Assembly: GCA_027923505.1 (NCBI GenBank)
Contig: BROI01000003.1
Span: forward strand, 434,001 to 498,000
Direction: 5' to 3'
Length of the DNA: 64,000 bases
Source of the DNA: Mayamaea pseudoterrestris
Taxonomy: Eukaryota
In this document: in pieces, positions 1 to 64,000 of the stretch
Numbering within the stretch: the stretch's first letter is position 1
How the letters are laid out: each line of letters opens with the position of its first letter
Made by a program: the position numbers and the translations under genes
The notes under the pieces: generated by a model
What the model saw: the letters and a program-made list of their open reading frames with translations, nothing else
What the model was told of the DNA's origin: nothing
Databases searched by the model: none

Positions 1-3000
1 GGTTATGGCGGCCAGCAACTGAGGACAAGCCTGGGGACATGAAATGCTGGCAGTCCCTGTGACAGAACTTTGAGACTGCATGGGTTATTGATGAATGCAT
101 TGCACTTTTGACATTATGAAACAATGCCTGTCAACTGCCAGCTATCTATTGATACCACTCTGGCTGTTGGAGTGGGTTATGGCAGCCAGCTACTGAGGAC
201 CAGCCTGGGGACATGAAATGATGGCAGTCCCTGTCCTGGAACTTGAAGACTGCATGGGCTAGTGATGAATGCATTGCACTTTTGACATCATGAAACAATG
301 CCTGTCAACTGCCAGCTATCAATTGACACCTCTCTGGCTGTTGGACTGGGTTATGGCGGCCAGCTACTGTGGACAAGCCTGGGGACATGAAATTCTGGCA
401 GTCCCTGTCATGGAACTTGGAGACTACATGGGCTAGTGATGAATGCATTGCACTTTTGACATCATGAAACAATGCCTGTCAACTGCCAGCTATCAATTGA
501 TACCACTCTGGCTGTTGGAGTGGGTTATGGCGGCCAGCAACTGAGGACAAGCCTGGGGACATGAAATGCTGGCAGTCCCTGTCACAGAATTTCGAGACTG
601 CATGGGTTATTGATGAATGCATTGCACTTTTTACATTATGAAAAAATGCTTGTCAACTGCCAGCTATCTATTGATACCACTCTGGCTGTTGGAGTGGGTT
701 ATGGCAGCCAGCTACTGAGGACCAGCCTGGGGACATGAAATGATGGCAGTCCCTGTCATGGAACTTGAAGACTGCATGGGCTAGTGATGAATGCATTGCA
801 TTTTTGACATCATGAAACAATGCCTGTCATCTGCCAGCTATCAATTGATACCACTCTGGCTGTTGGAGTGGGTTATGGTGGCCAGCTACTGAGGACAAGC
901 CTGGGGACATGAAATGCTGGCAGTCCCTGTCATGGAACATGAAGACTACATGGGCTAGTGATGAATGCTTTGCACTTTTGACATCATGAAACAATGCCTG
1001 ACAACTGCCAGCTATCAATTGATACCACTCTGGCTGTTGGAGTGGGTTATGGTGGCCAGCTACTGAGGACAAGCCTGGGGACATGAAATGCTGGCAGTCC
1101 CTGTCATGGAACTTGAAGACTCCATGGGCTAGTGATGAATGCATTGCAGTTTTGACATCATGAAACAATGCTTGTCAGCTGCCAGCTATCAGTTGACACC
1201 TCTCTGGCTGTTGGAGTGGGTTATGACAGCGAGCTACTGTGGGCAAGGCTGGGGACATGAAATTCCGGCAGTCCCTGTCACAGAACTTGGAGACTACATG
1301 GGCTATTGATGAATGCATTGCACTTTTGACATCATGAAACAATGCCTGTCAACTGCCAGCTATCAATTGATACCACTCTGGCTGTTGGAGTGGGTTATGG
1401 CAGCTAGCTATTGTGGACGAGCATGGGGAAATGAAATTCCGCCAGTCCCTGTCACAGAACTTGGAGACTGCATGGGCTAGTGATGAATGCATTGCACATT
1501 TGACATCATGAAACAATGCCTGTCAGCTGCCAGCTATCAATTGATACCACTCTGGCTGTTGGAGAGGGTTATGGCAGCGAGCTACTGTGGACAAGCCTGG
1601 GGACATGAAATTCTAGCAGTCCCTGTCACAGAACTTGGAGACCACATGGGCTAGTGATGAATGCATTGCACTTTTGACATCACGAATCAAAGCCCGTCAA
1701 CTGCCAGCTATCAATTGACACCTCTCTGGCTGTTGGAGTGGGTTATGGTGGCCAGCTACTGAGGACAAGCCTGGGGACATGAAATTCAGGCAGTCCTACT
1801 AGCAGAACTTGGAGACTACATGGGCTATTGATGAATGCATTGCACTTGTTACACCATTAAACAATCTTTGTCATCTGTCAGCAATCAATTTATACCTCTC
1901 TGGCCATTGGAGTGGGTCATGGCAGCCACCAACTGTGGACAAGCCTGGGGACACAAAACTCTGGCAGTCCCTGTTGCAGAACTTGGGGACTACATGGGCT
2001 AGTGATGAATGAATTGCACTTTTGACATCTTGAAGCAATGCCTGTTAACTGCCAGCTATCAATATATACCTCTCTGGCCAATGGAGTGGGTTATGGCAGC
2101 CAGCTACTGAGGACAAGCCTGGGGACATGAAATTCTGACAGTCCCTGTCACTGAACTTGGAGACTACATGGGCTAATGATGAATGCATTGCACTTTTGAC
2201 ATCATAAAACAATGCCTGGCAACTGCCAGCTATCAATTGACACCTCTCTGCCTGTTGGAGTGGTTCATGGCAGCCAGCTACTGGGGACAAGCCTTGGGAC
2301 ATGAAATGCTGGCAGTCCCTGTCACAGAACTTGGAGACTGCATGGGCTATTGATGAATGCATTGCACTTTTGACATCATGAAACAAAGCCTGTCAACTGC
2401 CAGCTATCAATTGATACCACTCTGGCTGTTGGAGTGGGTTATGGCAGCCAGCTACTGAGAACAAGCCTTGGGACATGAAATGCTGGCAGTCCCTGTCATG
2501 GAACTTGGAGACAACAAGGGCTAGTGATGAATGCATTGCACTTTTGCCATCATGAAACAATGCTTGTCAACTGCCAGCTATCAATTGACACATCTCTGGC
2601 TGTTGGAGTGGGTTATGGCGGCCAGCTACTGAGGACAAGCCTGGGGACATGAAATGCTGGCAGTCCCTGTCATGGAACATGGAGACTACATGGGCTAGTG
2701 ATGAATGCATTGCACTTTTGACATCATGAAACAATGCCTGTCAACTGCCAGCTATCAATTGACACATCTCTGGCTGTTGGAGTGGGTTATGGCGGCCAGC
2801 TACTGTGGACAAGCCTAGGGACATGAAATGCTGGCAGTCCCTGTCATGGAACTTGGAGACTACATGGGCTATTGACGAATGCATTGCACTTTTGACATCA
2901 TGAAACAATGCCTGTCAACTGCCAGCTATCAATTGACACCTCTCTGGCTGTTGGACTGGGTTATGGCGGCCAGCAACTGAGGACAAGCCTGGGGACATGA

Positions 3001-3259
3001 AATGCTGGCAGTCCCTGTCACAGAACTTCGAGACTGCATGGGTTATTGATGAATGCATTGCACTTTTGACATTATGAAACAATGCCTGTCAACTGCCAGC
3101 TATCTATTGATACCACTCTGGCTGTTGGAGTGGGTTATGGCAGCCAGCTACTGAGGACAAGCCTGGGGACATGAAATGATGGCAGTCCCTGTCATGGAAC
3201 TTGAAGATTGCATGGGCTAGTGATGAATGCATTGCACTTTTGACATCATGAAACAATGC
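1..3259. repeat. Satellite A, 174-bp monomer, ~18.7 copies visible (open at window start)
   Basis: GGTTATGG recurs at 1, 175, 349 and so on (period 174). Monomers differ almost only by substitutions. The array stops abruptly after AAACAATGC at ~3259. Confidence 0.97.
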
Positions 3260-3568
3260 ACAGAGAAGAAGTGCACAAGTAGAGTAGTGATGTAACACAC
3301 ATTATTCTAGCAATTGAGTTGTTGTTGTTGCCTTGCTGTGATGGACAAGGAGGTTGATCACTCCTAGTCCATTGTTGCTGCTGGAATAAAGGTTGGTCTG
3401 ATATTATCATGTCAGGCTTCATTCTTGTTTTGTGGTGGACACCATACTGGTATTTTCTTTTACTTCTCTTTGTAAGTACTTGCCATATAAAAAACCTACA
3501 CAACGCACAAGCCAGCAAGATTAACTTTGATTGAAAATGTGCTGAGAAGTTGTGTTCAGAATTTATGA

Positions 3569-5861
3569 GGAAAACATCTGCATTGAAAGATGTGCTGAGA
3601 AGATGTGCCAAGAAGATGTGCTGAGAAGATTTGCTGAGAAGATGTGCTGAGAAGATGTGCTGAAAAGATGTTGTTTGGAAATATATAATCTGTTCTGTTG
3701 CAGTCTTGGCAAAAACCAACTCGGATCTGTACGTTGCAGTCTCAACAGTATTTATGGTCTTGGAACCGCAAAAAAACCCGGGCTGCACCAGGGTGGAGCC
3801 GGAGGAGCTCTGGGACTTGGTATTGAGCTCGAGGAGATTGGCTTGGGGAACCCGCAAATCCGTGCGGTTGCGGGCAGGCTGCCACAATTTGCTTGGAGCA
3901 GAGGACATCATAATATGAGGCAGTGGCATCAGCAAACAGGTCTTTGGGCAGGCACCGCTGCTCCGCCATGAAGATTTGCCATTCACTTTCATGCATGAGA
4001 AAAACATCTGCATTGAAAGATGTGCTGAGAAGATGTGCTGAGAAGATGTGCTGAGAAGATGTGCTGAGAAGATGTGCTGAGAAGATGTGCTGAGAAGATG
4101 TGCTGAGAAGATGTGCTGAGAAAATGTGCTGAGAAGATGTGCTGAGAAGATGTGCTGAGAAGATGTTGTTTGGAAATCCATAATCTGTTCGTTGCAGTCT
4201 TGGCAACAACCAACTCGGATCCGTACGTTGCAGTCTCAACAGTAAAACTGTAAAAAAACACCCGGGCTGCACCAGGGTGGAGCCGGAGGAGCTCTGGGAC
4301 TTGGTGTTGAGCTGGAGGAGACTGGCTTGGGGAACCTGCAAATCCGTGCGGTTGCAGGCAGGCTGCCACAATTTGCTTGGAGCAGAGGACATTATAATAT
4401 GCGGCAGTGGCATGAGCAAACAGGTCTTTGGGCAGGCACCGCTGCTCCGCCAAGAAGATTTGTCGTTCACTTTCACGCATGAGAAAAACATCTGCATTGA
4501 AAGATGTGCTGAGAAGATGTGCTGAGAAGATGTGCTGAGAGATGTGCTGAGAAGATGTGCTGAGAAGATGTGCTGAGAAGATGTGCTGAGAAGATGTGCT
4601 GAGAAGATGTGCTGAGAAGATGTGCTGAGAAGATGTGCTGAGAAGATGTGCTGAGAAGATGTTGTTTGGAAATCCATAATCTGTTCCGTTGCAGTCTTGG
4701 CAACAACCAACTTGGATCCGTACATTGCAGTCTCAACAGTAGAACTGCAAAAAACACCCGGGCTGCACCAGGGTGGAGCCGGAGGAGCTCTGGGACTTGG
4801 TGTTGAGCTGGAGGAGATTGGCTTGGGGAACCTGCAAATCCGTGCGGTTGCAGGCAGGCTGCCACAATTTGCTTGGAGCAGAGGACATCTGCATTGAAAG
4901 ATGTGCTGAGAAGATGTGCTGAGAAGATGTGCTGAGAGATGTGCTGAGAAGATGTGCTGAGAAGATGTGCTGAGAAGATGTGCTGAGAAGATGTGCTGAG
5001 AAGATGTGCTGAGAAGATGTGCTGAGAAGATGTGCTGAGAAGATGTTGTTTGGAAATCCATAATCTGTTCCGTTGCAGTCTTGGCAACAACCAACTTGGA
5101 TCCGTACATTGCAGTCTCAACAGTAGAACTGCAAAAAACACCCGGGCTGCACCAGGGTGGAGCCGGAGGAGCTCTGGGACTTGGTGTTGAGCTGGAGGAG
5201 ATTGGCTTGGGGAACCTGCAAATCCGTGCGGTTGCAGGCAGGCTGCCACAATTTGCTTGGAGCAGAGGACATTATAATATGAGGCAGTGGCATCAGCAAA
5301 CAGGTCTTTGGGCAGGCACCGCTGCTCCGCCAAGAAGATTTGTCGTTCACTTTCACGCATGAGAAAAGCATCTGCATTGAAAGATGTGCTGAGAAGATGT
5401 GCTGAGAAGATGTGCTGAGAAGATTTGCTGAGAAGATGTGCTGAGAAGATGTGCTGAGAAGATGTGCTGAGAAGATGTTGTTTGGAAATCCATAAGCTGT
5501 TCCGTTGCAGTCTTGGCAACAACCAACTCGGATCCGTACATTGCAGTCTCAACAGTATTTATGGTCTTGGAACTGCAAAAAAAACACCCGGGCTGCACCA
5601 GGGTGGAGCGGGAGGAGCTCTGGGACTTGGTGTTGAGCTCGAGGAGATTGGCTTGGGGAACCTGCAAATCCGTGTGGTTGCGGGCAGGCTGCCACAATTT
5701 GCTTGGAGCAGAGGACATCATAAGATGAGGCAGTGGCATCAGCAAACAGGTCTTTGGGCAGGCACCGCTGCTCCGCCATGAAGATTTGCCGTTCACTTCC
5801 ACGCATGAGAAAAACATCTGCATTGAAAGATGTGCTGAGAAGATGTGCTGAGAAGATGTTG
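3569..5861. repeat. Composite tandem repeat: 5 units of ~400-485 bp plus a partial sixth; each unit = (GATGTGCTGAGAA)n + inverted copia RNase H fragment + ~250-bp gene-like fragment
   Basis: ACATCTGCATTGAAAGATGTGCTGAGAA restarts at ~3574, 4004, 4488, 4885, 5368 and 5814. Each unit translates on the minus strand to TVETAT/MYGSE/KLVVAKTATEQIMDF. The 13-mer copy number is about 6, 11, 12, 11, 7, 2. Confidence 0.92.
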
Positions 5862-5993
5862 TAAGACCTGAGAACCCCAAAGAATGGTCTTGCGTTGGTT
5901 CTCGTCAATGATGCCGTCTCGCATGACCTTGTTGAAAAACTCACGGTTTTCCTGTGACATGGGCAATGGATATGTAGTGAAGGCTGCTTGACG

Positions 5994-7060
5994 CATTATG
6001 AGTACGTCTGTGTCTTTATGGTGATTTGGCGATGGCTATGAAGAATCCTAAAGCCTTCATGGATGAGCTCAGGTCCAAGTACAACTACAAATTGAAAGGT
6101 GTTGGTCTGATTTCCTACTATTTGAGTGCAGACTTCTTCCGCAATCCTGATGGAACGCTGTGCATGGGCGCCAAGACTTATATCGGCGGGCTGCTCAAGA
6201 ACTATGAAATGATGTTTGGTAAGAAGGCCAAGCTGAGGATGTCACCCATGGACAATTTTGACTATTCTGAGCTTGATATTGATGAGTTGGATGTGAAGGG
6301 TATTTGGATGTACCAGTCTGTGATTAAGACACTTCAATGGGCAATAAGCTTGTTTCGTTACAACTTTCACTATGGGTCATTTTTTAGTTGCGCCGCTGTA
6401 TGGCCATCTTTAGCGTTTGAAATGGATTGATGGCTACCTTGCTCGGTATCCGGATGCTGATATTCATTTTGCTTTGGCATTCCTCATCATGATGCACCTG
6501 AGCCAGTGGAGTGGGTATAGACTGTCTATGGAGACAGCGCTGATGAGGAGCCATGGAACATGCCCATGCCAAGGGGCAAATTCATCCGTCTGACAACTTT
6601 TGAAAACGCCAACCTGTATCATGAATATACTACAGGCCGCACTGCCATGGGTGTCCTGCATTTCTTGAACCAGGCTCTGGTTGAGTGGTTGTCCAAGAGA
6701 CAGAACACGTTGAGACTGCCACGTATGGATCCAAGTTTGTCTCTGCCAAGACTGTGACAGAGCAGATTATGGATTTCCGGTACACTCTGTATGTGATGGG
6801 TGTTCCATTGGATGGACCTGCGTGGATGTTTGGAGACAATGAGAGCATTGTCACTTTGTCAACTATTTCTCACTCGTCACTTACCAAGCAACACCATGCA
6901 CTTGTGCACCACAGGGTTTGCAAAGCAATTGCCTTTGGAGTGCTGCATTTCAAGCACCTCTCGGGCAAGCAGAACACGAGTGACGTGCTTACCAAGTTAT
7001 TTCCCCATGCGGTGTTTGGGCCATTAATTTGGCCAGTGCTTTTCTGGAGAGGTGAGACGG
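5994..7060 (+). pseudogene. Decayed Ty1/copia (CoDi-like) RT - RNase H fragment
   Basis: Frameshifted pieces HYEYVCV, KYNYKLKGVG..YYLSADFFRNPDGTLCMGAKTY, YQSVIKTLQWAISL, ETATYGSKF, FGDNESIV, NTSDVLTK, PVLFWRGET are collinear with the C-terminus of the intact polyprotein at 9866-15721. Confidence 0.92.
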
Positions 7061-7529
7061 TGATGGAGGATGGAGTAGCACAAGCTTGGACTCTGGGGAT
7101 GATGCAATGTAGGCAAATGGAGAGCCTGAATCTTATGCGACATGGTTTGTTATTCTACATCCCAAGGGTGATCCAGTTATTTAACTCTCACACTCATCCT
7201 GTGTTGACCTCATGGTATGGAGGAGCTATGTCTTCTTCTTCTTGGACAGTAGCCATGGTGTAGAATCAATGGAGTGGGAGAAATCACTGACCCGTACGAA
7301 GTAGGGTCCAGTGAGTATAAATTTTCTCGCATCTGTCAGTCAAGGTGTCTGTGTGACTACCGGTAAATTAATGAAACTTTAACGTACAGAACCCATCGGA
7401 ATGCTAAATGTCACATTGACGCATTACTTCAGATAACTATAAGGACCGCACAAAGCTGTACAGTACCATAACATAGGAAATAGGTAACATCCATATACTA
7501 TTAATATTATTGACAGGCCCTAACCACAA

Positions 7530-7870
7530 TAGCAGAGCTACCGTCACCCACCAGTGCACTACATGCAGAGGTGCACATGTATCTACTCAGCTATCTGATA
7601 CGAGCCATTGGGAAAGGCACCACTACACTGCAAAAGGCAGAGCTACAGTCAGGCCCCACACTACAAACCCCGCACTACAAGCAGCAAATGAAAGAGGTCT
7701 CAGGTGTCTATGGAGCTACCATCCAGCTACAAATATGACTATGGAGACAAGCCCTACACTCTAAATGGCAGAGCTACAGTCAGGCCCTATTGGTGCTCGA
7801 CAAGCAGCAGATCTACATCAAGATCTCAGGGAGCTACCATCCAGCTACCAATATGATACAGTCAAGCCCA
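7530..7870. repeat. Diverged short tandem duplication (~105-130 bp spacing)
   Basis: GCAGAGCTACMGTCA at ~7532, 7637 and 7768; GGAGCTACCATCCAGCTAC at ~7712 and 7830. Confidence 0.55.
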
Positions 7871-8491
7871 ACACTACAATTTGCGGTGCTATACAGTCGC
7901 ACAGGGAACACCTCCTTCCGCGCGCAAGTGCTGGGGCAGTGCCACAGACAGTGAGGTCCCCTTGTACATACCGCAAGAATATATACCCTAAGAATAATCA
8001 AGGGAGTTGATTTATCTGAGTGATGCTTGAAATACACCTTGGTCTTTAATCTCTCTGTCTGCCTGACTTGTGTAGATTGAAGCCTCAAACAGCAAAAGAA
8101 CGAGTTGTCTCAGCTGCCCTTGTAGTGTGCAATAAATCAATGGGAGTGGTCATCACCAGTGCCCGAGAGAGTGGTTTGTTGTAAAGACCAAAGTGTATGA
8201 TCTGACATGATGCAGTTCCAGTACAGAAGCGCCTGCAACGCGTCCTCACCCTCTGTAGTCTGAAAAGGATTAGCAATTCCTAAATAAAAATGCAGATGTC
8301 TGGAAACATCTATGTTGAGCAATGATGAGAACCCAAACCAAAGCGACACGGATGATGTCACAAAGACGGTCACGTTTAAGCAAGCGCGGTAAGCGGCAAA
8401 GAAGGAGTGGATCGAGGACGATCACTTCTTGGAGAAAATAAGTAAAGTGGTTTTATTGACTCTGATCTGCTTAATCATTTGTGTTGCTTCA

Positions 8492-9373
8492 ATGGCGCGC
8501 AAGAAATATTCTAGATCCAACATTTTCTCCAAGAAGGGAGTGAAAAGACATGTCTTTGATGACGAGCAATACTCCGACGACAGGAGCGACATCGAGTGGT
8601 TGAGGTGCAACGCCTCCCGCTCCACCAGCAAGTGAAGGAAGCCGACGCAACCATTATTGTCATGGTAATCATGCTGGGAATTGTGCCGGGAATCAAGGCA
8701 ACAGCAATGGAAGCAGACTCAACGGACCGAGTTGTGCGCCTCGGAAATTTCCAAGGCAGCGAGCCCACACTGGCTGGTTACATTTACGATTACAACGGTT
8801 CATGCAATCCCGATGGATTCATCCGCACAACAAATGAAATTATCACTTACATTGGGTGCTTCTACAAGAAATATACCAAGGAGCTGCTCAAGGGAATGCG
8901 CAACGTGGAACTGAAGATTCTTGACGAGACTGCGCGTCCAGTCAATGATGCCAACATGATGGACTCGGACTGTTCCATAGTGCTCAAGGAATATAAGGCT
9001 GACAAAAAAAGAGCATGTTGAGCGTGTGCGCATGTACTCCGACTTCCTTGCTGGCCTCTACGCCGTGTTGTATGGACAATGCACGGAGCGTATGAAGGAT
9101 TGTGTCAAGTCGCATGCCAAGTTCCGAGATGCCGAGGAAGACACGGACGGAATGCAGTTGCTGGCAATCATCAAAGAGATCTCACATACGTACGAAGGGC
9201 ACTGCAAACTTGTGGATCAAGTCATGGACATTCAAGCTGATTTGTTCGGATGTACTCATGTTCGCGCAGCCGCCAAAGGTGAACATTTTGAAAAAGGCTG
9301 TACTTTTGGACAATCAGTCAACAGTGGATCTGTTCTGCAATGCCAAGATGCTGAAGAACATTTGCCCGGTTCC
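8492..9373 (+). pseudogene. Older copia element, 5' part (degenerate gag and start of aspartic protease); target of the nested insertion
   Basis: Broken frames give FQGSEPTLAGYIYD..FIRTTNEIITYIG and LYGQCTERMK..DGMQLLAIIKEI (diatom copia gag-like). They continue as VLLDNQSTVDLFCN..KNICPVP (protease), which is cut exactly at the LTR start. Confidence 0.8.
9369..9373 (+). other. 5-bp target-site duplication GTTCC (partner at 16071-16075)
   Basis: GTTCC lies immediately before the 5' LTR and immediately after the 3' LTR. Confidence 0.95.
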
Positions 9374-9768
9374 TGACAAGTCGCAGAGCGGCGAAGTCAA
9401 GAGCCCGAACCCTAATTAGCTTGTGTCGAGTCCGCAGCTGTCGTATGTGACATGTGACTGAAGAAAGTGCGCAACCGTCGTGTGGATGCGTTGTATGAAT
9501 GGAACGACCAGTTACGACTGATGTAATGTGATTGAAAGAAACGGATTGATCGGATGATCTTCCGAGTGGTCGATGTAGCGATGTAGCGATAAGCTCACAA
9601 TATAGAACTACTAGTTTGCGACGAGAGTGCAGTCGTATTCGTGTAGTGGCGAGCGCAAGACTATTCGATGAGCCATCTCCATCAAGAGCTGTACAGACCG
9701 TGGCCAAGGACCCTGTATCGGAGCTTTTTGGAGGTAAGACGTTGACTGCGAAATCGTCAACGGTGTTA
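9374..9768 (+). repeat. 5' LTR (TGACAAG...GGTGTTA)
   Basis: Matches 15676-16070 with 3 substitutions found by eye. Confidence 0.96.
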
Positions 9769-9865
9769 GATTAACATTTCAGTGCTTCGAGAGCAAGAAC
9801 GAGCGAGGGAGCTATCGTGACACATTCGTCTGCAGCGAGTCCGATTCCTCTGATCAACCTCCAAC

Positions 9866-12800
9866 ATGGCGACGATTGATGTAACGACATACAAGCGTGT
9901 CGTCGGTAAAGTCTTCGATATTCCGTGGCTCGCAGCGTCCGCAGCTTGGGATCCAAACGACCCTACCGCAGTGTGTTTCGAGCAAGAGGAACTCACGACT
10001 GCGGAGGCGATGGCCGAACTGTCGGAACAAGACGTGACGAACATTAAGACCCAGTACCAGTGGTCGACGATACGAACAAGCCGATTGCGCAAGCTCATGA
10101 GTTGGATTCACGAGCAACGTCGGACGACTGCGCAATGGCAAGACTTGGAGAAAGACCAGATTACGAGCCGAGACCTCCCAGTAGCGCCGGGGTCACCGAC
10201 AGCAGGCAACCGCAGTTTCGGAGACTTTAGCGTTATCGGAGGCAACGACACCACGACGAAGCGACACGACATCAAGCTGGATCTGAAGACCATGCTGGAG
10301 CTCAAGAACGATCGCAAGTTCTGCTCCTACTGGCGGGCCTTCAAGAACCGCATGCGAAGCGAGCGACTTGGCTATTTTTGGGACGACGAGTTCAAGGCAC
10401 CAGCCGCACTCGACCCCGAATTCGCCAAGTATAAGTATCAGTGTTCGAAGCTTTTAGCGGCACTCGAGTATACCTGCAAGACACCGCAGAGCAAGCTCAT
10501 TGTCCGCAAGCACATCGACAGCGCGAATGCCTCAGCGTGCATTGCAGAGTTGGAGGCGACATTCCTCGACGGGATGGCGCGCAAGTTGGATCTACGTACG
10601 GCCGAAGACGAATGGCGCAATTACACCCTCGATGCGAGTTACGCCAAATCTCTCGTCAATTGGCTCATCCAGTGGTCCAGCAAGGAAGAGAACTACAATG
10701 ACTACGCCGAGGAAACCGAGCTACTTACAGCAAGCACGAAGCGTCAGATTTTGGAACGCGCGGTTTTCCGCCATGCGGATATGGCAGCGGCGGTGAACAT
10801 GGCGCTGATCGAAGAGTCCAAGACCGGCAACCCGATGGCGTACACCCAGTTTTGGAACCTCCTGAACGACGTCGCACGTCAATCTGACAATCGTCGTGGC
10901 ATCAAGGAGACCGAGAAGCGTCAGGCGAACCAATCTGAGCAGACCAAGAAAGAGAAGGAGAAGACGAAGAAGGCAAGCATGAACAATTCCCAGTCTACGC
11001 CAAGTAGCAGCAACAATCAGCAATCCAATCAGGGGGGCGGTGGTCGCGGCGACTTGAGCACGGGACGAGGCGGCGGCAGCGGCCGCGGTCGGGGAGATAC
11101 TCGTACGTATGTTCGCAGCTATGCCGACACGAAGACGATCGAAATCCCCAGCGACGTGAATGCGACGATTCCACCAAACACGTGGCGACTCCTTACCCGC
11201 GATCAGCAACATGAAGTGTTTGAACGCCGTGGTACGAGTCGTGCGGCTAGTGCTGCAGGTGGTTCGACATCAGCAACACAGGCAGGCACCATGCAGACGA
11301 CGAGTACAACACGCAACGCAAACGTCGCAGCCACTTCATCAGCGGCAACGACGGCGAGTGCGGCGACCGAGCGTGTGAACAACACCAGCCGTGGCTCAGC
11401 GATGCAAAGTTTCTTAGGTCCAGACCAGCCCACGACTACGACTCGGGGAGCGAATATCGCTCAGAGTCGCAAGTACAAAGTCGCGAGCATTGACTTGGAT
11501 AAGCATTCAGCGTCGACTGTCGATCGCGGCGCGAGTGGCGGAGTATGGGGAGCGGACGGCCGCATCCTTACCGAGGACAAGTTCCACAAGATTGAAGTCA
11601 CTGGAGTCGGTGGTCTCAAACTTCCGGACCTGTCTACCGTCACAGCAGTCGCCAAGCTTAAGAGCACCAAGGGTTGGGTCGTCGGTGAGTTCCATAACTA
11701 TGCATATTCTGGAACCGGCAAGACGATTCATTCGAGTATGCAGATGGAAGCCTTCGGACTTCATGTCAACGACAAGCATTACAACTTTGGTGGCAAGTTA
11801 CGAATCGAAACGCCAGACGGATACAAGTTTATGCTCGGAATGGAAAGTGGCATGGCGACCTTGCCAATGTTTCCAGTGTCGGCGCATGAGCTTCACACCT
11901 TACCTCGGGTCATGATGACCTTCGATGGACCGTGGGATCCGAATGAGTTTGACGTCGAGCCGACCGAGGACGACGACTATGACTCTTCGGATGACGATGA
12001 CGACGAGGACGACGTACCGGACTTGTTGTCGCGCGACGAAGACGACGAAGACAGTGACGACGAAGAGGGCTTCACGCGCGTGACACGTTCGCGTACGCGG
12101 AATCGAACCCATCGTCAAAGCAACGTGACTTATACGAATCTCGGACACGACAATCAACCTGTTTACACCAAGAAGGAGCTGAATGTTTGTGCCGTCGTAC
12201 AGAAGTACAATGCGGATCTCGTCTATCAGCCCTACAAGTCTATCCTGCCAAAGAAACCTGATATCGACGCATTGCTGCCGAACTTTGCATGGTACCCGGC
12301 GCAGACGATCAAGGATACTTTGCGCCACAGCACGCAGTTCAACATGCACGAGCGCCGATACCCCCCACGAATGCATCGAAAGAGCCGATTCCTGAACGTC
12401 TACCGTCTAGATGATCGAGTGGCCCATGACACCATGTTCTTCGACGAACCAGCCATGGATGATCACATCGACGGACATGCAGGGTGCACATGCGTGCAGC
12501 TATTCTATGGTTGTCGCAGTCAGATCATTGTCGTGTATCCCATGCGGACGAAAGGCGACGTACCGAAACGATTCCGTGATTTCATCCGCGAGTTTGCAGC
12601 TCCGTTGGAAGTCTTCTCGGATAATGCGAAAGAAGCGATGAGTGCCGAGTTTGACGAAGTAATGCGCGAGTTCATGATTCGCCGTCGTCATACATCGGAG
12701 CCGTACTATCAGAATCAGAATCCAGCCGAGCGCATCATCGGGCACGTAAAGGAAAGTCATGAACGACTTATGGACCGAACGGGCACTCCGGCATGTTTCT

Positions 12801-15721
12801 GGCTACGCGCTTTACTCTTTCAGACCGAGATGTACCGTCATTTGTCGCATCCTGCCTTGGACGGCAAGTCTCCTATCGAGTTTATCACTGGGCAAGTCCC
12901 CGACGTGTCGAAGTATTTGCACTTCCGTTGGTTTGAAATTGTCAACTACTTTGTCAAGGATGTCGAGGCCCCGGGTACCCGCCAGCGCGCGGCGTACTGG
13001 CTTGGTCCCAACACGACGTGCGGAGACGACCTGACGTACTTCATCTGCGATTGCGAGACCCACGAGATCATGACGCATTCGGTTTGCTTACCACGAAACG
13101 ACCCCAAATTTTTGAACCTTCGCGTACCGGCACCTGCTTCCCCAGTCATGAAAGAAGGGGAGCCGCGTCTCTATACCGTACCTGGTCTAGGTGGCGAGAT
13201 CCTTATGCCGGAAATGATCAAGAAGATTACCGACGCCGACAGCAGAGACGATGATTCTTTCATTCCTGACGAAGACGATACCCCTTTGGTCGAGACGGTG
13301 GAATACCCGGAAGACAACGATATGACCGACGGGGAGGAAGATCCGAATCCTGCCGATGACGACGACGACAAGCCGAAGAAGAAGAACATCAATCCGTGGC
13401 GCAAACTCCCGAAGTATGCACCCGATGAACTTATCGGCAAGTCGTTTCTCATGAAGACGGACGACGGGCAAGAAGTTCGAGCGACCGTCATGAGCAAGCT
13501 GAACAACCGCGACGCCCAGAACCATCAGAACATTAAAATGATGCTGAAGCTTGGTAACGGCGAGGCGGACGAAGTCATGTCCTATGTCGAGGTCTCCGAT
13601 CTCTACGAGGCCGAAGTGAACCAAGACATGGCGAATCCTGAGCGTAAATGGTTCTTCAAGGAGATCCTAGACCATCAGGGTCCGCTGACGAGCAAGTCGA
13701 AGAACTGGAAGCACTCCAAGTGGAACGTCCTTGTACAATGGGACGATGGATCCAAGACTTGGGAGCCTCTCAACGCGATGATCGAAAGCGACAAAGTATC
13801 AGTGGCAGCCTACGCGCAAAAGCATAATCTTCTCGACAAGGACGGATGGGCATCGTTGAATCGATGGGCCCGGAACGCCAAGAAGGTTGCGCGCAAGGTG
13901 GCGACCGCCCGAATGGAGCAGCAGAAGAACGGACCGCGCTACAAGTTTGGAGTCCAAGTACCCAGAGACTGGAAGGAAGCGCGTCGTCTACAAGAAGCTG
14001 CAGGGCACACGAAGTGGACGGATGCGGAAGGCGTGGAGCTAGCGAACCTGGACGAGTACGAGACGTTTCAAGATCTCGGTCCGAGTTCCACCACAACACC
14101 ACTAACTGGTTACCAAAAGATCCGAGTCCATTTTGTGTACGATGCGGTACAAGATCGGTACGCCGGCGGGCGTCTCGCAGGTGGCAACACGAGAGACGAC
14201 GATGCCTACTCCAGTGTTATCTCATTGAAGGCAATGCGTCTGGCTCTCGTCATTGGAGAAGCGAACGGCAAGAAGTGCATGGTCGGTGACATTGGGAATG
14301 CTTATCTCGAAGCGTTCACCAAGGAGAAGGTATACTTCGTTGGAGGCCCCGAGTTTGGGGAGCGCGAAGGACACATCCTGGTCATCGTCAAGGCTTTGTA
14401 CGGATTGCGAACGAGCGGAGCACGATTTCACGAACGCTTAGCCGACGCCCTACTTGCGGAAGGGTGGAAGCCGTCCTATTGCGATTCCGATCTGTGGATC
14501 AAGGATGCCGGCGACAGCTACGACTACCTCTGTGTATGGGTCGACGATCTGTTGAATATTTCAGACGATCCAGCAGCGTTCTTCAAGATGCTAGAGGAAA
14601 AGTACAAGTTTAAGCTGAAAGGTGTTGGACATCCCGAGTATCATCTCGGCGGTGACTTTGGACGAGACCCTGACGGAACCCTTTACTGGTCGGCCAAGAC
14701 CTACGTTGCGAAACTCTTGGCGCAGTACGAGCGTTTGTTTGAAGGTCCTCCGAAGAAGTATTCATCACCAATCGACAAAGACGATCATCCAGAACTTGAC
14801 CAAAGCGAGCTACTGAACAACCAAGAGAAGAAGATTTACCAATCTCTAGTCGGAGCACTTCAGTGGGCGATTACTTTGGGACGATTTGACATTGCCGTAG
14901 CAGTTGTGAGTCTGTCGCGATTCCGTGTGGAGCCGCGCAAGGGACACCTGCAGCGGATGAAGCGAGTCTGTGGATATTTACGAGAGTTACCGGACGCAGC
15001 AATCCATTTCCGCACGAAGTGGCCAGCCAACGAGGAGCACTTCGGCACCATGGAGGAACAAGATTGGGAGCGCAGCGTTTACGGGAAGGACGGAGTTGAT
15101 GAGATGTTGGACGTCTACCCACCGCCAAAGGGTGTGACCGTACGAACATCAACTTTCGAGGATGCGTGTCTCATGCATTGCATGGTGACAGGCAAGTCAT
15201 TGGAAGGAGTTTTGTCATTTGTCAACCAGACGCCTGTCGACTGGCATTGCAAACTCCAGGCTACAGTCGAGACTGCGACCTTCGGATCGGAATTCGGAGT
15301 AGCAAAGAGTGGAACGGATATCAGCATTTCTCTACGCGCGTCGCTCATGGCTATGGGCGTACCATTGGAGAAGTCTGCCTGGATGTACGGAGACAACCAA
15401 GCAGTGATTACGCAATCTACAATCCCGAGTTCGACATTGTCCAAGCGACACAATGCGTTGGCCTACCATCGTGTTCGTTGGGCAGTTGCTGCGGGGATTA
15501 TCAAGTTTGTGAAGATTGACGGAAAGGAGAACATTGCGGACGTACTGACGAAGTACCTGCCGTACTGTGATGCAATGCCATTGCTCAAGCCAGTATTGTT
15601 TTGGCGCGGCGATACATCGTATGCGATTGTGAAGGACAAGAATGCGGCTACGACGAGCAGCGTACCCGAGGGGAGTGACAAGTCGCAGAGCGGCGAAGTC
15701 AAGAGCCCGAACCCTAATTAG
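9866..15721 (+). CDS. Copia gag-pol polyprotein, 1951 aa (gag with RGG tract, protease, DDE integrase, chromo-like domain, RT, RNase H)
   Basis: Protease VDRGASGG (~11520). Integrase HDTMF / SDNAKE / NPAER (12420-12735). Chromo-like WFFKEILDH..WNVLVQWDDGSKTWEPL (13649-13771). RT GDIGNAYL, KALYGLRTSG, VWVDDLL. RNase H ETATFGSEF, GDNQAVI, NIADVLTK. The stop codon lies inside the 3' LTR. Confidence 0.96.
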   Translation: MATIDVTTYKRVVGKVFDIPWLAASAAWDPNDPTAVCFEQEELTTAEAMAELSEQDVTNIKTQYQWSTIRTSRLRKLMSWIHEQRRTTAQWQDLEKDQITSRDLPVAPGSPTAGNRSFGDFSVIGGNDTTTKRHDIKLDLKTMLELKNDRKFCSYWRAFKNRMRSERLGYFWDDEFKAPAALDPEFAKYKYQCSKLLAALEYTCKTPQSKLIVRKHIDSANASACIAELEATFLDGMARKLDLRTAEDEWRNYTLDASYAKSLVNWLIQWSSKEENYNDYAEETELLTASTKRQILERAVFRHADMAAAVNMALIEESKTGNPMAYTQFWNLLNDVARQSDNRRGIKETEKRQANQSEQTKKEKEKTKKASMNNSQSTPSSSNNQQSNQGGGGRGDLSTGRGGGSGRGRGDTRTYVRSYADTKTIEIPSDVNATIPPNTWRLLTRDQQHEVFERRGTSRAASAAGGSTSATQAGTMQTTSTTRNANVAATSSAATTASAATERVNNTSRGSAMQSFLGPDQPTTTTRGANIAQSRKYKVASIDLDKHSASTVDRGASGGVWGADGRILTEDKFHKIEVTGVGGLKLPDLSTVTAVAKLKSTKGWVVGEFHNYAYSGTGKTIHSSMQMEAFGLHVNDKHYNFGGKLRIETPDGYKFMLGMESGMATLPMFPVSAHELHTLPRVMMTFDGPWDPNEFDVEPTEDDDYDSSDDDDDEDDVPDLLSRDEDDEDSDDEEGFTRVTRSRTRNRTHRQSNVTYTNLGHDNQPVYTKKELNVCAVVQKYNADLVYQPYKSILPKKPDIDALLPNFAWYPAQTIKDTLRHSTQFNMHERRYPPRMHRKSRFLNVYRLDDRVAHDTMFFDEPAMDDHIDGHAGCTCVQLFYGCRSQIIVVYPMRTKGDVPKRFRDFIREFAAPLEVFSDNAKEAMSAEFDEVMREFMIRRRHTSEPYYQNQNPAERIIGHVKESHERLMDRTGTPACFWLRALLFQTEMYRHLSHPALDGKSPIEFITGQVPDVSKYLHFRWFEIVNYFVKDVEAPGTRQRAAYWLGPNTTCGDDLTYFICDCETHEIMTHSVCLPRNDPKFLNLRVPAPASPVMKEGEPRLYTVPGLGGEILMPEMIKKITDADSRDDDSFIPDEDDTPLVETVEYPEDNDMTDGEEDPNPADDDDDKPKKKNINPWRKLPKYAPDELIGKSFLMKTDDGQEVRATVMSKLNNRDAQNHQNIKMMLKLGNGEADEVMSYVEVSDLYEAEVNQDMANPERKWFFKEILDHQGPLTSKSKNWKHSKWNVLVQWDDGSKTWEPLNAMIESDKVSVAAYAQKHNLLDKDGWASLNRWARNAKKVARKVATARMEQQKNGPRYKFGVQVPRDWKEARRLQEAAGHTKWTDAEGVELANLDEYETFQDLGPSSTTTPLTGYQKIRVHFVYDAVQDRYAGGRLAGGNTRDDDAYSSVISLKAMRLALVIGEANGKKCMVGDIGNAYLEAFTKEKVYFVGGPEFGEREGHILVIVKALYGLRTSGARFHERLADALLAEGWKPSYCDSDLWIKDAGDSYDYLCVWVDDLLNISDDPAAFFKMLEEKYKFKLKGVGHPEYHLGGDFGRDPDGTLYWSAKTYVAKLLAQYERLFEGPPKKYSSPIDKDDHPELDQSELLNNQEKKIYQSLVGALQWAITLGRFDIAVAVVSLSRFRVEPRKGHLQRMKRVCGYLRELPDAAIHFRTKWPANEEHFGTMEEQDWERSVYGKDGVDEMLDVYPPPKGVTVRTSTFEDACLMHCMVTGKSLEGVLSFVNQTPVDWHCKLQATVETATFGSEFGVAKSGTDISISLRASLMAMGVPLEKSAWMYGDNQAVITQSTIPSSTLSKRHNALAYHRVRWAVAAGIIKFVKIDGKENIADVLTKYLPYCDAMPLLKPVLFWRGDTSYAIVKDKNAATTSSVPEGSDKSQSGEVKSPNPN
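15668..15675 (+). other. Polypurine tract GAGGGGAG
   Basis: Purine-only run directly abutting the TG of the 3' LTR. Confidence 0.85.
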
Positions 15722-16070
15722 CTTGTGTTGAGTCCGCAGCTGTCGTATGTGACATGTGACTGAAGAAAGTGCGCAACCGTCGTGTGGATGCGTTGTATGA
15801 ATGGAACGACCAGTTACGACTGATGTAATGTGATTGAAAGAAATGGATTGATCGGATGATCTTCCGAGTGGTCGATGTAGCGATGTAGCGATAAGCTCAC
15901 AATATAGAACTACTAGTTTGCGACGAGAGTGCAGTCGTATTCGTGTAGTGGCGAGCGCAAGACTATTCGACGAGCCATCTCCATCAAGAGCTGTACAGAC
16001 CGTGGCCAAGGACCCTGTATCGGAGCTTTTTGGAGGTAAGACGTTGACTGCGAAATCGTCAACGGTGTTA
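15676..16070 (+). repeat. 3' LTR
   Basis: Direct repeat of 9374-9768 (offset 6302). Confidence 0.96.
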
Positions 16071-16075
16071 GTTCC

Positions 16076-16600
16076 AACTTGGAGGGTCATCAAGTGCAAC
16101 GCTGGAACAGTGAGGACGAACATGATGGGCGACCTGGAGGGCTACGGGCCAGTGTGGTGGTATCCGCAGGGACTGGCAAACATTTTGAGTTTGGCGCAAG
16201 TCTGGAAGAAGTTCATGGTGGAGTATTTCAAGCTGGGCGTGGAGCGTCCAAAGTTTGTGGTGGTGAAGCCGAGTAGGCTAAGTACGCCAGAGTCGGACTG
16301 ACTCTGGGCTGTATGTTGACAATCTTTTCAAAAGGCAAGCGCGACATCAAGGATGCCATGGTGATGGTGACTACGGTAGACAATAACCTCAACTACACCA
16401 ATAATGACATTTACGCTGCTTAACGCTAGGGAATTGCAAATTAAAATTGGACGGCCGAGCCTCAAGGATTACCTGCGCACATGTCGTTGCCAAACTGTCC
16501 CGTGATGAAGGCTGACATCATGGCTGCTGACACATCTTCGGGCCAGATGTTGGTTCATTGCAAGGAAAGTTGACGCGTCGCGCCCGCACCTGGTGAACCC
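16076..16600 (+). pseudogene. Older copia element, 3' continuation (protease to pre-integrase region), truncated at satellite B
   Basis: Removing the insertion and one TSD restores ICPVP-TWRVIKCNAG..MGDLEGYGPVWWYPQGLANILSLAQV in frame. Frameshifted ARELQIKIGRPS, LPNCPV and IFGPDVGSLQGKLTR follow. Confidence 0.85.
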
Positions 16601-16611
16601 TGCGATCCCTG

Positions 16612-19600
16612 TGAGCAGCTTCCAACTCAATCATGAGTCCGCTACAACATTTATGCTGGCATTATGTGTATCACAAGGTCCCTATGTTGGTGACACTGTC
16701 TCCCACAGTATTCATTTTGCTACAGATGAGGCTGATTCAAAATTCAAACCACCCCAACAGCAGGCCATGTATACACCCAAATGACACCAGAATGGTGCCA
16801 ACATCCTTATTTAGGCTGCGCTACAAGATGGTATGCCTGGCTGGTGTCTCAGGGGATGGCAATGTATTTGGTGACAACTTGTCACCAGTCTCAGCCCGCA
16901 GATGCCTTGACATTCAAATGCCCCTACAGCAGGCCATGTATACACCCAAATAACACCAGAATGGTGTCAACATCATTATTTAGGCTGTGCTACAAGATGG
17001 TATGCCTGTCTGGTGTCTCAGGGAACGGCAATGTATTTGGTGACAACTTGTCACCAGTCTCAGCCCACAGATGCCTTGACATTCAAATGCCCCTACAGCA
17101 GGCCATGCATACACCCAAATGACACCAGAATGGTGCCAACCTCATTATTAAGGCAGCGCTACAAGATGGTATGCCTGGCTGGTGTCTCAGGGGACTGCAA
17201 TGTATTTGGTGACAACTTGTCACCAATCTCAGCCCGCAGATGCCATGACATTCAAATGCCCCTACAGCAGGCCATGTATACACCCAAATGACACCAGAAT
17301 GGTGCCAACATCATTATTCAGGCCGCGCTACAAGATGGTATGCCTGGCTTGTGTCTCAGGGGACTGCAATGTATTTGGTGACAACTTGTCACCAGTCTCA
17401 TCCCGCAGATGCCTTGACATTCAAACGCCCCTGCAGCAGGCCATGTATACACCCAAATGACACCAGAATGGCGCCAACATCATTATTTAGGCTGCGCTAC
17501 AAGATGGTATGCCTGGCTGGTGTCTCAGGGGACTGCAATGTATTTGGTGACAACTTGTCACCAGTCTCATCCCGCAGATGCCTTGACATTCAAACGCCCC
17601 TGCAGCAGGCCATGTATACACCCAAATGACACCAGAATGGCGCCAACATCATTATTTAGGCTGCGCTACAAGATGGTATGCCTGGCTGGTGTCTCAGAGG
17701 ACTGCAATGTATTTGGTGACAACTTGTCACCAGTCTCCGCCTACAGATTCCTTAACATTCAAACGCCCCAACAGCAGGCCATGTATACACCCAAATGACA
17801 CCAGAATGGAGCCAACATCATTATTCCGGCTGCACTACAAGATGGTATGCCTGGCTGGTGTCTCAGGGGATGGCAATGTATTTGGTGACAACTTGTCACC
17901 AGTCTCCGCCTGCAGATTCCTTGACATTCAAATGCCCCTACAGCAGGCCATGTATGCCACCAAATGACACCAGAATGGTGCCAACATCATTATTGAGGCT
18001 GCGCTAGAAGATGATATGCCTGGCTGGTGTCTCAGGGGATGGCAATGTATTTGGTGACAACTTGTCACCAGTCTCAGCCGGCAGATGCCTTGACATTCAA
18101 ACGCCCCTACAGCAGGCCATGTATACACCCAAATGACACCAGAATGGCGCCAACATCATTATTGAGGCTGCGCTACAAGATGGTATGCCTGGCTGGTGTC
18201 TCAGGGGATGGCAATGTATTTGGTGACAACTTGTCACCAGTCTCAGCCCGCAGATGCCTTGACATTCAAATGCCCCTACAGCAGGCCATGTATACACCCA
18301 AATGACACCAGAATGGCGCCAACATCATTTTTTAGGCTGCGCTACAAGATGGTATGCCTGGCTGGTGTCTCAGGGGACGGCAATGTATTTAGTGACAACT
18401 TGTCACCAGTCTCTGCCCGCAGATTCCTTGACATTCAAATGCCCCTTCAGCAGGCCATGTATACACCCAAATGACACCAGAATGGTGCCAACATCATTAT
18501 TGAGGCTGCGCTACAAGACGCTACAGTGGCATGTTTTGGTGACAACTTGTCACCAGTCTCAGCCGGCAGATGCCTTGACATTCAAATGCCCCTACAGCAG
18601 GCCATGGATACACCCAAATGACACCAGAATGGCGCCAACATCATTATTTAGGCTGTGCTACAAGATGGTATGCCTGGCTGGTGTCTCAGGGGATGGCAAT
18701 GTATTTGGTGACAACTTGTCACCAGTCTCAGCCCGCAGATGCCTTGACATTCAAATGCCCCTACAGCAGGCCATGTATACACCCAAATAACACCAGAATG
18801 GTGTCAACATCATTATTTAGGCTGTGCTACAAGATGGTATGCCTGGCTGGTGTCTCAGGGAACGGCAATGTATTTGGTGACAACTTGTCACCAGTCTCAG
18901 CCCACAGATGCCATGACATTCAAATGCCCCTACAGCAGGCCATGTATACACCCAAATGACACCAGAATGGTGCCAACCTCATTATTCAGGCTGCGCTACA
19001 AGATGGTATGCCTGGCTGGTGTCTCAGGGGATGGCAATGTATTTGGTGACAACTTGTCACCAATCTCAGCCCGCAGATGCCATGACATTCAAATGCCCCC
19101 ACAGCAGGCCATGTATACACCCAAATGACACCGGAATGGTGCCAACATCATTATTCAGGCCGCGCTACAAGATGGTATGCCTGGCTTGTGTCTCAAGGGA
19201 CTGCAATGTATTTGGTGACAACTTGTCACCAGTCTCATCCCGCAGATGCCTTGACATTCAAACGCCCCTGCAGCAGGCCATGTATACACCCAAATGACAC
19301 CAGAATGGTGTCAACATCATTATTTAGGCTGCGCTACAAGATGGTATGCCTGGCTGGTGTCTCAGGGGACTGCAATGTATTTGGTGACAACTTGTCACCA
19401 GTCTCATCCCGCAGATGCCTTGACATTCAAACGCCCCTGCAGCAGGCCATGTATACACCCAAATGACACCAGAATGGCGCCAACATCATTTTTTAGGCTG
19501 CGCTACAAGATGGTATGCCTGGCTTGTGTCTCAGGGGACTGCAATGTATTTGGTGACAACTTGTCATCAGTCTCAGCCCGCAGATGCCTTGACATTCAAA

Positions 19601-22600
19601 TGCCCCTACAGCAGGCCATGTATGCACCCAAATGACACCGGAATGGTGCCAACATCATTATATAGGCTGTGCTACAAGATGGTATGCCTGGCTGGTGTCT
19701 CAGGGGACTGCAATGTATTTGGTGACAACTTGTCACCAGTCTCAGCCCGCAGATGCCTTGACATTCAAATGCCCCTACAGCAGGCCATGTATGCACCCAA
19801 ATGACACCGGAATGGCGCCAACATCATTTTTTAGGCTGCGCTACAAGATGGTATGCCTGGCTGGTGTCTCAGGGGACGGCAATGTATTTGGTGACAACTT
19901 GTCACCAGTCTCATCCCGCAGATGCCTTGACATTCAAACGCCCCTTCAGCAGGCCATGTATACACCCAAATGACACCAGAATGGCGCCAACATCATTATT
20001 GAGGCTGCGCTACAAGATGGTATGCCTGGCTGGGGTCTCAGGGGATGGCAATGTATTTGGTGACAACTTGTCACCAGTCTCAGCCGGCAGATGCCTTGAC
20101 ATTCAAATGCCCCTACAGCAGGCCATGGATACACCCAAATGACACCAGAATGGCGCCAACATCATTATTTAGGCTGCGCTACAAGATGGTATGCCTGGCT
20201 GGTGTCTCAGGGGATGGCAATGTATTTGGTGACAACTTGTCACCAGTCTCAGCCCGCAGATGCCTTGACATTCAAATGCCCCTACAGCAGGCCATGTATG
20301 CACCCAAATGACACCGGAATGGTGCCAACATCATTATATAGGCTGTGCTACAAGATGGTATGCCTGGCTGGTGTCTCAGGGGACTGCAATGTATTTGGTG
20401 ACAACTTGTCACCAGTCTCAGCCCGCAGATGCCTTGACATTCAAATGCCCCTACAGCAGGCCATGTATACACCCAAATGACACCAGAATGGTGCCAACAT
20501 CATTATTCAGGCTGCGCTACAAGATGGTATGCCTGGCTGGTGTCTCAGGGGACTGCAATGTATTTGGTGACAACTTGTTACCAATCTCAGCCCGCAGATG
20601 GCAGGACATTCAAATGCCCCTACAGCAGGCCATGTATACACCCAAATGACATCAGAATGGCGCCAACATCATTATTCAGGCCGCGATACAAGATGGTATG
20701 CCTGGCTTGTGTCTCAGGGGACTGCAATGTATTTGGTGACAACTTGTCACCAGGCTCATCCCGCAGATGCCTTGACATTCAAACGCCCCTGCAGCAGGCC
20801 ATGTATACACCCAAATGACACCAGAATGGCGCCAACATCATTATTTAGGCTGCGCTACAAGATGGTATGCCTGGCTGGTGTCTCAGGGGACTGCAATGTA
20901 TTTGGTGACAACTTGTCACCAGTCTCATCCCGCAGATGCCTTGACATTCAAACACCCCTGCAGCAGGCCATGTATACACCCAAATGACACCAGAATGGCG
21001 CCAACATCATTTTTTAGGCTGCGCTACAAGATGGTATGCCTGGCTTGTGTCTCAGGGGACTGCAATGTATTTGGTGACAACTTGTCATCAGTCTCAGCCC
21101 GCAGACGCCTTGACATTCAAATGCCCCTACAGCAGGCCATGTATACACCCAAATGACACCAGAATGGCGCCAACATCATTATTTAGGCTGTGCTACAAGA
21201 TGGTATGCCTGGCTGGTGTCTCAGGGAGCGGCAATGTATTTGGTGACAACTTGTCACCAATCTCAGCCCGCAGATGCCTTGACATTCAAATGCCCCTACA
21301 GCAGGCCATGTATACACCCAAATGACACCAGAATGGTGCCAACATCATTATTGGGGCTGCGCGACAAGATGGTATGCCTGGCTGGTGTCTCAGGGGATGG
21401 CAATGTATTTGGTGACAACTTGTCACCAGTCTCAGCCCACAGATGCCTTAATATCAAATGCCCCTACAGCAGGCCATGTATACACTCAAATGACACCAGA
21501 ATGGTGCCAACATCATAATTTAGGCTGCGCTACAAGATGGTATGCCTGGCTGGTGTCTCAGGGGATGGCAATGTATTTGGTGACAACTTGTCACCAGTCT
21601 CAGCCCGCAGATGCCTTGACATTCAAATGCCCCTACAGCAGGCCATGTATACACCCAAATGACACCAGAATGGCGCCAACATCATTATTTAGGCTGCGCT
21701 ACAAGATGGTATGCCTGGCTGGTGTCTCAGGGGACGGCAATGTATTTAGTGACAACTTGTCACCAGTCTCTGCCCGCAGATTCCTTGACATTCAAATGCC
21801 CCTTCAGCAGGCCATGTATACACCCAAATGACACCAGAATGGTGCCAACATCATTATTGAGGCTGCGCTACAAGATGGTATGCCTGGCTGGGGTCTCAGG
21901 GGATGGCAATGTATTTGGTGACAACTTGTCACCAGTCTCAGCCGGCAGATGCCTTGACATTCAAATGCCCCTACAGCAGGCCATGTATACACCCAAATGA
22001 CACCAGAATGGCGCCAACATCATTATTTAGGCTGCGCTACAAGATGGTATGCCTGGCTGGTGTCTCAGGGGACGGCTGTTTGGTGACAACTTTCTCAGCC
22101 CTTCTGACCCCCAGCTCAGTGGGTGCCCCGCAGATGCCGGACATTCAAACGGCCCTACAGCATGGCCATGTATACACCATTCACCAGAATGGAACACATG
22201 TACACCCCGAAGGGCCCTCTTTTGCTGCGCTACAGATGGTATGCCTGGCTGGTGTCTCAGGGAACTGCAATGTATTTGGTGACAACTTGTCACCAGTCTC
22301 AGCCTCCAGATGCTTGACATTCAAACGCCCCTTCAGCAGGCCATGTATACACCCAAATGACACCAGATGCCAATCATTATACAGTCTGCACTACAAGATG
22401 GTATGCCTGGCTGGTGTCTCAGGGGATGGCAATGTATTTGGTGACAACTTATCACCATCTCAGCCCGCAGACCTCATCAAATGCCCCAAGAGACAGTCCA
22501 TACACCCCAATGACACCAGAATGGCGCCAACATCATTATGGAGGCTGCGCTACAAGATGGTATGCCTGGCTGGTGTCTCAGGGAGCGGCAATGTATTTGG

Positions 22601-25600
22601 TGACAACTTGTCACCAGTCTCAGCCCGCAGATGCCTTGACATTCAAATGCCCCTACAGCAGGCCATGTATACACCCAAATGACACCAGAATGGTGCCAAC
22701 ATCATTATTCAGGCTGCGCTACAAGATGGTATGCCTGGCTGGTGTCTCAGGGGATGGCAATGTATTTGGTGACAACTTGTCACCAGTCTCAGCCCGCAGA
22801 TGCCTTGACATTCAAATGCCCTGCAGCAGGCCATGTATACACCCAAATGACACCAGAATGGTGCACACATCATTATTTAAACTGCGCTACAAGATGTTTT
22901 GCCTGGCTGGTGTCTCAGGAGGCTCCAATGTGAATGGTGAGAAGTTCTCACCAGTCTCAGCCTGCAGGTGCCTTGACATTCAAATGCCCCTACAGCAAGC
23001 CATGTGTACACCCAAATGACACCAGAATGGCGCCAACATCATTATGGAGGCTGCGCTACAAGATGGTATGCCTGGCTTGTGTCTCAGGGGACTGCAATGT
23101 ATTTGGTGACACCGTCACCAGTCTCAGCCGCAGATGCCTTGACATTCAAATGCCCCTACAGCAGGCCAGTGTATACACCCAAATGACACCAGATGGTGGG
23201 CCAACATCATTATTTGGCTGCGCTACAAGATGGTATGCCTGGCTGGTGTCTCAGGGGTACTGCGGTGTATTTGGTGACAACTTGTCACCAGTCTCAGCCG
23301 CAGATGCCTTGACATTCAAATGCCCTACAGCAGGCCAGTATACCCAAATGACACCAGAATGGCGCCAACATCATTATTCGGGCTGCGCTACAAGATGGTA
23401 TGCCTGGCTGGTGTCTCAGGGGATGGCAATGTATTTGGTGACAACTTGTCACCAGTCTCAGCCCACAGATGCCTTGACATTCAAATGCCCCTACAGCAGG
23501 CCATGTATACACCCAAATGACACCAGAATGGTGCCAACATCATAATTTAGGCTGCGCTACAAGATGGTAGGCTTGGCTGGTGTCTCAGGGGTTGGCAATG
23601 TATTTGGTGACAACTTGTCACCAATCTCAGCCCGCAGATGCCTTGACATTCAAACGCCCCTGCAGCAGGCCATGTATACACCCAAATTACACCAGAATGG
23701 TGTTAACATCATTATGGAGACTGCGCTACAAGATGGTATGACTGGCTGATGTCTCAGGGGATGACAACGTTTTTGGTGACAACTTGTCACCAGTCTTAGC
23801 CCGCAGATGCCGCGACATTCAAACGCCCCTACAGCAAGCCCTATACACCCAAAATACACCAGAATGGTGCCAACATCATTATTCAGGCTGCGCTACAAGA
23901 TGGTATGCCTGGCTTGTGTCTCAGGGGACTGCAATGTATTTGGTGACAACTTGTCACCAGTCTCATCCCGCAGATGCCTTGACATTCAAACGCCCCTGAG
24001 CAGGCCATGTATACACCCAAATGACACCAGAATGGTGCCAACATCGTTATTTAGGCTGCGCTACAAGATGGTATGCCTGGCTGGTGTCTCAGGGGACTCA
24101 GCAGTGTATTTGGTGACAACTTGTCACCAGTCTCACCCGCAGATGCCTTGATATTCAAATGCCCTGCAGCAGGCCATGTATACACCCAAATGACACCAGA
24201 ATGGCGCCAACATCATTATTTAGGCTGCGCTACAAGATGGTATGCCTGGCTTGTGTCTCAGGGGACTGCAATGTATTTGGTGACAACTTGTCATCAGTCT
24301 CAGCCCGCAGATGCCTCGTGACATTCAAATGCCCCTACAGCAGGCCATGTACACCCAAATGACACCGGAATGGTGGCCAACATCATTATTTAGGCTGCGC
24401 TACAAGATGGTATGCCTGGCTGAGGTCTCAGGGGACGGCAATGTGTTTGGTGACAACTTGTCACCAGTCTCAGTCCAGATCTTGACATTCAAATGCCCCT
24501 ACAGCAGGGCCATGTATGCACCCAAATGACACCAGAATGGCGCCAACATCAATTTTAGGCTGCGCTCAAGATGGTAATGCCTGGCTGGTGTCTCAGGGAT
24601 GGCAATGTATTTGGTGACAACTTGTCACCAGTCTCCATCCTCGCAGATGCCTTGACATTCAAACACCCTACAGCAGGCCATGTATACACCCAAATGACAC
24701 CAGAATGGTGCCAACATCATTATTCAGGCTGCGCTACAAGATGGTAGGCTTGGTTGGTGTCTCAGGGGATGGCAATGTATTTGGTGACAACTTGTCACCA
24801 GTCTCAGTCCACAGATGCCGTGACATTTAAATGCCCCTACAGCAAGCCATGTATACACCCAAATTACACCAGAATGATGCCAACATCATTATTTTGACTG
24901 CGCTACAAGATGGTACGCTTGGCTGGTGTTTCAGGGGATGGCAACGTATTTGGGGACAACTTGTCACCAGTCTCAGCCCCCAGAGGCCGTGATTTTCAAA
25001 TGCCCCTACAGCAGGCCATGTATACACCCAAATGACACCAGAATGGTGCCAACATCAATATTTAGGCTGCGCTACAAGATGGTTTGCCTGGCTTGTGTGT
25101 CTCAGGGACTGCAATGTATTTGGTGACAACTTGTCCAGTCTCAGCCCACAGATGCCTTGTTGAGCCATGCACAATTGCCCCTACAGCAGGCCATGTATAC
25201 ACCCAAATGACACCAGAATGGTGCCAACCTCATTATTCAGGCTGCGCTACAAGATGGTATGCCTGGCTGGTGTCTCAGGGGACTGCAATGTATTTGGTGA
25301 CAACTTGTCACCAATCTCAGCCGGCAGATGCCTTGACATTTAAACATCCCAACAGCAGGCCATGTATACACCCAAATGACACCAGAATGGCGCCAACATC
25401 ATTATTTAGGCTGCGCTACAAGATGGTATGCCTGGCTGGTGTCTCAGGGGACTGCAATGTATTTGGTGACAACTTGTCACCAGTCTCATCCCGCAGATGC
25501 CTTGACATTCAAATGCCCCTACAGCAGGCCATGTATACACCCAAATGACACCAGAATGGTGCCAACATCATTTTTCAGGCTGCGCTACAAGATGGTATGC

Positions 25601-28600
25601 CTGGCTGGTGTCTCAGGGGATGGCAATGTATTTGGTGATAACTTGTCACCAGTCTCAGCTCCACAGATGCCGTGACATTCAAAGGCCCCTACAGCAGGCC
25701 ATGTATACACCCAAATGACACCAGAATGGTGCCAACATCATTTTTTTAGGCTGCGCTACAAGATGGTATGCCTGGCTTGTGTCTCAGGGGACTGCAATGT
25801 ATTTGGTGACACCTTGTCACCAGTCTCAGCCCGCAGATGCCTTGACATTCAAATGCCCCTACAGCAGGCCATGTATACACCCAAATGACACCAGAATGGT
25901 GCCAACATCATAATTGAGGCTACACTACAAGATGGTATGCCTGGCTGGTGTCTCAGGGGACTGCAATGTATTTGGTGACAACTTGTCACCACTCTCAGCC
26001 CGCAGATGCCTCGACATTCAAATGCCCCTACAGCAGGCCATGTATACACCCAAATGACACCAGAATGGTGCCAACATCATTATTCAGGCTGCGCTACAAG
26101 ATGGTATGCCTGGCTGGTGTCTCAGGGGACGGCAATGTATTTGGTGACAACTTGTCACCAGTCTCAGCCCACAGATGCCTTGACGTTCAAACACCTCTAC
26201 AGCAGGCCATGTATACACCCAAATGACACCAGAATGGTGCCAACATCATTATATAGGCTGTGCTACAAGATGGTATGCTTGGCTGGTGTCTCATGGGATT
26301 GCAATGTATTTGGTGACAACTTGTCACCAGTCTCAGCCCGCAGATGCCTTGACATTCAAATGCCCCTACAGCAGGCCATGTATACACCCAAATGACACCA
26401 GAATGGTGCCAACATCATTATTTAGGCTGCGCTACAAGATGGTATGCCTGGCTGGTGTCTCAGGGGATGGCAATGTATTTGGTGACAACTTGTCACCAGT
26501 CTCAGCCCGCAGATGCCTTGACATTCAAAGGCCCCTACAGCAGGCCATGTATACACTCAAATGACACCAGAATGGTGCCAACATCATAATTTAGGCTGCG
26601 CTACAAGATGGTATGCCTGGCTGGTGTCTCAGGGGACTGCAATGTATTTGGTGACACCTTGTCACCAGTCTCATCCCGCAGATGCCTTGACATTCAAATG
26701 CCCCTACAGCAGACCATGTATACACCCAAATGACACCAGATTGGCGCCAACATCATTATTCAGGCTGCGCTACAAGATGGTAAACCTGGTTGGTGTCTCA
26801 GGGGACTGCAATGTATTTGGTGACAACTTGTCACCAATCTCAGCCCGCAGATGCCTTGACATTCAAATGCCCCTACAGCAGGCCATGTATACACCCAAAT
26901 GACACCAGAATGGTGCCAACATCATTATTCAGGCTGCGCTACAAGATGGTATGCCTGGCTGGTGTCTCAGGGGATGGCAATGTATTTGGTGACAACTTGT
27001 CACCAGTCTCAGCCGGCAGATGCCTTGACATTCAAATGCCCCTACAGCAGGCCATGTATACACCCAAATGACACCAGAATCGTGCCAACATCATTATTCA
27101 GGCTGCGCTACAAGATGGTATGCCTGGCTGGTGTCTCAGGGGACTGCAATGTATTTGGTGACAACTTGTCACCAGTCTCAGCCCGCAGATGCCTTGACAT
27201 TCAAATGCCCCTACAGCAGGCCATGTATACACCCAAATGACACCAGAATCGTGCCAACATCATTTTTTAGGCTGTGCTACAAGATGGTAAGCCTAGCTGG
27301 TGTCTCATGGGATTGCAATGTATTTGGTGACAACTTGTCACCAGTCTCAGCCCGCAGATGCCTTGACATTCAAATGCCCCTACAGCAGGCCATGTATACA
27401 CCCAAATGACACCAGAATGGTGCCAACATCATTATTCAGGCTGCGCTACAAGATGGTATGCCTGGCTGGTGTCTCAGGGGACTGCAATGTGTTTGGTGAC
27501 AACTTGTCACCAATCTCAGCCCGCAGATGCCTTGACATTCAAATGCCCCTACAGCAGGCCATGTATACACCCAAATGACACCAGAATGGTGCCAACATCA
27601 TTATTTAGGCTGCGCTACAAGATGGTATGCCTGGCTTGTGTCTCAGGGGACTGCAATGTATTTGGTGACAACTTGTCACCAGTCTCAGCCCGCAGATGCC
27701 TTGACATTCAAATGCCCCTACAGCAGGCCATATACACCCAAATGACACCAGAATGGTGCCAACATCATTATATGGGCTGCGCTACAAGATGGTATGCCTG
27801 GCTGGTGTCTCAGGGGACTGCCATGTATTTGGTGACAACTTGTCTACTAGTCTCAGCCCGCAGACTTTGACATTTCAACAGGCCCCTACAGCAGGCCATG
27901 TATACACCCAAATGACACCAGAATCGTGCCAACATCATTTTTTAGGCTGTGCTACAAGATGGTAAGCCTAGCTGGTGTCTCATGGGATTGCAATGTATTT
28001 GGTGACAACTTGTCACCAGTCTCAGCCCGAGGATGCCTTGGCATTCAAATGCCCAGCAGGCCGTGATAAGGACTCAAATGACAAGAATGGTGCCAACATC
28101 TTTAGGCGGTACAGATGGTATGCCTGGCTTGTGTCTCAGGGGACTGCAATGTATTTGGTGACACCTTGTCACCTCTCTCATCCCGCAGATGCCTTGACAT
28201 TCAAACGCCCCTACAGCAGGCCATGTATACACCCAATTGACACCAGAATGGTGCCATCATCATTATTTAGGCTGCGCTAGTCAACAGATGGTATGCCTGG
28301 CTGGTGTCTCAGGAACGGCAAGCAGGAGTGGCATATAAGTGTTATGTGGTGACAACTTGTCACTAGTCTCTAGCTTCTCAGATGCCTTGACATTCAAATG
28401 CTCCTACAGCAGGCCATGTATACACTAAAATGACACCAGAATGGTGCCAACATCATTATTTATGCTCTGCTACAAGATGGGTATGCCTGGCTGGTGTCTC
28501 GAGGGAATAGCAATGTATTTGGTGACAACTTGTGTCACCAGTCTCAGCCCGCAGATGCCTTGGCATTCAAATGCCCCTACACAGGCAGGCCCTGTATATG

Positions 28601-31600
28601 ACACAAATGACACCAGAATGGTGCTAACATCGTACTTAGCTACAAGATGGTTTTTTTTGACTCAGGGACTGCAATGTATTTGGTGAAATGTCACCAGCCT
28701 CAGCCCGCAGATGCCTTGACATTCAAACGCCCCTACAGCAGGCCATGAGTTAAGACCAAATGACACCAGAATGGTGCCAACATCAATATTCAGGCTGCGC
28801 TACAAATGCGCTGGCTGTCTCAGTTTGTATATTTGGTGACAATTGTCACCACCCCAGCCCGCAGATGCGCCTTGACATTCAAATGCCCCTACAGCATGCC
28901 ATGCATACACCCAAATGACACCAGAATGGTGCCAACATCGTTATTCAGGCTGCGCTACAAGCTGGTATCTTGGATGGTGTCTCAGGGACTACAATGCAAT
29001 TGGTGACAACTTGTCACCAGTCTCAACTCGCAGATGCCTTGACATTCAAAATTCCTCTACAGCAGGCCATGTATACACTTAAATTACACCAGAATAGGTG
29101 CCAACATCATTATTCGGGCTGCCCAACAAGATGGTATGCCTGGCTGGTGTCTCAGGGGACTGCAATGATATTTTGGTGACAACTTGTCACCAGTCTCAGC
29201 CCGCAGATGCGTGCCGACATTCAAATCCCCTACAGCAGGCCATGTATACACCCAAATCACACCAGAATGGTGCCAACATCTCATTATTCAGGCTGCGCTA
29301 CAAGATGGTATGCTTGGCTGGGGTCTCAGGGGACTGAAATGATTTTGGTGACAACTCTGTCACCAATCTCAGCCTTCGCAGATGATTCTAAATGCCCCAC
29401 CAGCATGCCATGTATACACCCAATGACACCAGAATGGTGCCAACATCATTATTTCAGGCTGCGCAACACAGAATGGTATGCTTGGCTGGTGTCTCAGGGG
29501 ACTGCATATGATATTGGTGACAACTTGTCACCAATCTCAGCTTGCAGATGCCTTGACATTCAAATGCCCCCTACAATGAGGCCATTAGAGGTTCCCCGAA
29601 ATCCGACACCAGAATGGTGCCAACATCATTATTCAGGCTGCGAAACAAGATGGTATGCTTGGCTGGTGTCTCCAGGGGACTGCAATGGTTTTGGTGACAA
29701 CTTGTCACCGATCTCAGCCCGCAGATGCCTTGCAGACATTCAAATGCCCCACAGCAAGGCCATGTATTACACCCAATGACACCAGACTGCGTCGCCACTG
29801 ATTTGGGGGCTGCGCTACAAGCTGGTATGCTTGGATGGTGTCTCCGTGAACTGCAATCGTATTTGGTGACAGCTTGTCTGTCTCGTACCATGACATTCAA
29901 ACCCCTACAACGAAGCCATGTATGCGCCGTCGCACCATTGATGCAACATCATTATTAGGCTGCTCTTACAGTCTGGTACGCTTGGATGGTGTCTCCAGGA
30001 ACTACCGTGTGGTGATAAGGTTGTCGCCAGTCTCGATAATGTGCCTTCGACATTCAAGCGCCCTGCAGCGGCAGGCCGTATGCCCCAAATCACGCCCCGG
30101 CGTTTTTCCGGCTCGCTACAAGCTGGTTAGCTTGGATGGTGTCAGAGGGCTGCAATGATATTAGAGGCGACATTCGAGTCTCGGCTTGCAGATGCCTTAA
30201 CTGATCAACCCTACAGCAATGGCGCGTCCAAATCACGCCAGAATGATGCGATAACCAGGCTGCGCTACAATCTGGTACGCTTGGGTGGTGTCTCAGTGAA
30301 CTACTGTGTATTGGTGACAATTTGTCACCAGTCTCAGCTTCGCAGATTTGTGACATTCAAACCCCTACAGCCGACCATGTATCCCAAATCACACCGGAAT
30401 GATGCACCAACGCGTCGTTGACAATCGTTCTTAAGCAAGATGGTATGCATGGATGGCGTGTCTCGGTGGCTGCAATGTGACAACTCGGTCTCCCGCCGGG
30501 ACTGCGCTGCCCCTAGCAAGCCATGCCATGCGCCCGATGAAATGCCAGCATCATTATTCAGGCTGCGCAATAAGATGGTATAGTTGGCTGCAGGGTCTCA
30601 GAAGACTGAGTCATTGGTGACAACTTGTCCACCAGTCTCAGCTTCGCCAGGTGCCTTCGGCATTCAAATCACCCCTACGGCATGCCATGTACACCCAAAT
30701 CACACCAAAATGATGCCAACATCATTATTCAGGCTCAACAAGATGGTATGCTTGGATAATGTCTCAGTAGACTGCAATGATATACAAGTTGTCACCAGTC
30801 TCACCGCAGATGCCTTGACATTCAAGCGGCCTACGAGCGAGCCGTTCCCAAATACCAGAATTGCCAGCATCGTTGTTCAGGCTGCACCAACAGATTGGTA
30901 TGTGGCTGGGGTCCTCCCAGAGGACAACTTGTAGTCTCAGCCTGCAGGTGCGCCGCATTGTATTACGCCTTACTGCGATCACCAGGGCTAATCAACGTCG
31001 TTATTCCGGGCTGCTCTACAATCTGGTACGCTTGGATTTGTCTGCAATGTTTGGTGACAACTTGTCACCGGTCTCAGCCACAGATGCCTTGACATTGCCC
31101 TACAGCAAGCCATGTATACACCCCGTCCACGCAGAATGATGAGCATCATTATTCGGGCTGCTCTACAAATGGTATGCCCGGATGGTGTCTCTCAGTGGAC
31201 TGCAATCATATTGGTGACAACTTGTCAATGCCGGCATCGCAGATGCTTGGACATTCAGAGCACTCTACCACAGCAAGCCGTATGCAATAAATTGATGCCC
31301 GGCATCATTGTTGGGCTGCGCAACAGGATGGTATGCGGCTGGGGTCTCGGCTGCAATCATGTTGTTGAGCAACTTGTCACCGGTCTCATCCGCCAGATGC
31401 GCGACATTCAAGCGCCCCTGCAGCAGGCCCCCTCCAGTGCGGTTTTGGGCTGTCTCTGTGGTATGGCGGATGGTGTCTCACTGCATTGATGTGGTGACAA
31501 CATCACGCAGTCTCAGCTTCGCAGATGCCTTGACATTCAAACACCCTGCAGCAAGCCCGTGTATACGCAAATCACCGGAATGATGCAGCATCATTATTCA

Positions 31601-34600
31601 GGCTGCGCAACAGAGATGAGTAATAGCGCTGGGGTCTCGCTGCAATCATATTGGTGACAACATCGGTCTCGGGTTCGTTGACATTCCAAACCCCTGCAGA
31701 AGCCGTATCTACCCAAATCACCAGAATGATGCCAGCATCGTTATTCCCGGGCTGTACCAACAAGATGGTATGCTTGGCTGGGGTCTCAGAAGACTGCAAT
31801 CATATTGGTGACAGCTTGTCACCAGTCAGCCTGCAGATGCAGCCTTGACTTCGCGCCCTACAGCAACCCCTTCATTATTCAGCTGCGCTACAAGCTGGTT
31901 TTGCCCAGATGGTATCTCAGTAGACTGCAATGTGATTGGTGACAACTTGTCTCACCACGTCTCAGCCTGCGAATGCATTTATACATTCGCGCATTCATAC
32001 ATTCACACATTCTTCACGCATTCACTCATTCATTCCCCGCATTGCATTCCATATTCACGCATTCACGCATTTTCATGCATTCACACATTCACGCATTCAC
32101 GCCATTCCGCGTCACGCATTCACATTCGTGCATTGCGCATTCACGCATTCACGCATTCACGCATTCCCCCATTCACATTGGCATTCATGCGTCCATTCAT
32201 GCATTCACGCTTACGCATTCCGCAGCAAGATGGTAGGCAACTGGTGTGTCTCAGGGATGGCAATGTATTTGGTGACGCTTGTCACCAGTCTCAGCCACCC
32301 AGATGCTGTGACTTTCGACGCCTACAGCAAGCCCTGTAGGTGCCCAAAATACACCAGAATGGTGCCAACATCATTATTCGAGCTGCGCTACAAGATGTGA
32401 AGCAGCGATATCTCTGGGGATGGCAATGTAGTTGGTGACAACTTCGCCAGTTTCAGCCTCAGATGCCGGGACATTCAACCCCTAAGCATGCCCTGTGCCC
32501 AATTCACACCGGAAGGTGCCAGCATCTCATTTTTCAGGCTGCGCTACAAGATGGTAGGCTTGGCTGGTGTCTCGGTGGCCTAATGTGTTTTGGTGACAAC
32601 TTGTCACCGGTCTCGCTCCCCAGGTGCCTGTGACATTCAAACGCCCCTACAGCAGGCCCTGTAGGTTCAAATTTCACCAGAATGGTCCCAACGTCATTTT
32701 AGCTGCCCTACAAGATGGTAGGCTTGGCTGGTGTCTCAGGGGATGGCAATGTATTTGGTGACAACTTGTCAATCTCAGCCTCCAGTGCCGCGACCTTCAA
32801 ACGCCACCCTACAGCCGGGCCCTGTAGGTGCCCCAGATCCCGAGGCGTTGCCAACATCATTTCCGCTACAAGATGGTGGCTTGGCTGGTGTGTCTCGGGG
32901 ATAGCAATGTATTTGGGGACAACTTGTCACCAGTCTCACCTTCCGGATGCCGTGACGTGCAAACCCCCTACGGCGGCCCGTAGGTGCCCAACTTACTCCA
33001 GATTGGTGCCAGCATCATTATTCAGGCTGCGCTACAAGATGGTGCGTTTTGGCTGGTTTCTCGGGTGGCAATGTTGAACTTGTCGCCAGTCTCAGCTTCG
33101 CGCGGATCCGTGACGTTCAAAACGCCTCTACAGCAAGCCCTGTAGTTGCCCCAGAATGCACCTGGTTGGTGCCAACATATGTTTGTCAGGCTGCGCTTCT
33201 GGTGGTAGGCTTGGCTGGTGTCTCGGGGATGGCGTATTTGGTGACAACTTGTCCTGCCAGTCTCACTTCGCAATGCCGTGACATTCAAAAACGCCCCTAC
33301 AGCAAGCCCTGTAGGTGCCCAAATACGAATGGTGCCAGCATCGTTCAATGGTGGCTTGCTGTTGGTGTCTCAGGGGATGGCTTGTGTATTTGGTGACAAA
33401 CGCGTGTCCAGTGTCAGTCTCCGGATGCCGTGACATTCAAAGCGCCCCTACAGCAAGCCCTGTAGGTGCCCAAAGACACACCAAGAATGTGCCAACATCT
33501 CGGCCGCTGCGCTACAGGATGAGTAGGCTTGGCTGGTGTGGGGATGGCGTATGTATTTGGCAACTTGTACCCAGATGCCGTGCCTTCAAACGCCCCTAGC
33601 AAGCCCTAGTAGGTGCCCAGAAAACCTGAAGTAGTTGCCAACATCATTATTCAGGCTGTGCTACAAGATGGTAGGCTTGGCTGGTGTCTCTGGGATGGCT
33701 GATGTATTTACGGTGACAACTTGTCACCAGTCTCGGCTTTCAGAGCCGTGACATTCAAACGCCCCTACAGCAAGCCGGACAGGTGCCCAAATTACACAGA
33801 GGCCACCATCTGTGGCTGCGCTTGCTCACAAGTGTGAGCTGGTGGTCTCGGGGATGGCAATGTATTTGGTGACAACTTGTCACCAGTCTCAGCCCGCAGG
33901 TGATGCCTATATCAAACGCCCCTACAGCAAGCCCTGTAGGTGCCCAAAATACACCAAGAATGGTTGCCAACATCATTATTCAGAGGCGCTCACAGATGGT
34001 AAACGGCTGGTGTCTCAGGGGATGGCAATGTGCATTTTGGTGACAACTTGTCACCAGTCTCAGCCTGCAGATGCCGTGACATTCAAAGGCCCCTACAGCA
34101 AGCCCCTGTAGGTGCCCAAATACACACCAGAATGGTGCCAACATCATTATTCAGGCTGCGCTACAAGATGGCACAAGCTGTGGCTGGTGTCTCAGGGGAT
34201 GGCAATGTATTTGGTGACAACTTGTCACCAGTCTCAGCCCGCAGATGCCGGAAATCAAACGCCCTACAGCAAGCCCTGTAGGTGCCAAAATACACCAGCA
34301 TGGTGCCAACATCATTTTTCTGGCCACACTACAAGATGGCAGGCTTGGCTGGTGTCTCAGGGGGGATGAGCAATGTATTTGGTGACAACTTGTCACCAGT
34401 CTCGGTCCCGCAGATGCCCTGACACATTCAAACGCCCCTACAGCAAGCCGTAGGTGCCCAAAATACACCAGATGGATGCCAACGTCATTATTCAGGACTG
34501 CGCTACAAGGTGGTAGGCTTGGCTGGTGTCTCAGGGGATGGCAATATATTTGGTGACAATCTTGTCACCAGTCCTTCAGCTCCGGCAGATAGTGTGTGGA

Positions 34601-34850
34601 CATTCAAACGCCTACAGCAAGCCCTTGTAGGTGCCCAAATCACACCAGGTTCCTACACTTGCATGCAACTTGTCACCAGTCTCAGCCCGCAGATGCCATG
34701 ACATTTTAACGCCCCTACAGCAAGCCCTGTAGGTGCCCAAAATACACCATAATGGTGCCAACATCATTAAGCAGTCTGCGCTACATGATGGCATGCCTGG
34801 CTGGTGTCTCAGTAGACTGCAATGTGACTGGTGAGAAGTTCTCACCACTC
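16612..34850. repeat. Satellite B, 169-bp monomer, roughly 105-108 copies
   Basis: CAGGCCATG at 16761, 16930 and so on (period 169). One highly diverged monomer at ~16612-16760. The array is clean at 16.75-22.0 and 25.2-27.8 kb and indel-rich elsewhere. Confidence 0.97.
31970..32222. repeat. Imperfect (GCATTCAC)n simple repeat interrupting satellite B
   Basis: CATTCACGCATTCACG... runs over ~250 bp inside the noisiest part of the array; it may be a base-calling artefact. Confidence 0.6.
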
Positions 34851-35010
34851 ACAGTCAGCCAGCAGCTGCATCGTAGCGGTTATGAGTGTCGTATTGGTAC
34901 TCGGAGGACCTGCGCGATCATCGACAACCACCATGGGAGAAGGAGTTTGAGCGCCGACGTTAATCTCATACTTCTTAAACAGACATTCATACTTGATCTC
35001 ATCATCTGGC

Positions 35011-38000
35011 ATGTCTCTTGTTTCGATCCATGCCGACTCGGCGCATCCTGGCAATCAATGTGACAATGACGATGACGATGATTCTCCATTTCCGATTCAA
35101 CCCATCAAGCGAAAGGCAAGAAACGCGCCTGCGATAGGAGCCGGGAAGAAGATCAAAATTAATATCTTTTCGAAAGCAGCAGTATCAGATGACTCGTCTG
35201 CGAGCCATGATCTAAATACGGGTGCATTCAATAGTGCCGATGAATTGACGATTCAATCAGCTTCATTACCGATCTCAAATTCGGATAATTCTCAATCATC
35301 AGCGCGTGCATTTGCTAATAATGTCAACAAACAAGCTACGCAGTCGACTTATATAGATGAAACGGCGCTGATTCCGTCGGATGAACTTGATGATACGCTT
35401 GCATTCTTTGCCGAAACGCACGAGGACCAAGACCCTGCCTTTCAACGATTGGAACAACTGGCGCGTCGACAAGCTCTACAGGAAAAGCTTGCTTCACTCA
35501 AGACGCAGGATACAGTCGCTCGTCAAGAGATTGACAAGTTTATTAACGATCAGCTACAAGCCAAGCTCGCCAACGCAGAACTTTCATTGGAAAAGTACAA
35601 GCTCCGAGCGTCGCAGGACGAAAAGAAGGACTCGCAGAAACTCTATGAAGTATTCACGGAAAAGTCATCACACAATCTGCAAAAAATCAATCAAAGCATG
35701 AAGCTGTTACGGAACCGCCACACCGCCGAGCTACAAAACGCCATGCAGGCGCATCAGCAGCATCAACAGCAACGAAGCAGTAGTATCAATCCGAATGAGC
35801 AGCAACAGTTCGCAGCCGCCGGGCAGCAAGAGTGGCACAACATTGCTCAGCAGATTCAAATCAAGCATCAGCGCCAGGTAGCAGAATTTGCGCAAAAGTC
35901 GGACGAATTGAAGAATCGCATGGCGACGGAGTACAAGCGCGAGCAGGAAAAAATAAAGGCGCACTTGGATCATCGGCTTGGACAAATTCAAGTGAATCGG
36001 CGAAAAATGACGGAGAAATTGACTGTGTCTTTTCAGCAAATACGACAACGGTATATCAAGCGGCACTTGCAAAAATTGTTGGAGCAAGAGCAAGCAATCG
36101 TGGCCGAAATTCGAGCCTTGGATATAGGGACTGGTTCTGGCAGTGCTGATGGAGCAGAGACGACTATTGATCATAATATTACCAGCTTGATGGAGACGCA
36201 GTCGTCCGAACATCATCACCATGATGCGCGCTCCGTTGCCAAGCCGGACAGGATTGAATTCCGACAGCCTGCGCCAATCACCTCGAAACCAATCTGGGCA
36301 CGAGGAAAGTGGTCGGGCGCGGCTGCCAGGCACAAGCACCGCAAGACAGTCATGAGTCACTCATCGAGGCAATTGTCGCTAGAGATTCATAACGAAGGAC
36401 TTTGGATCTCCCTCATTGTGCACAAAGACAGTCACGGCGAAAGCAATCCCAAGTCGACGAGTGACGACAAGAAGAACAGCTCGGGCAATGAGCAGTTCAT
36501 TCCTTGGGGGATTCGCGCACATGATATTCTCTGCAGCGTTACTTGTGGCGAAATCCCCGCTGCTTTCGAGCAGTTTAACTTTGGGGAAGCGGCTGAACTG
36601 CAGAGTGGACAAGTGCGATGCGTCTTGGTGGATCTACGAACGAGCGAGGAGTCTGCCGCAACATTGAGAGCAACCTCCATGAGTGAACATGAGCATGAAC
36701 ATTTGGCGGAGCTCAAAAAGCGAGCCGACATGCTGATAACTATGGCGGCTGAAACCGAGAAGCAATCTGCTGCTGTGACGCAGGAGGAAAAGGAATATAT
36801 TACTGCCGCAGATGCCGCAAGGAAGGATATTGACAAGTACAAGCGGGCGCAGGACGAGTTTTTACACAAATTTCGGCAGTACTTTGGACCTGGTACGTCA
36901 GTAATGTTTCTAATCTCGAATTTGTTCTCTACCATGTCTCTCACCGCCGTGCATACTAGACGGATCGATTATCGCTCCGAATCCTAGCGACCGACAAAAG
37001 CTGGAGGTACACGTTGCTGACATTAAGTCAAAGCTGGCTCGCGCGGAGGAGAGGGAGATGCTCGCCAAGCAAAAGACGAATGAAATAAAGTCGAAAGGAG
37101 AGCAACTCGCACAGACTTTAAAAGTTGCGCAGCGAAACGTGGTTTTGATAACTAATGCAGTCAAGCAGCGGCAAGTCATTCTCTCAGGGCGAGCGACGCA
37201 GAAGCAAATGGAAGCGTTTGCGGCGGAGCGTTCGGGATCACGTATCAGAGATTTTATTGGTTCATTGAAAAAAGTTGCAGCCCACCGACGCGAGCTTTTA
37301 AATGAAAAGAAGAATAGCAATGTCAGCATGGCATGGCTGCAGTCGTTTCCCGGACTCACTTCGGCTCTAAAAAAGAGTCTTTGGCATAAGATGCACCGGC
37401 GGAAACAACAGATTGTTTTAAGACCTACTCACGCCTCGTTTTTAAAAGAGTTGCGGTCCAGTGCATTAGAAAATCTAAATTGTGGAAGCCATAAACCTTT
37501 GAATGTCGAAGACCAGTTGGTGAAAGTGGAGCAACTTTTTCTTTTAGCAACGCATCCTGTTGCCGAAAACAGCGTGTCGACTGTCCCTAGTGCACGGGGT
37601 GATCTACCCTGGGCAGAGCCAGGTTGTCTGTTAGATTTGTCTGTGGAGCCTACCATCTCGCGTGACCGGATTCTTCCTTGCCGACCGTCCTACTCGGTCC
37701 TTGAGGACAATTTGTCAGAGATCGCTTCTGCACCTGGATGTCAAGCCGCTTCTCTTCTTCGTTCGTCACACTTCAAATGTTTGGCCGCTCCTTTATCAGC
37801 CGTTGCCGTCGCTTCGAGTCCAGCAGAAGCAGGGATTGTACCCAGTTCCCCGACGAACAGTAAGTGGTTTGATTCGAGCCAGTCTTTTCTTTCAAATGCA
37901 CGTACTTTGCTAACATGTCCGTATCTTCGTTTATACAGAATCTCAGTCGAAAGACCCACTTCACTTACCAGATAACGCTATCATCGACGGTTATACGTTT

Positions 38001-39107
38001 GTGACGAAGCTACCGTCGACTGCTAAGCAGTTACCAGCAACTCAAGCACAACCCAGACAGCCGCAAGCAAGGCGAAAGTCCGGCTCATCCATAGAGCCTC
38101 CACCTGCCAGCGTAAAACCTGCCCCGGCTATTCGACAGCAGTCAACGTCATCAGTGCAAAGCATGAATGCCGCCCACACTGTCGCCGCATCGCAGAAGGC
38201 AGACTCTGATTCCAAGATCCCAAGACGCAGGAACTCTTCTTCCAAAGTAACCACTCCTCCAAACCTGAGACCGTCAGATCTAGGTGTCAGTCAGCGGTCT
38301 GTCGCACCTCCATCTGAATCGCCACGCAACATTAAGAATGTTCTCAATGCTAACTTTGCATCTGCTGTCAGCAGTCAAGGATTATTACCAGCTCAATCAC
38401 CAACCACCCCTGGAAAAATACCTTTAGCGTCCCCGTATGGCCAATTTGTTGGACAGCTCCCGGTTCAACAAAAGCAGAACATGTCGCAAACGCAAAACAT
38501 GCACCAGCAACCATTTTTTCCACAACCGCCGCAGCTACAGCAGCAACAACAACAACAACCACAATCAGGCCCCCAGGCCAGTCCTAACTTTATGACACAA
38601 CAGCAGAGGCAACTCGCCTTGCAGCAAATGATGCAGCAACAGCAACAGCGACAGATAGCTGGTTCGTCGCCACGTCGCACCCAGCAGATGTATTCGCCAC
38701 CACAAGCCATGCAGATGCAGCAGTTTTATGCGCCTCTCAACCATCAAAATTTGAATATTCGAGGACAACAGTATCCGCAGCAACCTCCGATGCCGCCATT
38801 GGGACACGCCATGCAGCAGCGACCAATGCAACCCATGCCGCAGCATGCCATGGGCATGGATCGTGGGCAGCAGCAGCAGCAGGTACCTCCGCAAGGACCA
38901 ATACATTCACCACCAGCAACGCAGCAGCAGCAGCAGCAGCAGCAGCAAGGTCAATCTGGACTCTCTTCTCCGCAGGCGCAACGCCCTCTCGTCCAAGCGG
39001 CGCCGTCGCAAAACCAAGTTCATTCGCCGCAGCAGCCACAAGGACCATCGCATCCACTGCTGCCGCCGCGACAGTCTCCGCAGCAAGAACCACAACCGCC
39101 ACCGTAG
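35011..39107 (+). CDS. Hypothetical ~1316-aa protein, coiled-coil N-terminal/central part and Q/P-rich C-terminus; exons 35011-36892, 36960-37859, 37939-39107
   Basis: Three long ORFs join in frame through introns GTACGT..CTAG (36893-36959) and GTAAGT..ACAG (37860-37938). The first in-frame ATG after an upstream stop is at 35011. No family recognised. Confidence 0.8.
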
Positions 39108-39520
39108 ATGTAACTCATTTATCTAATTTCTACTTGTTACTCTATTGTATAAGTGGTTGGTATAAATACGCTGATTGGAACTGGTTCTCACCTGGCGTTA
39201 CTCTTGCATACTGAAGATTTTGCTCCGTGCCGTTGCTTCGTTCGAGACTGCAGCTAGCGGTAGTTCGTTGGGAGTTTACAATAGCATGTACCGGTACAGA
39301 GTCTGCGATGGATGAGTAGCTGTCTAATAATGTATTGGTGTGTTTATGTTTATAAGAGTTACCCTTTCGAGTCATATTCTTCGACCGAGACGCTTGATAA
39401 ATTCTTGCTCTGCCTGTCGCCGGTCGTTATGTTTTTACAGCTGCCTTTCGGACTCGCTTGCAATCATGTATAGATAGGAGCAAGCCGCTAGCTGCTAATC
39501 ATAGATTCGTCGCTCATGTT

Positions 39521-40022
39521 TTACTTGTTGTGCGGCAAAAAGTGAAAGGCATCGTCGAGGAGCAAGACGAACGGAAAGAGCGTCAATGGGTATGCCCACC
39601 AGTTCATTTCCCACGGTCTGTCCGAAATAAAACGAATAAATAATGTGAGCAAGTGAATAATTAGCAAGGCAAATGTCGTTTGATTCACTCATTCACCCTA
39701 TTCATTCATTCATCACTTCATTCACATATACTCACCGAGTATTCGCTTCCATGGCTGGATCAACCCACTTGACCTCCTTGATTTCGCCAGTGTTCATGTC
39801 CTTGACGACATTGCGAGGCGTCTGCGTCGTGGAAAGATTACTCAGGGCATCGGCATCCGAGCTAGACTCTACCGTTTCAAGTCCCTTGTTTTCGTTATTG
39901 TCAGTGGCGAACATGGAGCGAGCAAACGACGAGGAAGCGACTGCTCGGGATGATGGAGGAATGACGGAGAAGCCCGAGACGGATGCGACAGCAACGACCA
40001 GTAGGAGACTAAAGAGCTTCAT
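39521..40022 (-). CDS. Small predicted plastid-targeted membrane protein (~127 aa); exons 40022-39736, 39617-39521
   Basis: Signal peptide MKLFSLLLVVAVASVSG followed by F at +1 (ASAFAP-type motif) and an S/R-rich transit peptide. Intron GTGAGT..ACAG joins to a hydrophobic tail WWAYPLTLFPFVLLLDDAFHFLP. The 3' end is uncertain (possible extra exon). Confidence 0.75.
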
Positions 40023-40367
40023 CACGATTGTTCAGGTAAAAAGATGGAAGAAATGCGTAGAAAAAGACTTGAATGTGAGCGAGAAGCTGGTTTATAAGGA
40101 TGGTGGAGCGTAGCGTGACAGCAAGATCTCGCTGCGGAACGAAAGGCGACTTCAACTTGCTTGAATACCGATCCGACTCACATGCAAGACGGAGTCATGG
40201 TGCGATAGGTCCTGATCAATTGGATATCCGCCTCCCTTCTACCAGTACAGACTATGGTGCATGCAGTAGCCTACACTACCTCAACACAAGCTTCATTTAC
40301 ATATTGAAATAAAGAAAAAAAAGCAAAATTCACTAGTCATGGCAAGCAAACACTTATGTATGCATTA

Positions 40368-43300
40368 GTGAGACTCAGCTTGCAGATCTAACAACTTGTT
40401 GGATCTGCTAGCAGTGCACCTCAAGTGGCACTTCAGACTGCCTGAACGGCCTGCCAATACTGGAATACAATGCGCATTGTGTTTCCATTTGATTCGGACT
40501 CAAAGACTTGTCACCTTGGGTGTGGAACCCATCCCTTTGCCATGAGACTCTGCACATTCAACCAATGGTTGAATGTGCCAGCGGTGCACCCTTTTTGGCT
40601 ACAGGAATCATCAGCGCTGCCTTCTGAGCCCTGAGATCCTTTCCAATTCATGTTTGGTGTCATGATGGGCCAATGATTTGGTCAGTTGCGCCCATTCCAC
40701 TCTCCACCACCATGTATGCCATGGTGAGAATCAGCTTGCAGATCCAACAACTTGTTGGATCTGCTAGCAGTGCACCTCAAGTGGCACTTCAGACTGCCAG
40801 AATGGCCTGCCAATAAAGGACTACAATGAGCATTGTGTTTCAATCTGATTTGGACTCAAAGGCTTGTCACCTTGGGTGTGGAACCCATCCCTTGGCCATG
40901 AGACTCCGCACATTCATTCAATGGTTGAATGTGCCAGCGGTGCACCCTTTTTGGCTACAGGGATCATCAGCGCTGCCTTCTGAGTCTGAAATCCTTTCCA
41001 ATTCATGTTTGGTGTCATGATAGGCCAATGATTTGGTCAGTTGCACCCATTCCAGTCTCCACCACCATGTATGCCATGGTGAGACTCAGCTTGCAGATTA
41101 AACAACTTGTTGGATTTGCTAGCAGTGCACCTCAAGTGGCACTTCAGACTGCCATTATGGCCTGCCTATAAAGGAATACAATGAGCATTGTGTTTCCTTT
41201 TGATTAGGACTCAAAGACTTGTCACCTTGGGTGTGGAACCCATCCTTTTGCCATGAGACTCCGCACATTCAACTAATGGTTGAATGTGCCAGCGGTGCAC
41301 CCTTTTTGGCTACAGGGATCATCAGCGCTGCCTTCTGAGCCCTGAAATCCTTTTTCATTCATGTTTGAGGTCATGATGGGCCAATGATTTGGTCAGTTGC
41401 GCCCATTCCAGTCTCCAACACCAGGTATGCCATGGTGAGACTCAGCTTGCAGATCCGACAACTTGTTGGATCTGCTAGCAGTGCACCTCAAGTGGCACTA
41501 TAGACTGCCAGAATGGCCTGCTAATAAAGGAATACAATGAGAGTGTTTCATTCTGATTAGGACTCAAAGACTTGGCACCTTGGGTGTGGAACCCATCCCT
41601 TTGCCATGAGACTCCGCACATTCAACCAATGGTCGAATGTGCCAGCAGTGCACCCTTTTTGGCTACAGGGATCATCAGCGCTGCCTTCTGAGCCCTGAAA
41701 TCCTTTTTAATTCATGTTTGAGGTCATGATGGGCCAATGATTTGGTCAGTTGCGCCCATTCCAGTCTCCACCACCATGTATGCCATGGTGAGACTCAGCT
41801 TGCAGATCCAACAAATTGTTGGATCTGCTAGCAGTGCACCTCAAGTGGCACTTCAGACTGCCAGAATGCCTGCCAATACAGGAATACAATGAGAGTGTTT
41901 CATTCTGATTAGGACTCAAAGACTTGTCACCTTGGGTGTGGAACCCATCCCTTTGCCATGAGACTCCGCACATTCAACCAATGGTCGAATGTGCCAGCAG
42001 TGCACCCTTTTTGGCTACAGAGATCATCAGCGCTGCCTTCTGAGCCCTGAAACCCTTTTAAATTCATGTTTGGTGTCATGATGGGCCAATGATTTGGTCA
42101 GTTGCGCCCATTCCAGTCTCCAACACCAGGTATGCCATGGTGAGACTCAGCTTGCAGATCCGACAACTTGTTGGATCTGCTAGCAGTGCACCTCAAGTGG
42201 CACTATAGACTGCCAGAATGGCCTGCTAATAAAGGAATACAATGAGCATTGTGTTTCAATCTGATTTGGACTCAAAGGCTTGTCATCTTGGGTGTGGAAC
42301 CCATCCCATTGCCACGAGACTCCGCACATTCAATCAATGGTTGAATGTACCAGTGGTGCACCCTTTTTGGCTACAGGGATCATCAGCGCTGCCTTCTGAG
42401 CCCTGAAATCCTTTCCAATTCATGTTTGGTGTCATGATGGGCCAATGATTTGGTCAGTTGCGCCCATTCCAGTCTCCACCACCGTGTATGCCATGGTGAG
42501 ACTCAGCTTGCAGATCCAACAACTTGTTGGATCTGCTAGCAGTGCACCTCAAGTGGCACTTCAGACTGCCAGAATGGCCTGCCAATAAAGGAATACAATG
42601 AGCATTGTGTTTCAATCTGATTTGGACTCAAAGACTTGTCACCTTGGGTGTGGAACCCATCCCTTGGCCATGAGAACCCGCACATTCAACCAATGGTTGA
42701 ATGTGCCAGCGAAGCACCCTTTTTGGCTACAGGGATCATCAGGGCTGCCTTCTGAGCCCTGAAATCCTTTCCAATTCATGTTTGGTGTCATGATGGGCCA
42801 ATGATTTGGTCAGTTGCGCCCATTCCAGTCTCCAACACCAGGTATGCCATGGTGAGACTCAGCTTGCAGATCCAACAACTTGATGGATCTGCTAGCAGTG
42901 CACCTCAAGTGGCACTTCAGACTGCCAGAATGCCTGCCAATAAAGGAATACAATGAGCATTGTGTTTCAATCTGATTTGGACTCAAAGACTTGTCACCTT
43001 GGGTTTGGAACCCATCACTTGGCCATGAGAACCCGCACATTCAACCAATGGTTGAATGTGCCAGCGGTGCACCCTTTTTGGCTACAGGGATCATCAGCGC
43101 TGCCTTCTGAGCCCTGAAATCCTTTCTAAGTCATGTTTGAGGTCATGATGGGCCAATGATTTGGTCAGTTGCGCCCACCCATTCCAGTCTCCACCACCAT
43201 GTATGCCATGGTGAGACTCAGCTTGCAGATCCAACAAATTGTTGGATCTGCTAGCAGTGCACCTCAAGTGGCACTTCAGACTGCCAGAATGGCCTGCCTA

Positions 43301-46300
43301 TAAAGGACTACAATGAGCATTGTGTTTCCATTTAATTTGGACTCAAAGACTTGTCACCTTGGGTGTGGAACCCATCCCTTTGCCATGAGACTCCGCACAT
43401 TCAATCAATGGTTGAATGTGCCAGCAGTGCACCCTTTTTGGCTACAGGGGTCATCAGCGCTGCCTTCTGAGCCCTGAAATCCTTTCTAAGTCATGTTTGG
43501 TGTCATGATGGGCCAATAATTTGGTCAGTTGCGCCCACCCATTCCAGTCTCCACCACCATGTATGCCATGGTGAAACTCAGCTTGCAGATCCAACAACTT
43601 GTTGGATTTGCTAGCAGTGCACCTCAAGTGGCACTTCAGACTGCCAGAATGGCCTGCCAATAAAGGAATACAATGAGCATTGTGTTTCCGTATGATTAGG
43701 ACTCAAAGACTTGTCACCTTGGGTGTGGAACCCATCCTTTTGCCATGAGACTCCGCACATTCAACCAATGGTTGAATGTGCCAGCGGTGCACCCTTTTTG
43801 GCTACAGGGATCATCAGCGCTGCCTTCTGAGCCCTGAAATCCTTTCCAATTCATGTTTGGTGTCATGATGGGCCAATGATTTGGTCAGTTGCGCCCATTC
43901 CAGTCTCCACCACCATGTATGCCATGGTGAGACTCAGCTTGCAGATCCAACAACTTGTTGGATCTGCTAGCAGTGCACCTCAAGTGGCACTTCAGACTGC
44001 CAGAATGGCCTGCCTAGAAATACACCAAGTTTCTGATTTGGACTCAAAGGCTTGTCACCTTGGGTGTGGAATCCATCCCTCTGCCATGAGACTCCGCACA
44101 CTTGTCAACCATGTTGGGTGTGCCATGCACCCTTTTGCTACATGAGCATCATCACGCAGCCTTCTGAGCACTGAAAATCCTTTTAATTCATGTTTGGTGT
44201 CATGATGGGCCAATGATTTGGTCAGTTGCGCCCACCCATTCCAGTCTCCACCACCATGTATGCCATGGTGAGACTCAGCTTGCAGATCCAACAACTTGTT
44301 GGATCTGCTAGCAGTGCACCTCAAGTGGCACTTCAGACTGCCAGAATGGCCTGCCAATAAAGGAATACAATGAGCATTGTGTTTCCATTTAATTTGGACT
44401 CAAAGGCTTGTCACCTTGGGTGTGGAACCCATCCCTTTGCCATGAGAACCCGCACATTCAACCAATGGTTGAATGTGCCAGCGGTGCACCCTTTTTGGCT
44501 ACAGGGATCATCAGCGCAGCCTTCTGAGCACTGAAATCCTTTCCAATTCATGTTTGGTGTCATGATGGGCCAATGATTTGGTCAGTTGCACCCATTCCAG
44601 TCTCCACCACCATGTATGCCATGGTGAGACTCAGCTTGCAGATCCAACAACTTGTTGGATCTGCTAGCAGTGCACCTCAAGTGGCACTTCAGACTGCCAG
44701 AATGGCCTGCCAATAGAGGGATACAATGAGCATTGTGTTTCCATATGATTAGGACTCAAAGGCTTGTCGCCTTGGGTGTGGAACCCATCCCTTTGCCATG
44801 AGACTCCGCACATTCAACCAATGGTTGAATGTGCCAGCGGTGCACCCTATTTGGCTACAGGGATCATCAGCGCTGCTTTCTGAGCCCTGAAATCCTTTCC
44901 AATTCATGTTTGGTGTCATGATGGGCCAATGATTTGGTCAGTTGCGCCCATTCCAGTCTCCAACACCAGGTATGCCATGGTGAGGCTCAGCTTGCAGATC
45001 CAACAACTTGTAGAATATGCTAGCAGTGCACCTCAAGTGGCACTTCAGACTGCCAGAATGGCCTGCCTATAAAGGAATACAATGAGCATTGTGTTTCCAT
45101 TTAATTCGGACTCAAAGGCTTGTCACCTTGGGTGTGGAACCCATCCCTTTGCCATGAGACTCCGCACATTCAATCAATGGTTGAATGTGCCATTGGTGCA
45201 CCCTTTTTGGCTACAGGGATCATCAGCGCTGCCTTCTGAGCCCTGAAATCCTTTCCAATTCATGTTTGGTGTCATGATGGGCCAATGATTTGGTCAGTTG
45301 CGCCCACCCATTCCAGTCTCCACCACCGTGTATGCCATGGTGAGACTCAGCTTGCAGATCCAACAACTTGTTGGATCTGCTAGCAGTGCACCTCAAGTGG
45401 CACTTCAGACTGACAGAATGGCCTGGCAATTAAGGAATACAATTAGCATTGTGTTTCAATCTGATTTGGTCTCAAAGGCTTGTCACCTTGGGTGTGGAAC
45501 CCATCCCTTGGCCATGAGACTCCGCACATTTGACCAATGGTTGAATGTGCCAGTGGTGCACCCTTTTTGGCTACAGGGATCATCAGCGCTGCCTTCTGAG
45601 CCCTGAAATCCTTTCTAAGTCATGTTTGGTGTCATGATGGGCCAATGATTTGGTCAGTTGCGCCCATTCCAGTCTCCACCACCATGTATGCCACGGTGAG
45701 ACTCAGCTTGCAGATCCAACAACTTGTTGGATCTGCTAGCAGTGCACCTCAAGTGGCACTTCAGACTGCCAGATTGGCCTGCCAATAACGGAATACAATG
45801 AGAATTGTGTTTCCATTTGATTTGGACTCAAAGGCTTGTCACCTTGGGTGTGGAATCCATCCCTCTGCCATGAGACTCCGCACATTCAATCAATGGTTGA
45901 ATGTGCCATTGGTGCACCCTTTTTGGCTACAGGAATCATCAGCGCAGCCTTCTGAGCCCTGAAATCCTTTTTTATTCATGTTTGGTGTCATGATGGGCCA
46001 ATGATTAAGTCAGTTGCGCCCGTTCCAGTCTCCACCACCATGTATGCCATGGTGAGACTCAGCTTGCAGATCCAACAACTTGTTGGATCTGCTAGCAGTG
46101 CACCTCAAGTGGCACTTCAGACTGCCAGAATGCCTGCCAATAAAGGAATACAATGAGCATTGTGTTTCAATCTGATTTGGACTCAAAGACTTGTCACCTT
46201 GGGTTTGGAACCCATCACTTGGCCATGAGAACCCGCACATTCAACCAATGGTTGAATGTGCCAGCGGTGCACCCTTTTTGGCTACAGGGATCATCAGCGC

Positions 46301-49300
46301 AGCCTTCTGAGCACTGAAATCCTTTCCAATTCATGTTTGGTGTCATGATGGGCCAATGATTTGGTCAGTTGCACCCATTCCAGTCTCCACCACCATGTAT
46401 GCCATGGTGAGACTCAGCTTGTATATCCGACAACTTATTGGATCTGCTAGCAGTGCACCTCAAGTGGCACTTCAGACTGCCAGAATGGCCTGCCAATAGA
46501 GGGATACAATGAGCATTGTGTTTCCATATGATTAGGACTCAAAGACTTGTCACCTTGGGTGTGGAACCCATCCCTTTGCCAGGAGACTCCGCACATTCAT
46601 TCAATGGTTGAATGTGCCAGCGGTGCACCCTTTTTGGCTACAGGGATCATCAGCGCTGCCTTCTGAGCCCTGAAATCCTTTCCAATTCATGTTTGGTGTC
46701 ATGATGGGCCAATGATTTAGTCAATTGCGCCCATTCCAGTCTCCAACACCAGGTATGCCATGGTGAGACTCAGCTTGCAGATCCAACAACTTGTAGGATA
46801 TGCTAGCAGTGCACCTCAAGTGGCACTTCAGACTGCCAGAATGGCCTGCCAATAAAGGAATACAATGAGCATTGTGTTTCAATCTGATTTGGACTCAAAG
46901 ACTTGTCACCTTGGGTGTGGAACCCATCCCTTGGCCATGAGACTCCGCACATTCAACCATTGTGCCAGCGGTGCACCCTTTTTGGCTACAGGGATCATCA
47001 GCGCTGCCTTCTGAGCCATGAAATCCTTTCCAATTCATGTTTGGTGTCATGATGGGCCAATTGTTTAGTCAGTTGCGCCCATTCCAGTCTCTACCACCAT
47101 GTATGCCATGGTGAGACTCAGCTTGCAGATCCGACAACTTGTAGGATCTGCTAGCAGTGCACCTCAAGTGGCACTTCAGACTGCCAGATTGGCCTGCCAA
47201 TAACGGAATACAATTGCACCTCAAGTGGCACTTCAGACTGCCAGAATGGCCTGCCAATAAAGGAATACAATGAGCATTGTGTTTCCGTATGATTAGGACT
47301 CAAAGACTTGTCACCTTGGGTGTGGAACCCATCCTTTTGCCATGAGACTCCGCACATTCAACCAATGGTTGAATGTGCCAGCGGTGCACCCTTTTTGGCT
47401 ACAGGGATCATCAGCGCTGCCTTCTGAGCCCTGAAATCCTTTCCAATTCATGTTTGGTGTCATGATGGGCCAATGATTTGGTCAGTTGCGCCCATTCCAG
47501 TCTCCACCACCATGTATGCCATGGTGAGACTCAGCTTGCAGATCCAACAACTTGTTGGATCTGCTAGCAGTGCACCTCAAGTGGCACTTCAGACTGCCAG
47601 AATGGCCTGCCTAGAAATACACCAAGTTTCTGATTTGGACTCAAAGGCTTGTCACCTTGGGTGTGGAATCCATCCCTCTGCCATGAGACTCCGCACACTT
47701 GTCAACCATGTTGGGTGTGCCATGCACCCTTTTGCTACATGAGCATCATCACGCAGCCTTCTGAGCACTGAAAATCCTTTTAATTCATGTTTGGTGTCAT
47801 GATGGGCCAATGATTTGGTCAGTTGCGCCCACCCATTCCAGTCTCCACCACCATGTATGCCATGGTGAGACTCAGCTTGCAGATCCAACAACTTGTTGGA
47901 TCTGCTAGCAGTGCACCTCAAGTGGCACTTCAGACTGCCAGAATGGCCTGCCAATAAAGGAATACAATGAGCATTGTGTTTCCATTTAATTTGGACTCAA
48001 AGGCTTGTCACCTTGGGTGTGGAACCCATCCCTTTGCCATGAGAACCCGCACATTCAACCAATGGTTGAATGTGCCAGCGGTGCACCCTTTTTGGCTACA
48101 GGGATCATCAGCGCAGCCTTCTGAGCACTGAAATCCTTTCCAATTCATGTTTGGTGTCATGATGGGCCAATGATTTGGTCAGTTGCACCCATTCCAGTCT
48201 CCACCACCATGTATGCCATGGTGAGACTCAGCTTGCAGATCCAACAACTTGTTGGATCTGCTAGCAGTGCACCTCAAGTGGCACTTCAGACTGCCAGAAT
48301 GGCCTGCCAATAGAGGGATACAATGAGCATTGTGTTTCCATATGATTAGGACTCAAAGGCTTGTCGCCTTGGGTGTGGAACCCATCCCTTTGCCATGAGA
48401 CTCCGCACATTCAACCAATGGTTGAATGTGCCAGCGGTGCACCCTATTTGGCTACAGGGATCATCAGCGCTGCTTTCTGAGCCCTGAAATCCTTTCCAAT
48501 TCATGTTTGGTGTCATGATGGGCCAATGATTTGGTCAGTTGCGCCCATTCCAGTCTCCAACACCAGGTATGCCATGGTGAGGCTCAGCTTGCAGATCCAA
48601 CAACTTGTAGAATATGCTAGCAGTGCACCTCAAGTGGCACTTCAGACTGCCAGAATGGCCTGCCTATAAAGGAATACAATGAGCATTGTGTTTCCATTTA
48701 ATTCGGACTCAAAGGCTTGTCACCTTGGGTGTGGAACCCATCCCTTTGCCATGAGACTCCGCACATTCAATCAATGGTTGAATGTGCCATTGGTGCACCC
48801 TTTTTGGCTACAGGGATCATCAGCGCTGCCTTCTGAGCCCTGAAATCCTTTCCAATTCATGTTTGGTGTCATGATGGGCCAATGATTTGGTCAGTTGCGC
48901 CCACCCATTCCAGTCTCCACCACCGTGTATGCCATGGTGAGACTCAGCTTGCAGATCCAACAACTTGTTGGATCTGCTAGCAGTGCACCTCAAGTGGCAC
49001 TTCAGACTGACAGAATGGCCTGGCAATTAAGGAATACAATTAGCATTGTGTTTCAATCTGATTTGGTCTCAAAGGCTTGTCACCTTGGGTGTGGAACCCA
49101 TCCCTTGGCCATGAGACTCCGCACATTTGACCAATGGTTGAATGTGCCAGTGGTGCACCCTTTTTGGCTACAGGGATCATCAGCGCTGCCTTCTGAGCCC
49201 TGAAATCCTTTCTAAGTCATGTTTGGTGTCATGATGGGCCAATGATTTGGTCAGTTGCGCCCATTCCAGTCTCCACCACCATGTATGCCACGGTGAGACT

Positions 49301-51105
49301 CAGCTTGCAGATCCAACAACTTGTTGGATCTGCTAGCAGTGCACCTCAAGTGGCACTTCAGACTGCCAGATTGGCCTGCCAATAACGGAATACAATGAGA
49401 ATTGTGTTTCCATTTGATTTGGACTCAAAGGCTTGTCACCTTGGGTGTGGAATCCATCCCTCTGCCATGAGACTCCGCACATTCAATCAATGGTTGAATG
49501 TGCCATTGGTGCACCCTTTTTGGCTACAGGAATCATCAGCGCAGCCTTCTGAGCCCTGAAATCCTTTTTTATTCATGTTTGGTGTCATGATGGGCCAATG
49601 ATTAAGTCAGTTGCGCCCGTTCCAGTCTCCACCACCATGTATGCCATGGTGAGACTCAGCTTGCAGATCCAACAACTTGTTGGATCTGCTAGCAGTGCAC
49701 CTCAAGTGGCACTTCAGACTGCCAGAATGCCTGCCAATAAAGGAATACAATGAGCATTGTGTTTCAATCTGATTTGGACTCAAAGACTTGTCACCTTGGG
49801 TTTGGAACCCATCACTTGGCCATGAGAACCCGCACATTCAACCAATGGTTGAATGTGCCAGCGGTGCACCCTTTTTGGCTACAGGGATCATCAGCGCAGC
49901 CTTCTGAGCACTGAAATCCTTTCCAATTCATGTTTGGTGTCATGATGGGCCAATGATTTGGTCAGTTGCACCCATTCCAGTCTCCACCACCATGTATGCC
50001 ATGGTGAGACTCAGCTTGTATATCCGACAACTTATTGGATCTGCTAGCAGTGCACCTCAAGTGGCACTTCAGACTGCCAGAATGGCCTGCCAATAGAGGG
50101 ATACAATGAGCATTGTGTTTCCATATGATTAGGACTCAAAGACTTGTCACCTTGGGTGTGGAACCCATCCCTTTGCCAGGAGACTCCGCACATTCATTCA
50201 ATGGTTGAATGTGCCAGCGGTGCACCCTTTTTGGCTACAGGGATCATCAGCGCTGCCTTCTGAGCCCTGAAATCCTTTCCAATTCATGTTTGGTGTCATG
50301 ATGGGCCAATGATTTAGTCAATTGCGCCCATTCCAGTCTCCAACACCAGGTATGCCATGGTGAGACTCAGCTTGCAGATCCAACAACTTGTAGGATATGC
50401 TAGCAGTGCACCTCAAGTGGCACTTCAGACTGCCAGAATGGCCTGCCAATAAAGGAATACAATGAGCATTGTGTTTCAATCTGATTTGGACTCAAAGACT
50501 TGTCACCTTGGGTGTGGAACCCATCCCTTGGCCATGAGACTCCGCACATTCAACCATTGTGCCAGCGGTGCACCCTTTTTGGCTACAGGGATCATCAGCG
50601 CTGCCTTCTGAGCCATGAAATCCTTTCCAATTCATGTTTGGTGTCATGATGGGCCAATTGTTTAGTCAGTTGCGCCCATTCCAGTCTCTACCACCATGTA
50701 TGCCATGGTGAGACTCAGCTTGCAGATCCAACAACTTGTAGGATATGCTAGCAGTGCACCTCAAGTGGCACTTCAGACTGCCAGATTGGCCTGCCAATAA
50801 CGGAATACAATGAGAATTGTGTTTCCATTTGATTTGGACTCAAAGGCTTGTCACCTTGGGTGTGGAATCCATCCCTCTGCCATGAGAACCCGCACATTCA
50901 ACCAATGGTTCAATGTGCCAGCAGTGCACCCTTTTTGGCTACAGGGATCATCAGCGCAGCCTTCTGAGCCCTGAAACCCTTTTAATTCATGATGTGGCAC
51001 TTCAGACTGCCAGAATGGCCTGCCAATAAAGGAATACAATGAGCATTGTGTTTCAATCTGATTTGGACTCAAAGACTTGTCACCTTGGGTGTGGAACCCA
51101 TCCCT
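40368..51105. repeat. Satellite C, ~356-bp unit (ancient dimer of ~170 + ~186 bp subunits), ~30 copies
   Basis: GTGAGA(C/A)TCAGC at 40368, 40724, 41079, 41435, 41788... The two halves align around GCCATG..GAGACTC..palindrome..GTGCACC. Confidence 0.97.
43618..50811. repeat. Near-identical tandem duplication of a 3597-bp block inside satellite C (43618-47214 = 47215-50811)
   Basis: Private variants and ORF-track entries recur at offset 3597 (43876/47473, 45223/48820, 46010/49607). There is an out-of-register junction at 47214/47215. Confidence 0.9.
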
Positions 51106-51503
51106 AAATGGGATTCGCAGAGTCTCATTCAGCAATGCCATGAAGCTCATTAAGTTGGTTTAAATAAGATCGCATTGGAAGGAATGTTCAAACCAGTAAT
51201 CATAGTGAAATGCAGCTCCAAGTAATGAAGATATTATGGTGTGTTGGATGTCGTTTGCCTAGTTTGCTGCCATTGGATGTGTGCCACTGGATGATCCTTG
51301 ATGGTCTAAATATATAGTATATACAAGTTGACAATTGCGTTATAGCATTTTTAATTACACCTTAAACTTTGAGTCCGGCCATTTGGTGCGTGAAAACAAT
51401 GTAGCAAATTGTGTTCAAGAGCTCACGGCATGCAACCTTCTAAGTCCTTTTTATACATCACACAGGATCGATATTGGCGGCAGCTTTCAAAGTTAGTTAC
51501 CTC

Positions 51504-54500
51504 TCATCGCAGCATGCGCTCAGCCCCATACACCAACACAGTATCCACCATCATCAGACCACCAATAAAGGTGGGAAAGCCAACGGATAGGACAAGCCCA
51601 TCCAAGACTCCGCTAACTTTGCTGCCTCCCATGTCAACGACGACAGCCGGCAGCTGACTGAGCTGAAACAAGTCGTTCAGCGGCGGGAAGCATTCTGTCA
51701 CCAATATGAAAAGCGTTGCGTAACAAACTTGAAGACTGCGGTAAAAAAGTTTATTCTCTGTCAAGTCAGCCATAAATGGGCGACCTCTGTAGTTGACTGC
51801 GAAAGTATTAACCGTGGCAAGGCAGGTGATCAAAAACGCTGTTGTATTTAGCGAGTTGGCGTTAAATGCCCCGTCAGGGACAAGGCTAGGATCAAATGGA
51901 TCGACAAAAGAAATGGAAACGTCCGTCACAAGCGCAATGGTGAAGCAATGTACTGCGCACTGGATACCAATCGACAGTAGTGCCCGGAGACACATGACCG
52001 ACGATGGCGGCCGCTCGGATGAGAGAATCGGCAAAGGATCCGCCCGTGTGATGAAGTAGAACAATGCGGTAATAACTATACCAAGAATTGTCATCTGACG
52101 ATCACCCTGCTTGACTCCATTTAGAAAGAGCTTGCTCAAAACCATTGCATTGACTAAACAATTGATGCCCAGAATTTTGTAGATACTTAACATCGTCACC
52201 AACGTACATCGTCCCTGCAAGAGAGGCAGATATTGGCAGCTTAGATAAGAAATTTCACAGCTCAAAATTTTTTTAATGTGTCAACTCACCTGTTGAATGA
52301 CATCCTTGCAGCACTTAATGGACACAGCCCTGGAAGTAAAGGGTGCTGCCACGGAGGCATCGCCTAATTCTAATTCATCTAACTGCTTCTCCGCTTCGCG
52401 GAGCTGGTGCAGCGGATTTTCCCCTGATCCATGCTTCCGTGCAATTTTGCATTTCTTTGCATGCGTCGACTTGGCAATGGCTTCCGAAGCATGCCTCTGC
52501 TTCGATTCGACCTCTGGTGCGGAAAGTATTGAGATACCAACTCTTGCTCGCTTCAAAGCGCCAACGTCGTTTGTGCCATCACCGCACATGAGCGTACAGT
52601 GCCCACCACAGTTGAATGCAGCAATCAGGGCTTCTTTTTGATGCGGTGCATGTCGTGCAAAGACCGAAATCAGAGGAACAAGTCGAGCCAATGCAGATTG
52701 CGCATCGGGATGTAGCAAAACATGCTTCTCATCCAAATGCTGGACATTATTGCGGTTGAGCGAAACTGCTGCTGCGGCCAAGTCGACCAATACGTCGCCA
52801 GTGATGCAGAACGACGCCTCTCCCCGCATGTCTTTAAGTTGCTTTATAGCATTGCTTGACAATTCGACCGATGGAGCATCTACCGACTTTTCGTCCAGGG
52901 AGACACATTCAAAGCTCGTCAAAGGGTCCGATAGATGCAACGCCTTTGACCTGCGCTTTTGTATATTGTAAACTATGTGCTTTCTCTTGACTATTGATAC
53001 TTGCTTGGCGACTTCTACAGCTGTCAGGAGCGCATCCCCGGTGCACATCAACACAGAGTGGCCACTTTTTCGCAGCTCCGTGACAACCGTTTTAGAATCT
53101 AATTTCAATGGACAATCCAAAACGAGGAATCCAGCAAACACAAGATTTTTCTCGAAGCTTTCTCTCCCGTTCGCCTTTAAATTTCGCAAATCTTTAAGCT
53201 TCCCAGCGTCGCCATAAGCCATGGCAAGCACGCGTCGTCCTTTGCTCATATGAAAACGTGCTGTCTCATCGTATTGGCTGGGCACTACCTTTAACATGTC
53301 TCTGACCGTCTCTGGTGCTCCTTTGCTCAGCGTATAAACCATTCCTTGACCTTCATTTTCCGTCACTAGCGTCGTCATGCGTTTCAGTTTGGACAAAAAT
53401 GTGTACCGATGCAGTACATGGTAAGCGTGCGACACTCGACCACCGGCCTCGTCCACCATAGCCACCGTATCGTTGCCGATGAGTCGATAACCAGTTTCCT
53501 GCAAGACTACTCGTTCCAGCGGATCACCAACGATGGAGCTCCGACCGCCATCTCCGACGAGTGCTAGTGAATGGCATGCTGCCATGACCATGAGTGAATG
53601 AACAGGTAGTGTCTTGTCATCTGCATTTGGCTGAATCATGTCGGTGGATACCAACATGCCTCCCTCGTCCAGGTAGCAGACACCCTTGAGCTGCATTTCG
53701 TCGCTTGTCAATGTACCGGTCTTGTCGAAACAAACGACATCCACGGCGCCCGCCCACGGAATGCGATGGATTTCCGTACAGTAGACTTGACATTTTTGCA
53801 TCAACGCCGCCACGCTATTCGTCACGGCCAAGCTCAGTTCCATGGGCAGCTCGGGCGGAACGACGGACGTTATGATCATGACAACGTGAAGTAGCAGTCG
53901 AAACCGGTTGCGTCGATCGTCATGCCAACCAGTCTTAAGAACAGTTGCGGCGGCAAAAATTGCGCAACAAAGAAGAATAAAAATGAAAATGTAGGTATCC
54001 ATGTTGGCATTCCCGTGCGCACCGGACTTTGACGACGAGTACGCCATGGTCCGCAGCAAGGAACCTTGGGTCGTTTCAAAGCCAGTCCGTAGTACGATGG
54101 CCACGACGCCACCATCAGGTGGTGAATATAAAGAGTTTTCGTGAGAGTTCGACGAGCCCTTTGCAATGACTTCCTTCGCAGCATCCGTATTCGTAGCCGC
54201 AATGAGACCGGTTCCAGCAAACAGAATTGACTCCTTGTGTTCCTTGTCCGTCAAATCGAGCAACGTTTCGTCGTCGTGCGGCGACTGTGATTCCTCCAGC
54301 GCATGCTTGAGCTGGGGCACCGACTCGCCCGTCAGGAGAGACTCGTCACAAACGGCCGTGCCAGCAATGAGCAAAACGTCGGCTGGAACAACCATTGTTG
54401 TATGTTCCGCAAAGTATTTTTGATTGCAGGATAGACTCATCAAGTCGCCCGGAAGAAGCTCGTGCGCGTAGACCTGCATCCATTGCGTTTGCCGTCTCAC

Positions 54501-55463
54501 GTAAACCTTTTGCCTTGCGCGCGTTCCGTTACTTCCAGCCTTTTGTAGCTTGGCTAGACTAACATGTCGCTGATAGGCAACGGTGCTTTCAAACAGCAGT
54601 AAGGCTAGTAGCGTGTAAATGGCGTAGTACCAGTACTCATCGAGGCACCATAGTCCGACGCAAAAGACTTGAAACAAGAACAATGGCGCAATCAATTGCT
54701 GACATAGTAGTTGCAAGTAGGTTGGTGGTTGGAGTGCACACCTATTGGGGCCGTAAATGGAGTGAGCCGTGGCAAGGGACGCCAAGGAGGCATGACCCTT
54801 CCAAGTAGACGTGTAAAACGATAGCGGCAAGTGAATTGGATAGAAGCGAGGTCGAAATATACGTGATGATGTACTGCGAGAGTTTGATGCAACTGTCTTC
54901 TTTTTCATTTCCTCGCTACTGCTTGCATTTTCCGATGCATGCCACAGCGCTTGATCCAAACGCTGCTCGCGAGAATCGCAAATGAAGACAGACTCGTGAA
55001 AGTTGCACCTCACTAAACCGTTTCTATGGTCATGCTCTAACGACACAATTCCAATCTCGCCGTCTTGAGAATTCCGTACCAATGCGTGCGTCCAAATGCT
55101 CAATGATTCATGTTTGCTGACAGTCCGAAAACCAACCATGGCACGCACGCCTACGTTCCATGTCGACGCTAGGACGAGCGACAAGTGCAGTAGCAGCGTC
55201 AATGAGAGTCCAAGACTAATGAATAGGCGATATTCTTGTAGTTGCTGTGAATGATCCAGACTGATCCAAGTCATGTACGCAATGCTAAAGGGAAATACGT
55301 CGAGTCGCATCAACGAGTGGCGAATTCGAAGCGGCGTGACGCTCGTTGGCGACGATGACTCATTATTCAAATTGTTGATTGCTGTCTCCTCAAGCGATTC
55401 GTCAAGAGTCGTCTCCTCCTTCTCCGCCTTGGCCGGTTGCTTGCGGTTTCGGAGGGACGCCAT
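51504..55463 (-). CDS. ATP13A1: P5A-type P-type ATPase (ER transmembrane-helix dislocase, Spf1/ATP13A1 family), ~1294 aa; exons 55463-52290, 52214-51504
   Basis: LTGES, PPELPMEL (P5A-type M4 motif), DKTGTLT, KGAPE, TGD, GDGTNDVGAL, GDASVAAPFTS. Intron GTGAGT..GCAG restores IQQ-GRCTLVT. Confidence 0.93.
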
Positions 55464-55689
55464 GGTGGAAGAAATTGTGCGACCATGGATGAAGCGTTTG
55501 CGGTCGGCAATTTCGTGTCGTATGCGATGCGATCAGTACCGCTTGATTGCAAAACGTCTTAACGTCTAACTGGTACTCGCCTCGAATCGACGGCCTCGAT
55601 GGACTCGGTTGATAGATTTACACCTCTCCTGCTGCTTCTCGCTTCTCGCATCTTGTCCTATCTAATTCTGACTCGCCCGCTATACAATC
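55464..55689. promoter_or_regulatory. Probable bidirectional promoter region (226 bp)
   Basis: Divergent predicted start codons at 55463 (-) and 55690 (+); inferred from geometry only. Confidence 0.5.
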
Positions 55690-58687
55690 ATGTGGGGAGA
55701 TCCAGAGAAGGTATGTTGATACAATGTCGTGTAAAGGGAAAGCGATGGTTTCTTTCTCTCGTTACGGTGCAGTCCGTTTTCATGCGACTCATTCCATCAC
55801 TTTTTCATATTTTGTTACAGGCCCTTGCCTTGAATGAATCAGATGCATTGGCCGCAATACTGCAACAAATATGTGGACCTGCTCATGTGTCGTGGCAGGA
55901 TTCTCGATGGCACGAGTTGCTGCACGCCTATGGAGTTTGGATGCATGTGGAATCGCGACTATCGGTGGTGCAGCAAGCGACGAGTCAGTTGATCTTGCAC
56001 TCACCGCAGTCGTCCAATCTAGCGGCTCTCTGTATTCATGTTACACGGCTAGTGAACGACTTGCTTCCTGTCAAAACATCATCCTTGATGGTTTCTGCTA
56101 ATGTCACGAATGGATCCTTCTCTGCGTCGAGCGTCGACAACTTTTCGAATCGCATCGCCATGGTAGCCAAGGCGCGCACGACGGCAGGAAGCTTGAACTT
56201 GCTGCGCCTTTTAATACATGCGGTAATGGTTCATTCCTGCTCGCTACAAGATCCATGCGACTATTTGAAACAAGTTTTTACCTACAGGAGTCGAGACTCG
56301 AATGGAGAACATGCAGTTGCTAGCGACTTGGTGGAAGCCCTAGTCAAGTACTTGATTCAACTGCACCTATTACTCGAGACGCAGCAGTCAATTTCAATGT
56401 CATCGCCGCCGGAACTATACGACGCGACAACCTGCGTTCTTCAGTTGCTGCTCGTCTTGTTTTCGTCGCAACTGTACTCGCCTTTGCAATCAAGCCTTTC
56501 GCGGCCGGCGTCAATGACAATTAGTGGCTACTACTTTTGGGACATGTTTATGCAGCAAGCTCGAGATGCAACATTATGGACGCCTCGACAATTGCTTGCA
56601 GCCTTGCTAAATTGGACCATTCAACGACCGGTGGCTCCGGAACGATCCGTTCAGTTGCACTTGCAGGAGCTTGTTCGCTCGGTGGCAGCATCCACGCATC
56701 ATCACGTTGGAGTGGATGGCATGTATGAAACGCACGTTGTCGTCTTGGCGGAAGCGCCGCAGAGTAAAGAAGAGGGCAATGCACAACAGGAGGAAGGACA
56801 TTTGCGTTACAGCAGCAATTCACGCCAACAGCAGCTGCTAGATCCACACCGCCAGCACAATTTCCTATTGGACGCCACCAAGGGCGTCGTAAGGACGTTG
56901 TCGAGCACTATTCTCCTGCTTCCATTGCGACTACTTTCATTAGCCTTGAATTTGTTTCATTCAAACAGCACTAAAGAAGACTACGACAAGCACTATTTGC
57001 GACATCAGTTGAAGCAGCAACGCGACGAGCATTTGACGCGCGATGTACTATGGATTACCAGCAGTCCAATTGCTGATTTGGCAACTTGTTTGCTCTTGCT
57101 CGTAAGCAACAATGAAAGGAGAATGCAGCAATTATCAAGTGAAGGAAACGTAACGACTATGCTAACAGTGCAGAATCCGTTTCGCGATGAGCTCGCCCAA
57201 TTGACGGACAATCGGTGGCATGCCGACGGAAATAGCTTGCCGGATTTGCCAAACTTGACAAGTAACTTGCAAATGCCGAGTGAAGATGTTTCACTGGCAG
57301 CGGCACCTTTGCTTGCCGGTGACGATGCGAACGAACGAGCATATCTTTGTTCGTCAATGAATGTTTCGTCCAAAGTTCTTTCAGTCAATTTTGAAGCACT
57401 TTTCAAATCGGTTGGTTTGACGGCACATACAGAGGTTGGAGCTTTGCTGCTGTATACTCTGCTGCAAGCCTCGCAAACTTTTGCCGACTCACTGGCGGTC
57501 CGCAGTGATTTGGATACGCTCGTCTTGCCGCTGTTGCGGACGCTGTACATATCAACTTCCTTGAAGAATTATGCTGCACTGGACTTTGCAGCGAGCCATG
57601 GACCAAATGGATTGAATGCCAGCAATGAACCAGACGAGCCGCATGCAATGTCGATACGTTCCTGCCCGTTTCGATCACTCTCGCACCTGTACGTCATTAT
57701 CATTTTGCTGTTACTTTTTTCTCAAGACTTGTCCTTTGGAAGCGATGCCTTTCGTCGAGTCATGGTGGCAAATGTAAACTGGTACAAAGAGAGAAACATC
57801 AAGGACATTAATTTGGGTTCAGTGTTAGTGCTTTGCTTGCTCCGGTCACTGACCTTCAACTTGAATCGACTACACGACGGCTTTTTGTTAAGCAATGCGT
57901 GCGCCATATTGATGAATTTGTCGTCGTCCATTTCCGACCTGCATGAGTACGCTGCAATGCGACTCGCGTCAGTGACACTCTCGTCAATGAAGCGATATGC
58001 ACTTTTGAAGCAAGATCATCCTGACGTTGACGAGGAGGACCTTTCTCATCCGATTGCCATGCACGGGGAAGCATGCCGAACACTGCTGCAAGTTGTGAAA
58101 CAATGTTTCGCGACAAAGAGCATTGATCGCAATTTACACTTGGTCTACGCAATGGTCTACCACCAAGTGGAGTTTAAAAAGCTAGTGACGGCGCAAGGTA
58201 TGTTTTTATTATAGTGCGAGACGCGGAAAAGCATGCATCTTTGTGTCGCTTGCCTCACACCAACTCCTTTTCAGCTACGCCTTTTACCAAAACTGAAGTC
58301 GGTCGCATTCAAAAACTTATCACCGCAGCATCCAGTTTGTTGGAAGTGGGCAATGCTCGAACAGCGACCAAAGCACTCAAGTATTTGTCGGAAAATATTG
58401 AGCAACTTCGTAGTGCCGTAGTCGAACGCAAGCAGCAAAATGACAGCGAGGCATTTACGTTCACGTATGAGGAAGAGGCTGATCCTGAAACATTCTTTGT
58501 GCCATATGTGTGGGAGATTATCGTTTGCTGTGCCACGGCAAGTGCCATTGAATGGACCAAACCGGCGATCAAAGTATTTCCCTTACTGGAAGATCCAATA
58601 GCTGATGAGTCAATTTTCCAGGATAGCCAACCTCGTCAGTTGCAATCAATAAGTGATTATGCAAAAGACCTGACAGAGGTTGCGTAA
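55690..58687 (+). CDS. DYM: Dymeclin homologue (Golgi-associated), ~936 aa; exons 55690-55710, 55821-58197, 58275-58687
   Basis: LLLYTLL..RSDLDTLVLPLLRTLY, HLYVIIILLLLFSQD, WYKER..INLGSVLVL, FTYEEEADPETFFVPYVW. Both GTATGT..CAG introns keep frame. The first mini-exon is less certain. Confidence 0.88.
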
Positions 58688-59099
58688 ATACATCCCTGTC
58701 ATCACTGCAAATAGGTGCACCAGCACTTGCCGAGCAAAACTGGCCAAGCCATGCACAAGTTCCTTGCCATCATGTAAAATGACGCTGCTTTGCTACAAGC
58801 GCACCTGTCAAGTGCCCCGGCATTTCTGCCATCGTATGGCCGTTCCACAGTTTCTCACCAAAAAACCCTTGCTTGGAATGATTTTATTCGCCTGAAGACT
58901 ACGCTACAGCCCAGACAAAGAGTTTCAAATGCGCAGCAAATCGAGGAGCGTGTTGGAGTCGGAGTCCGATTTTGTCAGCGTGTACATTCGCATTGTTCCC
59001 CTTGTGTGTCGGTGGTACGAAGGAAGTGTGCAACATCCTTCTTGCGACTCATCTTTGAGCGGACTTTGCCAAAGTTCCGGCGCAAGCAGCTTGTACGTT

Positions 59100-59370
59100 G
59101 ATCCTCACGCTTGACTGCTTGTTGTTGTTTCCTCCGCGTCTGTCGCCATCTCGATTGCCACGATTGTTGTTACCATTTCAATTTTCGCCACGCTGCTCTT
59201 CGCGACGACGTCTAAGGACTCGACACTGACTGGTATCGTCCGCGCAATCACCTTGTACGTCGCAATACTTGGTTGGTCGCGTGTTGTTTCTGTTGCGCTG
59301 GATGGTGTTATAATTGTTACTGTTGCCATTGCGTCGCTGTTGCGGATTGTTTTGTTCCTGCGCCTCCTGT
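59100..59370 (-). pseudogene. Possible decayed retrotransposon gag C-terminal fragment
   Basis: A stop-interrupted frame reads ..NNPQQRRNGNSNN..KYCDVQGDCADDTSQCRVLRRRREE..NRGNRDGDRRGGNNN. This resembles a damaged CxxHxxxxHxxxxC knuckle in N/R/G-rich context. Confidence 0.3.
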
Positions 59371-59430
59371 TAGTCTGCATGCATCGGGTCCGATCGTGCC
59401 AAGTTTTGTCTGAGTACAATTTAACCGATA

Positions 59431-59889
59431 GTGCCAATAACTTTGATTTTCAACGCTCCACTCTGAACCAGTGTGCCAAAAACGTTGATTTTCAACGGCT
59501 ATCAATAATACATTCCGGAGCACATTGCCAAAAACTTTGATTTTCAACGGCTATCGATAGTACACTTTTGAGCACAGTGCCAAAAACTTTGATTTTCAAC
59601 GGATGTCACTGACTTTCAACGGCTATCGATAGTACACTACGGAGAACAGTGCCAAAAACTTTGATTTTCAACGGCTGTCAATACTACACTCTGAACCAGT
59701 GTGCCAAAAACTTTGATTTTCAACGGCCATCAATAGCACATTCCGGAGCACAGTGCCAATAACTTTGATTTTCAACAGCTGTCAATGCTACACTCTGAAC
59801 CAGTGTGGCAAAAACTTTGATTTTCAACGGCCATCATAGTACATTCCGGAGCACAGTGCCAATAACTTTGATTTTCAACGGCTATCAAT
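59431..59889. repeat. 52-bp minisatellite, ~9 copies
   Basis: Core GTGCCAAWAACTTTGATTTTCAACG at 59431, 59473, 59525, 59577, 59649, 59701, 59753, 59805 and 59856. Confidence 0.92.
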
Positions 59890-60802
59890 GAAAGTCTCAC
59901 CATGGAATAAAGCTTGCCTTTGAGGCCATATCGTTCGACGATACCCTCACCTTTGACACTACCACGCCAGTAGCTTGGTAAAGGAAGGTAGCATTGAGTA
60001 ACGTGCTGTCATGACTTTTCATGTGGCGTGGCGGCGAACGGCAATGACCGTGATATAAACTTGAGGCTTCGCTCATGAGAACCTTTTGTTTCGAGGCCCT
60101 CTTGGAGTGGAAAACTGAGCGGCATTATTCTTGACAGTAACGCTTCAGCAATCACGCTGTACGCGTCACGGATCACGGAATTACTTCTCGATGTTGGGAT
60201 TGCCGACTTGCTGGATCACATATTGCTTTAGTTGCGGCTCGGGACGCCTACGCCGACCAGGACGACAAATTTCTATGCCACTACTTGTACTACAATTCCA
60301 ATTTCCGGTCGTCAGCAGCAGCAGCCACCACTGCCTTGGATCGGTATGTTTCTCCTCGCTCGAGCACCACATTACCATATTCGCGAGCTGGAGAAGTTGC
60401 AGGATTATACCATTTTGATTCGTCGAAGCATTCGAGAGTGTCTAGCAGCCGCAAACAACGAAGCTAATGGCTTGATGGACAACGCTGGTCGAGAAGCGTG
60501 AAAAGAACAGACGAAGAGATCTACCATTGTCGAGGAGACTGGCACAGCAAGTCAAGTGCAAGGTCATATCGCTGGAGTATAATACAACTTCGCATGCATT
60601 GCCATGGCTACCCAAATGGTTGCGGCGACGGCATTTCGTGGACAATGCGAGCTATGTACGATTGGAACAAGGATTGTACTAGATAGTCACAGACCGCATA
60701 ATAGTATTTTTATTATCGGGTATCTTGTTTAAAATGTTGCCGCGACAAGGATTAGTCTAATTATGCTTTCAACAAGCGAAAGAGCAAATATCCGACTGCC
60801 TT

Positions 60803-63800
60803 TTACTCGATGAATCCAAGGAACCGAAACCATGAGAAACCAAGCAATAAAGTAACAAGAATGACCGAGACTAACCAGCTTGTGACTGAGTTTTGATGTC
60901 CGTCATCTGTTTCCGCTACCATATTGCCAAAGAATACATCGTGGAAGGCGTAATCGCTGTCTGCCTCATCCGTGACATTCGCTTGAGCGCGACGGCCACT
61001 CTCGTCGGTTATGGCAGCCTTATTGTCATTGTCCGCCTCAAGATTGCCGTCATTGGCCGTCGGGAGTGATGAAGTCACCGAAACTGAGTCGTCAACGCGA
61101 CTTGATTTCGCAGCTGGACTTCCGCCGTGGGCACTCATATATTCGTCGATGTCGGAATAAAAGGTCGCATCATCCGAGCATGGCGCATGTGCGTTGTGAT
61201 GAGGGCGACTAGGCGACGACAACGGTGAAAGTCCGAACCGTGTAGCCCAGCGCGTGGCCTGGAAAGCAATACCGCTAGTATCATTTGCAACTTCTCCAGA
61301 AATCGACCCAAGATCAGAGGAGTCATCAACCATTGACGCGAAAGCACGTTCCAACTCGAGATTGAATTCCTCTACGCGAATTCCAGGCTCATGATTAGGT
61401 TGGGTCACTGGACGAGCAGGACCCGCAGACATCGACACGCGATTCGTCGTCAGGCTGGTTTGGTGAGGGGTTAAACTTGCGAGCACAGTACATGGTAGCT
61501 TTCGGTTGCCAGGAAGGGTTTCGTCACTGACGCTTCGACTCTTTCGCGATGCCACACGGAGCGTCAATTCACGGCCGCTATCATCATTGTTCATATGCAA
61601 TGCATTCAGAGCGGTAGATGTCTTGACTGGAGCAACCGCGGAAGCAAGAGTTTGCTTTAGAGTAAGCACTGCAACACCGTTGTCCTTGCGGGATGCAGCC
61701 TGTTTGTATGTGCCAGTCATGCGGGCATCCAGAACACTTTTACGATTAGCTGGGACTATCGTGGGCGCTGGCAGCGCGTTTACAGTTGGCATTGCAAGGT
61801 CTAACATGCGTTCGTCCGAGACCGTCATCAAGTCTGTTGGTCGTGATTCCAGAGAATCAGCCTGGGGTACGAGGCGCTTCAAGCTTTTGCCGGCGGCTAT
61901 ATTCAAGGGTCGCTGTCCATTCCGACTGAAACCAATGAAAGAGCCAGCTGCATTGTCAAACTGATCAATTTGAAGCTGCGGCTCCTGCGTTTGCTTTAAG
62001 GTATGACAAGAGACATTCGCATCGGTCAAAGTCTGGTCGAAAAGGGATGCATTTCGTTTGCCACGCTTGGACGGGCGCGGCGTTGCAAATACCGATGATA
62101 CCTTGCTCGAGTCACTCGAGTCATTCGAGTCGGTGCTTCCGTCACAAGTCAATTCAAAGAGCGAATGTGCAGTCGACGTTGTCACGCTGGTGACCAGCAT
62201 TTGCGAATCCGCCACTCCTGCATCCGGCAAGATGTTTTCAATTCCTGACATTGCCTCGGTCGCAAGCTTTGGTTGATCCATTGGACCGTGTTCCTTGGTG
62301 TATATGTCGTCTGGTGCACTCGTCGCTGTACAGATGGATTCCGGAGCAGTCAGCATGCTGCTGGAGGCATTTTTTAAATCCGTCGCGTTCACCGTCATCG
62401 TCAATGATAGGCTTGAATGTTTCGCAGACGGCTGTTCTAATGCCGAACGTTGCTTCTTCTGTCCGACGGGCGATTCATCCTTGGCCTCGGACATGCTTTT
62501 TGTAGAAGCAGCCTTTCGATTCAGTTTGGACTTTGTCTTCTGCTTGATGGCATTGAACAAGGCACCAGCGAGACTGTTAGGTCTGTGTTTCGTCTGAACA
62601 TCCGTAGGCTTGAGTGGAAGACTCTTTTTGCGGCTGCCGTAATACTCATCCATTTTGCGAGGCTTGATGAGCTCCTTGACGCGGGCTAATTGCATATCCA
62701 AGTCAACAGAAGGATGAGCATTCTCGTCCGATGCGTCGACTGACTTAGTGACAAATGGCTTGCCCGCTTGGCTTTCGCTGGAGCCTACGATTTCCGTCAA
62801 ATTCGCAGCCGTCTCCATGTTTGCCGTTTGCTCCAAAGTTGTCAATGCCGCCAATTGATCACCCGCATGACGTCGCATGAGAATCGACGTTCCGCGAGCA
62901 TTCGCCTTGACTACATCCTCGTCATTGCCGCTATTTGCAGTAGTATCTTCAGCCGACTCGAATGACAAGGTGTGGAAATCAAGCGCGTTCTGCGTCAACG
63001 GCTGGGAAGATGCGGTGGAATCCAAACTTTCGCGACTAGGCTTGGCATCATGGACGATCCCAAAGACCAAATCCAGTCCAACCACAAGCTGCGACGTCGC
63101 TGCATTCATACCAGTCGATGCTGGTGTCGGACAAACCTGTCGCTGACGAGCAATCATGATGCGATAGTCGTACTCGTGCGTAGTTGCGGCAAGCATGCTG
63201 GCAAAGCCAAGAGGAGGTTGCTCGCATGCATCAACAACGGCTGCATCAGATTCTGGACTTGTATCGGCAGTTGAGTTTCGACTCTTGCAAGCAGAGTTGT
63301 TCTTGTCGTTCGCATCATCGTCATCAACAATTTTCGTCAAGGGAACTATGGCAGGAACGACATACTCATCGCTGGAAGCAGCGGCATGCGCCAGTTGATG
63401 CTGCTCGAGTGCGACAAACGACTGCAGCAAAACGTCGTGAGCACAAGGTGCTGCAAGCTCGTCGACAGCCACCAATGCCAATGATCCAACTAGAAACGAG
63501 AAATCATCATCGTCTTTGGCATGCTCGACTCCTTGGAGCTTTAAATCGAGCGCCCGGTGCCACCATGGCGCCAAGACGGAAATGTCAAGGTCCGTCGATG
63601 CATCATTTGTTTTGCCGCGCTCCAACATACCAAGCTTTTGATGGCTAACATGACGCAGCAAGAGTCGAACATTTCGCAAATCTTTGGAACTTTCGCGGAG
63701 CTGTTCGAATGAAGAAAGCGTCAATGGTTTCATGGTCGTTGCATTCGTCCGCTTGCTGGCATCACCAGCTCCTGGCTGCTCCTGCATGAATGATGCAATC

Positions 63801-64000
63801 CAAACGCCTTGCGTCATTTCAAAGGGAATCTCCAAGCAGCGTCCTCGACGCGGCAGTGCATCATAGCAATTGTTGTGAAAAACTTGGCGCGCGTAGTCGG
63901 ATAGAGCGGCTCCAGCACTGTTCTCATTGCCATTGACTTCCACCAAGCCTTCCACGATAGCCAAACAAGGTTTGTTGACAAGAAACTTTTGCTCCAGTCG
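60803..64000 (-). CDS. Hypothetical protein >1065 aa, 5' end beyond window; S/A/T/D-rich, C-terminal transmembrane helix (tail-anchored-like)
   Basis: The frame is open from the window edge to the stop at 60803. It ends SWLVSVILVTLLLGFSWFRFLGFIE. No family recognised. Confidence 0.78.
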   Translation of the reverse strand, partial: RLEQKFLVNKPCLAIVEGLVEVNGNENSAGAALSDYARQVFHNNCYDALPRRGRCLEIPFEMTQGVWIASFMQEQPGAGDASKRTNATTMKPLTLSSFEQLRESSKDLRNVRLLLRHVSHQKLGMLERGKTNDASTDLDISVLAPWWHRALDLKLQGVEHAKDDDDFSFLVGSLALVAVDELAAPCAHDVLLQSFVALEQHQLAHAAASSDEYVVPAIVPLTKIVDDDDANDKNNSACKSRNSTADTSPESDAAVVDACEQPPLGFASMLAATTHEYDYRIMIARQRQVCPTPASTGMNAATSQLVVGLDLVFGIVHDAKPSRESLDSTASSQPLTQNALDFHTLSFESAEDTTANSGNDEDVVKANARGTSILMRRHAGDQLAALTTLEQTANMETAANLTEIVGSSESQAGKPFVTKSVDASDENAHPSVDLDMQLARVKELIKPRKMDEYYGSRKKSLPLKPTDVQTKHRPNSLAGALFNAIKQKTKSKLNRKAASTKSMSEAKDESPVGQKKQRSALEQPSAKHSSLSLTMTVNATDLKNASSSMLTAPESICTATSAPDDIYTKEHGPMDQPKLATEAMSGIENILPDAGVADSQMLVTSVTTSTAHSLFELTCDGSTDSNDSSDSSKVSSVFATPRPSKRGKRNASLFDQTLTDANVSCHTLKQTQEPQLQIDQFDNAAGSFIGFSRNGQRPLNIAAGKSLKRLVPQADSLESRPTDLMTVSDERMLDLAMPTVNALPAPTIVPANRKSVLDARMTGTYKQAASRKDNGVAVLTLKQTLASAVAPVKTSTALNALHMNNDDSGRELTLRVASRKSRSVSDETLPGNRKLPCTVLASLTPHQTSLTTNRVSMSAGPARPVTQPNHEPGIRVEEFNLELERAFASMVDDSSDLGSISGEVANDTSGIAFQATRWATRFGLSPLSSPSRPHHNAHAPCSDDATFYSDIDEYMSAHGGSPAAKSSRVDDSVSVTSSLPTANDGNLEADNDNKAAITDESGRRAQANVTDEADSDYAFHDVFFGNMVAETDDGHQNSVTSWLVSVILVTLLLGFSWFRFLGFIE

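Follow-up and report, generated by a model that had tools for sequence, protein, structure and literature searches.

Three nucleosome-length satellites in a diatom genome are probably separate lineages that resemble one another by convergence

Arrays of three different satellites, all with monomers of about nucleosome length, lie within one stretch of 64,000 bp in the genome of Mayamaea pseudoterrestris (G000:C3:434001-498000, on one of 41 contigs in a 30.6-Mb assembly), hereafter called the window. Are these satellites, here named A, B and C, the diverged descendants of one ancestral monomer, or have units of similar length arisen more than once? A preliminary description had proposed the former, as a satellite library derived from a single monomer of ~170-180 bp with each array homogenised locally and its length conserved. 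The comparisons of consensus monomers reported below favour the latter, in which A, B and C would be three separate satellite lineages, alike by convergence; we give this reading a probability of roughly 0.7. The features of the window are as follows.

1-3259: satellite A, 174-bp monomer, 18.7 copies with 90% matches, from tandem-repeat calls (L011)
3260-3420: fragment with ~82% similarity to each of the two LTRs of a copia family in the genome (L117)
3587-5859, minus strand: compound tandem repeat of ~380-500 bp, made of a 13-bp minisatellite and a copia RNase H piece
5860-9373, plus strand: decayed relics of copia-like elements, among them an RT-RNase H remnant at ~6000-7100
9374-16070, plus strand: young Ty1/copia element with a 1955-aa ORF carrying RVT_2
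16742-31976: satellite B, whose 169-bp monomer contains a palindrome (arms of 9 bp)
31977-32225: CATT-type microsatellite that splits array B
32226-34869: satellite B, an indel-rich variant subtype with period 169
40356-51105: satellite C, period 356, 29.8 copies, a dimer of C1 (180 bp) and C2 (176 bp)

The genes of the window encode a P5A-type ATPase and dymeclin. The young copia element has two 395-bp LTRs, identical at 392 of 395 positions, and a 5-bp target duplication (GTTCC); among the named homologues of the copia proteins of this genome are some from pennate diatoms. Array A extends upstream to ~G000:C3:431.2k, beyond which its orientation inverts, and array B becomes indel-rich past ~27.5 kb. 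All three are long, homogenised head-to-tail arrays (19 units of A, ~100 of B and 30 of C, with ~88-90% matches), non-coding and present on many contigs each, as expected of satellite DNA, and the monomer lengths first read from the window (174, 169 and 2 x ~178 bp) were confirmed. An Rfam search of the window returned zero matches. Palindrome arms of at least 9 bp were found in 48 of the 61 B copies scored (copies up to position 27400), and C1 and C2 each carry a palindrome with arms of 13-17 bp. A palindrome common to A, B and C is absent: A has arms of only 6 bp in the window consensus, and these are lost genome-wide.

The two halves of C provided a positive control for the search for homology. 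C1 and C2 align with 106 identities, 53 mismatches and 38 gap positions, a semi-global score reached by 0/100 shuffles (profile z 17). They exceeded all 200 dinucleotide shuffles when rotations and strands were compared, and their profile HMMs matched at 47-55 bits (0/300 shuffles). By these alignments, C1 and C2 are homologous subunits of common ancestry.

The case for a single family had been built on short strings occurring in the same order in the different monomers. Of 25 such strings, two of them consensus variants added in the follow-up, 24 are present in the window consensuses. In place of the A-B block GCCGC the A consensus reads GCTGC, while the other strings are nearly letter for letter as given; for the A-C block CCATG, placed after AGTCTCCA, the consensus has CTATG. 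The strings are therefore largely real, but the matches that they make are not clearly above chance. Alignment of the consensus monomers in all rotations and on both strands, scored against dinucleotide shuffles, gave z values of 0.8 for A-B, 2.2 for A-C and 0.7 for B-C, and so did not bear out the proposed kinship. Semi-global scores were equalled or exceeded by 43/100 shuffles for A-B, 57/100 for A-C1, 16/100 for A-C2, 43/100 for B-C1 and 62/100 for B-C2. Local alignment was run in 35 combinations of pair and scoring (five scorings, four C subfamilies, 200 dinucleotide shuffles each), and in only three of them (A-B twice, B-C once) did 11 or fewer of the 200 shuffles attain the observed score.

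Profile methods gave a similar picture. In profile-profile comparison, cross pairs among A, B and C were matched by 4-57 of 60 shuffles, against 0/60 for both C1-C2 and G1-G2, the latter a pair from another family of the genome. Profile HMMs returned 177/300 shuffles for A to C1, 13/300 for A to C2 and 25/300 for B to C1, and the merged C1+C2 HMM returned 109/300 to A and 229/300 to B. Intact C dimers of five kinds yielded nothing consistent when compared with A and B. B against merged C1/C2 was reached by 3-7/600 shuffles through one short word common to both, and in a register that differs from the one first proposed, and by 21/400 when B alone was shuffled. In nearly all tests A-C and B-C thus fell inside their shuffled controls, with A-B borderline, and the similarity to be expected of a single A-B-C superfamily appears to be missing.

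A search of this kind is informative only to the extent that it can find distant relatives. In simulations, semi-global alignment detected 90% of relatives at 58% identity, 47% at 51% and 3% at 46%; a common ancestry of A, B and C below ~50% identity may consequently lie under the power of detection. A real relative of A was available in family K, a 183/172-bp satellite located elsewhere in the genome. A and K are identical at 97 of 172 aligned bases, their alignment is gapless over its first 120 columns, and their profile HMMs match at 35 bits in one direction and 44 bits in the other (0/300 and 0/1200 shuffles). With full-length collinear similarity in both directions, A and K are, as far as alignment can tell, members of one superfamily. 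The A profile was also scanned over 917 kb of real DNA, in which B makes up 184 kb, C 61 kb and K 37 kb; it matched 201 K monomers (best 27.6 bits), together with two places in B (best 7.0 bits) and one in C2 (7.9 bits). The methods therefore had power, since the A profile picked up the true relative K.

The closest approach to a signal between the three families was that between A and B, and it is the basis for a narrower alternative in which B is distantly related to A (and K), and C stands apart. With lenient semi-global alignment of genome-wide consensuses, on the strand first proposed, A-B was reached by 6-8/700 shuffles (p ~0.01), with 104 identities, 67 mismatches, 22 gap positions and z values of 2.2-3.2 over six lenient scorings. 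The A+K profile found 25 weak matches in B arrays on real DNA (best 8.7 bits), and six of seven direct A-B junctions show the same, proposed orientation. Against this, the window consensuses gave A-B z values of only 0.6-1.6 (11-34/120 shuffles), A-D scored equally high (z 3.3) among the 66 pairs, and the alignment fails to close the circle, as it sets 190 bases of B against 174 of A. HMM searches returned 41/300 shuffles for A to B and 160/300 for B to A, and the A+K profile to B was matched by 96/1200. K-B had a z of 0.8 on the opposite strand. Compared through A, K and B agree at 66-68 of 169 sites (39-40%), the median for shuffled B being 40%, while simulated relatives of equal A-B score drop to 39% agreement or less in 2-10% of runs. 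Sites common to A and B, or to A and C, were not preferentially retained in K (p 0.60-0.99). Agreement between K and B at chance level suggests that the sites shared with A are not backed by this third relative, and we regard a kinship of A and B to the exclusion of C as very unlikely.

The broader proposal, that all of A, B and C come from one 170-180-bp monomer and now stand at pairwise identities of ~50% or less, can draw on their similar lengths, on weak same-strand signals and on an orientation bias at the junctions of A; deep divergence with length retained does occur in this genome (A/K, C1/C2), and the tests weaken near 50% identity. A homologous family should nonetheless be aligned on one strand and in one register, and this does not seem to be the case. 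A block-chain statistic that mimics the by-eye reading gave 3-14/300 shuffles for A-B and A-C, but with the genome-wide consensus the best A-C chain changes to the strand opposite to that proposed, and the best B-C matches lie in differing registers. The statistic was itself rejected as a test of homology: it misses the C1-C2 control, varies with its parameters and also responds to a piece of decayed retrotransposon, with a 37-base chain for A against that piece, similar to the 32-43 bases for satellite pairs (the largest control value was discounted, as that control piece overlapped array B). Direct junctions are in the proposed orientation in six of six cases for A-C, one of them (L012) also, by eye, in the proposed register, whereas B-C junctions are divided, six in the same and six in the opposite orientation. 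The A-C junctions are not independent, because three of the four scored C arrays adjoining A belong to one subfamily (93-96% alike), and their orientation was probably inherited from one composite block. Fifteen held-out regions contained no direct junctions, and nearby arrays were there once in the same (L075) and once in the opposite orientation (L078). Finally, the merged A+K and C1+C2 profiles miss the other families. Descent of all three from one monomer was thus unsupported by pairwise, profile, register and outgroup tests, and we consider it very unlikely.

If A, B and C are instead separate lineages, the words that they have in common call for another source, and this appears to be found in their composition. 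The arrays are 48-50% GC. The families are CA/TG-rich and CG/TA-poor, like decayed retrotransposons; CG is the most depleted dinucleotide, and CA and TG are the most enriched. The ratio of observed to expected CpG is 1.14 in genes and 0-0.44 in the monomers. Within the window arrays, transitions at the C of CpG reach 10.2%, compared with 0.6-3.8% in the other contexts. Dinucleotide profiles of the monomers correlate at 0.69-0.96 with decayed retrotransposon DNA and at -0.39 to 0.36 with young copia, and CATG, CCAT and CTTG belong to the top words of both the satellites and the decayed retrotransposon DNA. In diatoms, CG methylation on repeats and transposons has been reported (PMC9998398). The words common to A, B and C are best explained by CpG decay, the methylation being read from the mutations.

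The common length is likewise not peculiar to these three families. A survey of ~0.69 Mb fetched around A, B and C arrays recovered nine families with 11 monomers of 162-187 bp, and a tenth family, M, of 173 bp (L081) was found in later regions. Different families often adjoin one another, and the arrays are dispersed among genes. No family bridging A/K, B and C was found in ~0.9 Mb of the 30.6-Mb assembly, a sample centred on known arrays. Two parts of the original proposal are accordingly upheld, namely a library of nucleosome-length families (at least nine, with A, B and C each genome-wide) and the conservation of length during divergence, as seen in C1/C2 and in A with family K.

The same holds for local homogenisation, which is supported by the ~88-90% matches within arrays and by changes in copy number at individual loci. 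A sister of the C array on contig C9 (L064) has flanks 94-96% identical to those in the window and ~8 units in place of 30, and the lengths of the C units reveal that 9 units were recently duplicated. Contig C14 (L080) carries a sister of the segment that runs from A to where B starts; it is mostly ~97% alike and 89% alike over the last 0.7 kb, and it is without the young copia of 9374-16070. In contigs of sequencing run X1, summed depth over C was ~7,000 to 470,000 against 100-400 on the flank, values that do not represent a copy number; C was far deeper than flank in contigs of two runs, with runs X4 and X5 left out as they gave thin C pieces without flank. A common transposon carrier for the arrays was rejected, as flanks are common only to sister loci or correspond to copia ends, and end phases are scattered. 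C as a tandem TRIM with C1 as its LTR was also rejected, given scattered end phases and no target duplication at the ends in the window; a search for the tRNA primer pattern of such an element gave no match.

Where might separate lineages come from? Retroelements do give rise to tandem repeats in this genome, since part of the compound repeat at 3.6-5.9 kb is a copia RNase H piece, and satellites born of LTR elements are known elsewhere, for example in Lathyrus (PMC7004042). The RNase H coding sequence of a diatom copia could in this way have given rise to B, which would then have an independent origin, in keeping with convergence. One frame of B reads like an RNase H motif, a likeness first noticed by eye and then tested on fetched sequences. 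B was top of the nine families against a C-terminal profile of 120 copia proteins (11/2000 shuffles), and B was also picked by a DNA profile built from 43 natural RNase H stretches (0/150 shuffles; 4/1650 pooled). The scores are nevertheless tiny (2-3 bits), the present DNA match spans 30 bp, full-length copia profiles gave 14/540 (the better profile) and 128/540 pooled shuffles, and pairwise DNA scores between B and copia lie inside shuffles. We hold this origin of B as a tentative suggestion that is more probably wrong than right. A common copia origin of A and C gave no signal.

For the convergence of A, B and C we propose that unequal exchange and gene conversion would homogenise the arrays, as their dispersal and copy-number change suggest, while long CG methylation followed by deamination would produce the common words, as the excess of CpG transitions indicates. 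The common size may be due to a bias towards nucleosome-repeat length in the birth or retention of units in silent chromatin, length being conserved within lineages that have diverged to ~55% (A/K, C1/C2). The arrays would most likely be methylated heterochromatin islands that also accept copia insertions. Such islands would resemble the CG-methylated islands described in diatoms (PMC9998398) in the CpG decay of repeats within a CpG-normal genome, and differ from them in being built mainly of satellites.

Several described systems bear on this reading. In Tribolium freemani, monomers of 140-180 bp are preferred and 11 of 135 families are reported to fall in superfamilies (PMC12581902). The diatom arrays share with that satellitome, as described, the many near-nucleosome families (there with few superfamilies, at 57-73% identity) and higher-order units that combine two or three diverged subunits. 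They differ in being ~50% GC and CpG-depleted rather than AT-rich, in their dispersal among genes, in families that often abut and in their host, a diatom with a 30.6-Mb assembly. In the usage reported for wheat, a superfamily comprises homologous families (PMC10827815); A/K and C1/C2 fit that usage, while A, B and C together do not show the required homology. Among centromeric satellites, 128 of 263 families are reported at 100-200 bp, with shared 17-mers at 0.03% (10.64898/2026.09.17.752431), and the present arrays are like those described there in monomer length, higher-order duplication, copia insertions and the palindromes of B and C. Phaeodactylum centromeres, by contrast, are described as low-GC and repeat-free (10.1101/096016), unlike arrays of 48-50% GC with each family at many loci, and for this reason a centromere role of the arrays is unproven.

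The literature searched, in which most subscription journals were outside the scope, yielded no description of a diatom satellite library and no diatom nucleosome repeat length, PMC13344279 included; the nearest value found, 178-179 bp, comes from Nannochloropsis (PMC12744764). That monomers of nucleosome length are preferred without homology is in itself nothing new, being already well known in animals and plants. A bolder extension, which we offer as speculation with the odds well against it, is that a nucleosome-quantised process cuts units of 160-190 bp from methylated retrotransposon DNA (B from copia RNase H) and keeps their length as the sequences diverge to ~55%; diatom heterochromatin would then have in these arrays a natural ruler of its nucleosome spacing, with a satellite-type centromere perhaps among them. 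Read as separate lineages, A, B and C would offer a clean case in which common length and the scars of methylation imitate ancestry, with A/K as a built-in positive control. With at least nine families of nucleosome length in a compact genome, the relation between monomer length and nucleosome spacing would also become testable.

By sequence comparison, the 174-bp satellite of array A (window 1-3259) and family K, found elsewhere in the genome, form an A/K satellite superfamily; at 56% identity, the two are genuinely though distantly related. The features considered here are as follows.

Satellite families, window features and fetched regions (L-numbers) of the same assembly
L067:8365-10000 (G000:C25:438365-440000) and many further loci: family K satellite, 183 and 172 bp
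L081:3633-4150 (G000:C6:1106.6-1107.2k): family M satellite, 173 bp
L029:1-4824: family G satellite, 371-bp dimer (187 + 184)
Window 3587-5859: compound repeat, 13-bp minisatellite plus copia RNase H piece
Window 9374-16070: young copia element
Window 34951-39107 and 51504-58687: ordinary genes, some lying between arrays and some beyond them
Window 59430-59890: degenerate tandem repeat, 52/72/104/124 bp

Family M may be a third member of the superfamily, as judged from its sequence. It scored 11.3 bits against the merged A and K profile, a value reached by 26 of 1200 shuffled sequences. In an outgroup comparison with sites aligned through A, K and M agreed at 82 of the 167 sites compared, a value exceeding the 95th percentile obtained with shuffled B. 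Family G was also considered: the A profile weakly matched G1 (1/300 shuffles scoring as high in one test, 0/150 in another), and this match was not raised by the merged profile.

The orientation of array A flips just upstream of the window (L011:7151-7233; G000:C3:431.15k), and an 80-bp piece of B sits at the turning point. Where A arrays adjoin B, a single orientation was found in six of seven junctions; all four junctions between B and family H were in opposite orientation. Array B itself is irregular and indel-rich at window 27500-34650, resembling uncorrected long-read errors; an assembly artefact may lie behind this stretch.

The RNase H protein of the young copia element has at least 17 identical copies across the assembly, and in 8 of 30 fetched copies of the element a B or family D satellite lay no more than 1.5 kb from where RNase H matched. 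The compound repeat is present on contig 14 (L080) too and partially on contig 7 (L129), and pieces related to the degenerate repeat were found in L027 and L081. The genes encode a P5A-type ATPase, dymeclin and a coiled-coil glutamine-rich protein, for which a scan of two frames gave no Pfam match.

Sister loci of window 38000-53000 (L064) and window 1-16745 (L080) were located on other contigs at ~94-97% identity, the similarity including gene-bearing flanks. These loci are diverged haplotypes or duplicated segments.

Follow-up and report, generated by a model that had tools for sequence, protein, structure and literature searches.

The 356-bp unit of Satellite C, a non-coding, CpG-depleted and dispersed tandem-repeat family of a pennate diatom, carries two palindromes (dyads D1 and D2) that alignment identifies as homologous to each other, and only one of them, D2, is frozen across the family. 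The monomer comparisons indicate that the conserved feature is the sequence of D2 itself rather than symmetry. We propose that template switching mirrored the base changes that distinguish the two dyads, and that constraint through a predicted protein site has acted on D2; we regard this combined account as about evenly poised between right and wrong. What is new here is the asymmetry in conservation between D1 and D2, as mirrored differences by themselves are a known outcome of template switching followed by repeat amplification.

The array lies in a 64,000-nucleotide stretch of one contig (the window; Table 1). Satellite C forms long-unit tandem arrays with many copies and distinct subfamilies and is non-coding, as is usual for satellite DNA: no open reading frame of at least 150 aa lies over the array, and positions 39500-44500 hold no Rfam match at E<=1. 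Its CpG depletion suggests that it has probably long been methylated. The exact duplication within the array either arose very recently at the higher-order level or is an artefact of assembly, and once it is discounted 19 near-full unique monomers are left in the window. A dyad pattern with N at the variable positions gave 1256 matches genome-wide and none for the reversed control. Dyad sites of the family number no fewer than 1256 and are spread over 27 or more of the 41 contigs. The fetched loci, a subset of the genomic copies, yielded 618 profile matches (eight subfamilies with at least three monomers), of which 440 covered at least 320 columns and 412 were unique. Homology with the 169-bp and 174-bp families was not significant, the C profile having no match in other satellite families at E<=1 and the B profile reaching C only at E>=0.66. 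Among the fetched loci, the window flanks match a single further one, the syntenic locus of contig C9, on which ground we rejected the array as cargo of a mobile element.

Table 1. Features of the Satellite C array, in positions of the window
Feature	Position	Strand	Description
Satellite C array	40356..51105	+	about 30 copies (29.8 by tandem-repeat analysis, 40356-50991) of a 356-bp two-part unit; 48.7% GC; CpG o/e 0.2
Internal duplication	43618..50729	+	exact 3515 bp: 43618-47132 = 47215-50729, lag 3597
Shared ~50-bp module, half 1	42497..42548	+	short upstream motif, D1, short downstream motif
Dyad D1 (example)	42510..42536	.	13-bp arms, 1-bp centre; 30 sites in array, 16 perfect; one-arm changes tolerated family-wide
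Dyad D2 (example)	42680..42706	.	outer 10+10 bp near-invariant from array to array throughout the genome; variable at position 12 and the centre; in array, 26 recognisable sites, 11 perfect
Shared module, half 2 (example)	43746..43793	+	same upstream and downstream motifs flanking D2

The preliminary description of this DNA proposed two perfect 27-bp dyads in homologous halves of the unit, 170/186 bp apart and differing by mirrored changes at positions 4, 7 and 12. Both dyads read exactly as claimed there; they differ at positions 4, 7, 12, 14 (the centre), 16, 21 and 24, which are three mirrored pairs and the centre, and they begin at unit positions 20 and 190 of 356, in agreement with the spacing given. 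Perfection holds for the consensus but not copy by copy, where just over half of the D1 sites and fewer than half of the recognisable D2 sites in the window are symmetric (Table 1). The dyads exceed chance: perfect arms in 300 shuffled units were 11 bp at most, and none reached 12. Homology of the halves stands for the ~50-bp block around each dyad but not for flanks and spacers: the whole halves align with z=3.6 (0 of 1000 shuffles as good) against z=0.76 (210 of 1000) for the flanks alone, and one spacer's profile searched against the other gave no match at E<=10. We read the unit as the same ~50-bp palindromic module present twice, its copies set apart by spacers of no detectable homology, with a 4-bp insertion ahead of D1 that is particular to the window's subfamily. 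The idea of one site per nucleosome length is a match of spacing only.

It had also been claimed that symmetry is conserved while sequence is not, which the alignment of 412 unique monomers contradicts. With 42 (D1) and 43 (D2) monomers left out for a gap or insertion in the dyad, the outer arms hold 454 one-arm changes and 6 compensated ones, of which 5.8 are expected by chance; the D2 outer arms have no compensated change in 369 monomers. One-arm mutation at the background rate, named beforehand, jointly with a lack of structure or binding, as evidence against a maintained dyad, is seen in the window array (arms 0.036 and 0.037, background 0.036) and on D1 terminal branches genome-wide, but not in D2. 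One-arm changes or arm deletions have become the D1 consensus in 16 of 35 arrays, leaving D1 intact in 19.

Across the 35 array consensuses, which represent about eight related subfamilies and hence are not independent, pairwise divergence is 0.003 in the D2 outer arms, 0.051 in the D1 outer arms and 0.222 in the rest, and this result persists without the six arrays that were picked by the pattern. One sequence of the D2 outer arms is shared by 34 of the 35; the 7 bases between those arms diverge at 0.241, and no invariant run of at least 5 columns occurs outside the dyads. This is the pattern of a conserved box, a short stretch that barely changes while its monomers diverge. A tree constructed with the dyad columns excluded, where counts from a single-tree parsimony are approximate because monomers recombine, places 9 changes of the D2 arms on internal branches, against 92 for base-matched columns and 52.5 +/- 8 for columns matched on terminal counts (transversions alone, 3 against 2.6 per column x 20). 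Within clusters, the D2 outer arms are less variable than the rest in all seven tested (0.006-0.021 against 0.034-0.052), and the genome holds 690 D2 sites with intact outer arms and 392 such D1 sites. As read from these alignments, constraint on the sequence of the D2 outer arms is shown statistically. Against it, D2 in the window array mutates close to background (0.037 versus 0.036 over all arm positions; 0.031 versus 0.038 at outer non-CpG positions). Milder internal-branch deficits also occur in D1 (53 versus 87) and in a non-palindromic block downstream of it, so the constraint is not confined to D2. It appears that one-arm variants of D2 arise but hardly ever take over an array or give rise to a subfamily, whereas variants of D1 do both.

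For the three mirrored differences to arise, the arms must have been coupled in some way, and we think it likely that rare template-switch copying of one arm onto the other produced those differences. In such an event the polymerase would overwrite one arm, often together with the centre base, from the other, and repeat amplification would then spread the product. One or two events would suffice for all three pairs that had been called compensatory, and therefore the three pairs do not amount to three independent proofs of hairpin selection. The preliminary description had itself named template switching, and the linked changes that we observed fit it. The inner types of D2 form a network joined by single arm-copy events, and on the tree position 16 changes from G to T and the centre from A to G, each on a branch of 94 leaves, turning a mismatched inner form into a perfect one. 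A flipped centre T accompanies symmetric CCA/TGG inner arms in 56 of 163 monomers, versus 1 of 86 with mismatched CAA/TGG arms. Among 365 monomers of the 169-bp family nearby, 20 have a C/G-to-G/C swap in the two arms alike; symmetry is extended at position -10 in 15 of these 20, compared with 4 of 280 monomers of the common type, and the centre is flipped in 11 of the 20, compared with 5 of 280. Linked mirror changes and inversion of the centre were thus both found, as in the published signature of arm homogenisation with spacer inversion in the available text of PMC8604942 and PMC5941160. Those papers, as far as their accessible portions go, concern unique DNA of yeast and bacteria, and the process they describe, alike in arm homogenisation, centre inversion and linked multi-site changes, leaves unexplained why one of two equally stable dyads froze. 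A continuing excess of compensated changes was not found: the outer arms stand at chance, and at pair 7 the one-arm form occupies 123 sites and the compensated form 3, with no sign of ongoing arm copying in Satellite C. The D2 centre-flip count, 24 of 39, is the highest of all columns, but an ordinary column reaches 22 of 36.

The freezing of D2 might itself be neutral: once template switching had made the dyads, common descent, a low local mutation rate or conversion among copies could have produced it incidentally. The background mutation rate within the window array and the correlation of column rates within and between subfamilies (rho 0.42) agree with this, as does the report, in the available part of PMC5941160, that conservation of short, perfect inverted repeats exceeds that of the surrounding sequence, with no function invoked. 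We nonetheless consider a wholly neutral origin somewhat unlikely. Unbiased arm copying should fix half of the corrected changes on both arms, whereas compensated changes are absent from the D2 outer arms; matching on terminal rates still leaves the internal-branch deficit of D2; conversion tracts would have to homogenise both D2 arms yet spare the 7 bases between them; and shielding of a hairpin from damage should protect D1 equally, when D1 changes at background on terminal branches. Neutral arm copying fails to predict the asymmetry of D1 and D2, which constraint on the D2 sequence does predict. That constraint could instead act on a hairpin or cruciform as such, any symmetric sequence being acceptable and one structure extruded per nucleosome length, and the folds are suited to it: both dyads are predicted to form 12-bp stems (z -5.8 to -8.3), and D2 retains a stem of at least 10 bp in 279 of 369 monomers. 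Fragile structures would also be in line with the internal deletions, which fall in dyads in 27 of 116 cases against 15%, and with the array ends, which do so somewhat frequently (22 of 81 against 16.5% simulated, P=0.011, a weak count in that ends at profile columns 1-6 and 352-356 were dropped as edge artefacts and duplicate junctions were merged by hand). However, the predicted hairpin energies are about equal (D1 -12.3, D2 -12.1 kcal/mol), and therefore stability alone fails to explain the unequal conservation. Together with the fixed D1 mismatches and deletions, the chance level of compensation, the absence of a G.U-wobble strand bias (66:63 and 45:36) and a 174-bp family of the same clusters without a long dyad, this makes selection for structure unlikely. 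An RNA hairpin with strand preference was rejected on the missing wobble bias and Rfam match.

The 10-bp arms and 7-bp variable core of D2 presumably resemble the layout of tyrosine-recombinase sites, and a recombinase or transposase site, or a transposon-end junction, could seed new arrays, in keeping with dispersed arrays whose ends are mildly enriched in dyads. We hold this to be very improbable, given that the ends within dyads are 14 in D1 and 8 in D2 and hence not specific to D2, that flank matches between loci (masked, those of at least 250 bp) have the look of homologous loci or of insertions of the retrotransposon type and show no terminus that the arrays share, and that the ends of the window's LTR are unlike the dyads. 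The PF00589 profile had no match in this genome, its control matching in 14 of 14 genomes, although such a profile could overlook divergent recombinases of eukaryotes. We likewise rejected the dyad as a junction of two LTRs or an LTR-derived unit, as the window's copia-type LTR has different ends and arrays do not generally end at the dyad centre. For the cause of the D2 constraint we lean, slightly, to a putative duplex site for a dimeric DNA-binding protein as the most likely one. D2 would then act as a box in the functional sense of the CENP-B box, with binding favouring retention or amplification of the array, and D1 would be a decaying second copy. The PF03221 (CENP-B/pogo HTH) profile matched neither this genome nor the control genomes and is uninformative here; together with the PF00589 search it yielded no candidate protein.

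Two homologous palindromes of equal predicted hairpin stability in the same unit provide an internal control, one of them being frozen across subfamilies that are about 22% apart, and sequence recognition can therefore be separated from structure. If a protein does bind D2, diatoms would have a functional satellite motif, of which our literature search found no published description. Conjugation assays are available in diatoms.

We further speculate, as a distinctly doubtful extension, that D2 is a candidate cis-acting box bound by a putative dimeric diatom protein and needed for array keeping or amplification, and that hundreds of GC-balanced satellite islands together work in the manner of CENP-B boxes, as a system that might be polycentric or nucleate heterochromatin, in a lineage where the centromeres studied are AT-rich patches that lack repeats. 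Centromeres of the Phaeodactylum/Fistulifera type are described, in the sources available, as low in GC and free of repeats, which does not fit the tandem repeats of Satellite C at 48.7% GC; only two 100-bp windows of at most 32% GC occur in the 64 kb, both just outside the array. Clusters lie on contig C1 at about 0.68, 1.24, 2.2 and 2.37 Mb and on contig C6 at 0.18, 0.98-1.0, 1.1 and 1.23 Mb, several arrays per contig in place of one domain per chromosome, and the layout is possibly polycentric. In the available text of PMC8097292, the alphaCenH3-associated repeats of Meloidogyne are similarly short, dispersed, GC-rich, divergent mosaic arrays with one frozen box of dyad potential. Their 19-bp box, however, is common to five unrelated families and bound to CenH3 by ChIP, whereas the Satellite C box is restricted to one family and known from sequence, in monomers of about 350 bp with a long, perfect dyad. 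The Box 1/Box 2 satellites of Meloidogyne chitwoodi and fallax (PMC3694981, accessible portion) share with Satellite C a short conserved segment in diverging monomers and junctions at the box, there between monomer types and always in boxes, here for only the minority of array ends given above; Box 1 is similar to the CENP-B box, and that paper uses neither the word palindrome nor the word dyad. The dyad-rich centromeric satellites surveyed by Kasinathan and Henikoff (2018, PMC5889037), as far as the available text covers them, are also of nucleosome scale with dyads predicted to fold, but these are under 10 bp and in CenH3-bound DNA, unlike the 13-bp arms and several arrays per contig seen here.

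In sequencing runs from one study, which did not serve as evidence for the readings above, read depth peaks over both dyads and, among the variants listed, just D2 position 12 lies inside a dyad. The shallow runs X4-X6 were not taken to represent relatives, since they show the same variants as X2 and all four come from that one study.

The preliminary description of satellite C, a family of 356-bp units, reported two perfect 27-bp dyads per unit (D1 and D2, each with 13-bp arms and a 1-bp centre) in homologous halves, and held that their symmetry is kept while their sequence drifts. Both 27-mers are present at the claimed 170/186 spacing and differ by three mirrored pairs plus the centre; a 12-bp arm was reached in 0/300 shuffled units. 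Perfection extends to only part of the window array (D1 in 16/30 copies, D2 in 11/26), other copies being imperfect, and homology between the halves is confined to a ~50-bp module around each dyad, with none detectable between the spacers (z=0.76; a profile search of the spacers gave no match). The observation is thus real and its interpretation right in part. What is refuted is drift under preserved symmetry, since C monomers show an excess of one-arm changes and compensated changes at chance level. In the outer ten pairs, D1 carries 333 one-arm and 6 compensated changes (5.3 expected under independence; 370 monomers), and D2 carries 121 and 0 (0.4 expected; 369 monomers). Genome-wide, the one-arm form of D1 pair 7 occurs at 123 sites, among them the majority of units in a C6 array of ~21 kb, against 3 compensated sites. 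One-arm changes or arm deletions in D1 are the consensus in 16/35 arrays. Within the window array, one-arm mutation runs at the background rate (arms 0.036 and 0.037, background 0.036; 19 unique monomers), which is the sequence half of the outcome that the preliminary description had itself named as contrary to its reading. An ongoing excess of compensation is absent from the C family.

The two dyads differ in a way that adds a new element beyond their mirrored arms. Among 35 array consensuses, divergence is 0.003 in the D2 outer arms and 0.051 in those of D1, with 0.241 in the inner seven bases of D2 and 0.222 in the rest of the unit. The D2 arms are identical in 34 of these consensuses, which hold no other invariant run of at least five columns. 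This asymmetry is unchanged without the arrays chosen through the dyad pattern, but calls for caution: monomers recombine, the subfamilies (about 8) are related, the sample is partial and the assembly may contain errors. On a tree built without the dyad columns, the D2 arms have 103 changes on terminal branches against a background of 192 (about half) and 9 on internal branches against 92 (a tenth), so that D2 arm variants arise but rarely spread. Columns matched on terminal rate predict 52.5 +/- 8 internal changes for these arms, and transversions alone show the same deficit. For D1 the terminal-branch rate equals the background, and internal branches show a moderate deficit (53 vs 87-90). 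Some conservation is also seen in a non-palindromic block beside D1, and D2 variation in the window's own array is near background.

D2 may well be read as sequence, most simply by a putative dimeric protein on duplex DNA, and such reading would favour arrays that keep D2. Selection for structure alone is unlikely: the D1 and D2 hairpins have equal energy, though array ends (22/81 in dyads vs 16.5%, P=0.011) and deletions (27/116 vs 15%) give weak hints of fragility. We regard a wholly neutral history as somewhat improbable, because neutral arm copying would predict compensated drift rather than D2 stasis, conversion tracts would not be expected to spare the D2 centre, and hairpin shielding should act on D1 as well. 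That D2 is a recombinase or transposase site is very unlikely; a search of the assembly gave no PF00589 match, though divergent eukaryotic recombinases could escape it.

The mirrored differences between D1 and D2 were probably made by episodic template switching, which would have copied arm onto arm. D2 pair 12 is paired in two of its forms and mismatched in a third (86/369 monomers), which lies at the root of the tree and is resolved both ways. At D2 position 16 and at the centre base alike, a change maps to a 94-leaf branch, as expected from a single left-arm copy through the centre. A flipped centre accompanies symmetric inner arms in 56/163 monomers, against 1/86 in the mismatched form; the 24 centre flips, the highest of all columns, should not be over-read, since an ordinary column reaches 22. 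Satellite B offers a separate case: its dyad has the same inner core as D1 (CAA-N-TTG), and a minor haplotype (20/365 monomers) carries a both-arm swap and arms extended to 12 bp, with longer symmetry in 15/20 vs 4/280 and a flipped centre in 11/20 vs 5/280. The B arms are only mildly conserved (2.83 vs 4.64 changes per column on internal branches; 11% of blocks score as low). Linked arm swaps, extended symmetry and centre flips are template-switching products according to PMC8604942 and PMC5941160. Such events are rare here relative to point mutation, so the three D1/D2 pairs may stem from one or two of them; at present, arms are not often copied.

C behaves most like satellites carrying a conserved box. 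Examples are the 19-bp box of Meloidogyne, which has dyad potential and belongs to short arrays bound by CenH3 (PMC8097292), and the conserved Box 1 found in other satellites of that genus (PMC3694981); C has the conserved box but not its sharing across families. The dyads of the dyad-centromere model, as set out in PMC5889037, are shorter and in CenH3-bound DNA. Diatom centromeres, as described in bioRxiv 10.1101/096016 and 10.1101/2021.11.10.468027, are low in GC and repeat-free, a mismatch that rules out the C array as a centromere of that type; C arrays occupy more than one place per contig. A literature search, mostly outside subscription journals, found no published description of a diatom satellite of the C kind.

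Features of the window and of related loci in the assembly
Feature	Position	Strand	Remarks
Satellite A	window 1-3259		174 bp; no long dyad; CpG observed/expected 0.08, the strongest depletion
Minisatellite	window 3587-5859		13-bp repeat within higher-order units of ~380 bp; satellite A on one side, retroelement fragments on the other
Copia-type LTR retrotransposon	window 9374-16070		LTRs ~395 bp; 5-bp target duplication
Satellite B	window 16752-29878, 32226-34648		169 bp; own dyad, 9-bp arms
ORF flanking C array	window 34951-39107	+	convergent
ORF flanking C array	window 51504-55532	-	convergent
D1, D2 (examples)	window 42510-42536, 42680-42706		
341-bp C monomer type	window 43922-44262, 47519-47859		
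C9 syntenic locus (L021)	G000:C9:937000-946500		matches window 36963-54388
346-bp C subfamily	L028:1-3088, L030:6736-9901		

The window (G000:C3:434001-498000) comes from a eukaryotic assembly of 30.6 Mb in 41 contigs, which holds 1256 sites of the generic dyad pattern, with 0 for a control pattern. C is a dispersed, CpG-depleted satellite with homologous modules: its arrays lie on at least 27 of the 41 contigs, often several on one, and form mosaic clusters together with LTR elements and further satellites of 160-185 bp. The fetched loci gave 618 aligned matches, of which 440 near-full monomers were kept (412 unique), with a mean identity per locus to the window-array consensus of 62-95%. CpG observed/expected is 0.2 in the C array against 1.15-1.27 in neighbouring ORFs, consistent with the long-term CG methylation of repeats reported for diatoms (PMC9998398).

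Three satellites of long period (174, 169 and 356 bp) lie in the window, together with one copia-type element, whose LTRs are 99% alike (300 bp matched) and whose open frame of 1955 aa contains RVT_2; its relatives lie in or beside satellite arrays at two other loci (L034, L064). Satellite A adjoins C arrays on several contigs. Window genes include a P5A-ATPase and a dymeclin, and named matches to the dymeclin are labelled as pennate diatoms. The C array probably sits between the 3' ends of two genes. At the C9 syntenic locus the flanks are 94-97% identical and the array ends are the same, with ~8 C units against 30, which suggests separately assembled haplotypes or subgenomes. Within the window array, 3515 bp form an exact internal duplication. 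The 341-bp monomer type, with a far more diverged middle and a broken D2, looks as if it had acquired a segment from an older subfamily. The 346-bp subfamily carries a third dyad with 8-bp arms, absent from the window array's subfamily, and its D1/D2 downstream motifs appear swapped relative to the window unit, a sign that the two modules may have exchanged sequence.
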